Below are positions 1-64,000 of a DNA stretch of 64,000 bases, one piece after another. A program made the translations under genes and the position numbers. The notes under the pieces are model-generated. The model saw only the letters and a program-made list of their open reading frames with translations. It made no database searches and had not been told where the DNA came from. The first letter of the stretch is position 1, and the number at the start of each line of letters is the position of its first letter. The DNA comes from an uncultured Gemmatimonadales bacterium. GTDB taxonomy: Bacteria; Gemmatimonadota; Gemmatimonadetes; Gemmatimonadales; GWC2-71-9. Location: positions 448,001 to 512,000 of the forward strand of contig CAVZZO010000003.1 of the NCBI GenBank assembly GCA_963779755.1, in the 5' to 3' direction.

Positions 1-490
1 AGAGCACGTTCATCTGCACCAGGTAGATCCGGCCGAACCGGCGGGTCTCGCAGGCATGTTTGAGCAGCTGAATGGTCGAATTGCGCCGGTTCTGCTTGAC
101 GACGAAGAGCATCACGCCGGCGACGTCGCAGGCGTGCACCATCGCCTTGGCGTCGTTCCACCGCGTCGCCATCGGTTTCTCCGTTACCACGTGCCGCCCC
201 GCCTGCGCGACCTGGATTGCCTGCTCGGCGTGGATGCCGCTGGGGGTGGCCAGGACGATGACATCGGCATCGCCTCCCGCCAGCAGGGCATCCAGCGAAG
301 GAAATCCGGGCGCCCCGGTCGCTGCCACGGCGGCCGCCAGCGCACCCCGGTCGATATCGCAGACGCCGACCAGCTCGGCGTTCTCCCGGTGCGCCGCCAG
401 CGCCTCGAAATGCTTGCCGGAAATCCTCCCGCATCCTACCACGGCAAAGCGGATACGGCGGCCCAGAATGCGCGCGTCGGGTGTGATCAT
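1..490 (-). CDS. Gfo/Idh/MocA-family NAD-dependent oxidoreductase (WlbA/WbpB-like sugar-nucleotide dehydrogenase), 3' end outside window
   Basis: Manual translation from ATG at 490: MITPDARILGRRIRFAVVGCGRIS...IVLATPSGIHAEQA...HVVTEKPMA...KQNRRN; Rossmann motif and EKP motif. Not in the ORF track because it runs off the edge. Confidence 0.85.
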   Translation of the reverse strand, partial: MITPDARILGRRIRFAVVGCGRISGKHFEALAAHRENAELVGVCDIDRGALAAAVAATGAPGFPSLDALLAGGDADVIVLATPSGIHAEQAIQVAQAGRHVVTEKPMATRWNDAKAMVHACDVAGVMLFVVKQNRRNSTIQLLKHACETRRFGRIYLVQMNVL

Positions 491-563
491 CGACTGATCC
501 TGAAGTGGTGGAAAGGAGCGGGTATCGAGGACGATCTAATATAGCGGGCGGGGACAGGTGGTA

Positions 564-643
564 AGAGACAAGGGACAAGGGACAAGGGACCAGGGACAGG
601 GGACAAGGCCTTCCTGCCCCGTGTCCCCTGTCCCTGGTCCCCT
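564..643. repeat. Inverted pair of heptamer arrays (GGGACAA-type / TGTCCCY-type)
   Basis: gagacaa gggacaa gggacaa gggacca gggacag gggacaa ... tgtcccc tgtccct ggtcccc. Confidence 0.9.
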
Positions 644-673
644 CTTCCGCGCCACGCTTTCTCCCGGAACGCG

Positions 674-1135
674 CTACGCCGCCGTAGCCTCCCCCCGCTC
701 CGCCGCCGCATACAGGCCGCCCAGCGTCGCCCCGAAGGCAAGATTCACCAGCACGAAGGCGACGACGGGCAGCACGCCCCAGTTGATCAGGAACGGGCCG
801 GGACGCCCGAAGCCGGGCGGAAAGGCCGGAACCAGCCACAACAGCAGGCCCAGCACGAGCATCTGGGCCACTGCGTAGCGAGCTCCCAGCTTCCAGTCGC
901 CGTGGTGCGCCGCGTAGTGGAAGGTGGCGGCGTAGAGCCAGCCCAGGAATCCGCCCCCGATGACGAAGAGGCTGAGCCCCAGCGATCCGATCCCGCGGCT
1001 GGGCGGATGGAAGAAAAGGCTGCCGATGATGTAGGGAATGTCCACGTTGAGGCCGAACAGCCCGACCACCCAGATCACCCCGGCGGCAACCAGGCCCGCG
1101 ACAGCCCCCAGAAGAAACGAGCGGGTCCAATGCAT
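674..1135 (-). CDS. Hypothetical integral membrane protein (~4 TM helices)
   Basis: 153 aa ORF, AGGAG RBS upstream, four hydrophobic segments. Confidence 0.75.
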   Translation of the reverse strand: MHWTRSFLLGAVAGLVAAGVIWVVGLFGLNVDIPYIIGSLFFHPPSRGIGSLGLSLFVIGGGFLGWLYAATFHYAAHHGDWKLGARYAVAQMLVLGLLLWLVPAFPPGFGRPGPFLINWGVLPVVAFVLVNLAFGATLGGLYAAAERGEATAA

Positions 1136-1339
1136 GCGTGCGCTCCTGCTGACGTGTGGCTATTCCATACGCCGTTCGCCCCGGAAGGGGCTGTGATGTA
1201 GCATACAGGAGTCGCTCGTCGCTCGTCCGCAAACGTACCTGGTCGGCGAGGCTCCGCCACGACCCTGCTCATGACCGGAGCAGCCGGCGACGAGCGACGA
1301 GCGGCGCAACCCGTAACTCCCCGAACCCCTCGACCTCGC

Positions 1340-2569
1340 ATGCCCAGCCACCGTCTTGACTTTCCCGGCGCCTCGGGCGACCGGCTCGCCGCCCTGCTCG
1401 ATCTTCCCGCCGGTGCACCGCCGGTGGCCTGGGCGCTCTTCGCCCACTGTTTCACCTGCTCCAAGGATCTCAAGGCGGCGGTCTCTATCGCGCGCGAGCT
1501 CAACCGGCACCGTATCGCCGTGCTGCGATTCGACTTCACGGGGCTGGGCGAGAGCGAGGGCGACTTCGCCGGCACTTCTTTCAGCGCCAATGTCGCCGAC
1601 CTGGTCGCGGCGGCCGGCTTCATGGCCCGGGAGCACACCGCCCCCGCCATCCTGGTGGGCCACTCCCTGGGTGGCGCCGCCGTCCTGCATGCCGCGTCCT
1701 CCATCCCCTCGGCCCGGGCCGTGGCCACCATCGGGGCGCCGTTCGATCCCGCGCACGTGCGCACCTTGCTGGCCGGCACCGAGGATCTCATCCGGCGCGA
1801 GGGATCCGCGCTGGTACGGCTGGGAGGCCGCTCGGTGAGGATCGGGCGCGAATTTCTGGAGGACCTGGAGACCGGCAGGAGCGAAGCGGCCATAAGTACC
1901 CTGGGCTGTGCCCTGCTGGTGCTCCACTCTCCGGTCGACCGCATCGTGGGCATCGAGAACGCCGCCCGGATTTATCAGGCCGCGCGCCATCCCCGCAGCT
2001 TTATCGCGCTGGACGGGGCCGATCACCTGCTGAGCGATGAGGACGATGCCCGCTACGCGGCCGCCGTGCTGGCCGTATGGGCCGGGCGTTACGTGGAGAG
2101 CCCGCCGGAGGAAACGCTGGACCAGCTGCGCACCGGTTACCGGGTGACGGCGCGACTCGGCGGCGAGGGTCTGGCGACAGAGGTCATGGCGGGCGGCCAC
2201 GCCCTCACGGCGGACGAGCCGGTGGCGGTGGGCGGCAGCGACCAGGGGCCTTCGCCCTACGAGCTGGTGGCGGCGGCGCTGGGCGCCTGCACCGCCATGA
2301 CGCTGCGGCTCTACGCCGGCCGCAAGGGCTGGGACCTCCGGGAAGTCGAGGTGGGCCTGCACCACAGCCGGCTGCACGCCGAGGACGAGCGCGAGTGCGA
2401 GCACCGGCCGGCTCGAATGGACCGGCTCGACCGCCGGATCCGGCTGGAGGGGACCCTGACCCAGGACCAGCGCCGGCGCCTCCTGGAAATCGCCGACCGC
2501 TGCCCCGTGTACCGCACACTCGAAGCTGGCATCCAGGTAGTCACCGAGGAGGTGGCGCCGCCGGGATAG
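1340..2569 (+). CDS. Bifunctional alpha/beta hydrolase - OsmC family protein
   Basis: AHCFTC, FDFTGLGESEG, GHSLGG nucleophile elbow, ADHLL; C-terminal OsmC domain with LGACT...DRCPV; start taken at MPSHRLDF. Confidence 0.9.
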   Translation: MPSHRLDFPGASGDRLAALLDLPAGAPPVAWALFAHCFTCSKDLKAAVSIARELNRHRIAVLRFDFTGLGESEGDFAGTSFSANVADLVAAAGFMAREHTAPAILVGHSLGGAAVLHAASSIPSARAVATIGAPFDPAHVRTLLAGTEDLIRREGSALVRLGGRSVRIGREFLEDLETGRSEAAISTLGCALLVLHSPVDRIVGIENAARIYQAARHPRSFIALDGADHLLSDEDDARYAAAVLAVWAGRYVESPPEETLDQLRTGYRVTARLGGEGLATEVMAGGHALTADEPVAVGGSDQGPSPYELVAAALGACTAMTLRLYAGRKGWDLREVEVGLHHSRLHAEDERECEHRPARMDRLDRRIRLEGTLTQDQRRRLLEIADRCPVYRTLEAGIQVVTEEVAPPG

Positions 2570-2617
2570 CCCGCGTGCGAAACCGGCCGCGGGCTGGAGT
2601 GCAGCCAGACACTGAAG

Positions 2618-2646
2618 CCGGGAAGGGGCGCTCGCCCCCTCCCGGC
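2618..2646. terminator. GC-rich hairpin between convergent genes, possible bidirectional terminator
   Basis: gccgggaaggggcg-ctc-gcccctcccggc stem-loop; no U-tract. Confidence 0.45.
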
Positions 2647-2666
2647 CTCCTCCGCTTCCCTCCGGG

Positions 2667-3812
2667 TCAGTACAGCTGGGCCCAGCTGTGCTCCGCCAGC
2701 GGCGTCACCTTGGCGATGCCATTCAGGGCCCGCGAGATCGCGCAGGCGGAGAAGTCCACCACGGAGTTACCGCTGAACAGTGTCACACCCAGATTGGCGT
2801 TGCTGGCCATCAGGCCGCCGAAGAAGTGACCGCCGGTGCCGGTGCTTCGCACCGTTCCCTGTACAATGACCGGCCCATAGAATTCGAACCCCCCCTGCAC
2901 CGTCAAGTCTCCCTGGACCAGGAGCAGGCCCTGCCCCCGCCCGCCGGAGACATTGAGATCGCCGGGCGCGTAGATCACCGGGAAGTAATCGAAGCAGGGG
3001 CTCAGGGTATTGAGCGCATCGCCCCAGTTGAGCAGGTCGCTGGTGCGGCAGGTGACCGGCGGCCCGGCGTTGGTGGTGGGGCCGACGCCGGTAAGCGTCC
3101 CGCTGACGATCTTGTCGGCACCGGCGGCCAGCTGGCTGAAGCTGGTGCTTCCGAACTGGTTGAACGTGTTCGCGTTGATGGTGGTGTCCACCAGGATCTG
3201 GGGGCTGCCGGCGATGCAGCTGGCGCCGCTGCAGGCTCCGGAGGTCGTCACATTCCCGCTGGAGTCCCGGACGCCGGCCTGGGTCGGGCCCGGCGGGGGA
3301 CAGTAGGAGCCCCAGGTCGCCGGCACGGAATCCCGCCCGTTCACCTGGGAGGACCCGCTGATGTTGATGCCGTTCCGCACCGTGATGGCCGACTGCATGT
3401 TGATCAGCGGCAGGTCAAGCCGCGAGATGACGCCGATCCTGCGCCGCGCGAACACCCGTCCCGAGGCCACGCTGTCCAGGCCTACCGCCTGGATCAGAAA
3501 CAGACTGTTGTTGACCCGGGTGAGCGTGTCGGCGTAATAGCTCGTGCCTCCGAGGCTGACGGTGCCCAGCGGCAGGCTGGTTCCCACCGCGGTGCCGTTC
3601 CAGGCCTGAGCGTTCCAGTTGGCGATTGCGCTGGCGATGCCGGCCTCCGCCGCGTTGAGCGCCCGCACACTGGCGATGGTGTTATCGCCGGTCCGCTGCT
3701 CCAGCCGGGCCACATAGAAGCTCCCGACCGTGATGGCCCCCAGAATGACGAGCACGAACAGCACCAGGGGCAGGGCGATGCCGCGCCGGTTGCGAACGGT
3801 GGAGACGCGCAT
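2667..3812 (-). CDS. PilX-like type IV minor pilin with extended C-terminal domain
   Basis: MRVSTVRNRRG|IALPLVLFVLVIL (class III signal without Glu+5, as in PilX/GspK), ALNAAEAG motif; last gene of the pilin cluster. Confidence 0.8.
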   Translation of the reverse strand: MRVSTVRNRRGIALPLVLFVLVILGAITVGSFYVARLEQRTGDNTIASVRALNAAEAGIASAIANWNAQAWNGTAVGTSLPLGTVSLGGTSYYADTLTRVNNSLFLIQAVGLDSVASGRVFARRRIGVISRLDLPLINMQSAITVRNGINISGSSQVNGRDSVPATWGSYCPPPGPTQAGVRDSSGNVTTSGACSGASCIAGSPQILVDTTINANTFNQFGSTSFSQLAAGADKIVSGTLTGVGPTTNAGPPVTCRTSDLLNWGDALNTLSPCFDYFPVIYAPGDLNVSGGRGQGLLLVQGDLTVQGGFEFYGPVIVQGTVRSTGTGGHFFGGLMASNANLGVTLFSGNSVVDFSACAISRALNGIAKVTPLAEHSWAQLY

Positions 3813-3823
3813 GGCTGGGCCTC

Positions 3824-4663
3824 TCAAGGATGCGGGGTATTCCGCAGAGTGATCGACGCGACGGTACTGTCCTGCAACAGGCGAACGTTGGCGCCGCCGG
3901 CGGGATGCACCTGCCGGTCGCTCACTCCGCGGATGGTAAGCTGGATATTGCGGACCCGGCCGGCAACGCCGGTCACGTTGCCCAGCGAGTCGAGATAACT
4001 GAAAACCAGACCATTGGCGTTCAGCGGGCCGGCGACCTCCTGCATCGCCTGCCCCGCGCTTACCGAGCGGGCACCCAGGAAGGTCTTGCCGCCGGCGGTG
4101 GTCGTCCCCAGCTCCATCACCTCCGACACGCGGACCGGCGCGTCGAGCACGAAGGAGGTGAGGGGGATGCCGGTGGGGACGAGGTTCACCCCGAAATGGA
4201 TTGCGGCAGATCCGCCGCAACTGCTCGAGAGATTCACCGCGTTGATGGGTACCTCAATCCACTGGTCGTCGGTCGCGATCGTGGGATCGCCTTCCACGAA
4301 GATCAGCAGGTTGTCCCCCGGCACCGGGGGACGCAGGGCGCTGAACCGCGTCCGGCGGACCCGGACGTAGTCGTTCTGGATATCGCAGGCAAATCCGGTG
4401 GCCCGCAGGGCGCGATAGGTAATGGCGTTCGCGCTCATGCTGACGATATCCGAGGCCCCGCTGCTGGAAGCGCCCAGCTCCCGCAGTTCCTCCCCGGCGA
4501 CGGAGGCGATGGTCCGCACCCCGCTCTGCAATCCGACCTGCTCCGTCTGGGCCGTCGAGACCCGCTGCTGCTGGTTCAGCACCCGATAGATCGCGGCACT
4601 GACGATCGCCAGAAGCACCAGGGCGACGAGCATCTCGACCAGCGTAAAGCCACGGCGGGTCAT
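3824..4663 (-). CDS. PilW-like prepilin-type N-terminal cleavage/methylation protein
   Basis: MTRRG|FTLVEMLVALVLL. Confidence 0.85.
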   Translation of the reverse strand: MTRRGFTLVEMLVALVLLAIVSAAIYRVLNQQQRVSTAQTEQVGLQSGVRTIASVAGEELRELGASSSGASDIVSMSANAITYRALRATGFACDIQNDYVRVRRTRFSALRPPVPGDNLLIFVEGDPTIATDDQWIEVPINAVNLSSSCGGSAAIHFGVNLVPTGIPLTSFVLDAPVRVSEVMELGTTTAGGKTFLGARSVSAGQAMQEVAGPLNANGLVFSYLDSLGNVTGVAGRVRNIQLTIRGVSDRQVHPAGGANVRLLQDSTVASITLRNTPHP

Positions 4664-5028
4664 GTGCAGTCCAGGATAGTGTTGGTGGTGTCGGCGGCCG
4701 TCCCGCGGTGGGTGCGGTAGCTGACGATCACCCGCACGTTGCGCGAGAACCCGCTGCCGGTGACGGTCCAGACCTCGCTGGTGCCGTTGGTTCCGGTAGC
4801 CGAGCCGCTGGCCAGACTGCTGCAGCGGGGCGACGTCGCATTGGCGGTCCGGCGCAGCAGTTCCAGACGGTTGAGCGCCGTCTGGGCGGCAGCCGTGAAG
4901 CGCCGCCCCTGGCCCAGCATCTGGAACGAGAGGCCGCCAGACGTGGCCAGCGCGAGGATTCCCACGCTCAGCACGATGATGGCGATGAGGACCTCGACAA
5001 TGGTAAAGCCCCGGCGGTCGCCCGTCAT
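4660..5028 (-). CDS. PilV-like prepilin-type protein
   Basis: MTGDRRG|FTIVEVLIAIIVLSVGILALA; 4-nt overlaps with both neighbours. Confidence 0.85.
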   Translation of the reverse strand: MTGDRRGFTIVEVLIAIIVLSVGILALATSGGLSFQMLGQGRRFTAAAQTALNRLELLRRTANATSPRCSSLASGSATGTNGTSEVWTVTGSGFSRNVRVIVSYRTHRGTAADTTNTILDCT

Positions 5029-5480
5029 CGCTGGATTCTCCCGAAACCGGTGATCATGATCGAATCGACAATCCCCGCGTTCGACAACACGATCGTAGTG
5101 CCCAGGCGGCCGAACCCCAGGGGATCGATGGTGACCTGATTGGGCGTCGCCGCCAGCGCCACCCCATAGCCCTGGGACAGGTTGCGGACCGTGCCGATCG
5201 TATCCAGCGTGCCGCCGGCCGGCGAATTGGCGGTGATCCAGGCGCTGGTCCCGGAGACGTTCAGTGTCGTGGTGCGACTGGTCTGCACCGCCGCCGCCCG
5301 CGCCTGAGAATACAGGCTCACCAGCACCACCCGTGCGCTGCGGACGTCGCTGCGGACCTTGGCATCGCGCAATCGCGGCAGCCCGATCGCCGTCACGATG
5401 CCGATGAGCACGACGACCAGCAGCATCTCGATCAGCGAGAAGCCGCGCCGGCCGCGTACGGCGAGGGTGACTGAATGCAT
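5025..5480 (-). CDS. FimT/FimU/GspH-like prepilin-type protein
   Basis: RGRRG|FSLIEMLLVVVLIGIVTAIGLP...ARAAAV...ITGFGRI. Confidence 0.85.
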   Translation of the reverse strand: MHSVTLAVRGRRGFSLIEMLLVVVLIGIVTAIGLPRLRDAKVRSDVRSARVVLVSLYSQARAAAVQTSRTTTLNVSGTSAWITANSPAGGTLDTIGTVRNLSQGYGVALAATPNQVTIDPLGFGRLGTTIVLSNAGIVDSIMITGFGRIQR

Positions 5481-5724
5481 GGGCAGTTTCCTTTGGTGAA
5501 ACTCTGGGGCCGAGCTGTGCTTGCCGCAATTGATACTTTTCGAACAGCCAGGGACGCGCTGTATCGGAATTTGGCACGCCTCAACTGCTCAACACCACGG
5601 GTGCAGTTCCCTGCTCGCGTGGTAAGAATTTCAGCCGGCCCCTCCCACTCTGCATTTTTCGGGCGCGAGTGGCACGGTCTGCACCGAAAAGCAGGTGGAG
5701 CCCCTGCCCCTGCCCGGCGGCCCG

Positions 5725-5753
5725 TTGCGCAAGTGCATGAGCGGCGCTAACTT
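5725..5753 (+). promoter_or_regulatory. Putative sigma70 promoter for tRNA-Ser/gltX
   Basis: TTGCGC-17nt-TAACTT ending 9 nt before the tRNA. Confidence 0.55.
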
Positions 5754-5762
5754 CTGCGCCCG

Positions 5763-5854
5763 GGAGTGGTGGCCGAGAGGCTGAAGGCGCCGGTTTGCTA
5801 AACCGTTATAGGGGTCTAAAGCTCCTATCGAGGGTTCGAATCCCTCCCACTCCG
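5763..5854 (+). tRNA. tRNA-Ser(GCT)
   Basis: Acceptor GGAGTGG/CCACTCC + G discriminator, anticodon loop TTGCTAA, long variable arm, GGTTCGAATCC; CCA not encoded. Confidence 0.95.
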
Positions 5855-5856
5855 TC

Positions 5857-5902
5857 GAGTCGCTAGTCGCTAATCGCAAGGTTTGCGAGTGACTGGCGAC
5901 TT
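5857..5902. repeat. Short inverted heptamer array (TAGTCGC family) directly after tRNA-Ser
   Basis: gagtcgc tagtcgc taatcgc ... gcgagtgactggcgact. Confidence 0.6.
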
Positions 5903-5940
5903 CGTCTGGGGCCATTGTCCATCGAGAAGCGACCAGCCTC

Positions 5941-7359
5941 ATGCCTCCCCCCCGCGTCCGATTTGCCCCCTCCCCTACCGGCTATCTCCATGTGGGCGGC
6001 GCCCGCACCGCACTGTTCAACTGGCTCTTTGCCCGGCATACCGGTGGAACGTTCGTGCTGCGGATCGAGGATACCGACCGGGAGCGCAGCACCGAGGCCC
6101 ATACCCAGGTCATCCTGGACGGGCTCTCCTGGCTGGGCGTCGGCTGGGACGAGGGGCCGTTCTTCCAGGGGAGCTACACCGCCCGGCATCGCGCCGATGC
6201 CGAACAGCTGCTGGCCCAGGGCAAGGCCTATCGCTGCTTCTGCACCCGGGAAGAGCTGGAGGCGCAGCGCGCCGCGGCGGGCCACGCACCCTTCCGCTAC
6301 GACCGCCGTTGCCTGCGGCTCGAGACCGCCCACGCCACCGAACGCATGGCGCGGGGCGACCCGTTCGTGATCCGCTTCCGCATGCCCGACGACGAACTGG
6401 CCTGGGACGATGCGGTCCACGGCCGGATCAGCTTCCAGGGCCGCGACCTGGACGACCTGGTCATCCTGCGCAGCGACGGGACCCCCATCTACAACCTGGC
6501 CGTGGTCTCCGACGATATCGCCATGGACATCACCCACGTGATCCGGGGCGACGACCACATCAGCAATACCCCCAAGCAGATCGCGCTCTACCGCGCCATG
6601 GGTCGGGAGCCGCCCGTCTTCGCGCACGTGCCCATGATCCTGGGGCCCGACGGGAAGAAGCTCTCCAAGCGCCACGGCGCCACGGCGGTGGGCGACTACC
6701 GCAACCAGGGCATCCTGCCCGCCGCCATGCGCAACTTCCTGGCCCTGCTGGGCTGGTCGCCGGGCGGCGACCGGGAGATCCTGCCCGAGGCGGAGATGAT
6801 CGCCCTCTTCTCCCTGGGGGGTATCCAGAGCAAGCCCGCCGTCTTCGATCTGGCCAAGCTGGAGTGGATGAACGGGCAGTATCTCTCGATGCTCCCCTCG
6901 GAAGACCTGGTGAATCCGGTCCGGGCCGAGCTGCGCCGGCGCGGAGTGCCGGAGCCCGGGCAGGACCGCCTGCTGGGTCTCATCACGGCGGTGAAGGCCC
7001 GCAGCCGTACCATCCTGGACATCGCGCGCCAGGTGGCGGTGCGGCTCGATTCCACACCCCCCGAGGTGGACGAGAAGGGACAGGCCCTGAAGGCAAAGAT
7101 GGGGCCGGAGTTCGCCGCCAACCTGCGGCTGGTGCACGACCGGCTGGCACCCCTGGCAGGCTCCTGGACCGCCGAAGAGATCCTGCAGGCCATCCGGCAA
7201 CTGGCCGGCGACGAGAACCGCAAGCTGGGAGACCTGATGCAGCCGGTGCGGGTGGCCATCACCGGCAGTACCGTCTCCGAGCCGGTGAACGAGCTGCTGG
7301 AGGCGGTGGGCCCGGAGGTCGCGCTGGGGAAGATGGCGACGGTGCTGGAAAGCGCCTGA
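5941..7359 (+). CDS. gltX: Glutamate--tRNA ligase
   Basis: RVRFAPSPTGYLHVGG (HIGH), LRIEDTD, IRGDDH, KLSKRHG. Confidence 0.97.
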   Translation: MPPPRVRFAPSPTGYLHVGGARTALFNWLFARHTGGTFVLRIEDTDRERSTEAHTQVILDGLSWLGVGWDEGPFFQGSYTARHRADAEQLLAQGKAYRCFCTREELEAQRAAAGHAPFRYDRRCLRLETAHATERMARGDPFVIRFRMPDDELAWDDAVHGRISFQGRDLDDLVILRSDGTPIYNLAVVSDDIAMDITHVIRGDDHISNTPKQIALYRAMGREPPVFAHVPMILGPDGKKLSKRHGATAVGDYRNQGILPAAMRNFLALLGWSPGGDREILPEAEMIALFSLGGIQSKPAVFDLAKLEWMNGQYLSMLPSEDLVNPVRAELRRRGVPEPGQDRLLGLITAVKARSRTILDIARQVAVRLDSTPPEVDEKGQALKAKMGPEFAANLRLVHDRLAPLAGSWTAEEILQAIRQLAGDENRKLGDLMQPVRVAITGSTVSEPVNELLEAVGPEVALGKMATVLESA

Positions 7360-7431
7360 AGAGTCGAAGGGGTCGAGATGGCTGAGGAGGTCGAGACGCA
7401 GATCTCGACCCCCTCGACCTTCTCGACCCTC
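7360..7431. repeat. Inverted pair of nonamer arrays (GGGGTCGAG / CTCGACCCC)
   Basis: gagtcgaag gggtcgaga tggctgagg aggtcgag ... ctcgacccc ctcgacctt ctcgaccct; starts at the gltX stop. Confidence 0.85.
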
Positions 7432-7466
7432 AGTAGATCACCTTCCGTACTGCAACGCCGCCGAGC

Positions 7467-7910
7467 TCAGACCAGCAGGCCGGAGCGGAAGCGCCAGATC
7501 CGGCCCAGCAGATCGTCCAGATGGCCTTCGGTCACGAAGGCCTGGACGGCATGGGCGGTGGCGCTGACATCCATGCCCCACAGGCTGGCGCGCTTGTATT
7601 CGCTGCCGAACTCGAGCTGAATGAAGGCCCGTTCTTCCTGAGTCCAGACGGTGGGCAGGAGATCGGCAAATTGCTGGGACACCCCATTCACGCCGGGGCC
7701 CCCGATCGCCAAGGTGGGATTCAGGTGAAACAGCCGGTTCTGCAGGTACCACTCGTCGCCCACCACCACGGCGCGCCGGAAGGCGAACCCTGCGCCCCGG
7801 CGGTCGATCTCTTCTTTCAGGCGGTAGGCCAGGGGGCGGTCGCGTTCTTCGGCCCGGAGATCGGTGCCCGTAACCAGGATGATCGTCTCTTCGGTATCGA
7901 TCAGCTTCAT
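7467..7910 (-). CDS. Hypothetical protein
   Basis: 147 aa, globular alpha/beta composition, IGGPGVN motif, overlaps stop of upstream gene. Confidence 0.75.
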   Translation of the reverse strand: MKLIDTEETIILVTGTDLRAEERDRPLAYRLKEEIDRRGAGFAFRRAVVVGDEWYLQNRLFHLNPTLAIGGPGVNGVSQQFADLLPTVWTQEERAFIQLEFGSEYKRASLWGMDVSATAHAVQAFVTEGHLDDLLGRIWRFRSGLLV

Positions 7911-8827
7911 CGTGTGCCACCACTGTCGGCCGGGATGTCGGGACGGGTTCGCTGCGCCTTGCGAAAGGCGCGCTCCTGCTCTTTCCGCTCCCGGATCTCC
8001 CGGATCTGTTCCTTGAACTCGTCCATCGTCGCGGCCCGCTGCGCGGCGTGCTGCAGATCGGCGCGCATGTCCATCAGGTGATTGTATGCCCGGGCCTGAT
8101 CGATATTGCCCTGCGGCAGCGGCAGGAGCGCCAGCACCACCGCCGGGATCTTGATCCCTGCAATGTATATGTTGTGCTGGTCCACCCCAAACTTCCTGCC
8201 GCCCACCTTCGCCACCCAGCTCGGCAGCTTCATGCCCCGCGCTTCCGGCTCACGCGCCAGCGAATCGAGATAGGCCTGGAGAATGGCGGTGACCGCGCTG
8301 TCCACCCTGGCTACCTCGGTGTCGGCCAGCACCTCGCGCAGTTCGCGCGGCGTCACCGGCAGCGGCCGCACCCAGAGCACGGAATCGGCCAGCGCGGGCC
8401 GCAACGAACCCGCCTCCTGCGCCACCGCACCGGCGGTGTCGCCGCCCCCCGGCAGCCCGGGCGCAGCCAGGGTATCGCCGGCGGCGGCCTCCGGAGCGAC
8501 CGGCGCCGGCTGCTCCACCGGCTGCGGCGGGGGCCGCCGGGCTGGAGGGGCTGGGGCCATCGGAGCCTGGGGGCGGCGGGGCTCAGCACGGGACGGGAGA
8601 TAAGGCTCCATCGCGGCCGAAGAGCGCGGCGCCCTGGGCAGCACGACGATCAACTGGCCGGCGCCGGAGGGCGGCCGGGGCGGCCGGGCCCGCACCCACA
8701 CGGCGATCAGCGCTGCGTGCAGCGCCAGGCTCAGCCCCAGCGCAATCCAGAGCCACCCCCGGCGCGGGGGACGGGGAAAGAAAAGCTCAGGTGCTCGCGG
8801 CAACCGGCCCACTGCCCAGCGCGGCAC
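7907..8827 (-). CDS. Hypothetical membrane-anchored proline-rich protein (TonB-like N-terminus; start uncertain)
   Basis: TM helix LGLSLALHAALI followed by Pro/Ala-rich linker and charged helical C-terminus. Confidence 0.7.
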   Translation of the reverse strand: MPRWAVGRLPRAPELFFPRPPRRGWLWIALGLSLALHAALIAVWVRARPPRPPSGAGQLIVVLPRAPRSSAAMEPYLPSRAEPRRPQAPMAPAPPARRPPPQPVEQPAPVAPEAAAGDTLAAPGLPGGGDTAGAVAQEAGSLRPALADSVLWVRPLPVTPRELREVLADTEVARVDSAVTAILQAYLDSLAREPEARGMKLPSWVAKVGGRKFGVDQHNIYIAGIKIPAVVLALLPLPQGNIDQARAYNHLMDMRADLQHAAQRAATMDEFKEQIREIRERKEQERAFRKAQRTRPDIPADSGGTR

Positions 8828-9983
8828 GGATGCGGCCGAGCCGGCGGGCCGCTTCGGCCAGCCGCCCGGCGCCTACGGTCAGCGCGATGCGGAAGAACCC
8901 CTCCCCACCCGGCCCGAAGGCGCTGCCGGCCAGCACCAGCACTCCTTCCTCCTCCAGCGCCCGGCGGGCGAACTGCGCCGAGGGCACCCCCTCGGGCAGC
9001 GGGACCCAGAGATACATCGCGGCCTGCGGCGACTCGGCCGGGAAGCCGGCCTGGCGCAGTGCGTCCACCCCGGCATCGCGCCGCCGCTGCAGCTCGGCCA
9101 CCAGCGGGGCCGCCAGCTGCTCGGTTTCGGCCACTACGGCCGCAGCGGCTTTCTGCAGCGCCAGAAAGACCCCGGTATCCACGTAGGACTTGACCCGCGC
9201 CAGCGCGGCGATCAGCTCCGGCGCCCCGGCCGCCCAACCCACCCGCCAGCCCGTCATGGAGAAGGTCTTCGACAACGAGAAGAACTCGATCGCGATCTCC
9301 CGCGCACCCGCGATCTCGAAGATGCCGGGCGCCCGGTAGCCGTCGAAGCCGATCTCGCTGTAGGCGTTGTCGTAGGCCAGCAGAATGTCGTGCTTGCGGC
9401 AGAGGCCGACGGTGCGCTCGAGATAGTCCCGGGGAGCGACGGCCGCCGTCGGGTTGTTGGGATAGTTGAGGAAGACCAGCTTCGCCCGCCGCAACACGTC
9501 TTCCGGCAGTTCGTCCAGTTCCAGCAGAAAACCGGTGCGCGGCGTGAGCGGCACCACATGCGGGGTCCCGCCCGCCAGCAGGGTCCCGCCCAGATAGGCC
9601 TGATAGCCCGGCTCCGGCACGATGGCCACGTCGCCCGGGTCGAGCACCGTGAACGGCAGATGGGCAATCCCCTCCTTCGACCCGATGAGCGGCAGCAGCT
9701 CGGCGGCCGGATCGAACCGCTGGCCGAAGCGCCGTTCCATCCACGCGGCGATGGCCTGGCGGAACTCCGGCAACCCCTGCTGAAAGCCGTATTTGCTCAG
9801 CGCGGGCGTGCCCAGCGCCTCGCGCAGCGACTCCACCGCCGCGCTGGGTGGCGGCAGATCCACGTCCCCCGCGCCCAGGTCGATGACATCCATGCCTTCC
9901 TGGATGAGGCGCCGCTTGATGGCCGGCAGCTCGGCCAGGGGGTAGCCGGGGAGCGCCTGGAGGGTGTGGCTGAACTTGATCAT
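8787..9983 (-). CDS. PLP-dependent class I/II aminotransferase (LL-diaminopimelate aminotransferase-like)
   Basis: LIGSKEGIAH, LNYPNNPT, DNAYSEI, SLSKTFSMTGWRVG; start at MIKFSHT. Confidence 0.9.
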   Translation of the reverse strand: MIKFSHTLQALPGYPLAELPAIKRRLIQEGMDVIDLGAGDVDLPPPSAAVESLREALGTPALSKYGFQQGLPEFRQAIAAWMERRFGQRFDPAAELLPLIGSKEGIAHLPFTVLDPGDVAIVPEPGYQAYLGGTLLAGGTPHVVPLTPRTGFLLELDELPEDVLRRAKLVFLNYPNNPTAAVAPRDYLERTVGLCRKHDILLAYDNAYSEIGFDGYRAPGIFEIAGAREIAIEFFSLSKTFSMTGWRVGWAAGAPELIAALARVKSYVDTGVFLALQKAAAAVVAETEQLAAPLVAELQRRRDAGVDALRQAGFPAESPQAAMYLWVPLPEGVPSAQFARRALEEEGVLVLAGSAFGPGGEGFFRIALTVGAGRLAEAARRLGRIRAALGSGPVAAST

Positions 9984-10024
9984 GGTCCGGTCTCTTGCCT
10001 GGTTATCGGTGGGGGGCGCACCGG

Positions 10025-10642
10025 TCACTGCTCACGCCTCACCGTATTCCGCAGCACTCCCACCCCCGACACCTCCACCTCCACCACGTCGCCGTCTTCC
10101 AGCTTCCCCACCCCGGCCGGCGTGCCGGTCGCGATCAGGTCGCCGGGCTCCAGCGTCATGATCCCACTGATGTAGGCCAGCAGGAACGGGATGGAAAAGT
10201 GCATGTCCCTGGCCGCGCCGCGCTGCCGTTCCTGGCCGTTCACTCGTCCGAGAACCTCCAGCTCGCGCCAGTCGAGCCCGCTCACCACCCGAGGCCCCAC
10301 GGGGCAGAAGGTATCGAAGCCCTTGGCCCGGCCCCACTGACCATCCGTCTTCTGGAGATCGCGGGCGGTGACGTCGTTCACACAGGTGAATCCGCCGATC
10401 GCCGCCTGCGCCTCGTCCTCGCCCGCATGCCGCAGCCGCCGGCCCACCACCACGCCGATTTCGGCCTCGTGTTCCACCTGGCTGGATGCCCCGGGCAGGA
10501 GAATCGCCTCGTCGGGCCCGATGATGGCGCTGGGCGGCTTGAAAAAGAGCATCGGCTGGGACGGGACGGCGTTGCCCAGCTCTTTGGCATGGGCCGGATA
10601 GTTGCGCCCCACGCAGATGATCTTCGACGGGGTGTCGATCAT
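10025..10642 (-). CDS. Fumarylacetoacetate hydrolase family protein
   Basis: KIICVGRNY, EHEAE, NDVTARD, AKGFDTFCPVGP, GDLIATGTPAGVG. Confidence 0.93.
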   Translation of the reverse strand: MIDTPSKIICVGRNYPAHAKELGNAVPSQPMLFFKPPSAIIGPDEAILLPGASSQVEHEAEIGVVVGRRLRHAGEDEAQAAIGGFTCVNDVTARDLQKTDGQWGRAKGFDTFCPVGPRVVSGLDWRELEVLGRVNGQERQRGAARDMHFSIPFLLAYISGIMTLEPGDLIATGTPAGVGKLEDGDVVEVEVSGVGVLRNTVRREQ

Positions 10643-13140
10643 ACGCTCGCTCCGATTCCGTGACGGGCGAAGAAGTCTTCCACTCGAGACAGCACCTGTT
10701 GCCAGCTCCCCACGATCCGGTCGGCCCGGGGCAGGCCGCTCAGCACCAGCGGGCCGTAGCGTTTGGTAATGACCCGGCGGTCGAGCAGCACCACCACGCC
10801 CACGTCGCTGCCGGAACGGATGAGCCGCCCGAACCCCTGCTTCAACTTGAGGGCGGCGTGCGGCAGGAGGTAGTGCATGAAGCCGTCCTCCCCCTGCTCC
10901 GCCAGCCGCTCCAGCCGGGCCTGGGTGATCGGCTCGCTGGGGACCTTGAAGGGGAGCTTGGTGAGCACCAGCGTGCGCAAGGCGCGGCCCGGCACATCCA
11001 CCCCCTCCCAGAAGGAGTCGGTCCCCAGCAGAATGGCGTTCCCCGCATCGCGAAAGCGCCGCAGCAGGAGATCGCGCGGGCCTTCGCCCTGCACCAGAAT
11101 GGGCCAGCGGTTCCCCAGGCTTCCCTGGAGCTCGGCGGCCACGCGGCGCAGGGCGGCGTAGCTGGTAAAGAGGACGAACATCCCGCCGTCCGACGCATAG
11201 GCCAGGTCGCTCACCACCTGGGCCACCGCGGAGGCATGGGTATGCTCATCCTCCCGGGGGTCGGGCATGTCGTCCGGAATGCCGAAGAGGCACTGGGACA
11301 GAAAATCGAAAGGCGAGGGGAGGATTTCCCGGACCGTGACCGGACTGGGTTCGTGCCGCAGCCCCAGCCGCGACTCCAGAAAATCAAACTCGCCAGCGGC
11401 CGCCAGGGTGGCGCTGGTGAGGGCGACGGTCTTCACCCGGTCGAAGAGCAGCTCGCGCAACACCGGGGCCAGGTCGATGGGCACCGCCGCCAGGCCCACG
11501 TTCTGTCCCCGCGAGCCGGTCCGTTCCAGCCAGCGCACGGTGGGATCGCCGCCGGGCACCGGCCGCAGCGTAAGGTTGAGGGCATCGGAGGCGCTCTCCA
11601 GCCGGCGCACCACCGCCCGCATTTCCTGCAGCAGCTGACCCCGGCGCTCCGACTCCTCGCCCTCGGCCATCCGGTCGGCGATGGTCTCCACATGATCCTT
11701 GAGCGCGCGGAAGGCACCCAGGACGTCGTCCAGCTCGCGCCCCAGCCCCTCCGGCCAGACGGGATCGGCGGCGAAGTCGTCGCCCAGGCGAAACACACCG
11801 CCCTGCACCGCCCCCACCCGGGCATGCAGCCGGAGCAGCATGGCCTCGGTGGCCCGGCGCGCCGTGGCGAGCGAGGGCAGCAGCCGTTGCTGCAGGAGGT
11901 CGAGGCTGGCACGGCTCAGGAGATCGCCCCGGCTGGACAACTCCCAGCTGAGCGCCGGCGCCAGCCCGCGGCCGTTGCGTTCGAAGCGCGAGAGCAGGCG
12001 CCGGAGACCATAGCTCGAGAGATGCACGCCCAGGTGATTCGCGGCGACGTCCTCCAGATGGTGGGCCTCGTCCAGGATCAGCCGCTGGTAGGGCGGCAAC
12101 ACGGCGGCATCCTGCCAGTTGTCCTGCGCCCGCCGGACGGCCAGGTCGGCCGCCAGCAGATGGTGGTTGACCACTACGACATCGGCCTCGGCGGCCCTGC
12201 GGCGGGCGGCGAAGAGAAAGCAGCGGTCGAAGTACTGGCATTTCACCCGGCTGCAGAGATCGGCCTCGGCGCTCACTTCGTCCCACACCTCGTGGCTGGG
12301 CGTGGCCGGCAGATCGCTCAGCGTGCCGTCGGCGGTATGGCCGGCCCAGGCGGCGATGGCCGCGAGCTCATCGAGCTTGTCGGGCTCGAGCAGGCTGCGC
12401 TGGGCGCCCACCGCCTGGTGCAGCCGCAGCAGGCAGAGATAGTTCCGCCACCCCTTGAGCAGCGCGTAGGTGGGCTCGCGTTCACCGTCCGCCAGGGCGC
12501 GGCGTAGCAGGGGCAGGTCTTTTCCCACCAGCTGTTCCTGCAGATTGATGGTGTTGGTGCTGACCACGGTACGTTCGTCGTTGGCGCGGGCCCAGGCCAG
12601 CGCCGGCACCAGATAGGCGAACGACTTCCCCACGCCGGTGCCCGCCTCCAGCAGGACCACGCCCCCGTCGTTGTACGCGTCGGCGATGTAGGCGGCCATA
12701 TCGCGCTGGCTGGGACGGTCTTCATACTGGCCCAGAACCCCCGCCACCGGCCCCTGCTCGCCCAGGGTGGCCACCACGCCCAGGGTGTCGAGCGGGGTGG
12801 CCCGGCGGCTGCGCGGGACCTCCACCACTACATAGAGCTCGCAGGCCTGGTTATCGATGATGCCGAACCCGATGCCGCCGTCGTGCAGCCGGGCGGCGAC
12901 GCCCAGATCGGGCGGGGAGGGATCGAGCCGGCCGCTGGGGTGGTTGTGGAGGACCATTTCGCCCCGCCGGGCGATGCCCGGCAGAGCCAGGACCATGTCC
13001 ACCGTGCCCCGCGCCACGGCACGCGCCCCGGTGATGACGCCATCGGCATCGACATCCGCGACGAACGAGACCTCGCGGCCGCCGGCGGCGGCGATCTCAT
13101 CCGCCAGGATACGGCGGGCGGCGGGCGAGAGACGATCCAT
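10639..13140 (-). CDS. DinG/XPD-family Fe-S helicase with N-terminal RadC-like JAB domain
   Basis: N-terminal E...HNHPSGRLDPSPPD (JAMM); RPSQ Q-motif, EAGTGVGKS, four Cys (NYLC...LCSRVKC...DRC), DEAH, SATL, FWEGVDVPG, QGFGRLIR. Confidence 0.92.
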   Translation of the reverse strand: MDRLSPAARRILADEIAAAGGREVSFVADVDADGVITGARAVARGTVDMVLALPGIARRGEMVLHNHPSGRLDPSPPDLGVAARLHDGGIGFGIIDNQACELYVVVEVPRSRRATPLDTLGVVATLGEQGPVAGVLGQYEDRPSQRDMAAYIADAYNDGGVVLLEAGTGVGKSFAYLVPALAWARANDERTVVSTNTINLQEQLVGKDLPLLRRALADGEREPTYALLKGWRNYLCLLRLHQAVGAQRSLLEPDKLDELAAIAAWAGHTADGTLSDLPATPSHEVWDEVSAEADLCSRVKCQYFDRCFLFAARRRAAEADVVVVNHHLLAADLAVRRAQDNWQDAAVLPPYQRLILDEAHHLEDVAANHLGVHLSSYGLRRLLSRFERNGRGLAPALSWELSSRGDLLSRASLDLLQQRLLPSLATARRATEAMLLRLHARVGAVQGGVFRLGDDFAADPVWPEGLGRELDDVLGAFRALKDHVETIADRMAEGEESERRGQLLQEMRAVVRRLESASDALNLTLRPVPGGDPTVRWLERTGSRGQNVGLAAVPIDLAPVLRELLFDRVKTVALTSATLAAAGEFDFLESRLGLRHEPSPVTVREILPSPFDFLSQCLFGIPDDMPDPREDEHTHASAVAQVVSDLAYASDGGMFVLFTSYAALRRVAAELQGSLGNRWPILVQGEGPRDLLLRRFRDAGNAILLGTDSFWEGVDVPGRALRTLVLTKLPFKVPSEPITQARLERLAEQGEDGFMHYLLPHAALKLKQGFGRLIRSGSDVGVVVLLDRRVITKRYGPLVLSGLPRADRIVGSWQQVLSRVEDFFARHGIGASV

Positions 13141-13193
13141 GCGGGGACAGCTTCCGGCCGGAGGGTGAACAGGCTGGGGGAATCGCGCGAAAG

Positions 13194-14270
13194 TTAACTC
13201 AGCCGCTGGCCGTTGTCGTGGGCAAAAAAATGCAGATGGTCACGCTGGAAGCGAAGGCCGGCACCGGTATTCTCCTCCGGTGCGCTGTCGGCGGGCGCCA
13301 GCACCCGGAGGGCGGGGATACCGGCGGCGCCCAGGTGAAGCAGGACCTCGCGGCCCAGCGGTTCCGCCACATCCACTCTCGCGTCGATGTCTCCCTCCCC
13401 CGGCGCGGTCAGCCGGATATCCGAGGGACGGACGCCCAGCGTAACCGGCCCTTCAGCCGCCGGCAGTTGGTCCAGCGAGATGTCCCAGCCGTCGGCCTGG
13501 AAGACTGACCGGCCGTCCCGTCGAACCAGCGCTCCCGGGAAGAAGTTCATGGCCGGCGAGCCGATGAACCCCGCGACAAACCGGTTGGCGGGCCGCCGGT
13601 AGACCTCCATCGGCCGGGCGTACTGCTGCAGGCGCCCCTGGTGCATGACCGCCACCCGGTCGCTCAGGGTCATGGCCTCTTCCTGGTCGTGCGTGACGTA
13701 GAGCATGGTGGCGCCCAGCCGCCGTTGCATCCGTGCCAGCTCGGTTCGGGTCTCCACCCGCAGGCGGGCATCGAGGTTGGACAGCGGCTCGTCCAGCAGA
13801 AAGCCCCGGGGCTCCCGCACCATGGCCCGCCCCAGCGCCACACGCTGTCGCTGCCCGCCGGAGAGCTGCCGGGGCTTCCGCTCCAGCAGCTCGCCGATGC
13901 CGAGCTGTTCCGCCACCCGGGAGACGCGGGCGTCGATGGCACCAGCATCCTGTTTCTGCATTCGCAGCGGAAAGGCGAGGTTCTGGCGCACCGTCTTGTG
14001 AGGGTAGAGCGCGTAGGACTGGAAGACCATGGCAAGGTCCCGCGCCTGCGGCGGCAGCGCGGTGATGTCCCGCCCGCCCAGCAGGATCCGCCCGCCGGTG
14101 GGGTGCTCCAGCCCGGCCACCAGCCGCAATGTGGTGCTCTTGCCAGAGCCCGAGGGGCCCACCAGCACCACGAATTCCCCGTCGTTCACCTCGAGATCGA
14201 GGCTGGCCACCGCCGGTACCGCGGCGCCCGGGTAGGTCTTGGCGATGTGCTCGAGGCGTATGGTTGCCAT
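13194..14270 (-). CDS. Sugar ABC transporter ATP-binding protein (MalK/UgpC type)
   Basis: GPSGSGKST, LSGGQRQR, LLDEPLSNLD, FVAGFIGSPAMN, C-terminal TOBE-like region. Confidence 0.95.
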   Translation of the reverse strand: MATIRLEHIAKTYPGAAVPAVASLDLEVNDGEFVVLVGPSGSGKSTTLRLVAGLEHPTGGRILLGGRDITALPPQARDLAMVFQSYALYPHKTVRQNLAFPLRMQKQDAGAIDARVSRVAEQLGIGELLERKPRQLSGGQRQRVALGRAMVREPRGFLLDEPLSNLDARLRVETRTELARMQRRLGATMLYVTHDQEEAMTLSDRVAVMHQGRLQQYARPMEVYRRPANRFVAGFIGSPAMNFFPGALVRRDGRSVFQADGWDISLDQLPAAEGPVTLGVRPSDIRLTAPGEGDIDARVDVAEPLGREVLLHLGAAGIPALRVLAPADSAPEENTGAGLRFQRDHLHFFAHDNGQRLS

Positions 14271-14325
14271 CTATGCTCCCCAACCCAGGCGGCGTCTTCC
14301 GGTGTAAGCAATCGAGTGCATGCTA

Positions 14326-15177
14326 TCAGCCTTTCACTGCCCCGGACGTCAGCCCCTGAACGATCCGGCGCTGGAAGAACAGCACCAGCACCGCCACCGG
14401 CGCCGTGGCGACCACGGCTGCGGCGAGGATCTGCCCCCAGGGCACCTGATACTGCCCCCGGAACAGCGCGATCGCCACCGGCACCGTCTGCCGCTCCGGC
14501 CCCAGCGTGAACGACAGCGCGAAGAGAAACTCGTTCCAGCAGTACACCAGCGTCAGGATACCGGTGGCGGCAAGCCCCGGCAGCGCGAGCGGCAGAATGA
14601 TCTCGCGCAAGATGCGCAGCCGGCCCGCCCCATCCATCATGGCTGCCTCTTCCAGCTCGCGCGGCAACTGGCGGAAAAAACTGGTGAGCAGCCAGACGGT
14701 CAGCGGCATGGCGAAGGTGAGGTACGGCAGCACCAGGCCGGGATAGGTATTGATGAGCCCCAGGCTCCGCAGCAGCAGGTAGAGCGGCGAGACGATCGAG
14801 ATCTGGGGGAACATGGAGACCGCCAGCACGAACCCGAGCACCAGCGACTTGCCGCGGAACTGCAGCCGGGCCAGGGCATAGGCGCAGAGCGACCCCAGCA
14901 GCAGGCACAGGAGGGTCGTGGCGCCGGCCACCACCAGAGAATTGCGGATGGGAAGCCAGAAATTCCGCTGGGTGAAGAGGGCGCGGTAGTGCTCCAGCAC
15001 CGGCGCCGCGGGGAACAGGGCCGGATGGGAGAAGAGGGTCGCCTCCGGCGTGACGGACGCGACGAGCATCCAGTACAGAGGGCCTGCCGCGGCCACCACC
15101 ACCGCGACCGTGGCGAACCGGCGGAGGAACCCCCAGCCCGCCGAGTACGCCGAGGCGCCCGAGCCAGTCCTAGTCAT
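14326..15177 (-). CDS. Carbohydrate ABC transporter permease (MalG type)
   Basis: ELEEAAMMDGA EAA loop, WNEFLFAL, GLTSGAVKG. Confidence 0.95.
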   Translation of the reverse strand: MTRTGSGASAYSAGWGFLRRFATVAVVVAAAGPLYWMLVASVTPEATLFSHPALFPAAPVLEHYRALFTQRNFWLPIRNSLVVAGATTLLCLLLGSLCAYALARLQFRGKSLVLGFVLAVSMFPQISIVSPLYLLLRSLGLINTYPGLVLPYLTFAMPLTVWLLTSFFRQLPRELEEAAMMDGAGRLRILREIILPLALPGLAATGILTLVYCWNEFLFALSFTLGPERQTVPVAIALFRGQYQVPWGQILAAAVVATAPVAVLVLFFQRRIVQGLTSGAVKG

Positions 15178-16059
15178 TGGTACTCAGCCGGACCCCCAGC
15201 ACCCTGATATAGAACACCGCCAGCAGGAACGTGATCAGGAAGATCACCACCGACAGTGCCGCCCCGTACCCGAAGCGCAGGTCCTGGAGCAACGCGGTGA
15301 AGGTGTAGAGCGACAGTGGCTCGGTCGCGGTGCCGGGGCCGCCGCCGGTCAGCACGTAGATCAGGTCGAACACCCGGAACGCGTCCAGGGTGCGGAAGAT
15401 CAGCGCCACCAGAATGGCGGGCCGGAGCAGCGGCAGCGTAATGTGCACGAACTGGGCCCAGGTCCCCGCCCCGTCCATGCGGGCCGCCTCGTAGGATTCC
15501 TGGTCGATGGTCTGCAGGCCCGCCAGCAGCAGCAGGGCGACGAACGGCGTCGTCTTCCAGACATCGGCCAGGATGATGGGCACCCACGCGGCCGTGGCGT
15601 GCACAAACCAGAGGACCGGATGCGGGGCGAGTCCGGTCCCGGTCAGGACCGCGTTCGCGACGCTGTGCTCTCCGCCGAAGATGAACCGCCAGAGCAGCGC
15701 CGTCACCACGGTGGGAATGGCCCAGGGCACCAGGACCGCGGCGCGCACCGCGCCGCGCCCGCGGAAGGCCCGGTTGAGGACCAGCGCCACTACCAGGCCC
15801 AGGCACAGCTCCAGGCTCACGCTGATGCCCGTGAAGATCGCGGTATGCGCCAACGCTTCCCGGAACCGGGGGTCGTGCAGCAGCTCGGCGTAGTTGGCCA
15901 GCCCGACGAAGGGCGTGCCCCGCCAGGGCATGCGCAGATCATGCAGATGCAGCGACTCCCACAGCGCCCACGCCAGGGGGAAGATCGCCACCAGCACCAC
16001 CAGTCCCAGCGCCGGCAGCACCAGCCGCCAGGCCAGCCGCGATTCGCCCCGGCCGGCGT

Positions 16060-16063
<4 letters not shown>
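15170..16063 (-). CDS. Carbohydrate ABC transporter permease (MalF type)
   Basis: FVGLANY, DVWKTTPF, YEAARMDGA, LTGGGPG. Confidence 0.95.
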
Positions 16064-17298
<1,235 letters not shown>

Positions 17299-17328
17299 GG
17301 CGGGAGTCCGAGGCGTCAGTGCCTGATC

Positions 17329-17410
17329 CGGGTGGAAGGTCAACGGTCGAAGGGAGCAACCTGGGGGCAAGGAGAAGGGCCCTGATCCCCGGTTCCTGAT
17401 TGCTGGTCCC
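17329..17410. repeat. Two degenerate heptamer arrays (GGTCGAA family and CCTGATT family)
   Basis: ggtggaa ggtcaac ggtcgaa ... cctgatc cccggtt cctgatt gctggtc; abuts the upstream gene's TAG. Confidence 0.6.
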
Positions 17411-18714
17411 TAGGTTTTCAGCTCCTTCTTCTTGGCCGCCGGGAACAGCACGTTGTTGAGGATCAGACGGTAGCCCGGCGAATTAGGATGCAGCGACAGG
17501 TCCGTCGGCGGGTCGCCGATCTGATGCTGCGGGTCTTCCGGGTCGTGCCCGCCGTAGAAGGTCCAGGTGCCCTTGCCGTGGTCGCCGTGAATGTACTTGA
17601 CCCAGGGCGCGCCCGGCTCGTCGGCCAGCACCGTGACGCTGGGCTTGAGGGTGCGGCGGGTAAACGAGGTGGTGAGACCGTAGAAATCGGGCACCACCTG
17701 GCGATGGCTCTGCACCAGCATGGAAGGCACGGGATCGATCTTGGCGCTGAAATTGAACAAGCTGAACGAGCCCAGCGGCTGCCGTGCCCCCGGCACGTTG
17801 ACCTGGTGCCCGTCGATATCCGAGAAGGCCGAGAGGGTCGGGTTCAGGACCAGCGTCGCGTCCTGAAAGGCCAGACTGCGGGTCCAGTCCATCTTGCGGG
17901 TGGCATCCGGATCCATGGGAGAGCCGTCGGCGTAGGCGGCGGCGATATCCACCCCGTGGCTCGCCAGCGCCAGGTCGATGGTTTCGGTGGCGGTACACAT
18001 GGCAAAGAGAAACCCGCCCCGGCCCACGTAGGCGGCGATCGCCTCCGCCACGGCGCGCTTCTCGGCCGGCACGTTGGGAAAGCCCTGGCGCGACGCCATG
18101 GCGGTATTGCGGCTGACCATGTCGCTGAGCCAGGGGGCGCCCGCGTAGGTCAGGAAGAACTTCGAGTACTGGCCGGTGAAGTCCTCGTGGTGCAGATGGA
18201 GCCAGTCGTAGTGGCGCAGCGCATCCGAGAGCACGGCTTCATCCCAGACCTTCTCGAAATCGATCCCCGCGTATTGCAGGGCCATGGTGACGGCATCGTC
18301 CCACGGCGCCGCGTTGGGCGGCACATACACCGCAATCCGGGGCGACTTCTCCAGGGGCACCGCTTCCGTATTCTCCTGCGCGATCTGCGCCCGGATGGCA
18401 GTCACCTGCCCGGGATCCACCGGCTCGGTGGTGACGCCCGCCAGCGCCGCATCGCGCGCGGTGACGGCATCCGCCGGGATGAGAAACGACCCGCCCCGGT
18501 AGTTCAGGAACCACTCGGCGCGGCCGCCGCGCTGAATGACCCGATAGGTCACCCCGTAGGCCTTGAGGTGATCCTGCTGCCGGTCGTCCATGGGCACCAG
18601 CAGACTGGCCTCGGCGCCCAGGCGCGCGGCCAGCACACGGCCCAACGGCGCTGAGCCCAGCCAGGCCGCCGCCAGGCCGCCGCCGGAATGCCGGAAAAAC
18701 TCCCGGCGCTTCAT
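17410..18714 (-). CDS. Tat-exported class I glutamine-amidotransferase-like protein (family often mis-annotated as asparagine synthetase B)
   Basis: MKRREFFR twin-arginine signal; HLKAYG, PWDDAVT, WLHLHHEDFTGQY, GGFLFAMC, GGHDPED, GYRLILNNVLFPAA. Confidence 0.75.
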   Translation of the reverse strand: MKRREFFRHSGGGLAAAWLGSAPLGRVLAARLGAEASLLVPMDDRQQDHLKAYGVTYRVIQRGGRAEWFLNYRGGSFLIPADAVTARDAALAGVTTEPVDPGQVTAIRAQIAQENTEAVPLEKSPRIAVYVPPNAAPWDDAVTMALQYAGIDFEKVWDEAVLSDALRHYDWLHLHHEDFTGQYSKFFLTYAGAPWLSDMVSRNTAMASRQGFPNVPAEKRAVAEAIAAYVGRGGFLFAMCTATETIDLALASHGVDIAAAYADGSPMDPDATRKMDWTRSLAFQDATLVLNPTLSAFSDIDGHQVNVPGARQPLGSFSLFNFSAKIDPVPSMLVQSHRQVVPDFYGLTTSFTRRTLKPSVTVLADEPGAPWVKYIHGDHGKGTWTFYGGHDPEDPQHQIGDPPTDLSLHPNSPGYRLILNNVLFPAAKKKELKT

Positions 18715-20438
18715 GTCCTGGGCACCGCCCCCCGCACCTCGTCCAGCAGGCGCCGGGCTTGCGGCACCACCGCGCTCGCCGGATAGGTGAGGATCAGCTC
18801 TTCGAGCAGCGGCACGGCATCGGCCGGCCGCTGGAGCGATACCAGGAGCCGGGCCAGCGCCAGCTGCGCGGCGGGCGCGGTCGCGGGCGCCGCGCTGTCG
18901 ATCGCCGCGCGCAGCAGCGGCTCGGCCTCGGCCGGATGCGCACCGGCCGCCGCCAGCTGCCCCGCCTGAAGCAGCAGCTCGGCGCCGCCCGCGCCCGCCG
19001 CCAGCCGGTGCCCCAATGCGGCGAACTCGCTCTGGGCCCGGGCGCTGTCCCCCTGCTCCAGGGTGAGGAAGGCCAAGCCCAGCTCCGGCAGGGTGTCGGC
19101 CGTCACCTGCTGCAGCAGCGCCAGCAGCGAGGCCCGCGCGGTGGCCGCTTCGCGAGATCCGGCGTAGGGCCCGGCGGATTCCAGCAGCTTGCGCGCCCCC
19201 ACCAGATCACCCGCGAAGAGATGCAGCCGGCCGGCCAGCGCCAGCCCATCCACCGTGCTGTCCCCCGCCATCGCGGCCGCCGCGCGGTCCAGTTTACCCC
19301 CACGGGCCCAGCCCAGGGCCAGCTCGCGCCTGAGCCGCTGTTGCTGGGCGACGCTCAGCGCCCTGCCTTCGCGGGCCAGCTCCTGCTCCGCCTGGTCCAG
19401 ATGGCCTTCGGCGATCAGCACCTCCACCAGTGTGGTGCCCGCATCGGCCGCCATCGAGGGAGGCGCCGAGCCGTCGCGGGTGAGTACCGCGAGCATGCGG
19501 CGCGCCGCCTCCGCATCGCCCGATTCCGCATAGGCGCGGGCCGCCTCCAGCCGCACCTGCGCTGCCGGCGCACCGGTCAGGCGCTCCCCCATAGCCTCCA
19601 GCGTCATGCCGCGAACCCGTTTCGCTTCGCTGCCCGACAGCACCTGCACCTCCCGCTGGAAGCCGCGCAGCAGCTCCAGCGCCGCCGGGCCGGAAGCGGG
19701 CAGGGCGGCCTGGAGCCGCTGATAACCGGCCAGGGGTTCGCCCCAGCGCGCCTGCAGCATCGCTTCGATCTGCATGGCCAGGGCGCTCTTGTCGGCATTG
19801 AGCGCGTCCAGCACCGCCGAGCGCGCGGCGCCCGGCACCGTACTCAGCGCGTTGACCGCGGCCATGCGATACCCCGGGAGGTTCTGCACCGCCAGCAGCC
19901 ATTCGTGCACCGCCCGGGGGTAGTCCCGGTCCATCAGCGCCACTTGCGCCATCTCCGGGGCCAGGACATTGTCGCGGCCCAGCCGCTGCCGGGCGATCGC
20001 GTAGATGTTCTCGGCCTCCTGCCGCCGCCCGCGTGACAGCGCCACGGATGCCCATTCGCGGTACGGGGTTTCGTCGTTGGGTTGCGCCTGCGACCACAGC
20101 TCCACCACCCGGGCCGCGCTATCCGGCTGCCCCACGGCATAGAAGGCGCGCAGGGCCACGCTGTAGACGGCATTGGCGCCGGGCCTGGCCTGCAGCGCTG
20201 CCCGCACCTGCGGCAGGATGTCCTGGATCCGGTTCATGGCGGTGAGCGCCCGCTCCAGCCCCAGCAGTCCCGACGCATCGTCGGGATGGCCCTTGAGTAC
20301 CTCCCGGTACGCTGCCGCCGCACCGGCATAGTCGCCCTTGCGCTCCAGCTCGAACGCGCGGGTGAGCTGTTCCTGGGCCATGAGCCGGGCGGGGAGCAGC
20401 GCGACAAGCGCCAGAACCATGAGCATCCACGGTCTCAT
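18711..20438 (-). CDS. Secreted tetratricopeptide-repeat protein
   Basis: Signal peptide MRPWMLMVLALVALLPARLMAQ; repeated TPR-like helices; C-terminal LEELILTYPASAVVPQAR. Confidence 0.8.
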   Translation of the reverse strand: MRPWMLMVLALVALLPARLMAQEQLTRAFELERKGDYAGAAAAYREVLKGHPDDASGLLGLERALTAMNRIQDILPQVRAALQARPGANAVYSVALRAFYAVGQPDSAARVVELWSQAQPNDETPYREWASVALSRGRRQEAENIYAIARQRLGRDNVLAPEMAQVALMDRDYPRAVHEWLLAVQNLPGYRMAAVNALSTVPGAARSAVLDALNADKSALAMQIEAMLQARWGEPLAGYQRLQAALPASGPAALELLRGFQREVQVLSGSEAKRVRGMTLEAMGERLTGAPAAQVRLEAARAYAESGDAEAARRMLAVLTRDGSAPPSMAADAGTTLVEVLIAEGHLDQAEQELAREGRALSVAQQQRLRRELALGWARGGKLDRAAAAMAGDSTVDGLALAGRLHLFAGDLVGARKLLESAGPYAGSREAATARASLLALLQQVTADTLPELGLAFLTLEQGDSARAQSEFAALGHRLAAGAGGAELLLQAGQLAAAGAHPAEAEPLLRAAIDSAAPATAPAAQLALARLLVSLQRPADAVPLLEELILTYPASAVVPQARRLLDEVRGAVPRT

Positions 20439-20449
20439 CCCGCGAGCAC

Positions 20450-20520
20450 GGTCGAAGGTCGAAGGTCGAAGGTCGAAGACCGCTCCCCCCCGATTCCCGA
20501 TTCCTGATTCCCGATTCCTG
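20450..20520. repeat. Adjacent heptamer arrays (GGTCGAA)x4 and (YGATTCC)x4
   Basis: ggtcgaa x4, spacer, cgattcc cgattcc tgattcc cgattcc. Confidence 0.9.
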
Positions 20521-20521
20521 C

Positions 20522-23500
20522 TCACGGCTTCTCCGTCAATCGCCGGAAGTACTCCACTACCAGCCGCCGCTCTTCCGGCGAGAGCTGTTGCAGCGTCTCC
20601 CAGTCGGGCATCCGCAGCGTATTGTCGTCCCCCTGCAGCTTGAGCCGCAGCGCCGGCGGCAGGTGAACACTGTCGCCCGTGGCGGCCGTGCTCTTGCGCT
20701 CCTTGTTGGGATCTTCCTGCTCGCCCTGAAGCGTGCGGCCCGCATCCAGCAGGCGGCGGTAGAGCCGCTCCTGCCGGTCCACCGTCTGCCGGTCCAGCCG
20801 CCCCTGCTCCAGCTGTTGCGACAGCTGCCGCGCCTGCTCCGCCAGCTCGCCCGCGCCCGGCAGCTGCCCCTGGGCCCGCAACCGCTCCAGCCGCTCGGCC
20901 ATGGCCCGCTGCCGGTCGGCCAGGGCGCGGAGCTGCTGCTGGATGGCGCCCTGGCCGGCCATCGGCAACAGCGAGGCGGCGTCCTGATTGAGCGCCCCCT
21001 GCTGCCCGGCGAGCTGCTGCATCTGCTCCAGCGCCTCCTGCAGGCCGCTGCCGCTGCCCGCCCCCGAAACCTGGTTCTGGCTCCGGGCCATCTGATACGA
21101 TGCGGCATTGAGCGCGTCCACCGCCTGCTCCGCCGCCTCCGCCGCCGAGCGCGGGTCGGGAGTGGCGTTGGAGATGGCGTCCTGGGCCCGCTGCATCTGT
21201 TGCTGCGCCACACTCAGCGCCACGCTGATCTGGGGGGAGACCAGCGCGTTCTTGCCCGCGGTCTGGGTCATCTGGTCTTTCAGCTTCTGCACCCCCTCCT
21301 GCAGCGCCCCCAGCTCACCCCGCATGGCAGGCAGGCTCGAGGGGTCCTCCTCCCGCAACTGCCGGGAAAGCTGCAGCTGCCGCTCGGTGAGCCGGCTGGT
21401 CTCGCTCAGCGCGCGATCCAGCCCGGCGCTGACCTCCTGCCGCCAGGCGTCCTGCATCGCCTGCCGCTCCTGGCTCAGCTGGTCGCCCAGGGGGCCCAGC
21501 AGGTCCGACGCCTGCTGCCCCTGCCGGCGCGCCTGCTGCCGCTGGCCGCTCTGCATGGATCGCGACGCCGAGCGCATCTGCTGCCCCGCCTGCGCCGCCT
21601 GTTGCGCCGCGGCCTGGAGGCGCGCCTGCCGCGCCGAGTCGCCGGTCTGCGGCGCCACCCGCTGCAGCGCCGCCGCCAGCGAGTCGGCCCGCTGCGCCAG
21701 CTGCCGCTCACTCCGCTGGGCCTGGGTGGAGTCCATCCGGCCGGTCTGCTGGTTCCAGTCCTGCTGGTCGCGGTTCAGCTCCCGGCTTTCCGCGGCCAGG
21801 TTGCTGAGGTCGCCCTCCAGCGCGGCGCGGCGGAACAGCTCCCGGCTGCGTTCCAGCGCCTCGCGCAGCTGCTTCTGCGCCTGGGCCAGCTTCTCCAGCG
21901 CCTCGCGCGCCTGCTGGGGATCGAGATTCTTGAGCGCCTGCTGCAGTTCCTCCAGCCGCTGGCGCAGCTCCGGGGTCAACGCCCGGTCGAGCTCATCCCG
22001 GATCTCCTGCAGCCGCTGCTGCCAGACCGGATCGTTGAGCCCCGCGGCCTCGGCGCTCTTCTGCAGCTGGTCCAGCACGTCTTTCAGGTCTTCGGCCTGC
22101 TGCAGCAGCTGTTCCTGCGACTGGGCGATCGCCTGCGCCTTCTGGGCCGACTGGTAGGACATGGACTCCTGGGTGCTGCCATCCTGCCCCTGGCCGCCCT
22201 CGGCGCGCTCCCGCTCGCGGGAGAGGTCTTCCGTCTGACGCTCCAGCCGGCTGCTGCTGCCGGCCAGCGAGTCCATGCGGCTTTCCACACCGGCCGACGC
22301 CTGCCGCACCGCCGCCCGCACTTCCGAGAGCGAAGGCAGCCGCAGCAGATACTCCGGCGAGCGCCCGGTGTGCGCGGCGGGCGCGTTATCGCGCGCGGTA
22401 ACCAGGTAGTGCAGCGTGTCGCCCGGGAGCAGGTTGCGGCGGCTGAAGTCGAAGTCCACCGTGAGCAGGGCGTGGTCGGGCGTGCCGCCGGGGAGCGGCA
22501 CCGCCTGCTGCTGCGACGAGTCGCGTAGCCCCAGCCGGCTCACCCGCCAGCTGGTGAGCTCCACGGCGCGGAGGCCATGGTCGTCCTGGGCGTCGACTAC
22601 CAGCGGCAGCCGCATGCTGAGCGGCGCCACCGTGTCGGCGCCGGGGACCGGCACCAGCACCACGGGCGCGCTGTCCGGCACCACGCGCACCGGCAGGCGC
22701 ACGGTGTCGCCCGCCAGCGGAGTGCCGTCCCCGGTGCCCAGCGCCAGCCGGTACTCCCCTGACGCCGCCGGGACGAAGCTCCCGCTGAAGGACCGCCCGC
22801 GGATGTCGAGCGGGATGGTATCGCGCTCCCGCACCCACCCACCCCGGGTGAGGGCCGCCGTCGCCTCGCCCTGGACCTCGAGCCGGGTGCCCGCCGGCAA
22901 CAGCAGGGTATCGCCCGAGAGCGGCATGGGCTCGCTCTCGAGTCCCAGGTAGGCGGGATAGCGCGCGGTGACGCTGATCGCGCCAAGAAAGGCGGGGATT
23001 CGCACATGGACGCGGACCGTGTCCGACACGCGGCGCCCGGCCATGGCCAGCGCGAAGAGATCGGTCCGGAGCGGCCCCACCGGCAGGGTGGCGAGACCGG
23101 CGGTATCCAACGCGACCGCCTGCGCCCGCCAGGGCTCCCCGGGAGCGCGGAGCAACAGCGTCACCCGGCGCCGGCCAATGGCACGCAGATGCAGCTCGGC
23201 ACTGCCGCCGCGGTCGACGGTATCCTGGGCGGCCCGGAGCGCCACCGGCGCCATGGTGGCTTCCCAGGCGCGGCCCGGATGCCACAACGCCGCCACCACG
23301 CCGTGGTGCGGTCCGGCGCTCACGAAGAGCAGGAGTCCCAGCGCGAACAGTCCCGCGCCGCCGGTCAGCTCCCGGCGAAAATGCTGCCGCAGGGGGCGCA
23401 GGCTCTCCGGCGCGCTGCGGACCAGCTCCGCCGCCTGGGCAGCATCAGCCGCGGCGAGCAGGGAGCTGCTGGTCCCGGGGGCCGGCGCGTCCAGAAAGCC

Positions 23501-23806
23501 CCGCACCGAGCCGGAGCGCCGGTGCCCCAGCTCCTCCAGCCGGCCCGCCAGCCAGGGCGGGGTAAGATGCGCCGAGGCACGGAGCGCCCACACCAGCAAC
23601 GCCGCCAGCACCAGTAGCGCGGCGGTCCAGGCCAGCAGCACCCAGGCGGGGGTGCGGACCCAGCCCAGGCGAACCAGCCAGCCCAGCGCGCCCAGGGTGA
23701 GCGCCGCGGCCCCGGTGGCCGCCGCCATCCCGGCCGCCAGGCGCACGCCGCGGAAGGGGCGGGCGAGCCGGCGCACCAGGGCCCTGGTGGAAACCTCGGG
23801 AGTCAT
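20522..23806 (-). CDS. DUF4175-like membrane protein with Ig-like domains and long Gln-rich coiled coil
   Basis: N-terminal TM helices, P.Y.G / DSAP.V / AQDDHGL / LLPGDTLHY..TARDN motifs, Q-rich coiled coil, VVEYFRRL C-terminus. Confidence 0.75.
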   Translation of the reverse strand: MTPEVSTRALVRRLARPFRGVRLAAGMAAATGAAALTLGALGWLVRLGWVRTPAWVLLAWTAALLVLAALLVWALRASAHLTPPWLAGRLEELGHRRSGSVRGFLDAPAPGTSSSLLAAADAAQAAELVRSAPESLRPLRQHFRRELTGGAGLFALGLLLFVSAGPHHGVVAALWHPGRAWEATMAPVALRAAQDTVDRGGSAELHLRAIGRRRVTLLLRAPGEPWRAQAVALDTAGLATLPVGPLRTDLFALAMAGRRVSDTVRVHVRIPAFLGAISVTARYPAYLGLESEPMPLSGDTLLLPAGTRLEVQGEATAALTRGGWVRERDTIPLDIRGRSFSGSFVPAASGEYRLALGTGDGTPLAGDTVRLPVRVVPDSAPVVLVPVPGADTVAPLSMRLPLVVDAQDDHGLRAVELTSWRVSRLGLRDSSQQQAVPLPGGTPDHALLTVDFDFSRRNLLPGDTLHYLVTARDNAPAAHTGRSPEYLLRLPSLSEVRAAVRQASAGVESRMDSLAGSSSRLERQTEDLSRERERAEGGQGQDGSTQESMSYQSAQKAQAIAQSQEQLLQQAEDLKDVLDQLQKSAEAAGLNDPVWQQRLQEIRDELDRALTPELRQRLEELQQALKNLDPQQAREALEKLAQAQKQLREALERSRELFRRAALEGDLSNLAAESRELNRDQQDWNQQTGRMDSTQAQRSERQLAQRADSLAAALQRVAPQTGDSARQARLQAAAQQAAQAGQQMRSASRSMQSGQRQQARRQGQQASDLLGPLGDQLSQERQAMQDAWRQEVSAGLDRALSETSRLTERQLQLSRQLREEDPSSLPAMRGELGALQEGVQKLKDQMTQTAGKNALVSPQISVALSVAQQQMQRAQDAISNATPDPRSAAEAAEQAVDALNAASYQMARSQNQVSGAGSGSGLQEALEQMQQLAGQQGALNQDAASLLPMAGQGAIQQQLRALADRQRAMAERLERLRAQGQLPGAGELAEQARQLSQQLEQGRLDRQTVDRQERLYRRLLDAGRTLQGEQEDPNKERKSTAATGDSVHLPPALRLKLQGDDNTLRMPDWETLQQLSPEERRLVVEYFRRLTEKP

Positions 23807-24504
23807 CCGCCGTACCCTACGGCGTACGCAAAGAGATTCACGCCCATGCGCAGCGCCGCCTCGTGCAATGCCGGCGGATCATGATGCACCTCGTAGTCTT
23901 CCCAGCCGTCGCCCAGGTCCGACTGATAGGAGTAGTACACGACGAGGCGCCCATCGAGGAAGATTCCGAAGCCCTGCGCCGGCAGGCCGTCATGCTCGTG
24001 GATCTTGGGAATGCCTTTGGGGAAATCGTAGATCAAGTGGTAGATCGGGTGGCTCAGCGGCACCTCCACCAGTGGGTGGTCGGGAAAGAGCCGCGCCAGT
24101 TCCCGGCGAATGGACTTGTCCATGCCGTAGTTGTCGTCGGCATGGAGGAAGCCGCCCTGGCGGAGATAGCGGCGCAGGACTTCCAGGTCCTGGTCGCTGA
24201 AGTGCACGTTCCCATGCCCCGTCATGTAAATGTAGGGGACGTTCCAGAGCTGGGCGTCCTGGAGCGTCACCACCTGCTCCCGGGCCGTCACCCTGAGCCC
24301 GGTGCGGCTCTCGATCGCCTGCAGCAGGTTGGGCAAGCTGCTCGGGTTGGCGTACCAGTCGCCCCCGCCGTCGTAGTGCAGGCGCCCGATGGTGAGCACG
24401 GGGGCGCGATCGGCGACAGCGGCTTTCAGGCGCGACGGTCCGGCCGGAGGGACCAGCAACAGCAGGGCGATCGAGCTCGCCCGGAGGTACCGCAATAGGT
24501 TCAT
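23803..24504 (-). CDS. DUF4159 domain secreted protein
   Basis: Signal peptide; YDGGGDWY.NPSSL.NL, YMTGHG, GGFLHADDNYG, DLGDGWED, ALRMGVN. Confidence 0.85.
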   Translation of the reverse strand: MNLLRYLRASSIALLLLVPPAGPSRLKAAVADRAPVLTIGRLHYDGGGDWYANPSSLPNLLQAIESRTGLRVTAREQVVTLQDAQLWNVPYIYMTGHGNVHFSDQDLEVLRRYLRQGGFLHADDNYGMDKSIRRELARLFPDHPLVEVPLSHPIYHLIYDFPKGIPKIHEHDGLPAQGFGIFLDGRLVVYYSYQSDLGDGWEDYEVHHDPPALHEAALRMGVNLFAYAVGYGG

Positions 24505-24517
24505 GACTAACTATATC

Positions 24518-24580
24518 CGGATTCCGCAGATTCTACAGATTCCTCTCGACCCTCTCGACCCCCTCGACCCCCTCGACCTA
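24518..24580. repeat. Nonamer arrays (GATTCYRCA-type and CTCGACCCY x4)
   Basis: gattccgca gattctaca gattcct ctcgaccct ctcgacccc ctcgacccc ctcgacc; overlaps rsmI TAG. Confidence 0.85.
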
Positions 24581-25432
24581 TTCTGCTCCCGCCAGCCTCA
24601 TCACCACTCCGTACAACTCATTCCTCGCCCCCATTCCCTCGTTCAGCAGCCGCTTCACCACCGCTGCGGGTCGCATGCCCTCCCCCAGCAGCTCCAAGGC
24701 CCGCGCTTCCACCGACGCCCGGTTGGGTGCCCGCTCGGCCACCTCTCCCGCCCCGGCGAGCACCAGGGTGATCTCGCCGCGGGGTGCCGTTTCCTCATAC
24801 CAGGCCCGGAGCTCGGACAGGGTGCCGGCGCGGATCTCCTCGTGCAGCTTGGTCAGCTCGCGCGCCACCACGGCGCGGCGTTCGGGCCCCACCGTTTGCG
24901 CCAGATCGGCGAGCAGGTCCACCAGCCGGTTGGCGGCCTCGTAGAGCACGATGCTCCAGGGCTCGGCGGCGACGCGGGCCAGAAAGGCGGACCGGGCGCT
25001 TCCCTTGCGGGGCGGGAAGCCGGCGAACAGGTAGCGATCGGCCGGGAGACCCGCGGCGGAGAGGGCGGCCGCCACCGCAGAGACACCCGGAATGGGGACG
25101 ACCGGGAGGCCGGCCTCGCGCACCGCGGCAACCAGCCGGGCGCCGGGGTCGCTTATCACCGGCGTGCCCGCATCGGACACCAGCGCAACGTCCCGTCCGC
25201 TCTCCAGGTGCCGCAGAATCGCGGCGATGCGGTCGTCGGGACTGTGCGCGTGGTAGCTCAGCAGGGCGGGATGGGCATCCAGGTGATGCAACAGCCGCCG
25301 GGTGTACCGGGTGTCTTCGGCAGCCACGACCGGGACGGTGCGCAGCACCTGCGCGGCGCGCGGGGTGAGGTCATCCAGATTGCCCAGCGGAGTGGCCACG
25401 ACGTAGAGCGTGCCTGCGCCGGCCTCGCTCAC
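24578..25432 (-). CDS. rsmI: 16S rRNA (cytidine1402-2'-O)-methyltransferase
   Basis: GTLYVVATPLGNL, AAEDTR, LVSDAGTPVISDPG, ARELTKLHEE; GTG start overlapping upstream stop. Confidence 0.95.
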   Translation of the reverse strand: MSEAGAGTLYVVATPLGNLDDLTPRAAQVLRTVPVVAAEDTRYTRRLLHHLDAHPALLSYHAHSPDDRIAAILRHLESGRDVALVSDAGTPVISDPGARLVAAVREAGLPVVPIPGVSAVAAALSAAGLPADRYLFAGFPPRKGSARSAFLARVAAEPWSIVLYEAANRLVDLLADLAQTVGPERRAVVARELTKLHEEIRAGTLSELRAWYEETAPRGEITLVLAGAGEVAERAPNRASVEARALELLGEGMRPAAVVKRLLNEGMGARNELYGVVMRLAGAE

Positions 25433-26433
25433 CACTCCACCCGCCAGGGCAGCCGGTCGTAGAAGCCGGCCGCCTGGAGCATGTAGCGGTGTTCGTAGGT
25501 CGCTTCGCGGACGATGCGGGTCGCGGCCCCGGGCGCCACCAACTCCACCTCGTCGAGCAGGGTCCGCACCCAGCGGGCCAGCGCCTGGGTGAGCGCCTCG
25601 GCGCTTACCGGCGTGTTCGCCTGCCCTTCGAGCAGCGTGCCCAGCGCCGGCTCGTCGCGGGCCAGGGCGACACTGGTGCGGTCGCTCCGCCGGCGCCCCT
25701 CCCCCGGCCACTCGGCTTCCACCGCCGCCCCGATCCGCTGGTGCACCTCGCGATAGGCGGCGACCTGCGCCGCCGACGCCTGCACCGGGATCCGGTCCAG
25801 CTCCGGCAGCACCGCCACGGACAGCTCCGGCGCAGCGCCGTCGGGCAGCGGCGCGAAGAGCGATTCCATATAGCGACCCACCGGCATCTCGGGCGGGCGA
25901 TCGGAGAAGTAGCCGGTCACGAACCTGCCGTCGCTGAAGAGCAGGTAGTTGACCCGCCCGTCGGAGATGAACTCCACCACGCCGCTGAAGCGCTCGTCCG
26001 AGAGAGCGGCGAAGAAGCCCGGCGGGTTGGAGGGATCGACCGGGCGCTGATCGGCGCGGCCGGCGCAGGCGGCATACATCCAGGTGAGCTGCTGCAAGGG
26101 CGCGGTGGCGTAGCAGAGCTCGGAGCGCTCCTGCTCGGCGCGGACCCGCCGCAGGCCCTCGCTCACCACCACCGGTCCCCGGCCCTCGCTGTTGATCCCC
26201 ACCGCGTTGACCAGCTCACCGCCGTCAAAGAAGAACAGCAGCACCTCGTCGGGCAGGTAGGCCGCCAGATAGGCGTCTACCCGGCCGTCGCGGTCGTGCT
26301 TGGCGAAGGCGATGAGATGATCGAGATGAACGAAGAGAGCGCGCGTCCGTCCCAGCAGCGCGCGGTCGGCCGGGAAGGTGAGCTGCGAGAGTCGGACCGA
26401 CGAGAAGGGCAAGCGAGCGCTGCTCGCGCGCAT
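25429..26433 (-). CDS. Hypothetical protein, possible tandem DUF4388/PATAN-like domains
   Basis: 334 aa; two related beta-rich segments (LLFFFDGGELVNA; FSGVVEF...YLLFSDGRFVTG). Confidence 0.7.
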   Translation of the reverse strand: MRASSARLPFSSVRLSQLTFPADRALLGRTRALFVHLDHLIAFAKHDRDGRVDAYLAAYLPDEVLLFFFDGGELVNAVGINSEGRGPVVVSEGLRRVRAEQERSELCYATAPLQQLTWMYAACAGRADQRPVDPSNPPGFFAALSDERFSGVVEFISDGRVNYLLFSDGRFVTGYFSDRPPEMPVGRYMESLFAPLPDGAAPELSVAVLPELDRIPVQASAAQVAAYREVHQRIGAAVEAEWPGEGRRRSDRTSVALARDEPALGTLLEGQANTPVSAEALTQALARWVRTLLDEVELVAPGAATRIVREATYEHRYMLQAAGFYDRLPWRVEW

Positions 26434-26444
26434 AGACCGGCTCC

Positions 26445-26478
26445 CGATCCCCGGCGCCCCGAGAGGCGCCGGGGATCG
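26445..26478. terminator. 14-bp perfect GC hairpin downstream of trxA
   Basis: CGATCCCCGGCGCC-ccgaga-GGCGCCGGGGATCG; no U-tract, may be an mRNA-stabilising stem. Confidence 0.55.
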
Positions 26479-26485
26479 CCCGGAG

Positions 26486-26824
26486 TCAGGAAAGGTGCTG
26501 CTGGATCTTGGTGTCGAGCACCGTCTTGGGCACGGCGCCCACGACGGTATCCACGTGCTTTCCGTCCTTGAAGAACAGAATGCTGGGAATCGACCGGATG
26601 TTGAATTTCATGCTGGTGCGCTGGTTGGCGTCGACGTCCACCTTGGCCACGCGCACCTTGCCCTGGTGCTGCTCGGCCAGCTGCTCCAGCACCGGGGCGA
26701 CGATCTGGCAGGGCCCGCACCACGTGGCCCAGAAATCGACCAGCACCAGGCCGTTGCTCTGCTCCACCTCGGCCGAGAAGTTGTCGTCGGTAACCTGCGT
26801 GATGTTGCCGTTGATTCCGCTCAT
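26486..26824 (-). CDS. trxA: Thioredoxin
   Basis: VDFWATWCGPC, IRSIP. Confidence 0.97.
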   Translation of the reverse strand: MSGINGNITQVTDDNFSAEVEQSNGLVLVDFWATWCGPCQIVAPVLEQLAEQHQGKVRVAKVDVDANQRTSMKFNIRSIPSILFFKDGKHVDTVVGAVPKTVLDTKIQQHLS

Positions 26825-26941
26825 GTCTGCTGTTTTCTCCTTCGGCGCCCTGCCCGCCGGGAGCGGGGCCGATTACTTTAGCCGCACACCGGCCCGGCCG
26901 GCGGCGAACGTGTCGGGTGTCATTGTCTGGAGCGCGCTGCC

Positions 26942-27337
26942 ATGCCCCAAACTCCTCGTATTGCCCACGTCGGGATCGCGGTACACGACCTCGACGAGGC
27001 CCTGGCCTTCTACCGCGACGTGCTGGGCCTCGAGCCCGGGCCGCGGGAAACCGCCGACGGCGCCGGCATCGTGGCCCTGCCCTTCGGCGAGTCCGAGGTG
27101 GAACTCCTCACCCCGCTGGAACCGGATGGCCCCATTGCCCGCTTCCTGGCCCGGCGCGGCCCCGGGATTCATCATATCTGCTACCGCGTTCCCGATCTCG
27201 AGGCGGCGCTGGCCGCCTGCCGGGCCGCGGGGTACCGCCTGATAGACGAACACCCTCGCACCGGCGCGGGGGGCCGGCGTATCGCCTTTGTGCACCCCAA
27301 GTCGACCGCGGGTGTCCTGCTCGAGCTCACCGAGTGA
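26942..27337 (+). CDS. mce: Methylmalonyl-CoA epimerase (VOC family)
   Basis: HVGIAV, VELLTP, FLARRGPGIHHICY, AFVHPKSTAGVLLELTE. Confidence 0.9.
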   Translation: MPQTPRIAHVGIAVHDLDEALAFYRDVLGLEPGPRETADGAGIVALPFGESEVELLTPLEPDGPIARFLARRGPGIHHICYRVPDLEAALAACRAAGYRLIDEHPRTGAGGRRIAFVHPKSTAGVLLELTE

Positions 27338-27373
27338 AGAACACCGCGGCGGCCCGGCGGGTTCCCGGCCCGC

Positions 27374-27826
27374 TCAGGGCTGGCAGGGCTTGCCCGGACT
27401 CCCGATCAGCGCCAGGTCGAACTGATAGACCAGCCATTGGCCCTGCCCCGTCCGAATGGTGGTGATCGGGACGGTTCTGGTGCAGCCGGACCGCGAGAAC
27501 TCCACCTCGACGACGCGCTGGTCGTCGCGGCCATGCACCGGCAGATTCTGGACGACCCGATAATGATTGGGTTTCAGATAGGCCTGCATGACCGCGATGC
27601 GGCGAAAATAATCGGGCGGCTGGTTGGTGGCCGACGAAGGCCCCCGCGAGGTGCCCCAGAGCGCCGCCATGGCGGAGAGATTGCTGTCGGCGGCGGCCTG
27701 GAGGAATTGCTCCACCGCACTCTGGCCGGTGGTGGCAGGATCGACGGTACCGGTCCGGTGGCTGCTGCAGGCGGCCGCGAGCACCAGAAAGAGTCCGGCA
27801 ACGACAGATCGTCTCACAGCAGGCAT
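27374..27826 (-). CDS. Hypothetical lipoprotein (NTF2-like/DUF4878-like)
   Basis: Lipobox LAAAC; AVEQFLQAA...WLV pattern. Confidence 0.75.
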   Translation of the reverse strand: MPAVRRSVVAGLFLVLAAACSSHRTGTVDPATTGQSAVEQFLQAAADSNLSAMAALWGTSRGPSSATNQPPDYFRRIAVMQAYLKPNHYRVVQNLPVHGRDDQRVVEVEFSRSGCTRTVPITTIRTGQGQWLVYQFDLALIGSPGKPCQP

Positions 27827-27875
27827 CCGGGGTTGGACTGGACTCGAAAACTAACGGCCACCAGAGGCCCGAGCA

Positions 27876-28607
27876 ATGAGCGCCATGCGATTCTACGTCA
27901 ACATTGATCATGTGGCCACGCTGCGGCAGGCGCGCCGGACCGACGAGCCCGATCCGCTCGCCGCCGCCGCGGCCGCCGAGGCGGGCGGCGCCGAGGGCAT
28001 CACGGCGCATCTGCGGGAGGATCGCCGCCATATCCAGGATGCCGATGTCCGCGCGCTCGCGAGCGCCGTCACCACTGTGCTGAACCTGGAACTCGCCACC
28101 AGCCCGGAGATCGTCCAGCTCGCCGCCGGGTTGCGCCCCTTCCAGGCCACGCTGGTCCCCGAGAGCCGGGAAGAGGTCACCACCGAAGGGGGACTCCGCC
28201 TCTCCGGCGACCAGGCGCGCCTGCGGGAGACCATCGCCCGGCTGAGCGGCGCGGGCATCCGCGTGAGCCTGTTCATTGACCCCGAACCCGGCGTCATCGA
28301 TCAGGCCGCCGCGCTGGGCGTGCCCGCCGTCGAGCTCCACACCGGCCGCTACGCCCACCACTGGCGCGCGGGCGACACGGCGCTCGACGAGCTGCGGCGC
28401 GCCGCCCGGCACGCCCGCGCGGCCGGCCTGGCCGTCCATGCGGGCCACGGCCTCACCTATCGCAACGTGCAGCCGGTCGCGCGAATTCCGGAGATCGAAG
28501 AGCTCAACATCGGCCACAGCGTCGTGAGCCGGGCGATCCTCGTGGGCATGGAGCGTGCGGTGGCGGAAATGAAGGCGCTGGTGGCGGGAGCGAGGGACAA
28601 GGGATAG
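27876..28607 (+). CDS. pdxJ: Pyridoxine 5'-phosphate synthase (start may be 27885)
   Basis: [40 protein letters not shown]. Confidence 0.97.
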
Positions 28608-28650
28608 GGGACAAGGGATCCCCGTCTCCGGTCCCCTGTCCCTTGTCCCG
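28586..28650. repeat. Inverted pair of heptamer arrays (GGGACAA family) overlapping pdxJ 3' end
   Basis: gggacaa gggatag gggacaa ggg ... ggtcccc tgtccct tgtcccg. Confidence 0.85.
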
Positions 28651-28661
28651 CTTAGATACCG

Positions 28662-28690
28662 TTGCCCCATACCTGCTCGTGCCCTACACT
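28662..28690 (+). promoter_or_regulatory. Putative sigma70 promoter
   Basis: TTGCCC-17nt-TACACT. Confidence 0.5.
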
Positions 28691-28722
28691 ATAGTCCCAA
28701 TCATGACTCTCTCCTCTCGCGC

Positions 28723-30471
28723 ATGACCGGCTCCCCCATCGGCATGGCCGAGTACTTCAGCATGGAGGCGGGCGAATACCTCGACCGCCTGCGTACCATG
28801 CTGTCCGGTGCCGAGCCGCCCCCGGCGGATGACTTCGTGCGCTACAGCCGAGCCCTCCGGGGCAGCGCCCTCATGGCGAACCAGCAGCTGGTGGCCCGGG
28901 TCGCCGCGGGGCTGGAAGCTATTGCCAAGGGGTTCCGCGAACAGAAACGCGAGTGGGACGGCGAAACCAGCCGGCGGTCGCGGGGCGCGGTGGATGAGCT
29001 GTCGGACCTGGTGCGGCGGGTGGGCAACTGGAGTGACGGCGAATCGCAGCGCGCCGAGAAGCTGGCGCTCGATCTCGAGGTCTTTACCGGGATCGCCTCT
29101 CCCGGCCGGCCGCGGGTCACCCCGTCTTCCAACACCGGTGTCGGCACAGCCGATTCCGGGGTGCGCGCCTTCGTAGCCCGCGAGGGCGCGCTCGCGGCCG
29201 GCGCACTGGATCGCGCGGGACGCGCCTTGCGCAGCGCGCCCACGGCGCACGAGCCGCTCTATGCGGTGCTCCGCCGGCTGCAAACGCTCCGCGGCCTGGC
29301 GGCGCTGCCCGACCTGACGCCGCTCCCCGACATTCTGGACAGCGTCGAGCTGGCGGTCGGGGAGCTGACCCGCTCCTTTGCGCCGCCGCCGGGCGTCGAC
29401 CAGGTCCTGGACGCCGCGGCGCAGGCCATCTCCCGCGCGGGCCGCGACGTGGCCCAGACCGGCCAGCCGGTCGCCGACAGTCCCGAGGCCCGCCGGTTTA
29501 CCGACCTGCTGGTGCGGACCTTCACGGCGGAAGAGGATGTGGTCCCGGTAGAAGAGCTCTTTTTCGAAGGCGAGGAGGGCACCGTACGCCGCGGGCTGGC
29601 CCCGCAGCAGGGCCCCCTGGGCCAGCTGTCCAGCCTGGAGCTGGTGAGCCAGGGAGAGCATCTCTGCCAGGCAGCCGCCGAACTGCTCCGCGCCCATACA
29701 ACCATCGAGCGCGATCTGCGGACCTTCCGGCTGGGCATCTCGCTGCGGGCGCTGGAGATGGCGGTGGGCGCGGAAATCCCCCGTGCCCTTCCCGTCTTCG
29801 CCGCCACGGCGCGCGATCTCATCGTCCGCGGCCTTATCGGCGATGCCAGCGAGGACTTCGCCGCCCGGCTGCGCGAGGCCGGCGAGCTGCTGCGCGCCCA
29901 GGCCGGCCCCGAAGGCGGAAGCGCGGCGCTGAACGAGGGCCTCCGGCGCCTCGCGCGCGAGCTTCGCGTGCTGGCCGGCCAGAGCCCCGACGTCCTGGTC
30001 TCACCGCCGGTGCCCCAGGCCCCCGAGCCTGACGAGGAAGCGGAGCCGCCCGTCGTCCCCATCGAGAACCTGCTGCTGGCCGAACCCGACGCCGCAGCTG
30101 CCGCCGAGACGCCCGGGCAGCCGGAGGAGGAAGCGCCACAGCCCGCCGCCAGCCAGGAGGCCCGCGCGGCCGAGCCTGAACTCGAGCCTTCCAGTCTCTC
30201 CCGCAGCATCGCCACGCTGGGGCGGCTGCTCCGCGAGCGCGGCCGCGGCCCCGCCTCGCTCCGGGAGTTGCTGGCCGGCGGCGCCGGCCGGCCGGAACCC
30301 GCCATCGTGGCTATTGAAGAGATCTGCTACCGGGGCATCAGCGCGCGGGAGCGGGCGGCGGCGGTGCGGCGGGAGTTGGAGGGCATCCTCCGCGCCGGCA
30401 CCGACCTGCTGCGGGTTCGGCCGCTGCTGGACGAGCTGGTGGATCTGGTGGATCTCGCCGTCGGTGGCTGA
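28723..30471 (+). CDS. Hypothetical helical protein with degenerate HPt-like domains
   Basis: EYFSMEAGEYLDRL...SRALRGSALMA...AAGLE resembles HPt (AHTLKGSA) but lacks the His. Confidence 0.7.
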   Translation: MTGSPIGMAEYFSMEAGEYLDRLRTMLSGAEPPPADDFVRYSRALRGSALMANQQLVARVAAGLEAIAKGFREQKREWDGETSRRSRGAVDELSDLVRRVGNWSDGESQRAEKLALDLEVFTGIASPGRPRVTPSSNTGVGTADSGVRAFVAREGALAAGALDRAGRALRSAPTAHEPLYAVLRRLQTLRGLAALPDLTPLPDILDSVELAVGELTRSFAPPPGVDQVLDAAAQAISRAGRDVAQTGQPVADSPEARRFTDLLVRTFTAEEDVVPVEELFFEGEEGTVRRGLAPQQGPLGQLSSLELVSQGEHLCQAAAELLRAHTTIERDLRTFRLGISLRALEMAVGAEIPRALPVFAATARDLIVRGLIGDASEDFAARLREAGELLRAQAGPEGGSAALNEGLRRLARELRVLAGQSPDVLVSPPVPQAPEPDEEAEPPVVPIENLLLAEPDAAAAAETPGQPEEEAPQPAASQEARAAEPELEPSSLSRSIATLGRLLRERGRGPASLRELLAGGAGRPEPAIVAIEEICYRGISARERAAAVRRELEGILRAGTDLLRVRPLLDELVDLVDLAVGG

Positions 30472-31513
30472 ACCGGACAGCCGAGCGCCCGCGGTACCCG
30501 CCGGCGGCGGCCGCGCCCAGCTCTGGCGGACGCTGCTGGCGGTTTCCCTGTCGGCCGCTTTCCTCTATTGGGCGCTCCGGGGCGTTCACTTCTCCGACGT
30601 GCTGCACCTTCTGGGCGAGGTCCGCGCCTGGCCCATCGTCATCACCGTTGCCCTCGCCACCAGCACCTTCGTGCTCCGGATCTTCCGCTGGCGCATCCTG
30701 TTGCGCGGCCCCGGCGGTGAACCGCTGCCCACCGGCCCGCTCTGGCATGCCATTGCCATCGGATTCATGGCCAACAACGTGCTGCCCTTCCGCACCGGCG
30801 AACTGCTGCGCAGCCTGGTGATCACCCGGCTCACCCGGACCCGGCTCACCAGCGCGCTGTCGTCCATCGCCGCCGAGCGGCTGTTCGACGGCATCGCGAT
30901 TGTGCTCCTCCTGGCGGTCGGCCTGATCTTTTCGGGACTTCCCGCCGACGCCGGCGTGCAGGGGCATTCCCTGCGGCACATCGCGATCTCGGCCGGAGCG
31001 GTGTTCGCCGCCGGGCTGGTGGTGGCAGCGCTGGTGGTGGCCTTTCCGCGGCAGGCCGAGGCCGTGGTCCGGCGGATGGTGCCCTTTCCCCGGCTGGCTG
31101 AGCGGCTGGTTGCCCTGATCGAAGGCGTGGTACACGGCCTCTCGGTGCTGCAGTCGCCGGCGCGCATGCTGGTGGTGCTCGCCTGGTCGCTGTTCATCTG
31201 GTCGGTGAACGTACTGTCGTTCTATGTGGCGTTCTCCGCCTTCGCCATCCCGGTGAACTTCTTCGGGGCCATGCTGCTGCAGGGCATCCTCGCCTTCGCC
31301 ATTTCGGTACCGTCGGCGCCGGGATACGTGGGCGTGTTCGAAACCGCCATCAAGGCGACGCTGCTGCTCTACGGCATCGGCGAAGACCGGGCGGTCACCT
31401 ACGCCCTGGTCTATCACGCCACCACCTTCCTGCCCATCACCCTGCTCGGCGCCTGGTCGCTGGCCCGCACCGGTATCGGCCTGCGCTCGCTGCGGCGGGC
31501 CGCATCCGCCTGA
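30464..31513 (+). CDS. Lysylphosphatidylglycerol synthase TM-region / flippase-like membrane protein (UPF0104)
   Basis: LRIFRWRILL, GFMANNVLPFRTGELLR, ERLFDG, PSAPGYVGVFE. Confidence 0.88.
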   Translation: MAEPDSRAPAVPAGGGRAQLWRTLLAVSLSAAFLYWALRGVHFSDVLHLLGEVRAWPIVITVALATSTFVLRIFRWRILLRGPGGEPLPTGPLWHAIAIGFMANNVLPFRTGELLRSLVITRLTRTRLTSALSSIAAERLFDGIAIVLLLAVGLIFSGLPADAGVQGHSLRHIAISAGAVFAAGLVVAALVVAFPRQAEAVVRRMVPFPRLAERLVALIEGVVHGLSVLQSPARMLVVLAWSLFIWSVNVLSFYVAFSAFAIPVNFFGAMLLQGILAFAISVPSAPGYVGVFETAIKATLLLYGIGEDRAVTYALVYHATTFLPITLLGAWSLARTGIGLRSLRRAASA

Positions 31514-31515
31514 TC

Positions 31516-32409
31516 ATGGAGCGGGTACGCATCGCGGCGCACGCCAAGGTGAACCTGCTGCTCCGCATTCTGGCGCGTGAAGCGGACGGATACCACGGGC
31601 TGGAAACGGTCTTCTGCCTGCTCGACCTGGCCGATGAGCTGGTGGCGGAGACACGGGATGAGCCGGGCGTCATCCTGCGCAGCGAAGGGCCGGATCTGGG
31701 ACCGCCCGAGGAGAACCTTGCCGTGCGGGCCGCCCGCCTGGTTCTGCAAGCCACCGGCAGCCGTGCCGGGGTGGCGTTGACGCTCACCAAGCGGGTCCCG
31801 GTCCGGGCGGGGCTGGGCGGAGGCTCCAGCGATGCGGCCGCCGCCCTCCTGGCGGTGAACCGCCTGGCGGGCCATGCCGTGCCCCATCACGAACTGCTGC
31901 AGTTCGCCGCCCGGCTGGGGAGCGACACCGCCTTCTTCCTGAGCGCCGCGCCCCTGGCGCTGGCCTGGAACCGGGGCGAGCGTCTCCTGCGGCTGCCGCC
32001 GCTCCCGGCCGCGCCGGCCCTGGTGGTCGTCCCCCCGGTCGCCGTCTCCACGGCGGAGGCGTATCGCTGGGTAGACGAGGCCAGGCTGGCGGAGGGGCAC
32101 CGCGGGGCGCTGGCACTCGACCTGGACGACCTGACCTCCTGGGGCAGCATCGGCCGGATGGCGGGTAACACGTTCGAATCCGCCGTGTTCGGCCGGCACC
32201 CCGAGCTGCGCCAGGCCTACGAGGCCCTGGCCGCGACCCGGCCGCTGGTCTGCCGGTTGTCGGGCAGCGGCTCGTCGCTGTTTGCGGTCTATCGCTCCGA
32301 GGGCGACCGGGAGGAGGCGCGGATGATGCTGGGACGGAAGCATGGAGCCGTCCTCAGCGTCCGCACCATGTCCGGTCCGCCGGCCGGCCCGGAAGAGCGT
32401 GAGGCGTAA
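31516..32409 (+). CDS. ispE: 4-diphosphocytidyl-2-C-methyl-D-erythritol kinase
   Basis: AHAKVNLLL, DGYH, PVRAGLGGGSSDAA, LSGSGS. Confidence 0.96.
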   Translation: MERVRIAAHAKVNLLLRILAREADGYHGLETVFCLLDLADELVAETRDEPGVILRSEGPDLGPPEENLAVRAARLVLQATGSRAGVALTLTKRVPVRAGLGGGSSDAAAALLAVNRLAGHAVPHHELLQFAARLGSDTAFFLSAAPLALAWNRGERLLRLPPLPAAPALVVVPPVAVSTAEAYRWVDEARLAEGHRGALALDLDDLTSWGSIGRMAGNTFESAVFGRHPELRQAYEALAATRPLVCRLSGSGSSLFAVYRSEGDREEARMMLGRKHGAVLSVRTMSGPPAGPEEREA

Positions 32410-32492
32410 GGCGTGAGGCGGGAAGCGCAGGGGAAACGGGAAAGGGGAATCGGGAAAGGTCCTGTTCCCCTTTTCCCTTTTCCCGCTTCCCG
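32397..32492. repeat. Heptamer arrays: GGCGTRA family over the ispE stop, then GGGAAAS / TTTCCC inverted pair
   Basis: gcgtga ggcgtaa ggcgtga ggcggga; gggaaac gggaaag gggaatc gggaaag ... gttcccc ttttccct tttcccg cttcccg. Confidence 0.85.
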
Positions 32493-32517
32493 CAATTCTG
32501 TACCTTCCCTGCAGCTC

Positions 32518-32588
32518 TGGCCCTTCGTCCAATGGCAGGACATCAGACTTTGGATCTGAGAATGGTGGTTCGAATCCACCAGGGCCAA
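32518..32588 (+). tRNA. tRNA-Gln(TTG)
   Basis: Acceptor TGGCCCT/AGGGCCA, anticodon arm TCAGA-CTTTGGA-TCTGA, GGTTCGAATCC; usual ispE-tRNA-Gln-prs context. Confidence 0.95.
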
Positions 32589-32589
32589 T

Positions 32590-32670
32590 GAGGACGGCAG
32601 GGCATCGCTGGGGGCAATCTGGCCCCTCCTCAGCCTGCCGTCTTGCCGCCTTGCCGTCGTGCCGTCGTGC
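32590..32670. repeat. Octamer array (TGCCGTCK family) with short inverted partner
   Basis: gacggcag ... ctgccgtc ttgccgcc ttgccgtc gtgccgtc. Confidence 0.7.
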
Positions 32671-32700
32671 TTGACCTAACCCCAAGCAACCAGCTACTTT
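32671..32700 (+). promoter_or_regulatory. Putative sigma70 promoter for prs
   Basis: TTGACC-18nt-TACTTT. Confidence 0.55.
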
Positions 32701-32713
32701 CTCGGGCTGTCTT

Positions 32714-33667
32714 ATGGCCGATCTGTCGATGTCGCGCAGCCAGATGCTCCTCCTCGCCGGGTCGGGGAATCCCGCCTTGGCCGAAGAGCTCGCCGGGTAC
32801 CTGGAACAGCCGCTCTGCCGGGTGACCAACCGGCGGTTTGCGGATGGCGAAATATTCGTCAAGATCGACGAAAACGTCCGGGGGCGGGATGTCTACATCA
32901 TCCAGCCCACCAATCCGCCGGCCGAGAACCTGCTCGAGCTGCTGCTCCTCATGGATGCGGCCAAGCGGGCCAGCGCGGCGCGGATCACGGCGGTCATCCC
33001 CTACTTCGGGTATGCCCGCCAGGACCGGAAAGACCAGCCGCGGGTGGCCATCAGCGCCAAGCTCATGGCCAACATGGTTTCCACCGCGGGAGCGGACCGG
33101 GTGCTGGGAATGGATTTCCACCAGCACCAGATGCAGGGGTTCTTCGACCTGCCGGTAGATCACCTCTACGCGGCGCCGGTGCTGGTGAACCATTTCCGGC
33201 AGATCGCGCTGAAGGACCCGGTGGTGGTGGCGCCCGACGTGGGGTCGGCCAAGATGGCACGGGGCTTCGCCAAGCGGCTCAACGCCTCGCTGGCCATCAT
33301 CGACAAGCGGCGTCCCTCGGCCAACATCGCCGAGGTCGTGAATGTGGTCGGCGAGGTGCGGGGGCGCGATTGCGTCATCCCGGACGACATGGTCGATACC
33401 GCCGGCACCATGACGGAAGCGGTCCACGCGCTCAAGCGGCTGGGCGCCAACGATATTTACTGCTGCGCCACCCACGCCCTGCTCTCGGGGCCCGCGGTGG
33501 AGCGGCTGCAGGCCAGTCCGGTGAAGGAAGTGGTGGTGACCAACACCATCGCCATTCCGCCGGAGCGCCGGTTCGACCGGCTCAAGGTGCTGTCCATCGC
33601 CGGGCTGCTGGCCAAGGCGATCGGCTATACCCACAGCGACCAGTCAGTCAGCTCGCTGTTCGACTGA
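32714..33667 (+). CDS. prs: Ribose-phosphate pyrophosphokinase
   Basis: FADGEI, PYFGYARQDRK, QGFFD, DDMVDTAGT. Confidence 0.97.
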   Translation: MADLSMSRSQMLLLAGSGNPALAEELAGYLEQPLCRVTNRRFADGEIFVKIDENVRGRDVYIIQPTNPPAENLLELLLLMDAAKRASAARITAVIPYFGYARQDRKDQPRVAISAKLMANMVSTAGADRVLGMDFHQHQMQGFFDLPVDHLYAAPVLVNHFRQIALKDPVVVAPDVGSAKMARGFAKRLNASLAIIDKRRPSANIAEVVNVVGEVRGRDCVIPDDMVDTAGTMTEAVHALKRLGANDIYCCATHALLSGPAVERLQASPVKEVVVTNTIAIPPERRFDRLKVLSIAGLLAKAIGYTHSDQSVSSLFD

Positions 33668-33687
33668 ACCAGGAAGGACACAGGACC

Positions 33688-34356
33688 ATGGCGGAATTGG
33701 CGACACTGCCGGCCGAGGCGCGGCAGGCGACGGGCAAGGGCGCGGCGCGCACGCTGCGCCGCGAAGGCAGGGTTCCCGCGGTGATCTACGGCCACGGGCG
33801 CGCGGCCGAGGCGCTGGCGATCGACGCCACCGCGCTGCAGAAGGTGCTGGGCAACGCCACCATGTCGACCGTCATCGACGTCTCGCTCGACGGCAAGGAG
33901 CCGGTCAAGGCGCTGATCCGCGAGATCCAGCGCAACCCGGTCCGCCCGGCCGAGATCCTGCATCTTGACCTCTACGAGGTGCGGAGCGATGAGACGGTCA
34001 CCGTCGAGGTGCCCGTGCACCTGATCGGCGTGCCCGACGGCGTGCGCAACGCCGGCGGCGTGCTGGATCACTCCCTGCGCGAACTGGAAATCGAGGTGCT
34101 GCCGGGCAACATTCCGGCCAGCATCGACATCGACGTCACCGCGCTGACCATCGGCCATTCCATCTTCGTGCGCGACGTGCAGCGGCCCGATATCGAGATC
34201 CTCAACGATCCCGACGTGCCCATCTGCTCCGTGGTGCCGCCGCGCACCGAGGAAGCCGCCGTCGTGACCGCCACCGAGGCGGTCGCCGAGGGTGAACCGG
34301 AGCTGATCCGGAAGCCCAAGCCCGAGGAGGAGGGCGAGGGCGAAGCCAAGGGCTGA
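33688..34356 (+). CDS. rplY: 50S ribosomal protein L25/Ctc
   Basis: GKGAARTLRREGRVPAVIYG, ILHLDL, GGVL, acidic tail; RBS upstream. Confidence 0.95.
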   Translation: MAELATLPAEARQATGKGAARTLRREGRVPAVIYGHGRAAEALAIDATALQKVLGNATMSTVIDVSLDGKEPVKALIREIQRNPVRPAEILHLDLYEVRSDETVTVEVPVHLIGVPDGVRNAGGVLDHSLRELEIEVLPGNIPASIDIDVTALTIGHSIFVRDVQRPDIEILNDPDVPICSVVPPRTEEAAVVTATEAVAEGEPELIRKPKPEEEGEGEAKG

Positions 34357-34359
34357 CCG

Positions 34360-34926
34360 CTGCGCGTCATCGTGGGCCTGGGAAACCCGGGCCCGGAGTA
34401 CGCGGCGACCCGGCATAATGCCGGGTTCCGGCTGGCCGACTTCCTGGCGGCGCGCTGGTCCCTTCCCCCCTTCCGGCGGGAGGGGCCGGCCCGGCTCACC
34501 GAGGGCCACTGGCAGGACCGGCCGGTCCGGCTGATCAAACCCCTGACCTACATGAACCGGAGCGGGGCGGCGCTTGCCCCGCTCCGGCTGCTTCCGGACT
34601 TCGATCCGGCAAACGACCTGCTCATCCTGGTGGATGATGTGGCGCTGCCCGTGGGACGCTTCCGCCTGCGGGGGTTCGGTTCGGCGGGCGGCCATAACGG
34701 CCTCAAGAGCATCGAGGGCGCGCTGCGGAGCCAGGATTATGCCCGCCTGCGGATTGGCGTGGGGCCGGTCCCCGAAGGGCTGGATGACCTGGCGGATTAT
34801 GTGCTGGACCAGTCGGACCCGGACGAGTGGGCCGCCCTGGAGGCGCTCCAGCCCCCGATGGCCGAGGCGGTGGAGTGCTGGATGGCCGAGGGAATCGAAC
34901 CCGCCATGAATCGGTATAACCGCTGA
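34360..34926 (+). CDS. pth: Peptidyl-tRNA hydrolase (probable CTG start)
   Basis: (L)[47 protein letters not shown]. Confidence 0.95.
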
Positions 34927-34936
34927 CGGAGGAGTC

Positions 34937-36985
<2,049 letters not shown>

Positions 36986-36988
<3 letters not shown>

Positions 36989-37037
36989 TCGTTAGCAGCC
37001 GTTGGTCGTTGGTCGTTAGTCATTGGTCGTTGGTCGT
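36986..37037. repeat. Heptamer array (TRGTCRT) x~7, left arm of four-helix-bundle cassette
   Basis: tagtcgt tagcagccgt tggtcgt tggtcgt tagtcat tggtcgt tggtcgt; begins at hppA TAG. Confidence 0.9.
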
Positions 37038-37435
37038 TCTTCCTTGCTCGGTCTTTCTTTGGCCTTGGGACTCGCTCTGCGACTTCGACTCACGTGTGAA
37101 ATGAGCCCGCTCAGCATGCGGGCAATCGCCTGCACATCAGCATCCAGAAGCCTCCAGTCTGATCCGGCGAGAAACCCCAGATCGTGTGCGATGATCAACT
37201 GGCATTCGATCTCCGTTGTGGACCCCCGGGCAATTCGTAAGAACCGCTGGAGATCTCCATCTGTGCCCCGCCCGCATCCTTCCGCGACGTTTGAGAGCAG
37301 CGAGATGGATGCGCGTCGCAGCTGGCTCGAGAGCCCAAACCGTTCGTCTTCAGGGAACCGGCTGGAGACTTGGTAGATCACCTTCACCAACCGGCGGCCC
37401 CGGCGCCAGACCTCCAACTCTTTGAAATTGGCCAT
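37016..37435 (-). CDS. Four helix bundle protein (23S rRNA IVS-protein / bAvd-like family)
   Basis: MANFKELEVW...FPEDERFGLSSQLRRASISLLSNVAEGCGR...FLRIARGS..E...QL. Confidence 0.92.
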   Translation of the reverse strand: MANFKELEVWRRGRRLVKVIYQVSSRFPEDERFGLSSQLRRASISLLSNVAEGCGRGTDGDLQRFLRIARGSTTEIECQLIIAHDLGFLAGSDWRLLDADVQAIARMLSGLISHVSRSRRASPKAKERPSKEERPTTND

Positions 37436-37502
37436 GTGATATGATACGGACGCTCTCGACTTGTCCCGTACCATTTTCACGCAATCATGACCATTTTCAC
37501 CC

Positions 37503-37582
37503 ACTAACGACTAACGACTAACGACTAACGACTAGCGACTAGCGACTAGCGACTCACGACTAGCGACTAGCGACCAGCGACC
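37503..37582. repeat. Heptamer array (ACTARCG) x11, right arm of four-helix-bundle cassette
   Basis: actaacg x4, actagcg x3, actcacg, actagcg x2, accagcg; reverse complement of the left-arm unit. Confidence 0.95.
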
Positions 37583-37604
37583 ACCCAAACAGAGCTCCCA
37601 GCCC

Positions 37605-38702
37605 GTGCTCAGATTAGGCATTGTCGGTCTGCCCAATGTCGGTAAATCCACCCTCTTCAACGCCCTCACCCAGGCGGGGGCGCTGGTGGCCAACTACCCC
37701 TTTGCCACCATCGAGCCCAATACCGGCGTGGTGCAGGTGCCCGATCCCCGGCTGGATGCGCTGACCTCGATCGTGCATCCCCAGCGCACCGTCCCCGCCA
37801 CGGTCGAGTTCGTGGATATCGCGGGGCTGGTGAAGGGGGCGAGCCAGGGGGAAGGGCTGGGCAATCAGTTCCTCGCGAATATCCGCGAGGTGGACGCCAT
37901 CGTCCACGTGGTCCGCTGCTTCGAGGATCCCGATGTGCAGCATGTGATGAGCGAGGTCGACCCGGTGCGCGACCGCGAGATCGTCAACCTCGAGCTGGGC
38001 CTGGCCGACCTGGCCACGGTGGAGAAACGGCTGGATAAGAGCCAGCGCACCGCCAAGTCGGGCGACCCGCAGGCCAAGGTCGAAGCCCGGCTGCTGGAGA
38101 GGCTGCAGGAGGCGCTCTCGGCCGGCCGGCCGGCCCGCGCCGTCGAACCCTCCGACGAGGAGCGGCCGGTCTATCGCTCCTTCAACCTGCTCACCAGCAA
38201 GCCGGTGCTCTACGCCGCCAATGTGGCGGAGCAGGATGTGACGCAGGGCAACGAGCACGTCCGGGCGCTCGAAGCGGCCATCACGAAGGACAAGGAGCCG
38301 GCCGAAGTCGTCACCTTCAGTGCGAAGGTCGAAGCCGAGTTGGCCGAGTTGCCGCCGGAAGACCGGAATGACTTCCTGGAATCGCTGGGGCTGCACGAGT
38401 CCGGCCTCGACCGGCTGGCCCACGCCGCCTATCACCTCCTCGGCCTGCGCAGCTACTTCACCGCCGGCGAGAAGGAAGTCCGCGCCTGGACCATCCATGC
38501 CGGCGACAAGGCCCCCGCCGCCGCCGGCGTCATCCACAGCGATTTCGAAAAGGGATTCATCCGCGCGGAAACGGTGAGCTACGACGATTTCGTGGCCAGC
38601 GACGGGTGGAAAGGCGCCCGGGAACAGGGCCTGGTGCGGTCGGAGGGGAAAGAGTATGTGGTGCAGGACGGGGATGTGATGCTTTTTCGCTTCAATGTGT
38701 GA
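37605..38702 (+). CDS. ychF: Redox-regulated ATPase YchF
   Basis: GIVGLPNVGKSTLFN, ANYPFATIEPN, DIAGLVKGASQGEGLGNQFL, EGKEYVVQDGD. Confidence 0.97.
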   Translation: MLRLGIVGLPNVGKSTLFNALTQAGALVANYPFATIEPNTGVVQVPDPRLDALTSIVHPQRTVPATVEFVDIAGLVKGASQGEGLGNQFLANIREVDAIVHVVRCFEDPDVQHVMSEVDPVRDREIVNLELGLADLATVEKRLDKSQRTAKSGDPQAKVEARLLERLQEALSAGRPARAVEPSDEERPVYRSFNLLTSKPVLYAANVAEQDVTQGNEHVRALEAAITKDKEPAEVVTFSAKVEAELAELPPEDRNDFLESLGLHESGLDRLAHAAYHLLGLRSYFTAGEKEVRAWTIHAGDKAPAAAGVIHSDFEKGFIRAETVSYDDFVASDGWKGAREQGLVRSEGKEYVVQDGDVMLFRFNV

Positions 38703-38710
38703 GGTTTGTT

Positions 38711-38789
38711 CCTCGACCCCCTTGACCCTCTCGACCATCTCGACCGCTCAAAGGGGTCGAGGGGGTCGAGAGGGTCGAGGAGGTCAAGG
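38711..38789. repeat. Inverted pair of nonamer arrays (CTCGACCCC / GGGGTCGAG)
   Basis: ctcgacccc cttgaccct ctcgaccat ctcgacc ... ggggtcgag ggggtcgag agggtcgag gaggtcaag. Confidence 0.9.
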
Positions 38790-39188
38790 AAGGCTCCGAT
38801 TCCCCTTCGAGCCCGCACCACCGACTCCGCCGCCCGAGCGCAGTTCCTGAAGCTGGCCGCCTGGCTGGTTCCGGCGGTGGGGTTCATGCTGGCGCTGGTG
38901 GCGTGGAAACTCTTCTCCAGCGGTACCATCGAGCCGGCCGTCTTCTTCATCTTCCTCCTGCTGGACGTCGCTAGTCAGAGGCCACCTCCCCAGAAGCAGG
39001 GTCGCGAGCCCGATGCCGAGACCTCCCGGAGCGCGCGTATGTGCCCAGGGAGAGGACTCGTACTGTCTCCGTGGCGCACTTCAGCGCGCGGAGGGAGGCT
39101 CGGCGAGGGCTCGCGAAAGACGACTGGAATTGTCGGCGGTTTGTATCGACCTCTTGCCCTCGCCCTCGGCGGGCGGGATACTCATCCC

Positions 39189-41498
39189 ATGCGCCGGCTC
39201 GCGTTGTTTCTCCTCGTGTTGGCGGGTTCGGTCACCGCTCCCCGCGACGCCGTTTCCCAGTCGCCGGAGGTCCGGGCCTCGCTCGAGCGGCTTTGGCGGG
39301 CGAGGCATGTTTCTTCCACCTCCCTGAGCCCCCTCAGGGATTCGCTCTTCCGTCCCTCGAGCAATGCCTCCAGGCTGGCGGGCCTCTTCCTGCACCAGCA
39401 CGCGGCCGCAGCGGACGGCAATGCGGATGCGCTCTTCTCCACCGAGCGCGACCTGGGACGCTTCGCCCAGGAGCATCGGGACTGGCCCTGGGCCTGGACC
39501 ATGCTGGCCGAGGCGCGAGTTCAGCTCACCCAAACGGCCCGGATCAGCAAGGCCGGCCCGTTGCAGCCCGAGGGCGCGACCTGGGCCGAGGGCGCCGCCG
39601 CCGCCGCGGACCGGGCTCTCGAGCTGGACTCGCTCTTCACCCCGGCGGCGGAGGTGTTGCTGCAGCTCCTGCATACACCCGGGTTCGCCGTGGACTCCAC
39701 CGCCGTCCTCTCCCTGGTCACCCGCATGACCGATGGCCCGGGGCAGGTTCCCTCGTCCCTGCTGATTGGACGCTTCGAACTGGAAGCCGCCAACGGCATC
39801 GGCCCGGCGGCAGAGAACACCTTCCGCCGGATCCAGTCCCAGCGGGGGGACAGTGCCTCCCGGGCGGCCGCCGCCGCCGCGGCGCTCGCCAACGCTCGGA
39901 AGAACCTGGTGGCCGACAGCCTCGAGCTGGCCGGAACCCTGCTGGCCGGCTATCTGGAGGCCGGCGGCGACACGGCAGTCTATGACTTCGAGGCCGCCGC
40001 CCTCTGCTTCGCCCGGGCGCTGGCCGATTCAGCGAGCCGGCTCTATTACCAGGGCGCAGGCCGCCTCGCCAGAGACAGTATGGCCCGCTCCCTGTACCGC
40101 AATGACATCCACCTGATTGGGGACTCGGCCGAGCTTGCAGCCTTCGATCTCCTCCCCCCCGATTCTCTGCGCGGCTGGCTGGAGTATTTCTGGAGCGCGC
40201 GCGACGCGCGCAGCGGCCATCCCATCGGCGCCCGGCTGGCGGAACACCGCCGGCGCGTGCTGTACGCCCGGCGCAACTATTCCCGGCCCGCCGGGGTGAA
40301 GGTTCGGAGCTGGCTCTGGAACACCCGGCCGGAGCAGCTGGAGCGAGAGACGCGTCCGGCCAGCCTGCCGGAGCAGGAAACCACGGCGGCATCGCTGCTG
40401 GACGCATTCACCCGGGTCGGGACCGCCGGGGAGCACCCGAGTGGCGTCTTCGATGACCGGGGCCTGACATATATCCGCCATGGCCCGCCCGATCGTACAG
40501 CCCGGTACGCGGGACTGGCATACCTCTACAGCGAATCCTGGCTGTATCGCCGGCCGGTCGCGCCGCTGGTGCTGCACTTCGTCACTCCGAGCCGGAATCC
40601 TCCCGATTTCCGGCTGGTGGAGTATCCGGCTGGTGACCTGATGGATGCCTGCCAGCTGGACGCCTGGTATTGCAGCCTGGCCGGCAAGCAGAGTATCGGG
40701 GCCATGACGGAACGGGACCAGTTCCGTCTGCGGGAACGGGAACAGGAGCGCATCCGGCGCGACACCACGACCGACGACTTTCCGCTCCCCCTGGCGAAGA
40801 ACCTCAAGGCCGCGTATCGGGTGTACCGGCTCCCGCCGGCGCGCGGCACGGGCACGCTGCTCCTCATCGCCGCCTCGGCCGATCCCAAGGTTCCGGATTC
40901 CCGCCCGATTCATCTGGCCTACCGGGTCTCGGCGGTGTATCCGGCAGTCCGGCACATCATTCAGCTGGATACCGCCCTCACCATCCCGCCGGGAAAGCAC
41001 CGGGCCAGCACCACCCTGCTGGCCTACCACTTCCCGGCGGGGCACGTGCAACTCACGGTGGCGGTGATAGACAGCGCCGCCGGCAGCTCGGCCCTGGGGG
41101 TGGAGGACAGTCTCGATCTACCCGACTTCTCCGGCTCGGCGCCGGTGCTGAGCGATCTGCTGGTCGGTCTCCCGGACAGCCGGGTCCGCTGGCAGGACGG
41201 CGGCGCAGCCTTCCCGCTCTCGCCGGGCCAGACCTTCCGGGAGGGCGCCACGGTGACGGTGGCCTATGCCGTCCGCGGCTTCAGCGGCGACGTGCGAACC
41301 ACCATCGAGATTCGCCGGGGCGACAAGGCACGAACCAGCGTGTCCTTCACCGAGCCGCTCGACCCGAAAGAGCTCCTGGTTCAGCGCCGCATCGGGCTCG
41401 GCAAGCTGGGCTGGGGGAATTACACGTTGCGGGTGACCCTGACGGAGCTGGCGACGGGACGGGAGCTGAGTCGGGAGACGGAGATTGTGGTGAAGTAG
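39189..41498 (+). CDS. Secreted GWxTD-domain-like protein
   Basis: Signal peptide MRRLALFLLVLA; FWSARD...EHRRRVLYA...DDRGLTYIRHGPPD...ESWLY; C-terminal LSDLLVG and GNYTLRVTLT beta domains. Confidence 0.75.
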   Translation: MRRLALFLLVLAGSVTAPRDAVSQSPEVRASLERLWRARHVSSTSLSPLRDSLFRPSSNASRLAGLFLHQHAAAADGNADALFSTERDLGRFAQEHRDWPWAWTMLAEARVQLTQTARISKAGPLQPEGATWAEGAAAAADRALELDSLFTPAAEVLLQLLHTPGFAVDSTAVLSLVTRMTDGPGQVPSSLLIGRFELEAANGIGPAAENTFRRIQSQRGDSASRAAAAAAALANARKNLVADSLELAGTLLAGYLEAGGDTAVYDFEAAALCFARALADSASRLYYQGAGRLARDSMARSLYRNDIHLIGDSAELAAFDLLPPDSLRGWLEYFWSARDARSGHPIGARLAEHRRRVLYARRNYSRPAGVKVRSWLWNTRPEQLERETRPASLPEQETTAASLLDAFTRVGTAGEHPSGVFDDRGLTYIRHGPPDRTARYAGLAYLYSESWLYRRPVAPLVLHFVTPSRNPPDFRLVEYPAGDLMDACQLDAWYCSLAGKQSIGAMTERDQFRLREREQERIRRDTTTDDFPLPLAKNLKAAYRVYRLPPARGTGTLLLIAASADPKVPDSRPIHLAYRVSAVYPAVRHIIQLDTALTIPPGKHRASTTLLAYHFPAGHVQLTVAVIDSAAGSSALGVEDSLDLPDFSGSAPVLSDLLVGLPDSRVRWQDGGAAFPLSPGQTFREGATVTVAYAVRGFSGDVRTTIEIRRGDKARTSVSFTEPLDPKELLVQRRIGLGKLGWGNYTLRVTLTELATGRELSRETEIVVK

Positions 41499-41504
41499 TC
41501 GCTA

Positions 41505-42642
41505 GTGTTGCGTCTCAGAAATCATGTTAACGTCGCAGGGCTTTCTTGATGATCTCTGCGGGCGTCTTCGTCCAGATGAAGGGCCGAGGATCGGCATTCC
41601 AAGGGGCCAGGTAATGCTCAATGTGTCGAACCAGTGCGCGGACGGAGCGGAACGAGGCGCGGCGCCCGGACTGGCGCGTCAGGACGCCGAACCACGCTTC
41701 GATGAGATTGAGCCAGGACGCGCCCGTCGGGGTGAAATGAAAGTGCACGCGCGGGTGGACGGCGAGCCAGGCTTTGATGGCCGGCGTCGAGTGCGTCGAC
41801 GAATTATCGAGGATCACATGCAAGGGCTGCCGGGGGTAGGTCCGCGCCAGCTGCTTGAGGAAGCGGAGGAAGTCCGCGGCCGTGTGGCGCGGGGAGCACG
41901 TGCCGGGAACGCGACCCGAGCCGACTTCGAGCGCGGCGTAGAGGCTGGTGAGGCCATGGCGGCGATAGTCGTGAGTCTGGCGGGCCGGCAGGTGCGGGCG
42001 CAGCGGCAAGAGCGGCTGCGTCCGCTCGAGCGCCTGGATCTGCGTCTTCTCATCCACACTCAGCACGACGGCATTGGTGGGCGGGGCGAGATAGAGTCCG
42101 ACCACGTCCTGGATCTTGGCTTCGGCGGCCGGGTCGGTCGTGAACTTGAACGTCTCCTGGCGATGGGGCTGGAGCGCGTGGCCGCGCCAGAGGCGTTGCA
42201 CGGTGCTCGGGGAGACGCCCACTCGCTTGGCCAATTCCCGGGTACTCCATTGGGAGAGCCCCGGGGGCGGCGCCTGGAGGGTGAGCGCCAAGATCCGGGC
42301 CCGTTTGGCCTCGCTCACCGTTGCGGGGCGGCCGGCGCGGGGGCGCTCGCCCAAGCCCAGCACCCCTTCGGCGGCGTAGCGGGCGCGCACGCGACTGATC
42401 TGGACCGGGGTATAGCCGGTGCGCTCGGCGATGGTGGTCCCCGGCAAGCCCTCGGCCATCAGCAACACCGCCCGGGCGCGGCGACTCAGCCCCGCCGGCG
42501 TGGTCGACGCCCGCACCAATCCTTCCAGCAGTTCACGATCGTCGGCGGTCACGGCGATAGGGCGCGAGTGATTGGCCATGCGGTTCCTCCCGGGCGCATT
42601 CCCGAGAGGCAATATATTATCATGACTTCTGACGCGCTACAC
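41505..42642 (-). mobile_element. IS630-family insertion sequence, 1138 bp, TA target duplication
   Basis: Ends TAGTGTTGCGTCTCAGAAATCATG vs (revcomp) TAGTGTAGCGCGTCAGAAGTCATG, 20/24 match including TA; both ends in CTAG context. Confidence 0.92.
41527..42579 (-). CDS. IS630-family transposase
   Basis: N-terminal HTH (RRARAVLL, WSTRELA); DDE triad VDEK / ILDNSSTH / SWLNLIE; GGAGG RBS; uninterrupted frame. Confidence 0.95.
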   Translation of the reverse strand: MANHSRPIAVTADDRELLEGLVRASTTPAGLSRRARAVLLMAEGLPGTTIAERTGYTPVQISRVRARYAAEGVLGLGERPRAGRPATVSEAKRARILALTLQAPPPGLSQWSTRELAKRVGVSPSTVQRLWRGHALQPHRQETFKFTTDPAAEAKIQDVVGLYLAPPTNAVVLSVDEKTQIQALERTQPLLPLRPHLPARQTHDYRRHGLTSLYAALEVGSGRVPGTCSPRHTAADFLRFLKQLARTYPRQPLHVILDNSSTHSTPAIKAWLAVHPRVHFHFTPTGASWLNLIEAWFGVLTRQSGRRASFRSVRALVRHIEHYLAPWNADPRPFIWTKTPAEIIKKALRR

Positions 42643-42722
42643 TAGTTGCTAGTCGGAAGCTAGCTCGGCGCGAGGGCCGGGTGTGCGCAGGCACAACCGC
42701 ACCGGAGGGTGGCGTGTGGTAT

Positions 42723-42791
42723 GACTAATGACTAATGACTAATGACTAATGACTAATGACTAATGACTAATGACTAGCGACTAGCGACCAC
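42723..42791. repeat. Heptamer array (GACTAAT)x7 + (GACTAGC)x2
   Basis: Seven perfect units 42723-42771; overlaps 3' end of the DUF4112 gene. Confidence 0.95.
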
Positions 42792-43240
42792 ACCTCCCCC
42801 AGCAACCAGACCCCCGCCCACGCCGCCAGGCCCAACAGCGCCAACATTCCACCCACCACTCCACTCAGCACCCACCGGCTCGCGCGCCGCGCGTTCGCCG
42901 GATTCGCCAGGAACTGTTCCAGCAGCTTCCGGTTCCGCGTGTTCGCCTTCCAGGCGAAATCGAAAACATCGCCCAGGAGCGGGACCATGCCCACCAGGGT
43001 GTCTATCCCGATGTTGAGCAGCATCCGGAGCAGAATGGCCGGGGGTGCGCCGATCGAGACCCCCACCACGAACCCATAGGCCGAGATGATCCCGCCGGCC
43101 AGATCTCCCAGGCCCGGAATGAGGCCGATGATCCCGTCGAGCCCGATGCGGAAGCCGGTACCGGGAATCGGCACCGCCTCGTCCATGAGCCGGGCGAGTC
43201 GGCGGAAGTGCTGCAGCCTGCGGGCCAGGATCTGGCTCAC
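42767..43240 (-). CDS. DUF4112 family membrane protein
   Basis: LARLMDEAVPIPGTGFRIGLDGIIGLIPGLGD, GMVPLLGDVFDFAWKANTRN. Confidence 0.9.
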   Translation of the reverse strand: MSQILARRLQHFRRLARLMDEAVPIPGTGFRIGLDGIIGLIPGLGDLAGGIISAYGFVVGVSIGAPPAILLRMLLNIGIDTLVGMVPLLGDVFDFAWKANTRNRKLLEQFLANPANARRASRWVLSGVVGGMLALLGLAAWAGVWLLGEVWSLVASH

Positions 43241-43276
43241 CGTCCTCCCCGGGATGTTGCACTAGGTTCCTGGTCC

Positions 43277-44986
43277 ATGGGACCCCCATTCCGCCGCCCC
43301 CGCTTCGGATGGGCGATGCTGCTGGCGGCCACTCTGGCGTTCGGCACCGGACTGCTCCAGGCGGCCTGGCTGGCCTGGCGGCTCCACGTCCGCCACCGGC
43401 TCATCTGGCGGGGTCCGGACTACCTGTGGATGTCACCCGCCTCCTATCTCCTGCCCTTCCTGGCGCTCGCCCTGGCCAGCTGGGCGGTACTCGCGCTGGT
43501 TTGGTGGAAATGGCCGGCCATCGACGGCCGGCGCATCCTGGGCGGGATTCTCCTCTTCGCCGCCACCCTGTCGCTGACGCTGCTCATTCCCAACATGCAC
43601 CCCCTGGCACAGGTGCTCCTGGCCCTGGGGTTGGCCTGGGCCGGCAGCCGACTGGTATCCCGGGCGCCAGTCCGGCGGCTCGCCGCGCTGGCCCTGGGGA
43701 TGGCCGCCCTGATCGTTGTGCCGGCCGCCGGAAGTGAGTTCCGCGACGCGCGGCGCCACCGGGCCGCCATGGCCGCACTGCCCGAGGCACCGCCCGGCGC
43801 TCCCAGCATCCTGCTCATCATTCTGGACACCGTCCGTGCCGCAAGCCTGAGCCTCTACGGCTATCATCGCCCGACCACGCCCGCACTGGAGCGCTGGGCC
43901 CGCCAGGGCGTGGTTTTCGACTATGCCGTCAGCCCCGCTCCCTGGACGCTCACCTCGCACGCGAGCATGTTCACCGGCCACCGGGCTGCCGAGCTTTCGG
44001 CCGACTGGACCAGGCCGCTGGATGCAACATTCCCCACCCTGGCCGAAGTGTTGCGGGACCAGGGGTATTTCACCGCCGGGTTCGTCGCCAACACCTATTA
44101 CGCGGGGTGGGATTCCGGCCTCGATCGCGGTTTTGTGGAGTATCACGCCTATCAGCGCACCCTGGAACAGGTGCTCTGGTCGAGCACCCTGGCCCAGACC
44201 AATCTGGCCAAGTCCCTGCTCTGGAGCAGCGGCTGGGGCGACGTGCGGCACGCCCTGCTGCACCCCGACCTGACCATGGACCCGCTGCGCCTGGCCGACC
44301 GGAAGCGGGCGACCAGGGTTACCGACGAGTTTCTCACCTGGCAGGGGCAGCACGGGAAGCGTCCGTTCTTTGCCTTTCTGAACTACTTCGACGCTCATGA
44401 GGCGTACAAGCCGCCGCCCCGCTATCGCCACTTGTTCGCCGCCAGGCCGGACAAGCGTGATCTCTACGAGAGCTGCATCCGCTACCTCGACGACGAGCTC
44501 GACCGGCTGCTCACCACTCTGCAGCGGCGGGGGGTGCTCGACCGGACCATCGTGGTGATCGCCAGCGACCATGGCGAATACCTGGGCGAGCATGGGCTCT
44601 GGGGCCACGGCAAGGGTATGCACCTGGAGGTCCTGCACGTCCCGCTCGTCCTGCGCTATCCCGCCCATGTGCCGGCCGGCCGGCGGGTGGAGCACGTCGT
44701 CTCGCTTCAGAATCTTCCCGCCACCTTGCTGGCGCTGGCGGGCAGCCCGGCGGCGCTTCCGGGAGCATCGCTGAGCCGCGCCTGGGATAGTTCCGCGGCC
44801 CTGCCGGACTCGGCCGTCGCCAGCACTACCTACTACGAAGACGGCTGGCTGCCGCGAGCCCGCCAGCGCTGGATCGAGGCGGTCGTCACCGATTCCACCC
44901 ACCGGATCATCCAATCGGACGGGAGGCAGGAGCTGTACCGCTACCGGGGTGATCCGGGGGAAGTCACGAATCTTGCACCCAGGTGA
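43277..44986 (+). CDS. Membrane-anchored sulfatase-like hydrolase/transferase (alkaline phosphatase superfamily)
   Basis: About 5 N-terminal TM helices; IILDTVRA, WTLTSHASMFTG, YFDAH, SDHGE, GHG, HVPL. Confidence 0.88.
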   Translation: MGPPFRRPRFGWAMLLAATLAFGTGLLQAAWLAWRLHVRHRLIWRGPDYLWMSPASYLLPFLALALASWAVLALVWWKWPAIDGRRILGGILLFAATLSLTLLIPNMHPLAQVLLALGLAWAGSRLVSRAPVRRLAALALGMAALIVVPAAGSEFRDARRHRAAMAALPEAPPGAPSILLIILDTVRAASLSLYGYHRPTTPALERWARQGVVFDYAVSPAPWTLTSHASMFTGHRAAELSADWTRPLDATFPTLAEVLRDQGYFTAGFVANTYYAGWDSGLDRGFVEYHAYQRTLEQVLWSSTLAQTNLAKSLLWSSGWGDVRHALLHPDLTMDPLRLADRKRATRVTDEFLTWQGQHGKRPFFAFLNYFDAHEAYKPPPRYRHLFAARPDKRDLYESCIRYLDDELDRLLTTLQRRGVLDRTIVVIASDHGEYLGEHGLWGHGKGMHLEVLHVPLVLRYPAHVPAGRRVEHVVSLQNLPATLLALAGSPAALPGASLSRAWDSSAALPDSAVASTTYYEDGWLPRARQRWIEAVVTDSTHRIIQSDGRQELYRYRGDPGEVTNLAPR

Positions 44987-45097
44987 TCGGGTCCCTTCAA
45001 GCTTCGACCGGCTTGCCCTGATTCCACTCCTGCAACCATACCAGGAGCGGCTGGCAGCACTCCACTACGGCCCCGGCAAGAAGGTCCCGTGGAGGGC

Positions 45098-45128
45098 CCT
45101 GACTCCCGATTCCTGCTCCCTGATTCCT
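45098..45128. repeat. Heptamer array (CCTGATT family) abutting a TAG stop
   Basis: cctgact cccgatt cctgctc cctgatt cc. Confidence 0.7.
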
Positions 45129-45573
45129 ACTGCTTGATCAGCGTAGCATCCAGTGTTGCGGCCTCGTCGCCGCTGCCGAAATCGAAGGTCAGCCCCTGGG
45201 TAAAGTGGACGGTGAGGGTGTTGCCGTTGACCGAGAAGGTACCGGAGGTCACCTCATTGGTGGCGTCGGTCAGGGTGATCGCATTGCCGTTCACCGTTGC
45301 CGTTCCGGTCGCCGTATCCGGGCTGATCCCCTGGGTGGTGGTCACGGCGGTGTAGCCGCCCGAAGCATCGAAGGTGAGTTCGATGCCCAGACCGGAGGCG
45401 ATGCCGTCGATGGTATTGGACGGGTTGGCCTGAGAAGTAAGGGTGATCTGGGTTGCATCCCAGGTTCCGACCAGTGCACTCACACTGGGCCCGGTGGGCT
45501 TGTCGCTGCTGCAGGCGGCGCCGAGCAGGAGCAGGGAGGCCAGGGCAAGCCTCCGCGGAACGGTGGTGGGCAT
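45127..45573 (-). CDS. Lipocalin-like lipoprotein
   Basis: Lipobox LGAAC; LVGTW motif; LTFDASGGY, GTFSVNGNTLTV; AGGAGG RBS. Confidence 0.8.
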   Translation of the reverse strand: MPTTVPRRLALASLLLLGAACSSDKPTGPSVSALVGTWDATQITLTSQANPSNTIDGIASGLGIELTFDASGGYTAVTTTQGISPDTATGTATVNGNAITLTDATNEVTSGTFSVNGNTLTVHFTQGLTFDFGSGDEAATLDATLIKQ

Positions 45574-45730
45574 GGGGGGTGCCTCCTATTCCAGAGCTGA
45601 ATTGCCGGTGCGGGCCGGCCAAGGACCGCTGCACCGTGGGGTTTTCCAACTTAGAACCCGCCCGCCCGAAAGGAAACCGGGGTACAGAACCAGGGCCGCA
45701 TACGGAGCGGGCCGCCCGGCCCCCCCCCCG

Positions 45731-45797
45731 AATCCTGACTCCTCACTCCTCCTCCCTTGTCCCTTGTCCCTCGTCCCTCGTCCCTTGTCCCTTGCCC
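45731..45797. repeat. Heptamer arrays upstream of rpsF: short CCTGACT-type, then (CCCTYGT)x6
   Basis: aatcctg actcctc actcctc; cccttgt cccttgt ccctcgt ccctcgt cccttgt cccttgc. Confidence 0.9.
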
Positions 45798-45813
45798 CCC
45801 TTGGGTTTACCTT
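45785..45813 (+). promoter_or_regulatory. Putative sigma70 promoter for rpsF operon; -35 lies inside the repeat array
   Basis: TTGTCC-17nt-TACCTT. Confidence 0.5.
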
Positions 45814-45830
45814 CCCGCCCGTCAGCCAAT

Positions 45831-45885
45831 TCTCCTCCTCGGTCTCACACCGGAACCGGGGCAGATTCACCGACCGAAGGAAGGT
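45831..45885 (+). promoter_or_regulatory. Candidate S6:S18 ribosomal-protein leader structure
   Basis: TCCTCGGTC can pair with GACCGAAGGA (overlapping the SD) around CCG-containing internal sequence; position matches known rpsF leaders. Confidence 0.4.
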
Positions 45886-45888
45886 GTC

Positions 45889-46227
45889 ATGACCCGCCTG
45901 TACGAGGTGGTCTATATCTTCGACAGTGCCCTCGAAGAGACCGCCATCAATGAAAAACTCGAGCGGTTCCACCAGTTGGTCAGCCTGGGCGACGACAAGG
46001 CCCCCGAGCTGAACCACTGGGGCAAGCGCACCCTGGCCTACCCCATCGCCAAGCACGAGACCGGCTATTACGTCATCGCCAAGTTCGAGACCTCGGGCGA
46101 AAAGCTCCCCGAGTTCGAGCGGGCGGTGAAGCTGGACGATGGCGTCCTCCGGTTCCTCGTTGTCCTGAGTGAAGGCGAACAGACCGCCCCGGTGGGCGGC
46201 AAGTCGGACGAGGAGGACGAGGAATGA
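45889..46227 (+). CDS. rpsF: 30S ribosomal protein S6
   Basis: [29 protein letters not shown]. Confidence 0.96.
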
Positions 46228-46445
46228 AACGGGCCCAGAAGGTCTGCCCCATCTGCGAGACCAGCGTCCGCGTGGTGGATTACAAGGACGAGCGGCTCCT
46301 GTCCCGCTTCCTCACGGAACGGGGCAAGATCCTGCCGCGCCGGCTCTCGGGCTGCTGCGCCCGGCACCAGCGGCAGCTGAGCACCGCCATCAAGCGCGCC
46401 CGCGAGCTCGCCATTCTGCCCTACATCAAGGGCCATATCGGCTGA
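46224..46445 (+). CDS. rpsR: 30S ribosomal protein S18 (Cys-containing form)
   Basis: [30 protein letters not shown]. Confidence 0.97.
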
Positions 46446-46462
46446 ACGGCACGCGTCCGGCA

Positions 46463-47434
46463 ATGGCGCCCCCCGCCCCCGTTCCTGCCCGGGCTCCGGG
46501 CCGGACGGCCGGCACGGCTCTGGCCGTGATCGGGTTCTTCCTGATCTCGCCAACGCCCCTGCTGCTGTTCGGGCCGCTGACGGCGCTGCTCCTGGCGGCG
46601 CGGCCCGTCAGCGGGCGCGAGTGGTGGTGGCTGGCCGGGTCCGCCACGGTGCTCGGCCTTTGGCTGGGGGCGCCTGCGGGGACGGTCGATCAGGTCGCCA
46701 ATGCCGCCGCGGTGCTGCTGAGCGGCGCCTGGCTGGTGCTGGCCTGGAAGGGTAGCGGCCCCGCCGCCCGGCGCGTGGCCTGGGCAGTGGGATTCGCCGG
46801 CTCCGCCCTGGTCTTCTGGTGCGCGGTCTGGGGCATCGGCTGGGCCGAGATCTCCTTCTCGCTGGTGCGGGAGTGGCGCCAGTTCGCCGGGCTCCTGCTG
46901 GATCAGAGCGGGGCCGGCGGGCCCGCCGCCGAGTTCCTGCAGCAGGTGATGGCGGCGGCGGGCCCCATGGCGCGGCTCTTCCCCGCCCGCCTCATTCTGG
47001 GAGGCACGCTGGGAACCCTGCTCGCGGCGGGGTGGCATCACCGGATCTCGGCGCATCCGGTGGGGCCGGCGCCGGGAAGCTTCGGCGAGTTCCGCTTCCC
47101 CGATGCCGTGGTCTGGCTGCTGATCGCGGCCATCGCAGTGCTGGTGCTGCCGGAGACACTGCAGCACCTGGCCAATCGACCCACCGTGGGGCCGCCACCC
47201 GCCATCCGGCTGGGCGCGCTCAACCTGCTGGTGGTCTGTGCGGCCCTCTACGGTGTGCGGGGTATGGCCGTGCTGGCGCGGCTCTTACACCCCGGCAACA
47301 TGGCGATCGTGTTCGCCTTTGTCGTGCTGCTTCTGTTACCTTTTACCCTGATAGGTCTGGCAGGACTGGGCCTGGCCGACACCTGGGTGGATTTCCGGCG
47401 GCGCCTGGAGCGCCGCTCGCTGGAGGATGAATGA
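46463..47434 (+). CDS. YybS/DUF2232 family membrane protein
   Basis: Multi-TM, FGEFRFP..VVW, GLADTWVDFRRR; typical rpsR-rplI position. Confidence 0.85.
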   Translation: MAPPAPVPARAPGRTAGTALAVIGFFLISPTPLLLFGPLTALLLAARPVSGREWWWLAGSATVLGLWLGAPAGTVDQVANAAAVLLSGAWLVLAWKGSGPAARRVAWAVGFAGSALVFWCAVWGIGWAEISFSLVREWRQFAGLLLDQSGAGGPAAEFLQQVMAAAGPMARLFPARLILGGTLGTLLAAGWHHRISAHPVGPAPGSFGEFRFPDAVVWLLIAAIAVLVLPETLQHLANRPTVGPPPAIRLGALNLLVVCAALYGVRGMAVLARLLHPGNMAIVFAFVVLLLLPFTLIGLAGLGLADTWVDFRRRLERRSLEDE

Positions 47435-47880
47435 TCGAGCTCATTCTGCGGGAAGATGTCAAACACCTGGGCAAGGCCGGCCAGGTAGTCAAGGTGAAAC
47501 CGGGCTACGCCCGTAATTTCCTGCTGCCGCACGGGTTGGCGTACGAAGCGACCGAAGGCAACAAGAAGCGCATCCAGGCCGAATCCCGCGCCCGGAATGT
47601 GCGCCTCGCCGCCGAGAAGAACGAAGCCGAGGCCGTGGCGGCCCGGCTCAACGAGGTCACGCTCAGCATCCCGGGCAACGCGGGCGAAGAGGGTCGCCTC
47701 TTCGGCTCCGTCACCGCCCAGGATATCGCCACCGAGCTCAACGCGCTGGGCCACAGGATCGACCGCCGGCGCATCGACCTGGAGCATCCGCTCAAGACCC
47801 TGGGCGACCACTCGGTGTCCATCCGCCTGCACCCTGAAGTGGAGGCGACCATCCGGGTAACGATCGTTCCCCAGGGCTAA
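47431..47880 (+). CDS. rplI: 50S ribosomal protein L9
   Basis: LGKAGQVVKVKPGYARNFLLP, GRLFGSVT. Confidence 0.97.
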   Translation: MIELILREDVKHLGKAGQVVKVKPGYARNFLLPHGLAYEATEGNKKRIQAESRARNVRLAAEKNEAEAVAARLNEVTLSIPGNAGEEGRLFGSVTAQDIATELNALGHRIDRRRIDLEHPLKTLGDHSVSIRLHPEVEATIRVTIVPQG

Positions 47881-47892
47881 CCGGGCGCCCGG

Positions 47893-49719
47893 GTGGGGAT
47901 CACCTACGTCGACGGGCCCCGCCTGGCCCGGTCGCTGTTCGCCGCGTCCGACTGGGTCGCGGCTGGCCGCGAAGAGATCAACCGGATCAACGTCTTCCCC
48001 GTCCCCGACGGGGATACCGGCACCAATTTCAGCCTGACCCTCCGTTCCGTCGCCGACGCGCTCCGCGCGCTCGGCGACGCGTCGCTTCCGGACACCGCCG
48101 AGGCCATGGCTCGCGGCGCGGTGTTGGGGGCACGCGGCAATTCGGGCATGATGCTGGCCCATTTCCTCCTCGGCTTCGCCGATGCACTCCGCACCCGCGA
48201 GACGGCGGGCGTGCAGGATATCGCCCACGCGATCCGCCGGGGGGTGGAGCGGCTCTACACCTCCATCGACGAGCCGCGGGAAGGCACCATCCTCACCGTG
48301 GCGCGCGAGGCCGCCGAGGCTGCCGAGCGGGCGGCGGTGGATGTGGACGATATCCGCATCTTCATGCGGCGCATGCTGGAGGAGGGCGAAGCGGCCCTGG
48401 CCCGCACGCCCGAGCTGATGGAAGTCCTGAGGGAGGCGGGTGTGGTGGATGCCGGCGGCAAGGGCTTCGTCCGTATGATTGAAGGCGTGGTTCGCTTCAT
48501 CGAGGGCGACCCCATCCTGCCGGCCGCCGATTTCGCGCCGGAGAGCACCAGCCCGGCAGCGGAGGTCGAGGTGGCCGCCGAGCGCGACTACCAGTTCTGT
48601 ACCGAGGTGCTGGTACGGGGCGAGCAGCTGCCTGCGGCCAACGAGGCGCGTCAGAAGATGCGGCAGTTCGGCGGCTCGCTGGTGGTGCTGGTGGCGGGCG
48701 ACCTGCTCAAGATCCATGTGCATACCGACACCCCCGACGCGGTCTTCACCTCCGCCGCGCGCTGGGGCACCATCCAGAGCACCAAGGCCGACGATATGCG
48801 CGCCCAGCACCGCGCGCTGGGCCACACCGACCGCCGCCCGGTTGCCATCGTCACCGACAGTTCCGCCGATCTCGCCGACGCGGTGCTCGACCGGCATCAC
48901 ATCGCCCTGGTGCCGCTGCAGGTCATGTTCGGCGACCAGGTCTTCCAGGACCGGGTGGAGCTCAAGCCGCAGGAGTTCTATCGCCGGCTGCGGCAGGCGA
49001 AGCAGCTGCCCACGACCTCGCAGCCCGCGCCGGCCGAGTTCGTGCGGGTCTTCCGCGACGCCCTGAGCGAGGCGGACGAAGTCGTGGCCGTCCTGCTCGC
49101 CTCCCAGCTCTCCGGCACCTATCAGTCGGCCCAGGCCTCCCTGCGCGCCGCGACCCTGCAGGGCGTCCACCTGGTCGACAGCGCCAGCGCCTCCCTCGGG
49201 GTGGGCCTCCTGGCCCTGCGGGCCGCGGAGCTGGCCGAGAGCGGCTGGCGCGCCACCGACATCGCCCGGGAGCTGGAGCGGCTGCGGGGCCAGTCGGGCT
49301 GTTTCATCACGGTGGACCGGTTCGACAATCTCATCCGCTCCGGCCGGGTCACCCGGGGCAAGGCCTGGCTGGCAGGCATGCTGGATGTGAAGCCCATCCT
49401 GACGCTCGATAGCGCCGGACGGGTCCAGCCGCTCGACCGGGTGCGCGGCAAGGAGAACGTGGTCCCGCGGGTGCTGGCGCTGCTGGAGAAACGGCTCACC
49501 CCCCGCCCCAAGGCGATCCGCTTCGGCGTCGTGCATGCCGAGGCGCCGGAGATGGCCGAGCGGGTCCGCACCGCCCTGGTCGCGGCCTACCGGCCGCGGG
49601 ACTGCTTCGTCTCGCTGGCCACCGGCGTCCTGGGGACGCATGTGGGGGAGGGGGCATGGGCGATATTTTACATGGTGGAGGACGGCGGGCCGTCACGGAC
49701 GGCGCCCCGTACGGACTGA
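47893..49719 (+). CDS. DAK2 (FakA-like) - DegV (FakB-like) fusion protein
   Basis: INVFPVPDGDTGTN, GARGNSG, EGTILTV, VVDAGG, KIHVHT; then IVTDSSADL, TSQP, LSGTYQSA, GTHVG. Confidence 0.92.
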   Translation: MGITYVDGPRLARSLFAASDWVAAGREEINRINVFPVPDGDTGTNFSLTLRSVADALRALGDASLPDTAEAMARGAVLGARGNSGMMLAHFLLGFADALRTRETAGVQDIAHAIRRGVERLYTSIDEPREGTILTVAREAAEAAERAAVDVDDIRIFMRRMLEEGEAALARTPELMEVLREAGVVDAGGKGFVRMIEGVVRFIEGDPILPAADFAPESTSPAAEVEVAAERDYQFCTEVLVRGEQLPAANEARQKMRQFGGSLVVLVAGDLLKIHVHTDTPDAVFTSAARWGTIQSTKADDMRAQHRALGHTDRRPVAIVTDSSADLADAVLDRHHIALVPLQVMFGDQVFQDRVELKPQEFYRRLRQAKQLPTTSQPAPAEFVRVFRDALSEADEVVAVLLASQLSGTYQSAQASLRAATLQGVHLVDSASASLGVGLLALRAAELAESGWRATDIARELERLRGQSGCFITVDRFDNLIRSGRVTRGKAWLAGMLDVKPILTLDSAGRVQPLDRVRGKENVVPRVLALLEKRLTPRPKAIRFGVVHAEAPEMAERVRTALVAAYRPRDCFVSLATGVLGTHVGEGAWAIFYMVEDGGPSRTAPRTD

Positions 49720-49756
49720 AGCACTCAGCGCGAACGCGGTTCGCAGGAGCACGACC

Positions 49757-50128
49757 ATCAAGACGCCACCCAGGGAACGACATCCCATCCCGGCCGAACT
49801 GCGGGTTGCCATCGAGGCCATGGAGGACCGGAAGGCGCGGGACCTGACGGTGCTGGATCTGCGGGGCCTGAGCGATGCCAGCGATTTCTTTCTGATTGCC
49901 ACCGGCACCTCGGATACCCACGTGCGCGGCATCGCCGATGCCGTACTCGACGCCATGCAGCGCCACGGCTGGCGGGCCCACCACATCGAGGGCCTCACCA
50001 CCGGCCGCTGGGTGCTGCTCGATTACGTGGACTTCGTAATCCACCTCTTCCATCCCGAAACCCGGTCGTTCTACCAGCTGGAGCGGCTGTGGAGCGATGC
50101 ACCGGCGTTGCAGGCGGGTGGGCGGTAA
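49757..50128 (+). CDS. rsfS: Ribosome silencing factor (probable ATC start; alternative ATG at 49820)
   Basis: DRKARD..VLDL, DFFLIATG, WVLLDYVDFVIHLF, FYQLERLW. Confidence 0.93.
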   Translation: MKTPPRERHPIPAELRVAIEAMEDRKARDLTVLDLRGLSDASDFFLIATGTSDTHVRGIADAVLDAMQRHGWRAHHIEGLTTGRWVLLDYVDFVIHLFHPETRSFYQLERLWSDAPALQAGGR

Positions 50129-50142
50129 CGGTATTTTCTATC

Positions 50143-51510
50143 GTGCCGCCCCGTAAAATCCCCTCCAGCGCCCTCGTGGCGCTGCTCGTCGTCGCCTGCC
50201 ACCAGGCTCCGCACCGGAACCAGATCGTTCTGGCGAGCCCCACGGCACCCGCCTCGCTGCTGCGGCTCCCCCGCAGCGGAGGCAACGCGGTTCTCTACCA
50301 TCTGCCCGACCTGAAACCCGCCGGCTGGCAGAGTCGCGAGGAGCTTCCCGAACTGACCGGCGTCCTGGGCGCCAACCTCGACCAGCAGACCGTCTACGCC
50401 CAGAGCAAGCGGCACCAGATCGTCAGCCTGGAGTTGGACAACGGGCGGACCGCCACCGTGCTCGACGGCGTCCGCTCCGCCGTGACGGGGCCCGACGGCG
50501 TCCTCTATGCCGTGCGGGACAGCAACACCGTCACCATGGTGCGCCACCGCACTCCGGTGCGCCTGCGCGGCCGGCTGCCGGCCGCGCCCGACGCCCTCTA
50601 CGGCACCCTGTCCGACGATCTCATCGCGGCGATCGGCGGCAAGTCGCCCCGGCTGGTCATCCTGACCACCGACGACTCCGCCACCACTGTCGCCGTCCCC
50701 GCGGGGACCACCGCCGCCACCTACTGGGGCGACCTGGTCGCCATTGCGGCCGATAGCGCCCTGGTGCTCTACTCCCCCTCCGGCACGTCGCCTTTCCTCA
50801 GCGTCGACGCGGGAAACCACGTGCGGGGGGTGAGCTTCTCCCCCTCCGGGCACCGCATCTACGTCGCCCGCGAATCGCACGATGTGGGCGTCATCGACCG
50901 CTTCACCCGCAGGGCGCTGCATTCGATCGACCTGCCCGGCTCCCCCGTCGACTTCCGGCTCGACCCCGCCGGGCGCTGGCTACTGGCCCGGCCGGCCGGC
51001 ATCGATTCGGTCTACGTGGTGGACCTCTCCATCGGCGAGTACCTGGACAGCTGGGAGACCCGCTGGACCGGCGATCTCCCCGCCGTGGCCGGCGACGGCA
51101 CGCTGCTGCTGGCCCAGGGGAAGAATCTCATCGCGCACGACCTGACGGCCGACGCCTGGCCCGAGACCGGCCGCCTCCAGGGCGGCGCCGACGATCTCTG
51201 GCTGGGCCTGGCCTGGACGCCCGAAGGCGGCACCCGCCCGGTACCGGCCCAGGATACCACCCTGGCCTCGGCCGACACGACGGAGGCCCGGGTCTATCTC
51301 CAGGTGAGCAGTTCCCAGAACAGCGCCTGGGCCGAGGATCTGGCGAACAAGCTGCGCCAGGCCGGCCTGCCGTCCTCCGTGCTCGACCCGCGCCAGGAAG
51401 GCGACGGCTACCGGGTAGTACTCGGCCCCTATGCCTCTCGCGATGAGGCCGAGGCCGCGGGCAAGAAGCTCGGCCGCCCCTTTTTCATCTACCAGCCGAG
51501 CACGCAGTAA
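50143..51510 (+). CDS. Lipoprotein with beta-propeller-like region and C-terminal SPOR domain
   Basis: LVVAC lipobox; FSPSGHRIYV and LDPAGRWL propeller blades; YLQVSS...YRVVLGPYASRDEAEAA SPOR motif. Confidence 0.82.
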   Translation: MPPRKIPSSALVALLVVACHQAPHRNQIVLASPTAPASLLRLPRSGGNAVLYHLPDLKPAGWQSREELPELTGVLGANLDQQTVYAQSKRHQIVSLELDNGRTATVLDGVRSAVTGPDGVLYAVRDSNTVTMVRHRTPVRLRGRLPAAPDALYGTLSDDLIAAIGGKSPRLVILTTDDSATTVAVPAGTTAATYWGDLVAIAADSALVLYSPSGTSPFLSVDAGNHVRGVSFSPSGHRIYVARESHDVGVIDRFTRRALHSIDLPGSPVDFRLDPAGRWLLARPAGIDSVYVVDLSIGEYLDSWETRWTGDLPAVAGDGTLLLAQGKNLIAHDLTADAWPETGRLQGGADDLWLGLAWTPEGGTRPVPAQDTTLASADTTEARVYLQVSSSQNSAWAEDLANKLRQAGLPSSVLDPRQEGDGYRVVLGPYASRDEAEAAGKKLGRPFFIYQPSTQ

Positions 51511-51524
51511 AAGGAACTGCGGTT

Positions 51525-51683
51525 CACCGCGAAGGCGCGAAGAACGCAAAGTTCGCGGAGAAAATGGTGGAACGTCGAGCCTCAGTTGAAGAGCATGCGA
51601 GTCCCGGCTGATCGTTTTCGTTAACCAGTCCCCGTCGCGGAGTCCTCTTGGGCTGTCTTGGCCGATTTCGCGTCTTCGCGGTA
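51525..51683. repeat. Nonamer-type inverted arms enclosing ~105 bp
   Basis: accgcgaag gcgcgaag aacgcaaag ... cttggccga tttcgcgtc ttcgcggt. Confidence 0.65.
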
Positions 51684-51687
51684 CACT
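51658..51687 (+). promoter_or_regulatory. Putative sigma70 promoter for smc, overlapping the right repeat arm
   Basis: TTGGCC-18nt-TACACT. Confidence 0.45.
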
Positions 51688-51706
51688 CTATTATCGGAAC
51701 CAGCCC

Positions 51707-54700
51707 ATGAAGCTCACCCGCCTCGAGCTGTCCGGCTTCAAGTCCTTCGCGGACACGGTCACCCTCAACTTCGACGAGGGGGTGACCGCCATCGTGGGGC
51801 CGAACGGCTGCGGAAAATCCAACGTCTCCGATGCGGTGCGCTGGGTGCTGGGCGAGCAGTCGGCCCGGCTCCTGCGCGGCGGCAAGATGGAAGACGTGAT
51901 CTTCCAGGGCGCCGCCACCCGCCGCCCGGTGAATGTCACCGAGGTTTCGCTCTACCTCGACAACAGCGACGGCGACCTGCCCATCGCCTATCGCGAGGTG
52001 GTCATCACCCGCCGGCTCTCCCGTTCCGGCCAGAGCGACTATCTGCTCAACAAGGCGCCCACCCGCCTGCGCGATATCCAGGACCTGATCCGCGGGACCG
52101 GGCTCGGCAGCGACGCCGGCGTGGTGATCGAAGCCAAGATGATCGATCTGCTCCTCTCCGACCGGGCGGAAGAGCGGCGCTCGCTCTTCGAGGAAGCGGC
52201 CGGTATCGGCCTCTACCGCGACCGGAAGCAGAGCACCGAGCGCCGCCTGGAAGAGACCGGACAGGACCTCCAGCGGGTGGAGGATCTCATCTCCGAGGTC
52301 CAGAGCCAGCTCCGCAGCCTGGCGCGCCAGCGGGGCCGGGCCGAGCGGCATGGCAAGCTCACCGAAGAGAAATTCGCCGTCCAGCTCACTCTTGCGCGCC
52401 GGCTGCTGGAGGAGCTGGAAGCACGGCTGGTCTCCATCCGCGCCCGGCGGGGCGAGCTGGATCACGAGCTGCCGCGGGCGCGGGAAACCCTGGCCGAGGC
52501 CGAGCAGCGCCGCGAACGCTGCGTCCGCGAGCGGGGCGGCTACGAAACCCGGCGGACCGAAATCACCCGCCGGCTGGGCGGCGTGCGCGTGGAGCTGGGC
52601 AAGCTGGACGGCGACCTCGCGCTGGCCGCTGAGCGCCTGACCAATGCCGCCTCCCGCCGGGTGCGGGCGGCCGAGGAGCGGGGACAGATGGAACAGCGCA
52701 GCCAGCTCGCCGCTCGCGAGCACGCGGCGGCGCTGGAGGAGCGCCAGGCGGCCATGGCGGAGCACGAGCGCATCCATGCCGAGCTGGAGGGCCGTTCCGC
52801 CGCCGAGGAGTTCGTGCGCCAGCGGTTGAGCGAGCAGCGCGCCGCGGTTCGCGCCCTGGAAGAAGAGCTGCAGCGGCATGTCCGGACCTTGCGCTCCCTG
52901 GAAGGCGAGCGCAGCGCCCTGGAAAGCGACCTCGCTTCCCTGCGCGAACGCTCCACCCAGCTCGAGGGGCGGCGCGAGTCCCTGGCCAATGCCCTGGAGG
53001 AAGGCGAACGCCGGCTGCAGGAAGCCGGGGAAAGCGCCGAACGGCAGGCCGGCGAGGTCAAGCGCGCCGCCGGCGATGCCGACCGCTGCCGCCACCTGGT
53101 GGGCGAGTACCGCCGCCAGGAAGCCCACGACCGCGCCACCGTCCGGGAAGTGGAAGAACTGGTGGCCCAGCTGACCGCCCGGCGCCAGGCGCTGGAAGAC
53201 CTGGAGCGCGACCGCGTCGGGCTGGCGCCGGGCGCCGCCGCCCTGCTCGCCGCCCGCGACCACTTCGGCGGCGCGGTGCTGGGCGTGCTGAGCGATTATC
53301 TCACCACCGAGCGTACCGATGCCGAGCTGGCCGAGCGCCTGCTGGGCGAATGGGTGCACGCCGTGCTGCTGCGCGACGAAGACGCCATCCCCGCCATCCA
53401 GGCCTGGCATGCGGAAGCGCAGCCCGGTGCCCTGGTCCTGCTGCCGGTCCGTCCCGGCCCCTCATTCACCCCCGAAGGCGACCCCCTGGCCGATCGTCTG
53501 CGGGCCGACGAGCCTGCCCGGGAGTGGGTCCGCGCCCTCCTCGGCGGATCGCGCGTGCTGGAGGCCGGCGGCCGCGCCCTGCGCCGCGCTAACGGGGCCA
53601 TTCTCCTGGCCGGCGCCGCCGCTCCCTCCGGGCCGCTGCGCCGCCGCGCCGAGTTGCAGTCGCTGAGCCAGGAGCTGGAACAGGGCCGGCAGCGGCAGGA
53701 CGCGGCCGAACATGCCCTGCGCGAAACCGCCGCCAGCCTGGAGTCGGCCGAGCACTCGCTGGTCCAGGCGACCGCGGCGCTGGAGGAGTCCCGGACCGCG
53801 GAGCGCCGGAGCCTGGCGGCGCGCGACGATGCCGCCCGGACGGCCGAGAACCTCCGCCGCGAGCACCAGGAGGCGGATAGCCAGCTGGCCGGCCTGGGGG
53901 AGCGGATCGAGCGCTCCGAAGTCCGCCTGGCCGAGATCGACACCGCCATGACCGAGGGAGAGCTGGGCCGGGTCCGCCTGGAGGAGAACCTGGGAGAATC
54001 CCGCGGCCAGCTGGCCGAGTTCGAGCGGGAACAGGAGAGCGCCCGCGAAAACCGGGTCCACTGGCAGGTGCAGGAGGCCCACGTCGCGGCGCGGGTGCAG
54101 GCCGCCGACGAGCGGCTGGAACGGGCTCGGGCAAGCGGGCACGAGGCAGAGACCCATGCCCGGGAGCTGGCCGGTGAGCTGGCCCGGCTGGAGGCCGACA
54201 GCGGTGATCTCGAGAGCCAGCAGGCCGTGTGGCAGGAGCAGCGGGCCGAGCTCCGGGTGGCCGTGCTCGAGCTGGAGGCCGCCGCCGGTGACGCCGAGCA
54301 GGAACTGGCCGCGGCGGAGGACGCGCTCCGCCGGGCGGAAGAAGATCTGACCACCGGCCGGCAGCGCCTGGAGGCCCTGAGCGAGGAGCGCCACCGGCTC
54401 GACCTCGAGCTCACCGAAGCCGACGCGCGCAACCGGTCAATCGTCGAGCGGGTGGAAACGGAATGGCGCCGGCCGATTGACGCGCTGCTGCAGGAAGCGC
54501 CGGTGCTCGATCTCGACCGCGAGACCCTCGAGTCGGAGGCCGCCCGGATCGTCGGCGCCCTGGAGGCGATCGGTCCCATCAACCCGCTCGCCGTGGAAGA
54601 GCACGCGGAAGAGAGCAAGCGGCTGGAGTTCCTGACCTCCCAGCGCGACGACCTGGTGGCCGGCCGGCAGTCGCTGCAGCAGGCCATTCGCGAGATCGAC

Positions 54701-55177
54701 GGCACCGCCCGGACCATGTTCCAGGACACCTTCGAGGCCATCAAGGGGCACTTCACTACCGTCTTCCAGACCCTCTTCGGCGGCGGCGAGTGCGACCTGC
54801 GGCTCACCACCCCGGACGACCCGCTCGAAAGCGAAATCGAGATTCATGCTGCCCCGCGCGGCAAGCGGACCCAGCGGATCCACCTGCTCTCCTCCGGCGA
54901 GCGCACCCTGGTAGCGGTGAGCCTGCTCTTCAGTATCTACCTTACCAAGCCCAGCCCCTTCTGCCTCATGGACGAGGTGGACGCCCCCCTGGACGACGCC
55001 AACGTCGGCCGCTTCACCCGGCTGCTGGACGAGTTCAAGGGCCAGACCCAGTTCATCGTCATCACCCACAATCCCCGGACCATGCAGGCCGCCGACGCGG
55101 TCTACGGGGTGACGATGCAGGAGCCGGGGGTCTCGACCATCGTGGGGGTGCGCCTGGGGGAAACGGCGGAGGTCTAG
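51707..55177 (+). CDS. smc: Chromosome segregation protein SMC
   Basis: GFKSFAD, GPNGCGKSN, FEEAAG, long coiled coils, LSSGE, DEVDAPLD, FIVITH. Confidence 0.96.
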   Translation: MKLTRLELSGFKSFADTVTLNFDEGVTAIVGPNGCGKSNVSDAVRWVLGEQSARLLRGGKMEDVIFQGAATRRPVNVTEVSLYLDNSDGDLPIAYREVVITRRLSRSGQSDYLLNKAPTRLRDIQDLIRGTGLGSDAGVVIEAKMIDLLLSDRAEERRSLFEEAAGIGLYRDRKQSTERRLEETGQDLQRVEDLISEVQSQLRSLARQRGRAERHGKLTEEKFAVQLTLARRLLEELEARLVSIRARRGELDHELPRARETLAEAEQRRERCVRERGGYETRRTEITRRLGGVRVELGKLDGDLALAAERLTNAASRRVRAAEERGQMEQRSQLAAREHAAALEERQAAMAEHERIHAELEGRSAAEEFVRQRLSEQRAAVRALEEELQRHVRTLRSLEGERSALESDLASLRERSTQLEGRRESLANALEEGERRLQEAGESAERQAGEVKRAAGDADRCRHLVGEYRRQEAHDRATVREVEELVAQLTARRQALEDLERDRVGLAPGAAALLAARDHFGGAVLGVLSDYLTTERTDAELAERLLGEWVHAVLLRDEDAIPAIQAWHAEAQPGALVLLPVRPGPSFTPEGDPLADRLRADEPAREWVRALLGGSRVLEAGGRALRRANGAILLAGAAAPSGPLRRRAELQSLSQELEQGRQRQDAAEHALRETAASLESAEHSLVQATAALEESRTAERRSLAARDDAARTAENLRREHQEADSQLAGLGERIERSEVRLAEIDTAMTEGELGRVRLEENLGESRGQLAEFEREQESARENRVHWQVQEAHVAARVQAADERLERARASGHEAETHARELAGELARLEADSGDLESQQAVWQEQRAELRVAVLELEAAAGDAEQELAAAEDALRRAEEDLTTGRQRLEALSEERHRLDLELTEADARNRSIVERVETEWRRPIDALLQEAPVLDLDRETLESEAARIVGALEAIGPINPLAVEEHAEESKRLEFLTSQRDDLVAGRQSLQQAIREIDGTARTMFQDTFEAIKGHFTTVFQTLFGGGECDLRLTTPDDPLESEIEIHAAPRGKRTQRIHLLSSGERTLVAVSLLFSIYLTKPSPFCLMDEVDAPLDDANVGRFTRLLDEFKGQTQFIVITHNPRTMQAADAVYGVTMQEPGVSTIVGVRLGETAEV

Positions 55178-55268
55178 GGACGGAGGAATCAGGAATCAGG
55201 AATGAAGGGCTCCACCCCCCGGGTGGCGGGGAGGGGCCTCCATTCCCGATTCCTGGTTCCTGATTCCT
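55178..55268. repeat. Inverted pair of heptamer arrays (GGAATCA / TTCCYGR) around an inner hairpin
   Basis: ggaatca ggaatca ggaatga ... attcccg attcctg gttcctg attcctt; follows smc TAG. Confidence 0.88.
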
Positions 55269-55339
55269 TGCTCTACCGCCCCACCCCTCCTCCCCCCTAT
55301 CCTTCCGGGGTCGAATTCCGCCTTTGGAGAACCCCGCGC

Positions 55340-56380
55340 ATGCTCGTGGTGATGCGGCAGGACGCCGGGCCGGAGGATATCCGCGCCGTGGTGCAGGCCA
55401 TAGAGGAGATGGGCTACCAGGCCCGGCCCATGCCGGGCCGGTCGCGTACGGCCGTGGGGGTGGTGGGCAACGAGGGCCGGGTGGACGAGTCACGCCTCAG
55501 CGCGCTGGCCGGCGTCCGGGAGTTGGTGCACATCACCAGGCCCTGGAAGCAGGTGTCCCGCGAGTGGAAGGCCGAACCCACCGTCGTGACCCTGCCGGGC
55601 GGGCTCACCATCGGAGGCGACGGCCTGGTCGTCATGGCCGGCCCCTGTTCGGTCGAGAGCGAAGCCCAGATCCTCGAGGCGGCCCATGCCGTGCGCGAGG
55701 CCGGCGCCACGATCCTGCGGGCCGGCGCCTACAAACCGCGCAGTTCCCCCTATGCCTTCCAGGGGCTGGGCCAGCCCGGCCTGGCCATGCTGGCGCGGGC
55801 CCGGGAGGAAACCGGGCTGCTCATCGTCACCGAGGCCATGGATCCGGCGGCGGTGGATCTGGTCGAGCCGGTCGCCGATATCATCCAGGTGGGCGCCCGC
55901 AACATGCAGAACTATTCCCTGCTCAAGCGGGTGGGCCGGAGCCGCAAGCCGGTGCTGCTGAAGCGCGGCGTTTCCGCCACCATTCAGGAGTTGCTGCTCT
56001 CGGCGGAGTACATCCTGGCCGAAGGCAATCCCGACGTCATCCTCTGCGAGCGCGGCATCCGCGGGTTCGATGCCATGCTGCGCAACTTCTTCGACCTGTC
56101 GGCCATCCCGTTGGTACACGCTCTGTCACACCTGCCCATCATCGCCGACCCCAGCCATGGCACCGGCCAGCGCGACATGGTCGTTCCCGTCGCGCGGGCG
56201 GCCGTGGCCGCCGGCGCCGACGGCCTGCTGGTTGAAGTGCATCCCCATCCCGAGCGCGCCCGTTCCGACGGAGCCCAGAGCCTCTATCCCGAGCAGTTCG
56301 AGCGGATGATGCGGGAGTGCCGCCAGATCGCCGACGCCATCGGGCGGCGAATCAGCGAGCCCGCGGAGGCGGGCGCGTGA
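55340..56380 (+). CDS. aroF: 3-deoxy-7-phosphoheptulonate synthase, type I-beta with N-terminal regulatory domain
   Basis: AGPCSVES, KPRSSPY.FQGLG, GARNMQN, LLKRG, CERGIR, DPSH, SDG.QS. Confidence 0.95.
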   Translation: MLVVMRQDAGPEDIRAVVQAIEEMGYQARPMPGRSRTAVGVVGNEGRVDESRLSALAGVRELVHITRPWKQVSREWKAEPTVVTLPGGLTIGGDGLVVMAGPCSVESEAQILEAAHAVREAGATILRAGAYKPRSSPYAFQGLGQPGLAMLARAREETGLLIVTEAMDPAAVDLVEPVADIIQVGARNMQNYSLLKRVGRSRKPVLLKRGVSATIQELLLSAEYILAEGNPDVILCERGIRGFDAMLRNFFDLSAIPLVHALSHLPIIADPSHGTGQRDMVVPVARAAVAAGADGLLVEVHPHPERARSDGAQSLYPEQFERMMRECRQIADAIGRRISEPAEAGA

Positions 56381-57045
56381 AGCGGTTCGCGGTCCTGCTG
56401 GCCATCCTGGTCCTGCTGCGCCCCGCCCCGGCCCGGGCCCAGCGCACCGACAGCCTGCTCGCCCGGGCCGCCCGAACCTACGCCGGGCTCCAGTCGTTCA
56501 GCGCCGATTTTCACCAGCTGATCACCGATCCCATGCTGGGCGACATGAAAAGCGCGGGGCACCTGGCTCAGCAGGGCCCGTCCCATTTCGCCATGCGCTT
56601 CACCGATCCGCCCCACGAGGCCATCGTTGTGGACGGAACGCACGCCTGGGTCTATACCCCCAGCACCACTCCGGGCCAGGTGCTGCGCTTCCCCGCCCCG
56701 GCGGGCGAGCAGTATGGTTTCAATCTGCTGGCCTGGCTGCTGGACCGGCCGCTGGAGCGCTACCAGGCGCACGGGGCCGGCAGCGCGATGCTCAACGGCC
56801 AGACCGCCGATGGTGTGCGGCTCATTCCCACCGACCCCGCCCTCCCCTTCGACAGCGCCACCGTCTGGCTCGGCCACCGCAGCGCGCTGCCGCAGAAGGT
56901 GGAAATCTACGGGCAGGGGCAGCGGGGTCTGTCGGGGACAGGCGTGCGCACGGTCACGCTGGACCAGATCCGCACCAATGAGCGCCTGCCGGCAAAGATG
57001 TTCCGGTTTACCGTCCCGGATGGAGTGCGGGTGGTGGATCAGTAG
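56377..57045 (+). CDS. lolA: Outer membrane lipoprotein carrier protein
   Basis: Signal peptide; FSADFHQ, IVVDG..WVYTP, FRFTVPDGVRVVDQ. Confidence 0.85.
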   Translation: MKRFAVLLAILVLLRPAPARAQRTDSLLARAARTYAGLQSFSADFHQLITDPMLGDMKSAGHLAQQGPSHFAMRFTDPPHEAIVVDGTHAWVYTPSTTPGQVLRFPAPAGEQYGFNLLAWLLDRPLERYQAHGAGSAMLNGQTADGVRLIPTDPALPFDSATVWLGHRSALPQKVEIYGQGQRGLSGTGVRTVTLDQIRTNERLPAKMFRFTVPDGVRVVDQ

Positions 57046-57110
57046 GTAAGGGGTGAGACGTAAGGCGGGCGGCGTGGGAACACCTCACCCCTGGCCTCTT
57101 ACGCCTTACC
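57043..57110. repeat. Inverted heptamer arrays (GGCGTAA family) between convergent stops
   Basis: taggtaa ggggtga gacgtaa ggcg ... cctcacc cc ... cttacgc cttaccc. Confidence 0.65.
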
Positions 57111-57950
57111 CCTGAGGATCTCCTCCACCTGCTGCGCCCGGCGCTCGTCCAGCCCCGCCTCCCGGGCCAGCCGCAGGGTGGCCAGCCCCACGGCCCGGTA
57201 GAGCTGCCGGTCGCTTTCGCTCAGCGCCAGCAGATGAACCCGGAGCGGGGTGAGATCGCCCCGCCGGATGGGCCCGGTAAGGGCGGCCGCCGGACCCTGC
57301 GCCAGCACGTTGGCCAGCGCGCCCTCCGCCAGCGGCAGGTACATCTGCTCCGCGGTGGCGCGGTCGATTCCCGCTTCTTCGGCCAGACGCTGGGCCACCC
57401 CCAGTAAGCCCACCAGGTAGTTGGCCGCGATCACCGCGGCGGCATGATACTTTCCCTTCGCTTCACCCGGAATCACGATGGGGCGCATGGCCAGCAGGTT
57501 GCACAGCCGCCGGCCGGCATCGAGCGCGCGTTCGTCGCCTTCGAGGCCGGCCCAGGCGCCATGCAGCCGCTGAGCGGCCCGGGTCGGATCTGAGATGGTC
57601 TGCAGCGGGTGGAACGAGCCCAGCGCAGCGCCCGAAGGCTCCAGCGCCAGCAGGGCGGTGCGATCGAGGGGACCGGAGACGTGCAGCACGGCCTGGGCGG
57701 GGCCCACCGCGTCCAGCTGCGCGATCTGTTCCGCCACCCCCTCCACCATTTCGTCGCGCACACAGATGATCACCACGTCGGCCGCGCGGATGGCCGGCGC
57801 CCAGCCGTCGTCCAGCAGCGAGAACGGCGGCTGCACCGCCTCCTGCCGCCGTCCCAGCAGGGTGATGTGCTGGCCCCGGAGCGCCAGCGCACCCCCCAGG
57901 CCCCGCCCCATCCGGCCCTGGCCGATGATGGCCACTCGCATCGGCTTCAC
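57099..57950 (-). CDS. Rossmann-like + DUF2520 oxidoreductase (PanG-like)
   Basis: IIGQGRMG, HVSG, FHPLQT, YHAAAV.AANY, LTGPIRRGD. Confidence 0.88.
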   Translation of the reverse strand: MKPMRVAIIGQGRMGRGLGGALALRGQHITLLGRRQEAVQPPFSLLDDGWAPAIRAADVVIICVRDEMVEGVAEQIAQLDAVGPAQAVLHVSGPLDRTALLALEPSGAALGSFHPLQTISDPTRAAQRLHGAWAGLEGDERALDAGRRLCNLLAMRPIVIPGEAKGKYHAAAVIAANYLVGLLGVAQRLAEEAGIDRATAEQMYLPLAEGALANVLAQGPAAALTGPIRRGDLTPLRVHLLALSESDRQLYRAVGLATLRLAREAGLDERRAQQVEEILRGKA

Positions 57951-58771
57951 AGGCCCAGTGCCCGCCAGAGGAGACGGCCACCCATGAGGGCGAGGACCAG
58001 GGCGAAGATCCAGTAGAGCGTGGCCGTCCGGGAGGCGCGGTTGAGATAGACGCCCAGCGGGATGGTGGCGAGGGCGCCCAGCATGAGCGGCAGCCCCAGG
58101 CGCAGGTCGACATAGCCGATCATGAGATGCGACATGGCGGGCGCCCCCGAACCGGTGGCGTACCCGAGGCAGCCGGCGGCCGTGGCCAGGGCCACCGCGG
58201 CCAGCGAGCTGGGCGCGACGTTACGCACCGGCAGACTGGTGGCATACAGGAAGGTGGGGATCGCAATGAGCCCGCCTCCGATCCCCAGCAGTCCCGATAC
58301 GACGCCGCCGCCGGCCCCGATGACGCCCAGCAGCAGCGGATGCCCGTGCGGGTGCCGCCCGCTGCCCCGTTCCCGGTCGCCGTGGAAGTACGCGCGCCGC
58401 ACCATATCCGCCGCCGAAAACAGGAGAAACGCGCCGAACGCGCCGCGCAGCCAGACCAGATCGTGCAGGGTGGTCACCAGCCGCGCGGTCAGAAAGGCCG
58501 AAATGATGGCGGGAATGCCGTATCCCAGCGACGAGCGCCAGGCCACCGCCCCCGCCCGGCTGTAGCGCCAGGTCCCCCGCAGGGACGACACCAGCGCCAC
58601 GCTGAGGCTGGTGGCGTGGGCCACCGCGGTCTGGGCCGTCAGCGACGCCGACGAATGGCTGTAGATGTAGTAGAGGATCGGGACCATGATGATCCCGCCT
58701 CCGATGCCTACCAGGGGGGCAATGACCCCCACCAGCAGGCCGGTCGCGAAGGCCGCAAGGAGTTCAGCGAT
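57947..58771 (-). CDS. TauE/SafE sulfite exporter family membrane protein (probable ATC start; ORF-track start 58732)
   Basis: [31 protein letters not shown]. Confidence 0.88.
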   Translation of the reverse strand: MAELLAAFATGLLVGVIAPLVGIGGGIIMVPILYYIYSHSSASLTAQTAVAHATSLSVALVSSLRGTWRYSRAGAVAWRSSLGYGIPAIISAFLTARLVTTLHDLVWLRGAFGAFLLFSAADMVRRAYFHGDRERGSGRHPHGHPLLLGVIGAGGGVVSGLLGIGGGLIAIPTFLYATSLPVRNVAPSSLAAVALATAAGCLGYATGSGAPAMSHLMIGYVDLRLGLPLMLGALATIPLGVYLNRASRTATLYWIFALVLALMGGRLLWRALGL

Positions 58772-60386
58772 TGGCGGGCTCCACCTTGCGGCCGCCCTCC
58801 TTCGTCGCCAGCTCCATCAGGGCCCGGGGGCTGGGCGCCCGCCGGAGCAGATCCATGGCCGTCTGCAGCTGGTTGTCGTCCTTCGCGCGCCGCCGCAGCT
58901 CGGCGTCGCGACCGAACACATAGCGGGCAATCTCGAAGGCGAGGTTCTCGTCCAGCATGCGGGCGGCATTGTCGGCCACGGCGTTGCTCACATTCACCCC
59001 GTTCGCCCGCATCCGCCGTGTCAGTTCATGACGCATGGCCGGCGTGACGGTGAAGTCCTCGGAACTGATGCTGTGCTGTTCCTTCAGTTCCAGCGCATAC
59101 GCGGTGATGGCGTCCCGGTACTCCTGGACCTTGCTGCCCACCGCCGCGATGAAGGCCCGCTCCGCCGCCGTGGTGGTGTCCCGCCGCACCAGCAGGTCGG
59201 GCACGATGCCGCCGCCGCCCCGCACCACCCGGCCCGCGTCGGTATGATAGATCGGCGCGGAATCGGGAATCTCGGCCGCCGGCGTGGTGTCGGCCTCGGC
59301 CATCCGCAGCTGGTCTTCTTCGTCCTTTGCCGTCCGCTGGATGGTCCGGCCGCTGGGCGTGTACCAGCGCGCCGTGGTGAGCTTGAGCGCGACACTGTCG
59401 CCCAGGCTGTAGAGCGTCTGGACCAGGCCCTTGCCGAAGGTGGGCGTGCCCACCACCACGGCGCGGTCGTGGTCCTGCAGCGCGCCGGCGATGATTTCCG
59501 CCGCGCTCGCCGTCCCCTCGTTCACCAGCGTCACGATCGGCAGCTTGGGCCAGAGCTCGGGGGAGTGGTCCACGTACTCATGGTTGCTGCCCCGGGCGCG
59601 GCCCCGGGCGGAGACGATCTCGTCGTTGGGATCGAGGAACATGTCGGAGATGCTCACCGCCTGGTCCAGCAGGCCGCCGGGATTACCCCGGAGATCGAAG
59701 ATCATCCCCTTCATCCCCTGGGCCAGCATCGACTTGATCTCCGCGCGCAACTCGTCGGCGGAGGTCTCGGCCACCGGGCTCATCGAGATGTAGCCGATGC
59801 CGTTGGAGAACATGATACCGGGCTGCACCGAGCGTACGTGGATCTGCCCCCGCGCCAGCTTGATCTTGAACGGCTCCGCCATGTCGGCCCGCTCGATGGT
59901 CAGCGTCACGCTGGTGCCGGGCGCCCCGCGCAGCGTGTTCACCGCCTGCTCGTTGGTCCAATCCTTGGTGGATTTGCCGTCCACCTCGATGATCCGGTCG
60001 CCGGTCTGAATGCCGGCCCGCTCGGCGGGCGTGTCCGGCAGCGGCGCGATGATCGTGATGTAGTTATCGCGCACGTCGATCTGGATGCCCAGGCCGCCGT
60101 AGTTTCCGGTCGTCGTTTCGGTGAGGGCCTGGTAGGCTTTGTCTTCCAGCAGCACGCTGTAAGGATCGTGCAACTCGTAAAGCAGGCCGCTGGTGGCGTT
60201 GTGGTAGAGCTGGCCTTCGCCCAGAGAGTCGACATAGTACTGCTGCACATGCGCCAGGACATCCTCGAACAGCCGGGCCTGCTGGTACATGTTGCCGTTC
60301 GACGCCGCGACCCGCTGCAGCAGCCAGCCGCCCGTGAAGAACGAGATCACCGCCACCAGTCCGATTACGCCCCAACGTTGCCGCAT
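58764..60386 (-). CDS. ctpA: S41 family carboxyl-terminal processing protease
   Basis: DPYS, GLGI PDZ, DLRGNPGGLL, TASAAEI, TFGKGLVQ, TTARWYTPSG. Confidence 0.93.
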   Translation of the reverse strand: MRQRWGVIGLVAVISFFTGGWLLQRVAASNGNMYQQARLFEDVLAHVQQYYVDSLGEGQLYHNATSGLLYELHDPYSVLLEDKAYQALTETTTGNYGGLGIQIDVRDNYITIIAPLPDTPAERAGIQTGDRIIEVDGKSTKDWTNEQAVNTLRGAPGTSVTLTIERADMAEPFKIKLARGQIHVRSVQPGIMFSNGIGYISMSPVAETSADELRAEIKSMLAQGMKGMIFDLRGNPGGLLDQAVSISDMFLDPNDEIVSARGRARGSNHEYVDHSPELWPKLPIVTLVNEGTASAAEIIAGALQDHDRAVVVGTPTFGKGLVQTLYSLGDSVALKLTTARWYTPSGRTIQRTAKDEEDQLRMAEADTTPAAEIPDSAPIYHTDAGRVVRGGGGIVPDLLVRRDTTTAAERAFIAAVGSKVQEYRDAITAYALELKEQHSISSEDFTVTPAMRHELTRRMRANGVNVSNAVADNAARMLDENLAFEIARYVFGRDAELRRRAKDDNQLQTAMDLLRRAPSPRALMELATKEGGRKVEPANR

Positions 60387-60407
60387 GCCGTCCTCCGTGC
60401 TCCGTCC

Positions 60408-61046
60408 CTAGCGGACGCCCGGCGCCGACAATTCGGGCCAGGTCTCCGCAATGATTTCCCATGCCGCATCCACCACCAGTTCCGGCGGCTGGTTCGCGTT
60501 CAGGTGCCGGATTCCCGGCCCGCTGGCGGCCCGGTAACAGGCGGCCACCCGTTCCTGAAACCCGGGATCCTCCCGGTCCAGCCGGTCCTGCGACTTGCCG
60601 GCCTGTTGCTGCCGGCTCCGCCCCACCCCCGGCGGCAGATCCAGCACCAGCGTCAGGCCCGGTGCCAGCCCGCCGGTGGCCAGCCGGTTCAGCCACTCGA
60701 CCCGCTCCATATCCAGCCCCCGCCCCGCCGCCTGGTAGGCCCGGGTGCTGAGGTCGTACCGGTCGGAGAGGACCAGGCGCCCCGCTTCCAGGGCCGGCCG
60801 GATCACATGATGCACCAGGTCGGCCCGGGCGGCGGTGATATAGAGCAATTCCTGGCCGGCATCAAAGGGGCGCCCCGCATGGAGCAGCTCGTGCCGCAAC
60901 GCTTCGGCCAGCCGGGTGCCACCGGGCTCCCGGACCACCACCGGCTCCCGGCCGGCGTCCCGCAGGCGGCGCTCCAGCGCGGCCACCAGGGTGGACTTGC
61001 CCGCGCCGTCCACCCCCTCCACCACCAGAAAGCGGCCGGGCGGCAT
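60408..61046 (-). CDS. tmk: Thymidylate kinase
   Basis: EGVDGAGKST, REPGGT, DRY..ST.AYQ. Confidence 0.96.
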   Translation of the reverse strand: MPPGRFLVVEGVDGAGKSTLVAALERRLRDAGREPVVVREPGGTRLAEALRHELLHAGRPFDAGQELLYITAARADLVHHVIRPALEAGRLVLSDRYDLSTRAYQAAGRGLDMERVEWLNRLATGGLAPGLTLVLDLPPGVGRSRQQQAGKSQDRLDREDPGFQERVAACYRAASGPGIRHLNANQPPELVVDAAWEIIAETWPELSAPGVR

Positions 61047-61405
61047 TACCCGAGCGTAATGATGTTGCTCGTCGCGCCCTTCTCGATGCCCTCACTGATC
61101 TGCTGGTTCACCTTGAGCATCACCTTCTCAAAGTTGGACCGCGCCACCACGTACGCCTGGCCCACCGGACTGGTTTCCAGATCGCGCACCGCCTGCTCGT
61201 AGGACTGGGCGGTACCCTCGTCCGGCTCCTGACCGCTGGTCAGCGCGGTTTCCATCTGGCGCGCCAGCTTCTGGATGCTCTCCAGCCGGTCACGGCTCTC
61301 CTGGTCGTCCCGGAGGCTGCTTTCCGCGCGCCGCAGCGCCTTCGCCTCCGGCGTCTGGCCGATGAGCCGTCCCAGTTCCTGCGCCTTCTCCCAGATTGCG
61401 CTCAC
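61046..61405 (-). CDS. YlbF/YmcA-family (Com_YlbF) helical protein
   Basis: IWEKAQELGRLIGQTPE...L...YVVA...F..VM..VNQ.I pattern. Confidence 0.75.
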   Translation of the reverse strand: MSAIWEKAQELGRLIGQTPEAKALRRAESSLRDDQESRDRLESIQKLARQMETALTSGQEPDEGTAQSYEQAVRDLETSPVGQAYVVARSNFEKVMLKVNQQISEGIEKGATSNIITLG

Positions 61406-62253
61406 TCGCTCCTCCGTGCCAGCAGGTACCGCGGCCGGCCGTACAGGTCATGGAAAATTTGCGGACCGGCCCAGCCGGCCTCTGCCGCCGCCCGTGCCGA
61501 GGCCTCGGCCCGGCGGCTGTCCACCTCCAGGGCGATCCATCCGCCCGCCCGCACCGTCCGGACCGCCTGCCTCAGGAGCCGCGCCGTGGCCTCCAGCCCG
61601 GTGGGGCCGCAGACGAGCGCCGCCGCCGGCTCCCACTCGCGCACCCCCGCCTCGAGCCCGGCGTACTCCGCCTCCGTAAGATAGGGAGGGTTGGCGATGA
61701 CTGCGTCCAGCGATCCCTCCGCCACCCCGCTCAGGAGATCGGTCCGCAGCAGCCGGGGCCGGAGTTCCAGCCGGGCCGCGTTCTCCGCCGCCAGCCGCAA
61801 CGCGGCCGCCGAGCGGTCGGTGGCGATCACCTCGTCCGCCAGGCCTTCCTGCAGCAGGCTGAGCGCCAGGCACCCGCTCCCCGTGCCTGCGTCGGCCATC
61901 CGGCCGCCGCTGGTCCGGTCCCGCAGCAGGTCCACCAGCCCTTCGGTTTCGGGCCGGGGGATGAGGCCGCGCTCGTCCACCCGCAGCAGCAGATGACGAA
62001 ACCCGGCCACCCCCGAGGCGTAGGCCAGCGGCGCCCCCGCCGCCCGCCGCGACACCGCCCGCTCCAGCGCCGCCGCCAGATCGGGCTTCACAGCCAGTTC
62101 CTCATCCAGCCAGGCCCGGCCCACCGGCCGGCCGCTCACCCCGCTCCACAGCAACCCGGCGTCGCGCCGCGCCTCCGGCAGGCCCGCCGCCGTCAAACGG
62201 GCGGCCGCCTGCCGCAGCAGCGGGCCCAGCCGCGCCGGCGCGATCTTAATCAC
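61402..62253 (-). CDS. prmC: Release factor glutamine methyltransferase
   Basis: PLAY, LIPRPETE, DAGTGSGC, NPPY; follows prfA. Confidence 0.95.
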   Translation of the reverse strand: MIKIAPARLGPLLRQAAARLTAAGLPEARRDAGLLWSGVSGRPVGRAWLDEELAVKPDLAAALERAVSRRAAGAPLAYASGVAGFRHLLLRVDERGLIPRPETEGLVDLLRDRTSGGRMADAGTGSGCLALSLLQEGLADEVIATDRSAAALRLAAENAARLELRPRLLRTDLLSGVAEGSLDAVIANPPYLTEAEYAGLEAGVREWEPAAALVCGPTGLEATARLLRQAVRTVRAGGWIALEVDSRRAEASARAAAEAGWAGPQIFHDLYGRPRYLLARRSE

Positions 62254-63310
62254 TCGCCGCCCACTGCTCTTCCCGGCTGGCCAGCCGCAGCGCGTTCACC
62301 AGCTCGTCCAGATCGCCGTTCAGCACGTCGGCCAGATTGTGCACCGAGAGGTTGATGCGGTGATCGGTGATGCGGCTCTGGGGAAAGTTGTAGGTGCGGA
62401 TCTTGGCGGAGCGGTCGCCCGTGCCCACCATGGAACGGCGCTCCCGGCTGCGCGCCGCCTCCTGCTCGGCGATCATCCGGTCCAGCAGCCGAGCCCGCAG
62501 GACTTCCATCGCCTTGAGCTTGTTCTGCAACTGCGATTTCTGATCCTGCTGCTGCACCACCAGGCCGGTGGGCAGGTGGGTGATGCGCACGGCGCTGTCG
62601 GTGGTATTGACACTCTGGCCGCCGGGGCCGGACGAGCGGAACACGTCGATCTTGAGATCGCCGGGATCGACCTTCACGTCCACCTCTTCCGCCTCCGGCA
62701 GTACGGCCACGGTGGCGGCGGAGGTGTGAATCCGGCCCTGCGCCTCGGTGGCGGGCACCCGCTGCACCCGGTGGACCCCGGACTCCCGCCGCAGCAGGCC
62801 GAAGGCCTCGGGACCCCGCAGGGCCACAACCGCTTCCTTCAGGCCGCCCACGTTTCCCTCGCTCAGGCTGATCGGTTCGACCGACAGCCCGTGCCGCTCA
62901 GCGAAGCGGGAATACATGCGGAACAGATCGGCCGCAAAGAGCGCCGCCTCGTCCCCGCCGGTTCCGGCGCGGATCTCCAGAATGGCGTCGCGATCGTCGT
63001 GGGGATCGCGCGGGAGCAGCCGCTCCCGCAGCTCCTCGCGCAGGGCGGCGATCTCGGGCTCCAGCCGCGCGAGATCGGCGCGGGCCATGGCGGCCAGCTC
63101 CGGGTCGTCCGCCTGGGCCAGGGGCCGCGCGTCTTCCAGCTCGCGCTCCTGCCGCCGCAGCCGCTCGGCCAGCTGCACAATGGGCGCGAGCCGCGCGTGC
63201 TCGCGCCCCAGGGTCTTCAGCCTGGCCGAGTCCCGGGCGATCGAGGGGTCGGCCAGCATCCGGGCGACCTCCTCCGCGCGGGCAAGCGCCTGGCGGAGTC
63301 TGGTCTCCAT
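62246..63310 (-). CDS. prfA: Peptide chain release factor 1
   Basis: [19 protein letters not shown] (PxT), GGQ, RTYNFPQ. Confidence 0.97.
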
Positions 63311-63313
63311 GGA

Positions 63314-63532
63314 TTATGCCTGCGTCTTGGCCGCCGTGTCTGCATACTTGCGGCGGAACCGGTCCACCCGGCCGGCCGTATCCACCAGACGCTGCTTGCC
63401 GGTGAAGTAGGGATGGCACTTGGCGCACACCTCCACGTGAATGGAGGGGTTGGTCGAGCGGGTCTCGAAGGTGTTCCCGCAGGCGCACTGCACCGTGATC
63501 TTGTAGTACTTCGGATGAATATTGGCCTTCAC
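63314..63532 (-). CDS. rpmE: 50S ribosomal protein L31 (Zn-binding form)
   Basis: IHPKY, CAC...CAKCHP.FTG, GRVDRF. Confidence 0.97.
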
Positions 63533-63610
63533 GTGTCTCTCCTCGACCGGGCGCGCCGGCCTGCGGCTAAGCCTTTGTCCAGAGACGGCTTGGATCTGCC
63601 AAAGCTGGGA

Positions 63611-63640
63611 AATTTATCCGCCCGCCCATGCCGCAGGCAA
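63611..63640 (-). promoter_or_regulatory. Putative sigma70 promoter for rpmE operon
   Basis: TTGCCT-18nt-TAAATT on the minus strand. Confidence 0.55.
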
Positions 63641-63675
63641 GCCGGCGCTCTCCGGACCGGCTCCCGGCCGCGAAA

Positions 63676-63704
63676 TTGACACCGCCCCCGGGTCCAAATA
63701 ACGT
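63676..63704 (+). promoter_or_regulatory. Putative sigma70 promoter for Crp/Fnr regulator
   Basis: TTGACA-17nt-TAACGT. Confidence 0.65.
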
Positions 63705-63755
63705 ACCTTCACGTACTTCCGAGGCCGCCCCTTCACCCCAGCACGACGAGGCATC

Positions 63756-64000
63756 GTGGCACTCACCCCGCTCGAGGTCCTGAGACAGGTTCCGCTGTTC
63801 CGGGAGCTCCCCGAATCCGAACTCGTCGCCTTCGCCGACCTGACCCGCGAACGCGCCTATCCCAAGGGCAGCGTCATCCTGTTCGAAAAGGACAAGGGCG
63901 ACTCGCTCTACCTCGTCGCCTCCGGGCAGGTCAAGGTGGTGCTCATCGGCGAGGACGGCCGCGAGGTGATTCTCTCCGTGCTGGGCGAGGGCAGCTTCTT
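63756..64000 (+). CDS. Crp/Fnr family cNMP-binding protein, 3' end outside window
   Basis: Manual translation: (M)ALTPLEVLRQVPLFREL...GDSLYLVASGQVKV...DGREVILSVLGEGSF. Confidence 0.9.
   Translation, partial: MALTPLEVLRQVPLFRELPESELVAFADLTRERAYPKGSVILFEKDKGDSLYLVASGQVKVVLIGEDGREVILSVLGEGSF

Follow-up and report, generated by a model that had tools for sequence, protein, structure and literature searches.

Short-period tandem-repeat arrays in this Gemmatimonadales genome are real and occur far above chance. They are heptamer-dominated and intergenic and, read 5' to 3', their G-rich strand points away from the nearest gene. We regard them, with slightly more confidence than doubt, as long simple-sequence repeats of the Xanthomonas/Nostoc kind in lineage-specific bloom; they would have grown by slippage and been copied at the DNA level.

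Abundance and periods of the arrays

At a TRF score of at least 40, the genome contains 354 arrays of period 7, 189 of period 8 and 250 of period 9, against 2, 5 and 12 in a third-order Markov simulation of its two big contigs; the counts for periods 6 and 10 are 22 vs 2 and 41 vs 21. The enrichment at periods 7 and 9 expected in a preliminary description is thereby borne out genome-wide, and period 8 is enriched too, the order by count being 7 > 9 > 8. Perfect runs of at least three copies number 188 at period 7, 86 at period 8 and 28 at period 9, all vs 0 simulated, and 13 vs 16 at period 5. Judged by a crude core-coding mask covering 71% of the genome, 315/354, 142/189 and 180/250 arrays of periods 7, 8 and 9 lie outside coding sequence. 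The copy-number distribution is heavy-tailed, and 63 canonical heptamer types serve for 315 arrays, a few of which occupy 30-70 loci each. An assembly artefact is unlikely because no array is longer than about 210 bp and arrays of this kind are found in four other assemblies and, according to PMC4692102, in published complete genomes.

Related genomes were sampled at 20-60 kb each, some from fragmented assemblies that may lose repeats. The density of 7- plus 8-mer arrays per 100 kb is 12.8 in this genome, 11.7 in G014, 10.0 in G038, 6.7 in G013 and 5.0 in G015, with the remaining 22 sampled genomes at 0-2.5. Units are particular to each array-rich genome. The closest metagenome relative shares 81% YchF identity. 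The host is a soil-type bacterium.

Arrays in the 64-kb window

The preliminary description placed about 17 arrays in the window, i.e. the whole stretch of 64,000 nucleotides analysed. Inspection of the sequence located short-period arrays at or beside each coordinate, and all unit sequences named there were observed. TRF rows (score of at least 30) were obtained for 564, 5857, 7360 (C arm 7404), 20450/20489, 24545, 28593/28619, 32397/32431/32468, 32636, 37000, 37503, 38712/38753, 42721, 45098, 45733/45753 and 55184/55242, while 17329, 41496, 51525 and 57043 have no row at this score and 2-3 degenerate copies apiece. Single-strand DNA folds at 15 window sites were compared with 200 shuffles per site. 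Features are listed below, with the strand given for those that have one.

551..643: G-arm-first hairpin of a (GGGACAA)n G arm (551-608) and a (CCTGTCC)n C arm (613-643); TRF, sequence, fold z -3.59, 1/200 shuffles as good.
5858..5905: hairpin of (AGTCGCT)2.9 and its complement, beginning 3 nt past tRNA-Ser (5763-5854); TRF, fold z -5.53.
7362..7429: hairpin of a GGGGTCGAG-type G arm and a (CTCGACCCC)2.9 C arm, directly after the gltX-like stop at 7359; TRF, fold z -4.58.
17329..17402: degenerate GGTCGAA-like, then CCTGATY-like copies, non-complementary and unfolded; sequence, no TRF row, fold z +0.74.
20450..20518: (GGTCGAA)4.1 then (CCCGATT)4.3, G before C and with unrelated units, which take up an 83-nt spacer within an operon; TRF, no fold, z +1.98.
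24518..24578: two ATCTGYG-type 9-mers, then a lone arm (CTCGACCCC)3.8; TRF, fold z -0.5.
28593..28649: hairpin of a GGGACAA-type G arm and its C arm; TRF, fold z -5.20.
32397..32484: (GCGTGAG)3.4, then a (GGGAAAC)3.9 / (CCCTTTT)2.4 hairpin; TRF, fold z -4.29.
32591..32670: GACGGCAG-type remnant 3 nt past tRNA-Gln (32518-32588) and (TGCCGTCT)4.4, a marginal hairpin; TRF, fold z -1.67, 8/200 shuffles as good.
36997..37581: gene-in-hairpin cassette in which a minus-strand PF05635 four-helix-bundle gene lies between a (CGTTGGT)5.6 arm on the left and a (CGACTAR)11.3 arm on the right; TRF, inverted arms (36997-37038 and 37506-37547, 42 nt, 81% complementary, 467 nt apart).
37016..37504, minus strand: cassette cargo gene, longest open frame, PF05635 (23S_rRNA_IVP) match at about 37106-37423; Pfam E 1e-32, genome search.
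38712..38789: (CTCGACCCT)3.8 then (GGGGTCGAG)4.1, the window's strongest hairpin, with the C arm first (reversed polarity); TRF, fold z -8.60, 9-mer polarity.
41494..42788: one hairpin; an insertion sequence interrupts its left arm (TAGTYGS)3, leaving the pieces 41494-41505 and 42642-42655; right arm (ATGACTA)8(GCGACTA)2 at 42721-42788; TRF, sequence, inverted pairs I14 and I15.
41506..42641, minus strand: IS630-like element (DDE_3 transposase) within the heptamer arm, with 29-nt terminal inverted repeats (I2, 83%) and CTAG on either flank; Pfam, sequence.
45098..45128: lone C-rich arm of CCTGAYT-type units; TRF, no fold.
45733..45798: lone C-rich arms (TCCTCAC)3.4 and (TCCCTTG)6.6 upstream of rpsF; TRF, no fold.
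51526..51682: CGCGAAG-type degenerate copies and an inverted partner 125 nt off (arms 51526-51541 and 51667-51682, 16 nt, 94% complementary); no TRF row.
55184..55268: hairpin 7 nt past the SMC stop, (AGGAATC)2.9, a loop with its own GC stem, and (ATTCCTG)3.9; TRF, fold z -4.91.
57043..57110: imperfect hairpin of GGTRAGR / CGTAAGG-like units; no TRF row, fold z -1.99, 13/200 shuffles as good.

The arrays at 41496 and 42723 were also considered as a pair built around cargo, a reading that was rejected; they form an ordinary hairpin whose left arm is split by the IS630-like element.

Polarity and position relative to genes

Adjacent 7/8-mer pairs have a nearly invariant polarity, with the G-rich arm first in 132 cases vs 3. 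This applies to every period combination (7-7, 92 vs 1; 7-8 and 8-7, 25 vs 1; 8-8, 15 vs 1) and spacer class (divergent 18:0, convergent 22:1, tandem 76:2), and G-first polarity is kept by pairs that are non-complementary or differ in period (47 vs 8). Near 3' ends the sense strand of single arrays tends to be G-rich (73 vs 33), and near 5' ends C-rich (71 vs 35). TCGAG 9-mers have the opposite polarity to the 7/8-mers. Based on crude, GC3-based gene calls with unreliable start codons, the first G-rich array begins a median 2.5 nt past the stop codon (n=176), 66 of them overlapping the gene end, and for C-rich arrays the median distance is 47 nt (n=155). An array lies within 60 nt of the 3' end in 16 of 58 tRNAs, 11 of the 16 being G-rich in tRNA sense.

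Hairpin pairing

Using an ungapped score of at least 12, an inverted partner within 150 nt was found for 305 of 793 arrays, compared with 43 of 793 when the same matching was carried out with the unreversed complement; by period, the numbers are 162/354 (7), 34/189 (8, control 19) and 109/250 (9). Clear folds were obtained at seven of the 15 window sites (548, 5855, 7360, 28590, 32395, 38708 and 55178; z <= -3.6, 0-1/200 shuffles) and marginal ones at 32589 (z -1.7) and 57040 (z -2.0). Sites 17325, 20445, 24518, 45095, 45728 and 42645 did not fold relative to their 200 shuffles. Pairing above control, as the preliminary description expected, is therefore present, but the tandem arm plus complementary arm that it took to be the common architecture is not general. 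Among G-then-C pairs, 99/146 are complementary, far above independent draws, and pairing thus needs a cause of its own beyond the account we favour.

Arm dynamics and unit types

Within complementary pairs (n=135), arm lengths are uncorrelated (r -0.11) and variants are homogenised separately in each arm. Unit order is not mirrored between arms: 31/77 pairs lie above the mean obtained by permuting the order of units (Wilcoxon p 0.77). Identity to the unit is 0.95 within arrays and drops to about 0.28 immediately beyond either border; where arrays share a unit, most columns of their flanks hold 0.0-0.5 bit per position (top column 1.0 bit). When the 101 oriented 7/8-mer unit types are joined by single mutational steps, 212 edges result vs 111 +/- 8 for composition-matched sets, and 94 of the 101 types share one component. 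Perfect two-copy seeds number 4730 at period 5, 3200 at period 6 and 635 at period 7 (5-7x fewer); at least three copies are reached by 13, 20 and 188 of them, respectively.

Independent slippage from random local seeds alone does not fit these data because only periods 7-9 grow, the unit types form one mutational network and adjacent 7/8-mer pairs share their polarity. Slippage is still needed for events within each arm. The earlier argument for one generator over independent slippage is therefore sustained as far as random-seed slippage fails. The mechanisms it named are not supported, and the repeat family is not single, since TCGAG 9-mers reverse the polarity and ATCTGYG-type 9-mers accompany GxxExxY genes.

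Origin of the arrays

According to the account we favour, two arrays often meeting head-on would give an inverted pair able to fold as a hairpin or cruciform. Each arm would grow, shrink and homogenise separately by replication slippage, and new unit types may arise by point change or one-base indel and later sweep an arm, so that the 7/8-mer arrays would descend from few founders. The unit network and the polarity are the basis for this descent, and shared sequence constraints could yield both. A DNA-level process would have copied arrays into new spacers without carrying their flanks, array spread probably halting at coding sequence, and most arrays may represent tolerated filler rather than selected RNA signals.

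It could also be proposed that the hairpins derive from a selfish gene-in-hairpin cassette, as its ends or as remains devoid of the gene, and that this cassette carries a PF05635 gene or, for one 9-mer class, a GxxExxY nuclease, with the cassette or a host partner spreading the arms. Such a cassette would be akin to ORF-bearing rRNA intervening sequences. Complementary-unit arrays lie on both sides of four of the nine PF05635 matches in the genome and on one side of two more, the G-rich arm is on the left in all five cassettes whose arms can be recognised, irrespective of gene direction, and 9-mer arrays (ATCTGYG-type) flank GxxExxY genes. PF05635 is present in all five array-bearing genomes, the 10 sampled genomes without it having 0-2.5 arrays per 100 kb, and a PF05635 gene with inverted heptamer-like arms lies directly upstream of YchF in G000, G013 and G015. 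However, the G000 and G013 genes in that spacer are merely 31% identical, about 540 7/8-mer arrays contrast with nine PF05635 genes, and genomes with 13, 13, 10 and 8 copies have 0, 1.7, 1.7 and 1.7 7+8-mer arrays per 100 kb. PF05635 counts follow array density weakly (Spearman 0.38, p 0.047, n=28 genomes, with kin non-independent; 0.32, p 0.10 without G000), which speaks against the four-helix-bundle gene as the mobiliser once proposed. Cargo homologs are present in six of 80 inter-partner loops of 40-1500 nt, all previously known, and tblastn (E <= 0.01) gave no remnant in the other 74. We consider this origin unlikely; the small selfish genes, PF05635 and GxxExxY nucleases with their own 9-mers, sit within some pairs and do not appear to be the array makers. 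Selection as 3'-end elements, RNA hairpins that end or stabilise transcripts or serve as RNase III sites like enterobacterial REP/BIME, also fits the abutment of G arms on stop codons and tRNA 3' ends. The strong window folds, the array frequencies of 0.27 per convergent, 0.205 per tandem and 0.186 per divergent spacer and the unrelated repeat hairpins in the PPase-YchF spacer of G000, G013 and G008 point the same way. Yet TTTT follows within 12 nt of the hairpin on 5/270 sides, G.U-compatible mismatches are not commoner on the sense strand (108 vs 116), divergent spacers, which have no 3' ends, are equally strict in polarity, under half of the arrays have a partner and 22/26 sampled relatives manage without arrays, making such a function quite doubtful.

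A dedicated enzyme adding templated repeats at broken DNA ends in telomerase-like fashion, each spacer being two G-strand extensions joined head to head, would explain why the G-rich strand runs 5' to 3' centre-ward from both sides, the polarity of two fused telomeres, even in pairs of unrelated units, and would agree with sharp array borders, unrelated flanks and growth limited to certain periods. We consider it highly improbable: more than 100 unit types would require equally many templates, arms contain mixed, separately homogenised variants, TCGAG 9-mers are opposite in polarity, and no RVT_1 reverse transcriptase match was obtained either in this genome, which is 97% complete, or in five relatives, of which four are array-rich. 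The other suggested mobilisers fare no better, as no Y1/RAYT gene adjoins arrays in this genome and none was found in three of four array-rich relatives, and GxxExxY was not found in array-rich G014. Plain replication slippage that begins, spacer by spacer, from direct repeats present by chance, without common origin, agrees with the heavy-tailed copy numbers and separately varying arms. It also accords with heptamers outnumbering every other long SSR class in many bacteria, for which a polymerase footprint has been proposed (Mrazek et al. 2007, as relayed in PMC4679880 and PMC4692102). Already strained by polarity, unit network and seed growth, it is very unlikely, considering also the few types repeated at many loci, the excess of complementary partners and the lack of arrays in most relatives of similar G+C content.

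Comparison with Xanthomonas and Nostoc

The lineage-specific bloom that we favour concerns a repeat kind already known from Xanthomonas and Nostoc, for which position and orientation rules were reported earlier (Rehm et al. 2015, PMC4692102). According to that report, X. campestris has 186 arrays, including 70 convergent pairs; its G-rich repeat lies 0-50 bp from the stop on the coding strand, overlaps included, and upstream of genes in the non-coding strand. The Gemmatimonadales arrays resemble these repeats in both their near-stop position and the rules of G-strand orientation.

Abundance, periods and genomic position of the arrays

The Gemmatimonadales genome under study (G000) is assembled into 4.23 Mb on four contigs (2.37 and 1.82 Mb, plus 15 and 33 kb) with a G+C content of 68-70%. 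The gene content of the window is ordinary housekeeping, including gltX, an ABC transporter, pdxJ, prs, H+-pyrophosphatase (H+-PPase), ychF, rpsF, rplI, smc, DAHP synthase and prfA, and an Rfam search of it returned two tRNAs and nothing else. Top matches of the H+-PPase in named genomes are Gemmatimonadaceae/Gemmatimonadales MAGs at 70-75% identity, none of the 20 genomes nearest to G000 belongs to the same genus, and the closest metagenome contig has a YchF identity of 81%. Sequencing runs sharing words with the window were DNA runs only, at small shares (0.13 and 0.05), and no RNA run was found. Genes were called genome-wide by a crude GC3 rule, which gives exact stops for real genes and unreliable starts.

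Short tandem repeats, from now on called arrays, were detected with Tandem Repeats Finder (TRF). Within the window, TRF returned rows at most sites of the preliminary description, all of which were also inspected as sequence; at score 30 no row was obtained at 17329, 41496, 51525 and 57043, where only 2-3 degenerate copies are present. Genome-wide counts at a TRF score of at least 40 were compared with those from the two big contigs simulated by a third-order Markov model.

Table. Arrays of the G000 genome by repeat period
Period 6: 22 arrays, 2 simulated
Period 7: 354 arrays, 2 simulated; 315 outside the core-coding mask; 188 perfect runs of at least three copies, 0 by chance; 162 with an inverted partner; 63 canonical unit types for 315 arrays
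Period 8: 189 arrays, 5 simulated; 142 outside the mask; 86 perfect runs, 0 by chance; 34 with an inverted partner; 32 unit types for 168 arrays
Period 9: 250 arrays, 12 simulated; 180 outside the mask; 28 perfect runs, 0 by chance; 109 with an inverted partner; 61 unit types for 134 arrays
Period 10: 41 arrays, 21 simulated

The enrichment of periods 7 and 9 proposed in the preliminary description is thus borne out, with period 8 enriched as well. Perfect period-7 runs of 2-2.5 copies occur at close to the chance level (635 against 531 expected), and two-copy seeds of periods 5 and 6 (4730 and 3200) are far commoner than those of period 7, with only 13 and 20, respectively, getting to three copies. 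Copy number per array reaches 26 (26.1 for one 8-mer). Judged by a crude core-coding mask spanning 71% of the genome, about 640 non-coding arrays occupy the spacers of this 4.2-Mb genome, while period-12 arrays are mostly coding (49 of 205 outside the mask).

Unit types, borders and spread

The 101 oriented 7/8-mer unit types are connected by 212 one-step links, compared with 111 ± 8 in composition-matched sets, and 94 of them fall into a single component. Within arrays, sequence matches the unit at an identity of 0.95, which falls to about 0.28 at both borders. Both borders being equally sharp, an accumulation of older units at one array end was rejected. Where one unit recurs at 22-72 loci, its arrays are unrelated in their flanks (about 0.1-0.3 bit) and in their loops. 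Three GGTGAGC arrays with shared flanks differ in length, at 15.1, 13.1 and 11.1 copies.

Before filtering of duplicated flanks, same-unit arrays appeared to cluster within 50 kb. After 146 arrays with flanks duplicated elsewhere were dropped, only a weak excess was left (z 3.1 at 5-20 kb, z -1.2 at 0.7-5 kb), and local spread of unit types was discarded as a main feature.

Two further sequences accompany some arrays in G000: a CTGTCATTGCGAG motif recurs after several unrelated arrays and a AAGGACTTCCTCGCGGC...GGCCGCTCGGTC flank before some GACGGCAG arrays. Both have the appearance of additional dispersed elements.

Hairpin architecture

An imperfect tandem arm with its complementary arm had been described as the feature shared by all arrays, and this stands for part of them. 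Of the 793 arrays, 305 have an inverted match no more than 150 nt away, where an unreversed-complement control gives 43, and 7 of 15 window sites fold far better than shuffles. The architecture is not general: two further sites are marginal, six are without a fold, and period-8 arrays barely exceed the control (19 of 189). Site 20450 consists of two unrelated arrays adjoining each other and sites 45098 and 45733 are lone arms; the two long-range inverted pairs of the window were confirmed.

The 135 complementary pairs have loops of 16 nt and arms of 31 nt at the median, and the lengths of the two arms are not correlated (r -0.11). An arm often has a homogenised variant to itself, for example (GGTCAAA)4 opposite (CCTTCGA)15. 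Mirrored unit order between arms, suggested by the hairpin at 564, proved not to be general (31 of 77 pairs above the permutation mean, p 0.77). Inside the loop of the GGAATCA hairpin (window 55204-55241) is a further GC-rich stem, and stems of this sort occur in other loops; such small hairpins may be older than the repeat arms, which would then have grown around them.

Strand polarity and placement beside genes

Where two arrays adjoin (gap of at most 80 nt), 146 pairs lead with the G-rich arm and 24 with the C-rich arm, and G-first order is kept by pairs of unrelated units or different periods too (47 against 8). By period, the G-first to C-first ratio is 92:1 for 7-7 pairs, 25:1 for 7-8 and 8-7 pairs combined and 15:1 for 8-8 pairs, compared with 9:18 for 9-9 pairs, where CTCGACCCY/GGGGTCGAG 9-mers favour the reversed order. 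Divergent spacers (18:0) show a polarity no less strict than that of convergent (22:1) and tandem spacers (76:2), so its cause is neither transcription direction nor stop codons. Stop codons on the G strand were also considered directly and rejected, as they occur there in only 152 of 522 7/8-mer arrays (score at least 40), against 85 on the C strand, and divergent spacers are polar too.

The first G-rich array downstream of a stop codon starts at a median of 2.5 nt (n=176), with 66 overlapping the gene end, compared with 47 nt for C-rich arrays (n=155). At window 36960-36990, the H+-PPase ends in ...WFARMAL*, with its TAG stop within the first repeat unit, where relatives read ...WFIG* or ...WFIA*; the last codons seem to have been remodelled by the array. 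An array lies within 60 nt of the 3' end of 16 of 58 tRNAs, including both tRNAs of the window, and 11 of these 16 arrays are G-rich in the tRNA sense.

A function of the arrays as RNA at gene 3' ends would fit this placement. Intrinsic terminators consist of a GC-rich stem followed by a U tract, and TTTT was found within 12 nt at only 5 of 270 hairpin sides. RNA-level selection, read as an asymmetry of G.U-compatible mismatches, was not found either (108 sense, 116 antisense), and a 3'-end RNA function is weakened accordingly.

Cargo genes, insertion sequence and dispersed elements

The window features discussed here are:
36997-37581, cassette with a minus-strand PF05635 gene between arrays at 36997 and 37506
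38706-41498, open frame of 930 aa
39003-39127, copy of a palindromic element
41506-42641, IS630-like element with DDE_3 transposase and 29-nt terminal inverted repeats

The PF05635 gene (23S_rRNA_IVP, four-helix bundle; Pfam E 1e-32) is enclosed by arms of 42 nt that are 81% complementary, and the cassette sits between the H+-PPase and YchF genes. PF05635 has 9 matches in G000, with complementary arrays on both sides at four and on one side at two. Only 6 of 80 loops of 40-1500 nt between inverted partners hold a cargo gene; all six were already known, and no cargo remnants were found in these 80 loops beyond them. PF13366 (GxxExxY) has 12 matches, mostly in one region of contig C3, flanked by other 9-mer types such as ATCTGCG, CCGATTACA and CCATCGGCG. 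A cluster at C3:1489000-1506500 accounts for 9 of the 12, several of them truncated and interleaved with CCGATTACA, CCATCGGCG and GGTGAAGCG arrays.

Arrays 41496 and 42723 form an ordinary hairpin, with a left arm of TAGTCGY units that is interrupted at a CTAG by the IS630-like element; units bearing CTAG may be ready-made IS630 targets.

The 930-aa open frame is without a Pfam match and over-extended through a 9-mer hairpin and a dispersed element, with a signal-peptide-like start (MRRLALFLLVLAG...) near 39213. The palindromic element of about 110-125 nt is present in G000 as some 25 copies or fragments, including those at C1:804327-804979, C1:1532003-1532276, C3:1349080-1349333, C3:740715-741088 and C3:1025171-1026104, and alternates with 7/8-mer arrays at several loci. 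Its window copy matches no Rfam family.

Distribution among relatives and candidate mobilisers

As relatives, 26 other Gemmatimonadota genomes were sampled, at 20-60 kb per genome. Arrays of 7- and 8-mers reach 12.8 per 100 kb in G000, 11.7 in G014, 10.0 in G038, 6.7 in G013 and 5.0 in G015, compared with 0-2.5 in the other 22, and repeat units vary between array-bearing genomes. With about 640 arrays here and almost none in most relatives, something turns repeat growth on in particular lineages.

A single generative mechanism, such as templated repeat addition or a dedicated mobiliser, had been suggested, the candidate mobilisers being reverse transcriptase, RAYT, GxxExxY and four-helix-bundle genes. 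None of the four fares well. The RVT_1 family of reverse transcriptases has 0 matches in G000 and five relatives. Y1 (RAYT) transposases were not found in G014, G013 and G015, three of the four array-rich relatives, and the three Y1 genes of G000 have no array within 400 nt. PF13366 was not found in array-rich G014 (in a tally of sampled genomes that includes the genome G066), and its copy number correlates with array density at a Spearman coefficient of 0.29 (p 0.13; 28 related genomes). PF05635 was found in 57 of 81 sampled genomes, again including G066, and array density is 0-1.7 per 100 kb in the genomes that have 13, 13, 10 and 8 copies; the correlation with array density (Spearman 0.38, p 0.047) is overstated, as the 28 genomes are related. 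Four-helix-bundle genes are thereby largely set aside.

The PPase-YchF spacer was compared between genomes. Where G000 has its PF05635 cassette, the relative G008 has a simple (GGGAAGS)4 hairpin and the relatives G006 and G002 have 33-39 bp with no repeat. The PF05635 gene that G013 has in this spacer shares just 31% identity, and different heptamer arms go with it, along with a duplicated arm and CTGCAG. G015 has a different gene upstream of ychF, and there too a PF05635 gene with heptamer-like inverted arms. In L020, a stretch of G013 contig C2, the PF05635 gene at 9872-10461 carries, on the far side, an additional copy of one arm with the same CTGCAGTT junction. The direct repeat of about 40 nt around G arm and gene hints at insertion by recombination, not transposition.

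Origin of the arrays

The best-supported reading is that the arrays represent a lineage-specific bloom of long simple sequence repeats (SSRs) of the Xanthomonas/Nostoc type, with slippage-like dynamics within arms. From the unit network and the polarity, we infer that the 7/8-mer arrays share descent. Slippage from random seeds alone is weakened, given that the far commoner seeds of periods 5 and 6 rarely get to three copies. Templated addition is likewise weakened by the RVT_1 search. The notion that arrays are remnants of gene cassettes is suggested by the PF05635 genes between complementary arms; after the search of the 80 loops, the results speak for it only faintly.

Beyond this bloom of long SSRs, the 7/8-mer arrays could conceivably be one diversifying lineage of flank-less, strand-polar elements, copied to new spacers by an undescribed directional DNA transaction shared by Xanthomonas, Nostoc and Gemmatimonadota, with strand-switch synthesis and G-strand extension at breaks as candidates and the 132:3 polarity as its footprint. 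We consider this improbable.

The question of how such repeats originate has stood since the heptamer excess of bacteria was first noted. The G-arm-first rule, the confinement of growth to 7-, 8- and 9-mers and the linkage of units into a network offer concrete handles on what makes and spreads them; four candidate culprits are set aside, with four-helix-bundle genes largely so, and three repeat classes merged in the first reading are now told apart. On the practical side, arrays distort gene calls, here by supplying stop codons and over-extending open frames, and can break short-read assemblies.

Comparison with known systems

Full-text searches for literature on such repeats in Gemmatimonadota returned nothing relevant. 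MITEs are defined by fixed terminal inverted repeats, a conserved interior and a target-site duplication, whereas same-unit arrays of G000 have unrelated flanks and loops and sharp borders without repeats. REP, BIME and REPIN elements are intergenic, hairpin-forming, very numerous and gene-less, with a fixed, non-tandem palindromic sequence and a RAYT transposase partner. G000 arrays resemble them in the first four respects and differ in sharing only the short unit and in lying away from Y1 genes. Telomerase-like templated addition calls for a reverse transcriptase gene, for which G000 and the five relatives gave no RVT_1 match. Intervening sequences of 23S rRNA with an open reading frame encode 23S_rRNA_IVP (PF05635) proteins, sit in the rRNA gene and are excised by RNase III. 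The cassette at 36997-37581 is like them in having a PF05635 gene between long inverted arms and unlike them in its location between protein genes and in its tandem-heptamer arms.

The TAACTGA repeats of marine Beggiatoaceae are, in the accessible part of their description, intergenic heptamers of fixed orientation close to gene boundaries, formed by one AT-rich unit and placed upstream of start codons nearly always as direct repeats, with 1 of 170 sets inverted (PMC4679880). G000 arrays are similarly intergenic and oriented near gene boundaries, but comprise many G-rich units, often as inverted pairs. STRR heptamers of filamentous cyanobacteria are also comparable in that one genome carries several tandem heptanucleotides (three in Calothrix PCC 7601, according to the portion available of PMC4692102), and differ in phylum and G+C content; the one cyanobacterium considered in that portion, Anabaena, has few paired repeats forming inverted repeats. 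Mrazek et al. 2007, as summarised in the available parts of PMC4679880 and PMC4692102, reported a sporadic lineage-specific excess of long SSRs with units of 5-11 nt, heptanucleotides being commonest and units that are not multiples of three lying outside genes, and proposed polymerase slippage. G000 shares these traits of distribution, while polarity, inverted pairing and unit networks do not feature in those summaries.

The closest likeness is to the G-rich heptamers of Rehm et al. 2015, dispersed arrays of 2-26 units of GGGAATC in Xanthomonas and GGGGAYT in Nostoc/Anabaena. In the accessible text of that study, X. campestris has 186 GGGAATC-type arrays, about 90% intergenic, with 70 convergent pairs and no ties to mobile elements; the G-rich strand adjoins the 5'-neighbouring ORF in either orientation, overlapping stop codons, and Anabaena follows the same distance rule (PMC4692102). 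G000 likewise has heptamers of 2 to about 26 copies far above chance, dispersed, about 90% intergenic and independent of mobile elements, with the G strand by the 5'-neighbouring ORF in either orientation, overlaps with stop codons and many convergent inverted pairs, and the Xanthomonas-type unit GGGAATC/GGAATCR is among its commonest. It differs in the coexistence of over 100 oriented 7/8-mer unit types within a single genome, in the abundance of 8-mers, in a 9-mer class of reversed polarity and in its phylum, Gemmatimonadota. GGG occurs in the unit of just 68 of the 236 arrays that make up the 17 commonest heptamer types, and the quadruplex potential of the Rehm type (at least four GGG tracts) therefore misses most arrays. 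The polarity and abutment measured here are those of the rule of Rehm et al., as given in the available portion of PMC4692102, and thus extend a known rule to a third phylum.

Follow-up and report, generated by a model that had tools for sequence, protein, structure and literature searches.

A gene for a 139-residue four-helix-bundle protein and the two arrays of tandem heptamers that bracket it, lying between hppA and ychF in an uncultured Gemmatimonadales bacterium, form one unit that is gained, lost, moved and replaced as a whole. We read this unit as a selfish cassette of gene and repeats, with a G-rich arm to the left of the gene and a C-rich arm to its right. It would be an intergenic form of the intervening sequences (IVS) that carry an ORF in 23S rRNA, and would follow a logic like that of RAYT genes and their REPINs, in which the protein would bind its own repeat and seed further hairpins of it; we give this reading, binding and seeding included, a probability of roughly 0.58. 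The protein probably spreads or maintains 7-base repeats, of a bacterial kind that has long lacked an explanation, which are scattered through this genome and are rare in related genomes. The window is the whole stretch of 64,000 nucleotides that was analysed, and the features of the locus are collected in Table 1.

Table 1. Features of the hppA-ychF locus and of the related hairpin downstream (window coordinates).
Feature	Position	Strand	Remarks
hppA (membrane pyrophosphatase), host gene, left flank	34937..36988	+	profile match
Left arm, G-rich tandem heptamers TRGTCRT	36986..37038	+	starts on the hppA stop codon; inner part, read on the - strand, supplies the final codons and the stop of the gene
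Four-helix-bundle gene, 139 aa from ATG, intact	37016..37435	-	PF05635 / TIGR02436, XCC0516/S23p family
Candidate -10 box TATCAT, 5 nt before the ATG	37441..37446	-	putative leaderless promoter inside the cassette
Right arm, C-rich tandem heptamers ACTARCG	37503..37583	+	11.3 copies; ends 21 nt ahead of the ychF start
ychF, host gene, right flank	37605..38702	+	TIGR00092
Gene-less hairpin of the unit of the 37016-37435 gene	41496..42788	+	G-arm split by IS630 (transposase 41527-42612), then loop, C-arm 42721-42788

The initial annotation, made from the letters alone, had described an antisense four-helix-bundle gene inside complementary heptamer arms, and profile searches bear this out: the protein scores 113.5 bits against PF05635 (cut-off 33.8) and 106.4 bits against TIGR02436 (cut-off 24). 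Its predicted structure has four helices (pLDDT 95.6), and in a fold search the model matches XCC0516 (2GSC; TM 0.93, rmsd 1.2 to 2gsc_B) and is also similar to BT_0352. The fold in common with Avd is recovered as well (4DWL and 8UB7; TM 0.77-0.81, identity 10-11%), while the score against the bAvd profile PF22296, 23.4 bits, lies under the cut-off of 40, which places the protein outside the Avd proteins of DGRs. The tail of the protein exceeds the usual family length, since the family profiles stop at residues 110-118. The closest named relative comes from a Gemmatimonadales MAG, and a 148-base contig from one of four DNA runs, which may derive from the source sample, equals 36895-37042 with zero differences. 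As had been noticed, the gene is poorer in GC than its neighbours (0.583 vs 0.694 and 0.662), and its GC3 is 0.66 vs 0.92 and 0.86. Judged from sequence, the family gene looks functional. In 14 of 15 hand-chosen close family pairs, among which the gene at 37016-37435 has no close partner, dN/dS is 0.03-0.20, with 0.53 in the remaining one; purifying selection acts on close pairs of the PF05635 family. In the cassette, neither Pfam nor NCBIfam nor the fold search names anything but a four-helix bundle, and no transposase is found there. Rfam gives no family above its gathering score over 36900-37700 and RVT_1 is not found in a genome-wide profile search, in agreement with the earlier remark that the locus has neither rRNA nor reverse transcriptase.

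A TANNNT box 5-8 nt ahead of the start, of the kind listed in Table 1, occurs at 34 of 109 Gemmatimonadales family genes vs 171 of 2893 called genes; a promoter and terminator scan of the locus returned no full sigma-70 promoter and no terminator. If the candidate -10 promoter is used, the gene would have an mRNA of its own that leaves out the upstream arm.

For the left arm about seven TRGTCRT units had been counted from the hppA TAG. The starting point at 36986 stands and the count is slightly generous, there being six clean units and one 10-nt interruption (TRF gives 5.6 copies at 37000-37038). The right arm, put at 11 ACTARCG units, comes to 11.3 copies of ACTAGCG by TRF (37503-37581). The two arms are reverse-complementary as stated and pair into a stem of about 50 bp (z = -5.5, with 0 of 20 shuffles equally good), and the residues RPTTND and the stop that follows them are indeed read from the left arm. 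The arms of this locus pair better on the operon strand (-76.3 vs -57.5 kcal/mol); an energy-based test showed no strand bias of the stems across the family (28 of 68; 54 vs 48). Terminal inverted repeats surround the S23p ORF here as they do in the IVS of 23S rRNA, and the flanks are hppA and ychF rather than an rRNA gene. No target duplication is seen by eye at the cassette ends of this locus, in a comparison that holds no same-genus empty sites, and the cassette has neither the transposase nor the near-identical dispersed copies with target duplication that mark IS elements and MITEs.

Does this architecture recur around other members of the family? We define the arm score as the inverted similarity between the 260-nt flanks of a gene, with a threshold of at least 28, and scored 187 family loci, 183 of them with enough flank. 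The relatives' set holds 109 of the 134 family matches outside this genome, mostly the strongest, and the 3440 control genes are crudely called. The present genome (4.23 Mb, 97% complete) has 8 intact PF05635 family genes and one decayed copy. Inverted arms reach the threshold at 7 of the 8 own paralogs, 96 of 106 loci from relatives and 52 of 69 GTDB loci. Among the control genes 86 of 3440 do so, and among small control genes 9 of 566, so the enrichment that the initial annotation had proposed to look for lies far above controls. In direct orientation the same score is reached by 0 own, 5 relatives' and 9 GTDB loci. A hold-out set from other phyla gives 76 of 101 for inverted arms vs 15 for direct ones, and the wider samples pooled, beyond the own genome and the relatives, give 128 of 170. 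The eighth paralog has an IS3-like element in place of the expected upstream arm (L224:830-2801, C3 near 1,258,000), and behind that element comes an IS30-like transposase; both were identified by eye. Units can be called in 137 of the 183 loci and comprise 79 heptamers and 41 octamers, the remainder having 6 and 9-11 bases; the arms have a median of 4 units each, and the upstream arm is the G-rich one in 116 of these 137 loci. Among the 8 of 28 plasmid records that were examined, 6 of 7 cyanobacterial loci have arms, as does a 23S rRNA locus of Azospirillum. The 28 records with the family in the plasmid collection are nearly all cyanobacterial, and roughly half are plasmids predicted to be conjugative; the phage collection gave no family match. 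Two cassettes with different units (an 8-mer and a 7-mer) stand within 1.5 kb on either side of a single gene at C3:1584081-1585572, which we take to be crcB-like.

The spot upstream of ychF is a repeated insertion point. We compared it in 29 relatives, none from the same genus, and found hppA directly next to ychF, 4-29 nt apart, in 5 of them. One relative (L016) carries there an antisense family gene of 31% identity with another unit, another (L022) a decayed cassette, and several more have gene-less arrays. The gene is not fixed at this junction, which may be empty, hold a gene-less hairpin, or hold an unrelated gene with other arms, and gene and arms appear and vanish together, in line with the mobile unit that had been suggested. 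Neither outcome that the initial annotation had named as fatal to it, a gene fixed at the site without arrays or arrays no commoner there than at random genes, is what we find. At other places, the unit is the same in 19 family pairs of at least 50% identity whose flanks are not shared and whose sites are apparently different; "different site" may be over-called here because the flanks compared are at most 330 nt. A further 18 pairs, of low identity, share a flank and differ in unit. None of 19 same-site, same-unit pairs holds a flipped copy. As for the neighbourhood, the order pth-hppA-ychF is found in this genome and in 9 of the 29 relatives, and pth is the nearest recognised gene before ychF in 18.

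The repeats of this genome are tied to its resident genes. Heptamer arrays exceed chance (282 vs 29 hexamer arrays), 253 of them fall for the most part outside called genes, and the intergenic arrays number 526. Of 45 close hairpins, 30 run G-left/C-right, the polarity of the cassette, and 2 the reverse. Each of the 7 two-armed paralogs has a distinct unit, with 5-23 exact gene-less (solo) arrays of it elsewhere in the genome. At least 5 exact solos are found here for 7 of 7 resident units, vs 1 of 75 relatives' units (p = 6e-10) and 1 of 41 GTDB units. Together the 7 resident units exactly match 77 of 510 solos, vs a mean of 2.0 (maximum 16) for random sets of relatives' units, and within one mismatch they match 241 vs a mean of 51 over 5000 random sets; kin are not independent, and the p values therefore overstate. 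The 269 of 510 solos that are more than one mismatch from all 7 tested resident units include some that belong to the eighth paralog or to the GxxExxY cassettes described below. The unit of the hppA-ychF gene forms 21 clusters in the genome, two of which are the cassette arms. In a reciprocal search over 41 genomes it has 51 overlapping matches here and at most 3 in any of 40 relatives; likewise the unit of a relative's cassette (L065) has 28 matches in its own genome (G015) and at most 1 elsewhere. A third such search is weaker, with 5 and 1 matches in two carrier genomes and 1-2 in three others. At the ychF junction, solos match a cassette from their own genome in 4 of 55 cases vs 3 of 2091.

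How closely does the unit follow the protein? Cross-genome pairs of at least 60% identity share a unit within 1 mismatch in 25 of 72 cases, vs 79 of 6197 for pairs below 40%, and same-genome paralogs below 40% identity do so in 0 of 116; below 55% identity the unit similarity barely tracks protein identity (r = 0.04 and 0.155). The solos are not recent copies of one master, because their loops are weakly alike. Among 80 of at least 123 metagenome matches to arrays of the hppA-ychF unit, the family gene is present in 1 of 60 loci that have 600-800 nt on the inner side. The initial annotation had taken the other repeat hairpins of the window for empty copies of the cassette. Gene-less copies do exist and track the resident gene, and the dispersed hairpins are of the gene's own repeat type, as in RAYT-REPIN systems; most other hairpins of the window, however, use the units of other paralogs, and among the arrays above threshold only the one at 41496/42642-42788 uses the unit of the 37016-37435 gene. 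A hairpin with a 9-base unit at 38712-38789 is followed by a large GWxTD-domain-like gene after ychF (38706-41498).

Combining the layout of the cassette with the structures of homologs, we propose how it might work. The protein would be expressed from a promoter inside the cassette and, by analogy with the five chains of 2GSC, which PMC4990558 terms a homopentamer in the part available to us, could assemble as an Avd-like pentamer. In the Avd complex, as far as that account was available (bioRxiv 10.1101/2023.10.23.563531), an RNA stem-loop with flipped-out bases is touched by all five protomers of the pentamer. On this precedent the protein may bind nucleic acid of its own unit in single-stranded or hairpin form, the median of 4 units per arm corresponding to about one per protomer. 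Binding would then seed or preserve hairpins of the same unit with the help of host enzymes, which is RAYT/REPIN logic with no known catalytic site in the protein. The paired arms may meanwhile fold the insertion away, making it tolerable between operon genes and, in this lineage, uncut by RNase III.

The nearest known systems share parts of this picture. ORF-bearing 23S rRNA IVS with S23p (Coxiella burnetii, Leptospira; PMC4990558, seen in part) have the same protein family, a gene in an inverted-repeat loop and heptamers in the 5' arm, and the Azospirillum 23S copy has repeat-built arms like those of this cassette. The cassette differs in its position between protein genes, in its antisense orientation, in having a candidate promoter of its own, and in belonging to a lineage where RNase III is not found; dispersed same-unit hairpins are not mentioned in the portions of PMC4990558 that we consulted. 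Like RAYT-REPIN (PMC3337134, in part), it has a single-copy gene bordered by inverted repeats of the gene's own type, and gene-less hairpins of that type are spread as a population over the whole genome. A RAYT, however, is a tyrosine (HUH) transposase, which the 139-residue protein, a four-helix bundle with no known catalytic site, is not, and the arms are tandem 7-11-mers of variable copy number with diverse loops, not REP palindromes. Avd is alike in fold and unlike in its 10-11% identity, in the score below the PF22296 cut-off and in the reverse transcriptase, which is not found in this genome. By membership the cassette is not an IVS, a RAYT or an Avd; it is built like an IVS and behaves like a RAYT.

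A second protein family occurs in the same layout. Among 14 ORFs found between inverted arms in a cargo scan of this genome, 2 are GxxExxY, 5 have no family, and the remaining 7 are ordinary enzymes or transport/redox proteins between neighbouring solos. GxxExxY (TIGR04256) has twelve matches in the genome (L216:159-665, L217:217-969, L351-L360), and those that are full-length are enclosed by inverted arms with units of 8-9 bases (CGCAGATTA, CGCGAAGA); parallel systems and a shared host process fit this equally well. Gene-less derivatives occur at L213 and L218, and duplicated or truncated copies cluster at C3:1.489-1.506 Mb.

That the unrelated GxxExxY family has the same architecture here also suits an explanation in which the repeats spread by themselves, through slippage, template switching and host gene conversion, with the arms as a founder copy and the gene as cargo kept for an unrelated host benefit, never reading the repeat. 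Most arrays have no adjacent gene, arrays persist in genomes with no detectable gene, and linkage alone accounts for units that follow close protein relatives. The lack of a residue-to-base code is consistent with it too. A mutual-information scan of residue against base over 69 heptamer loci, with an EM-chosen register, gave a diffuse signal, and a test free of register, run on 58 representatives, singled out D100, C54, C78 and D59. These four pre-registered columns rank 16, 21, 44 and 82 of 113 in 32 held-out proteins, a set of limited power, and the code fails this test; when the data are pooled, training data included, C54 comes first. Self-spreading nevertheless leaves unexplained that ordinary genes are rarely bracketed (86 of 3440), that each paralog has its own unit rather than one of the commonest hairpin families, and that a gene so often gained and lost is under purifying selection; we consider it unlikely, at about one chance in five.

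The gene could instead encode a domesticated post-transcriptional regulator, whose pentamer would bind repeats in the leaders and trailers of mRNAs, with TRAP-like binding as the model and the solos selected by the host as binding sites. The arrays do lie close to gene ends, and hairpins are scarce between divergent genes (3 vs 12.8 expected) and enriched between convergent ones (35 vs 12.7). Avd binds RNA, and a regulatory role has been suggested for TAACTGA repeats in the part of PMC4679880 that was available. A host regulator would not, however, lead us to expect that units at one junction vary between genomes, that polarity is set by left or right position and not by start or stop, or that the transcribed strand folds no better (28 of 68), and we hold it to be slightly less probable again than self-spreading.

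The selfish cassette that we prefer would need no RNA excision. RNase III is not found in this genome with three profiles and a motif scan, and 39 of 40 relatives searched also give no match, whereas 8-9 of 14 control genomes do; for this lineage the IVS-type route of excision thereby falls away. Among the 41 Gemmatimonadales-group genomes searched the enzyme is found in 1 (one contig of G038), a scarcity uncommon in bacteria that may allow so many hairpins to be carried. When inverted arms recombine, the stretch between them is flipped and not excised. The excisable element of the initial annotation, removed from hppA-ychF transcripts through RNase III cleavage as at the heptamer start of the Coxiella IVS (PMC4990558, in part) or freed from the DNA as a circle, is therefore highly improbable: the better pairing on the operon strand here would suit it, whereas the enzyme is missing from these searches, the arms are inverted, no target duplication is seen and no flipped copy exists among the 19 same-site pairs. 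No relevant title on RNase III loss in Gemmatimonadota was among the literature matches listed.

The same repeat class has been described in other bacteria. Rehm et al. 2015 (PMC4692102, in the portions available) report the GGGAATC repeats of Xanthomonas and the GGGGA(C/T)T repeats of Nostoc as intergenic arrays and inverted pairs, and the polarity of the GGGAATC arrays at stop and start codons is the one seen here; these and the TAACTGA repeats (PMC4679880, likewise in part) are arrays of one class with ours, in which the unit is tied to a resident gene. The main texts of the two papers, apart from their supplementary neighbour-gene lists, contain no mention that we found of an S23p, XCC0516 or helix-bundle gene (PMC4692102) or of a four-helix, IVS or Avd protein (PMC4679880). 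We predicted that GGGAATC-rich genomes carry the family gene in GGGAATC-type arms, and examined 201 genomes of the order of a Dyella genome (Xanthomonadales), 13 of which have long GGGAATC arrays. The family gene is present in 9 of these 13 vs 61 of the 188 others (p = 0.013), and 4 of the 13 have no detectable family gene. Of 10 genomes inspected, 8 have the gene. In 6 of these it is enclosed by arms of GGGA(A/T)TC type, one of the six having GGGAATG and one a frameshifted gene; in the other two the arms are GGAAATC and an unrelated unit, respectively. The six are XCC0516-like by eye from the alignment to 2GSC. They are not independent, because they apparently occupy one orthologous site, which we take, by eye and from the gene ends, to lie between accB and accC.

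These results allow a broader and more tentative proposal, to which we give about one chance in three: that PF05635 proteins are the makers of bacterial 7-11-base intergenic repeats, with one unit per paralog and hairpins seeded genome-wide by proteins that have no catalytic site of their own. The Xanthomonas GGGAATC repeats, the cyanobacterial heptamers and the ORF-bearing rRNA IVS would then be one replicator class, with XCC0516 cognate to GGGA(A/T)TC. If true, this would bring together three published puzzles: what the S23p/IVS protein does, where the ORF-bearing rRNA IVS come from, and what produces the abundant heptamer repeats of Xanthomonas and cyanobacteria. The IVS with S23p, the heptamer repeats (in the Coxiella IVS, tandem heptamers precede the S23p ORF, with RNase III cleavage at the first one; PMC4990558, in part) and RAYT-REPIN logic are known. 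New are the controlled tests of one repeat family per paralog, the prediction test in Xanthomonadales, the failure to find RNase III and the negative outcome of the code test. No paper linking gene and repeats outside rRNA was among the literature matches listed, mostly open ones.

The pattern of one unit per paralog lends itself to a direct cross-binding assay, with eight proteins and their repeats in one genome and the structure of a homolog solved. The apparent lack of RNase III in most of the Gemmatimonadales searched shows that the cassette can persist there without RNA excision, and may be why hairpins accumulate. Two further places in the genome hold such arrays. At C3:706400-707000 (L211), octamer hairpins fill the spacers of tRNA-like genes, these genes being recognised by eye, and a duplicated stretch (L212 and L223; C1:9100-9800 and 14400-15200) holds nested arrays of three units, some apparently within or at the start of a coding region.
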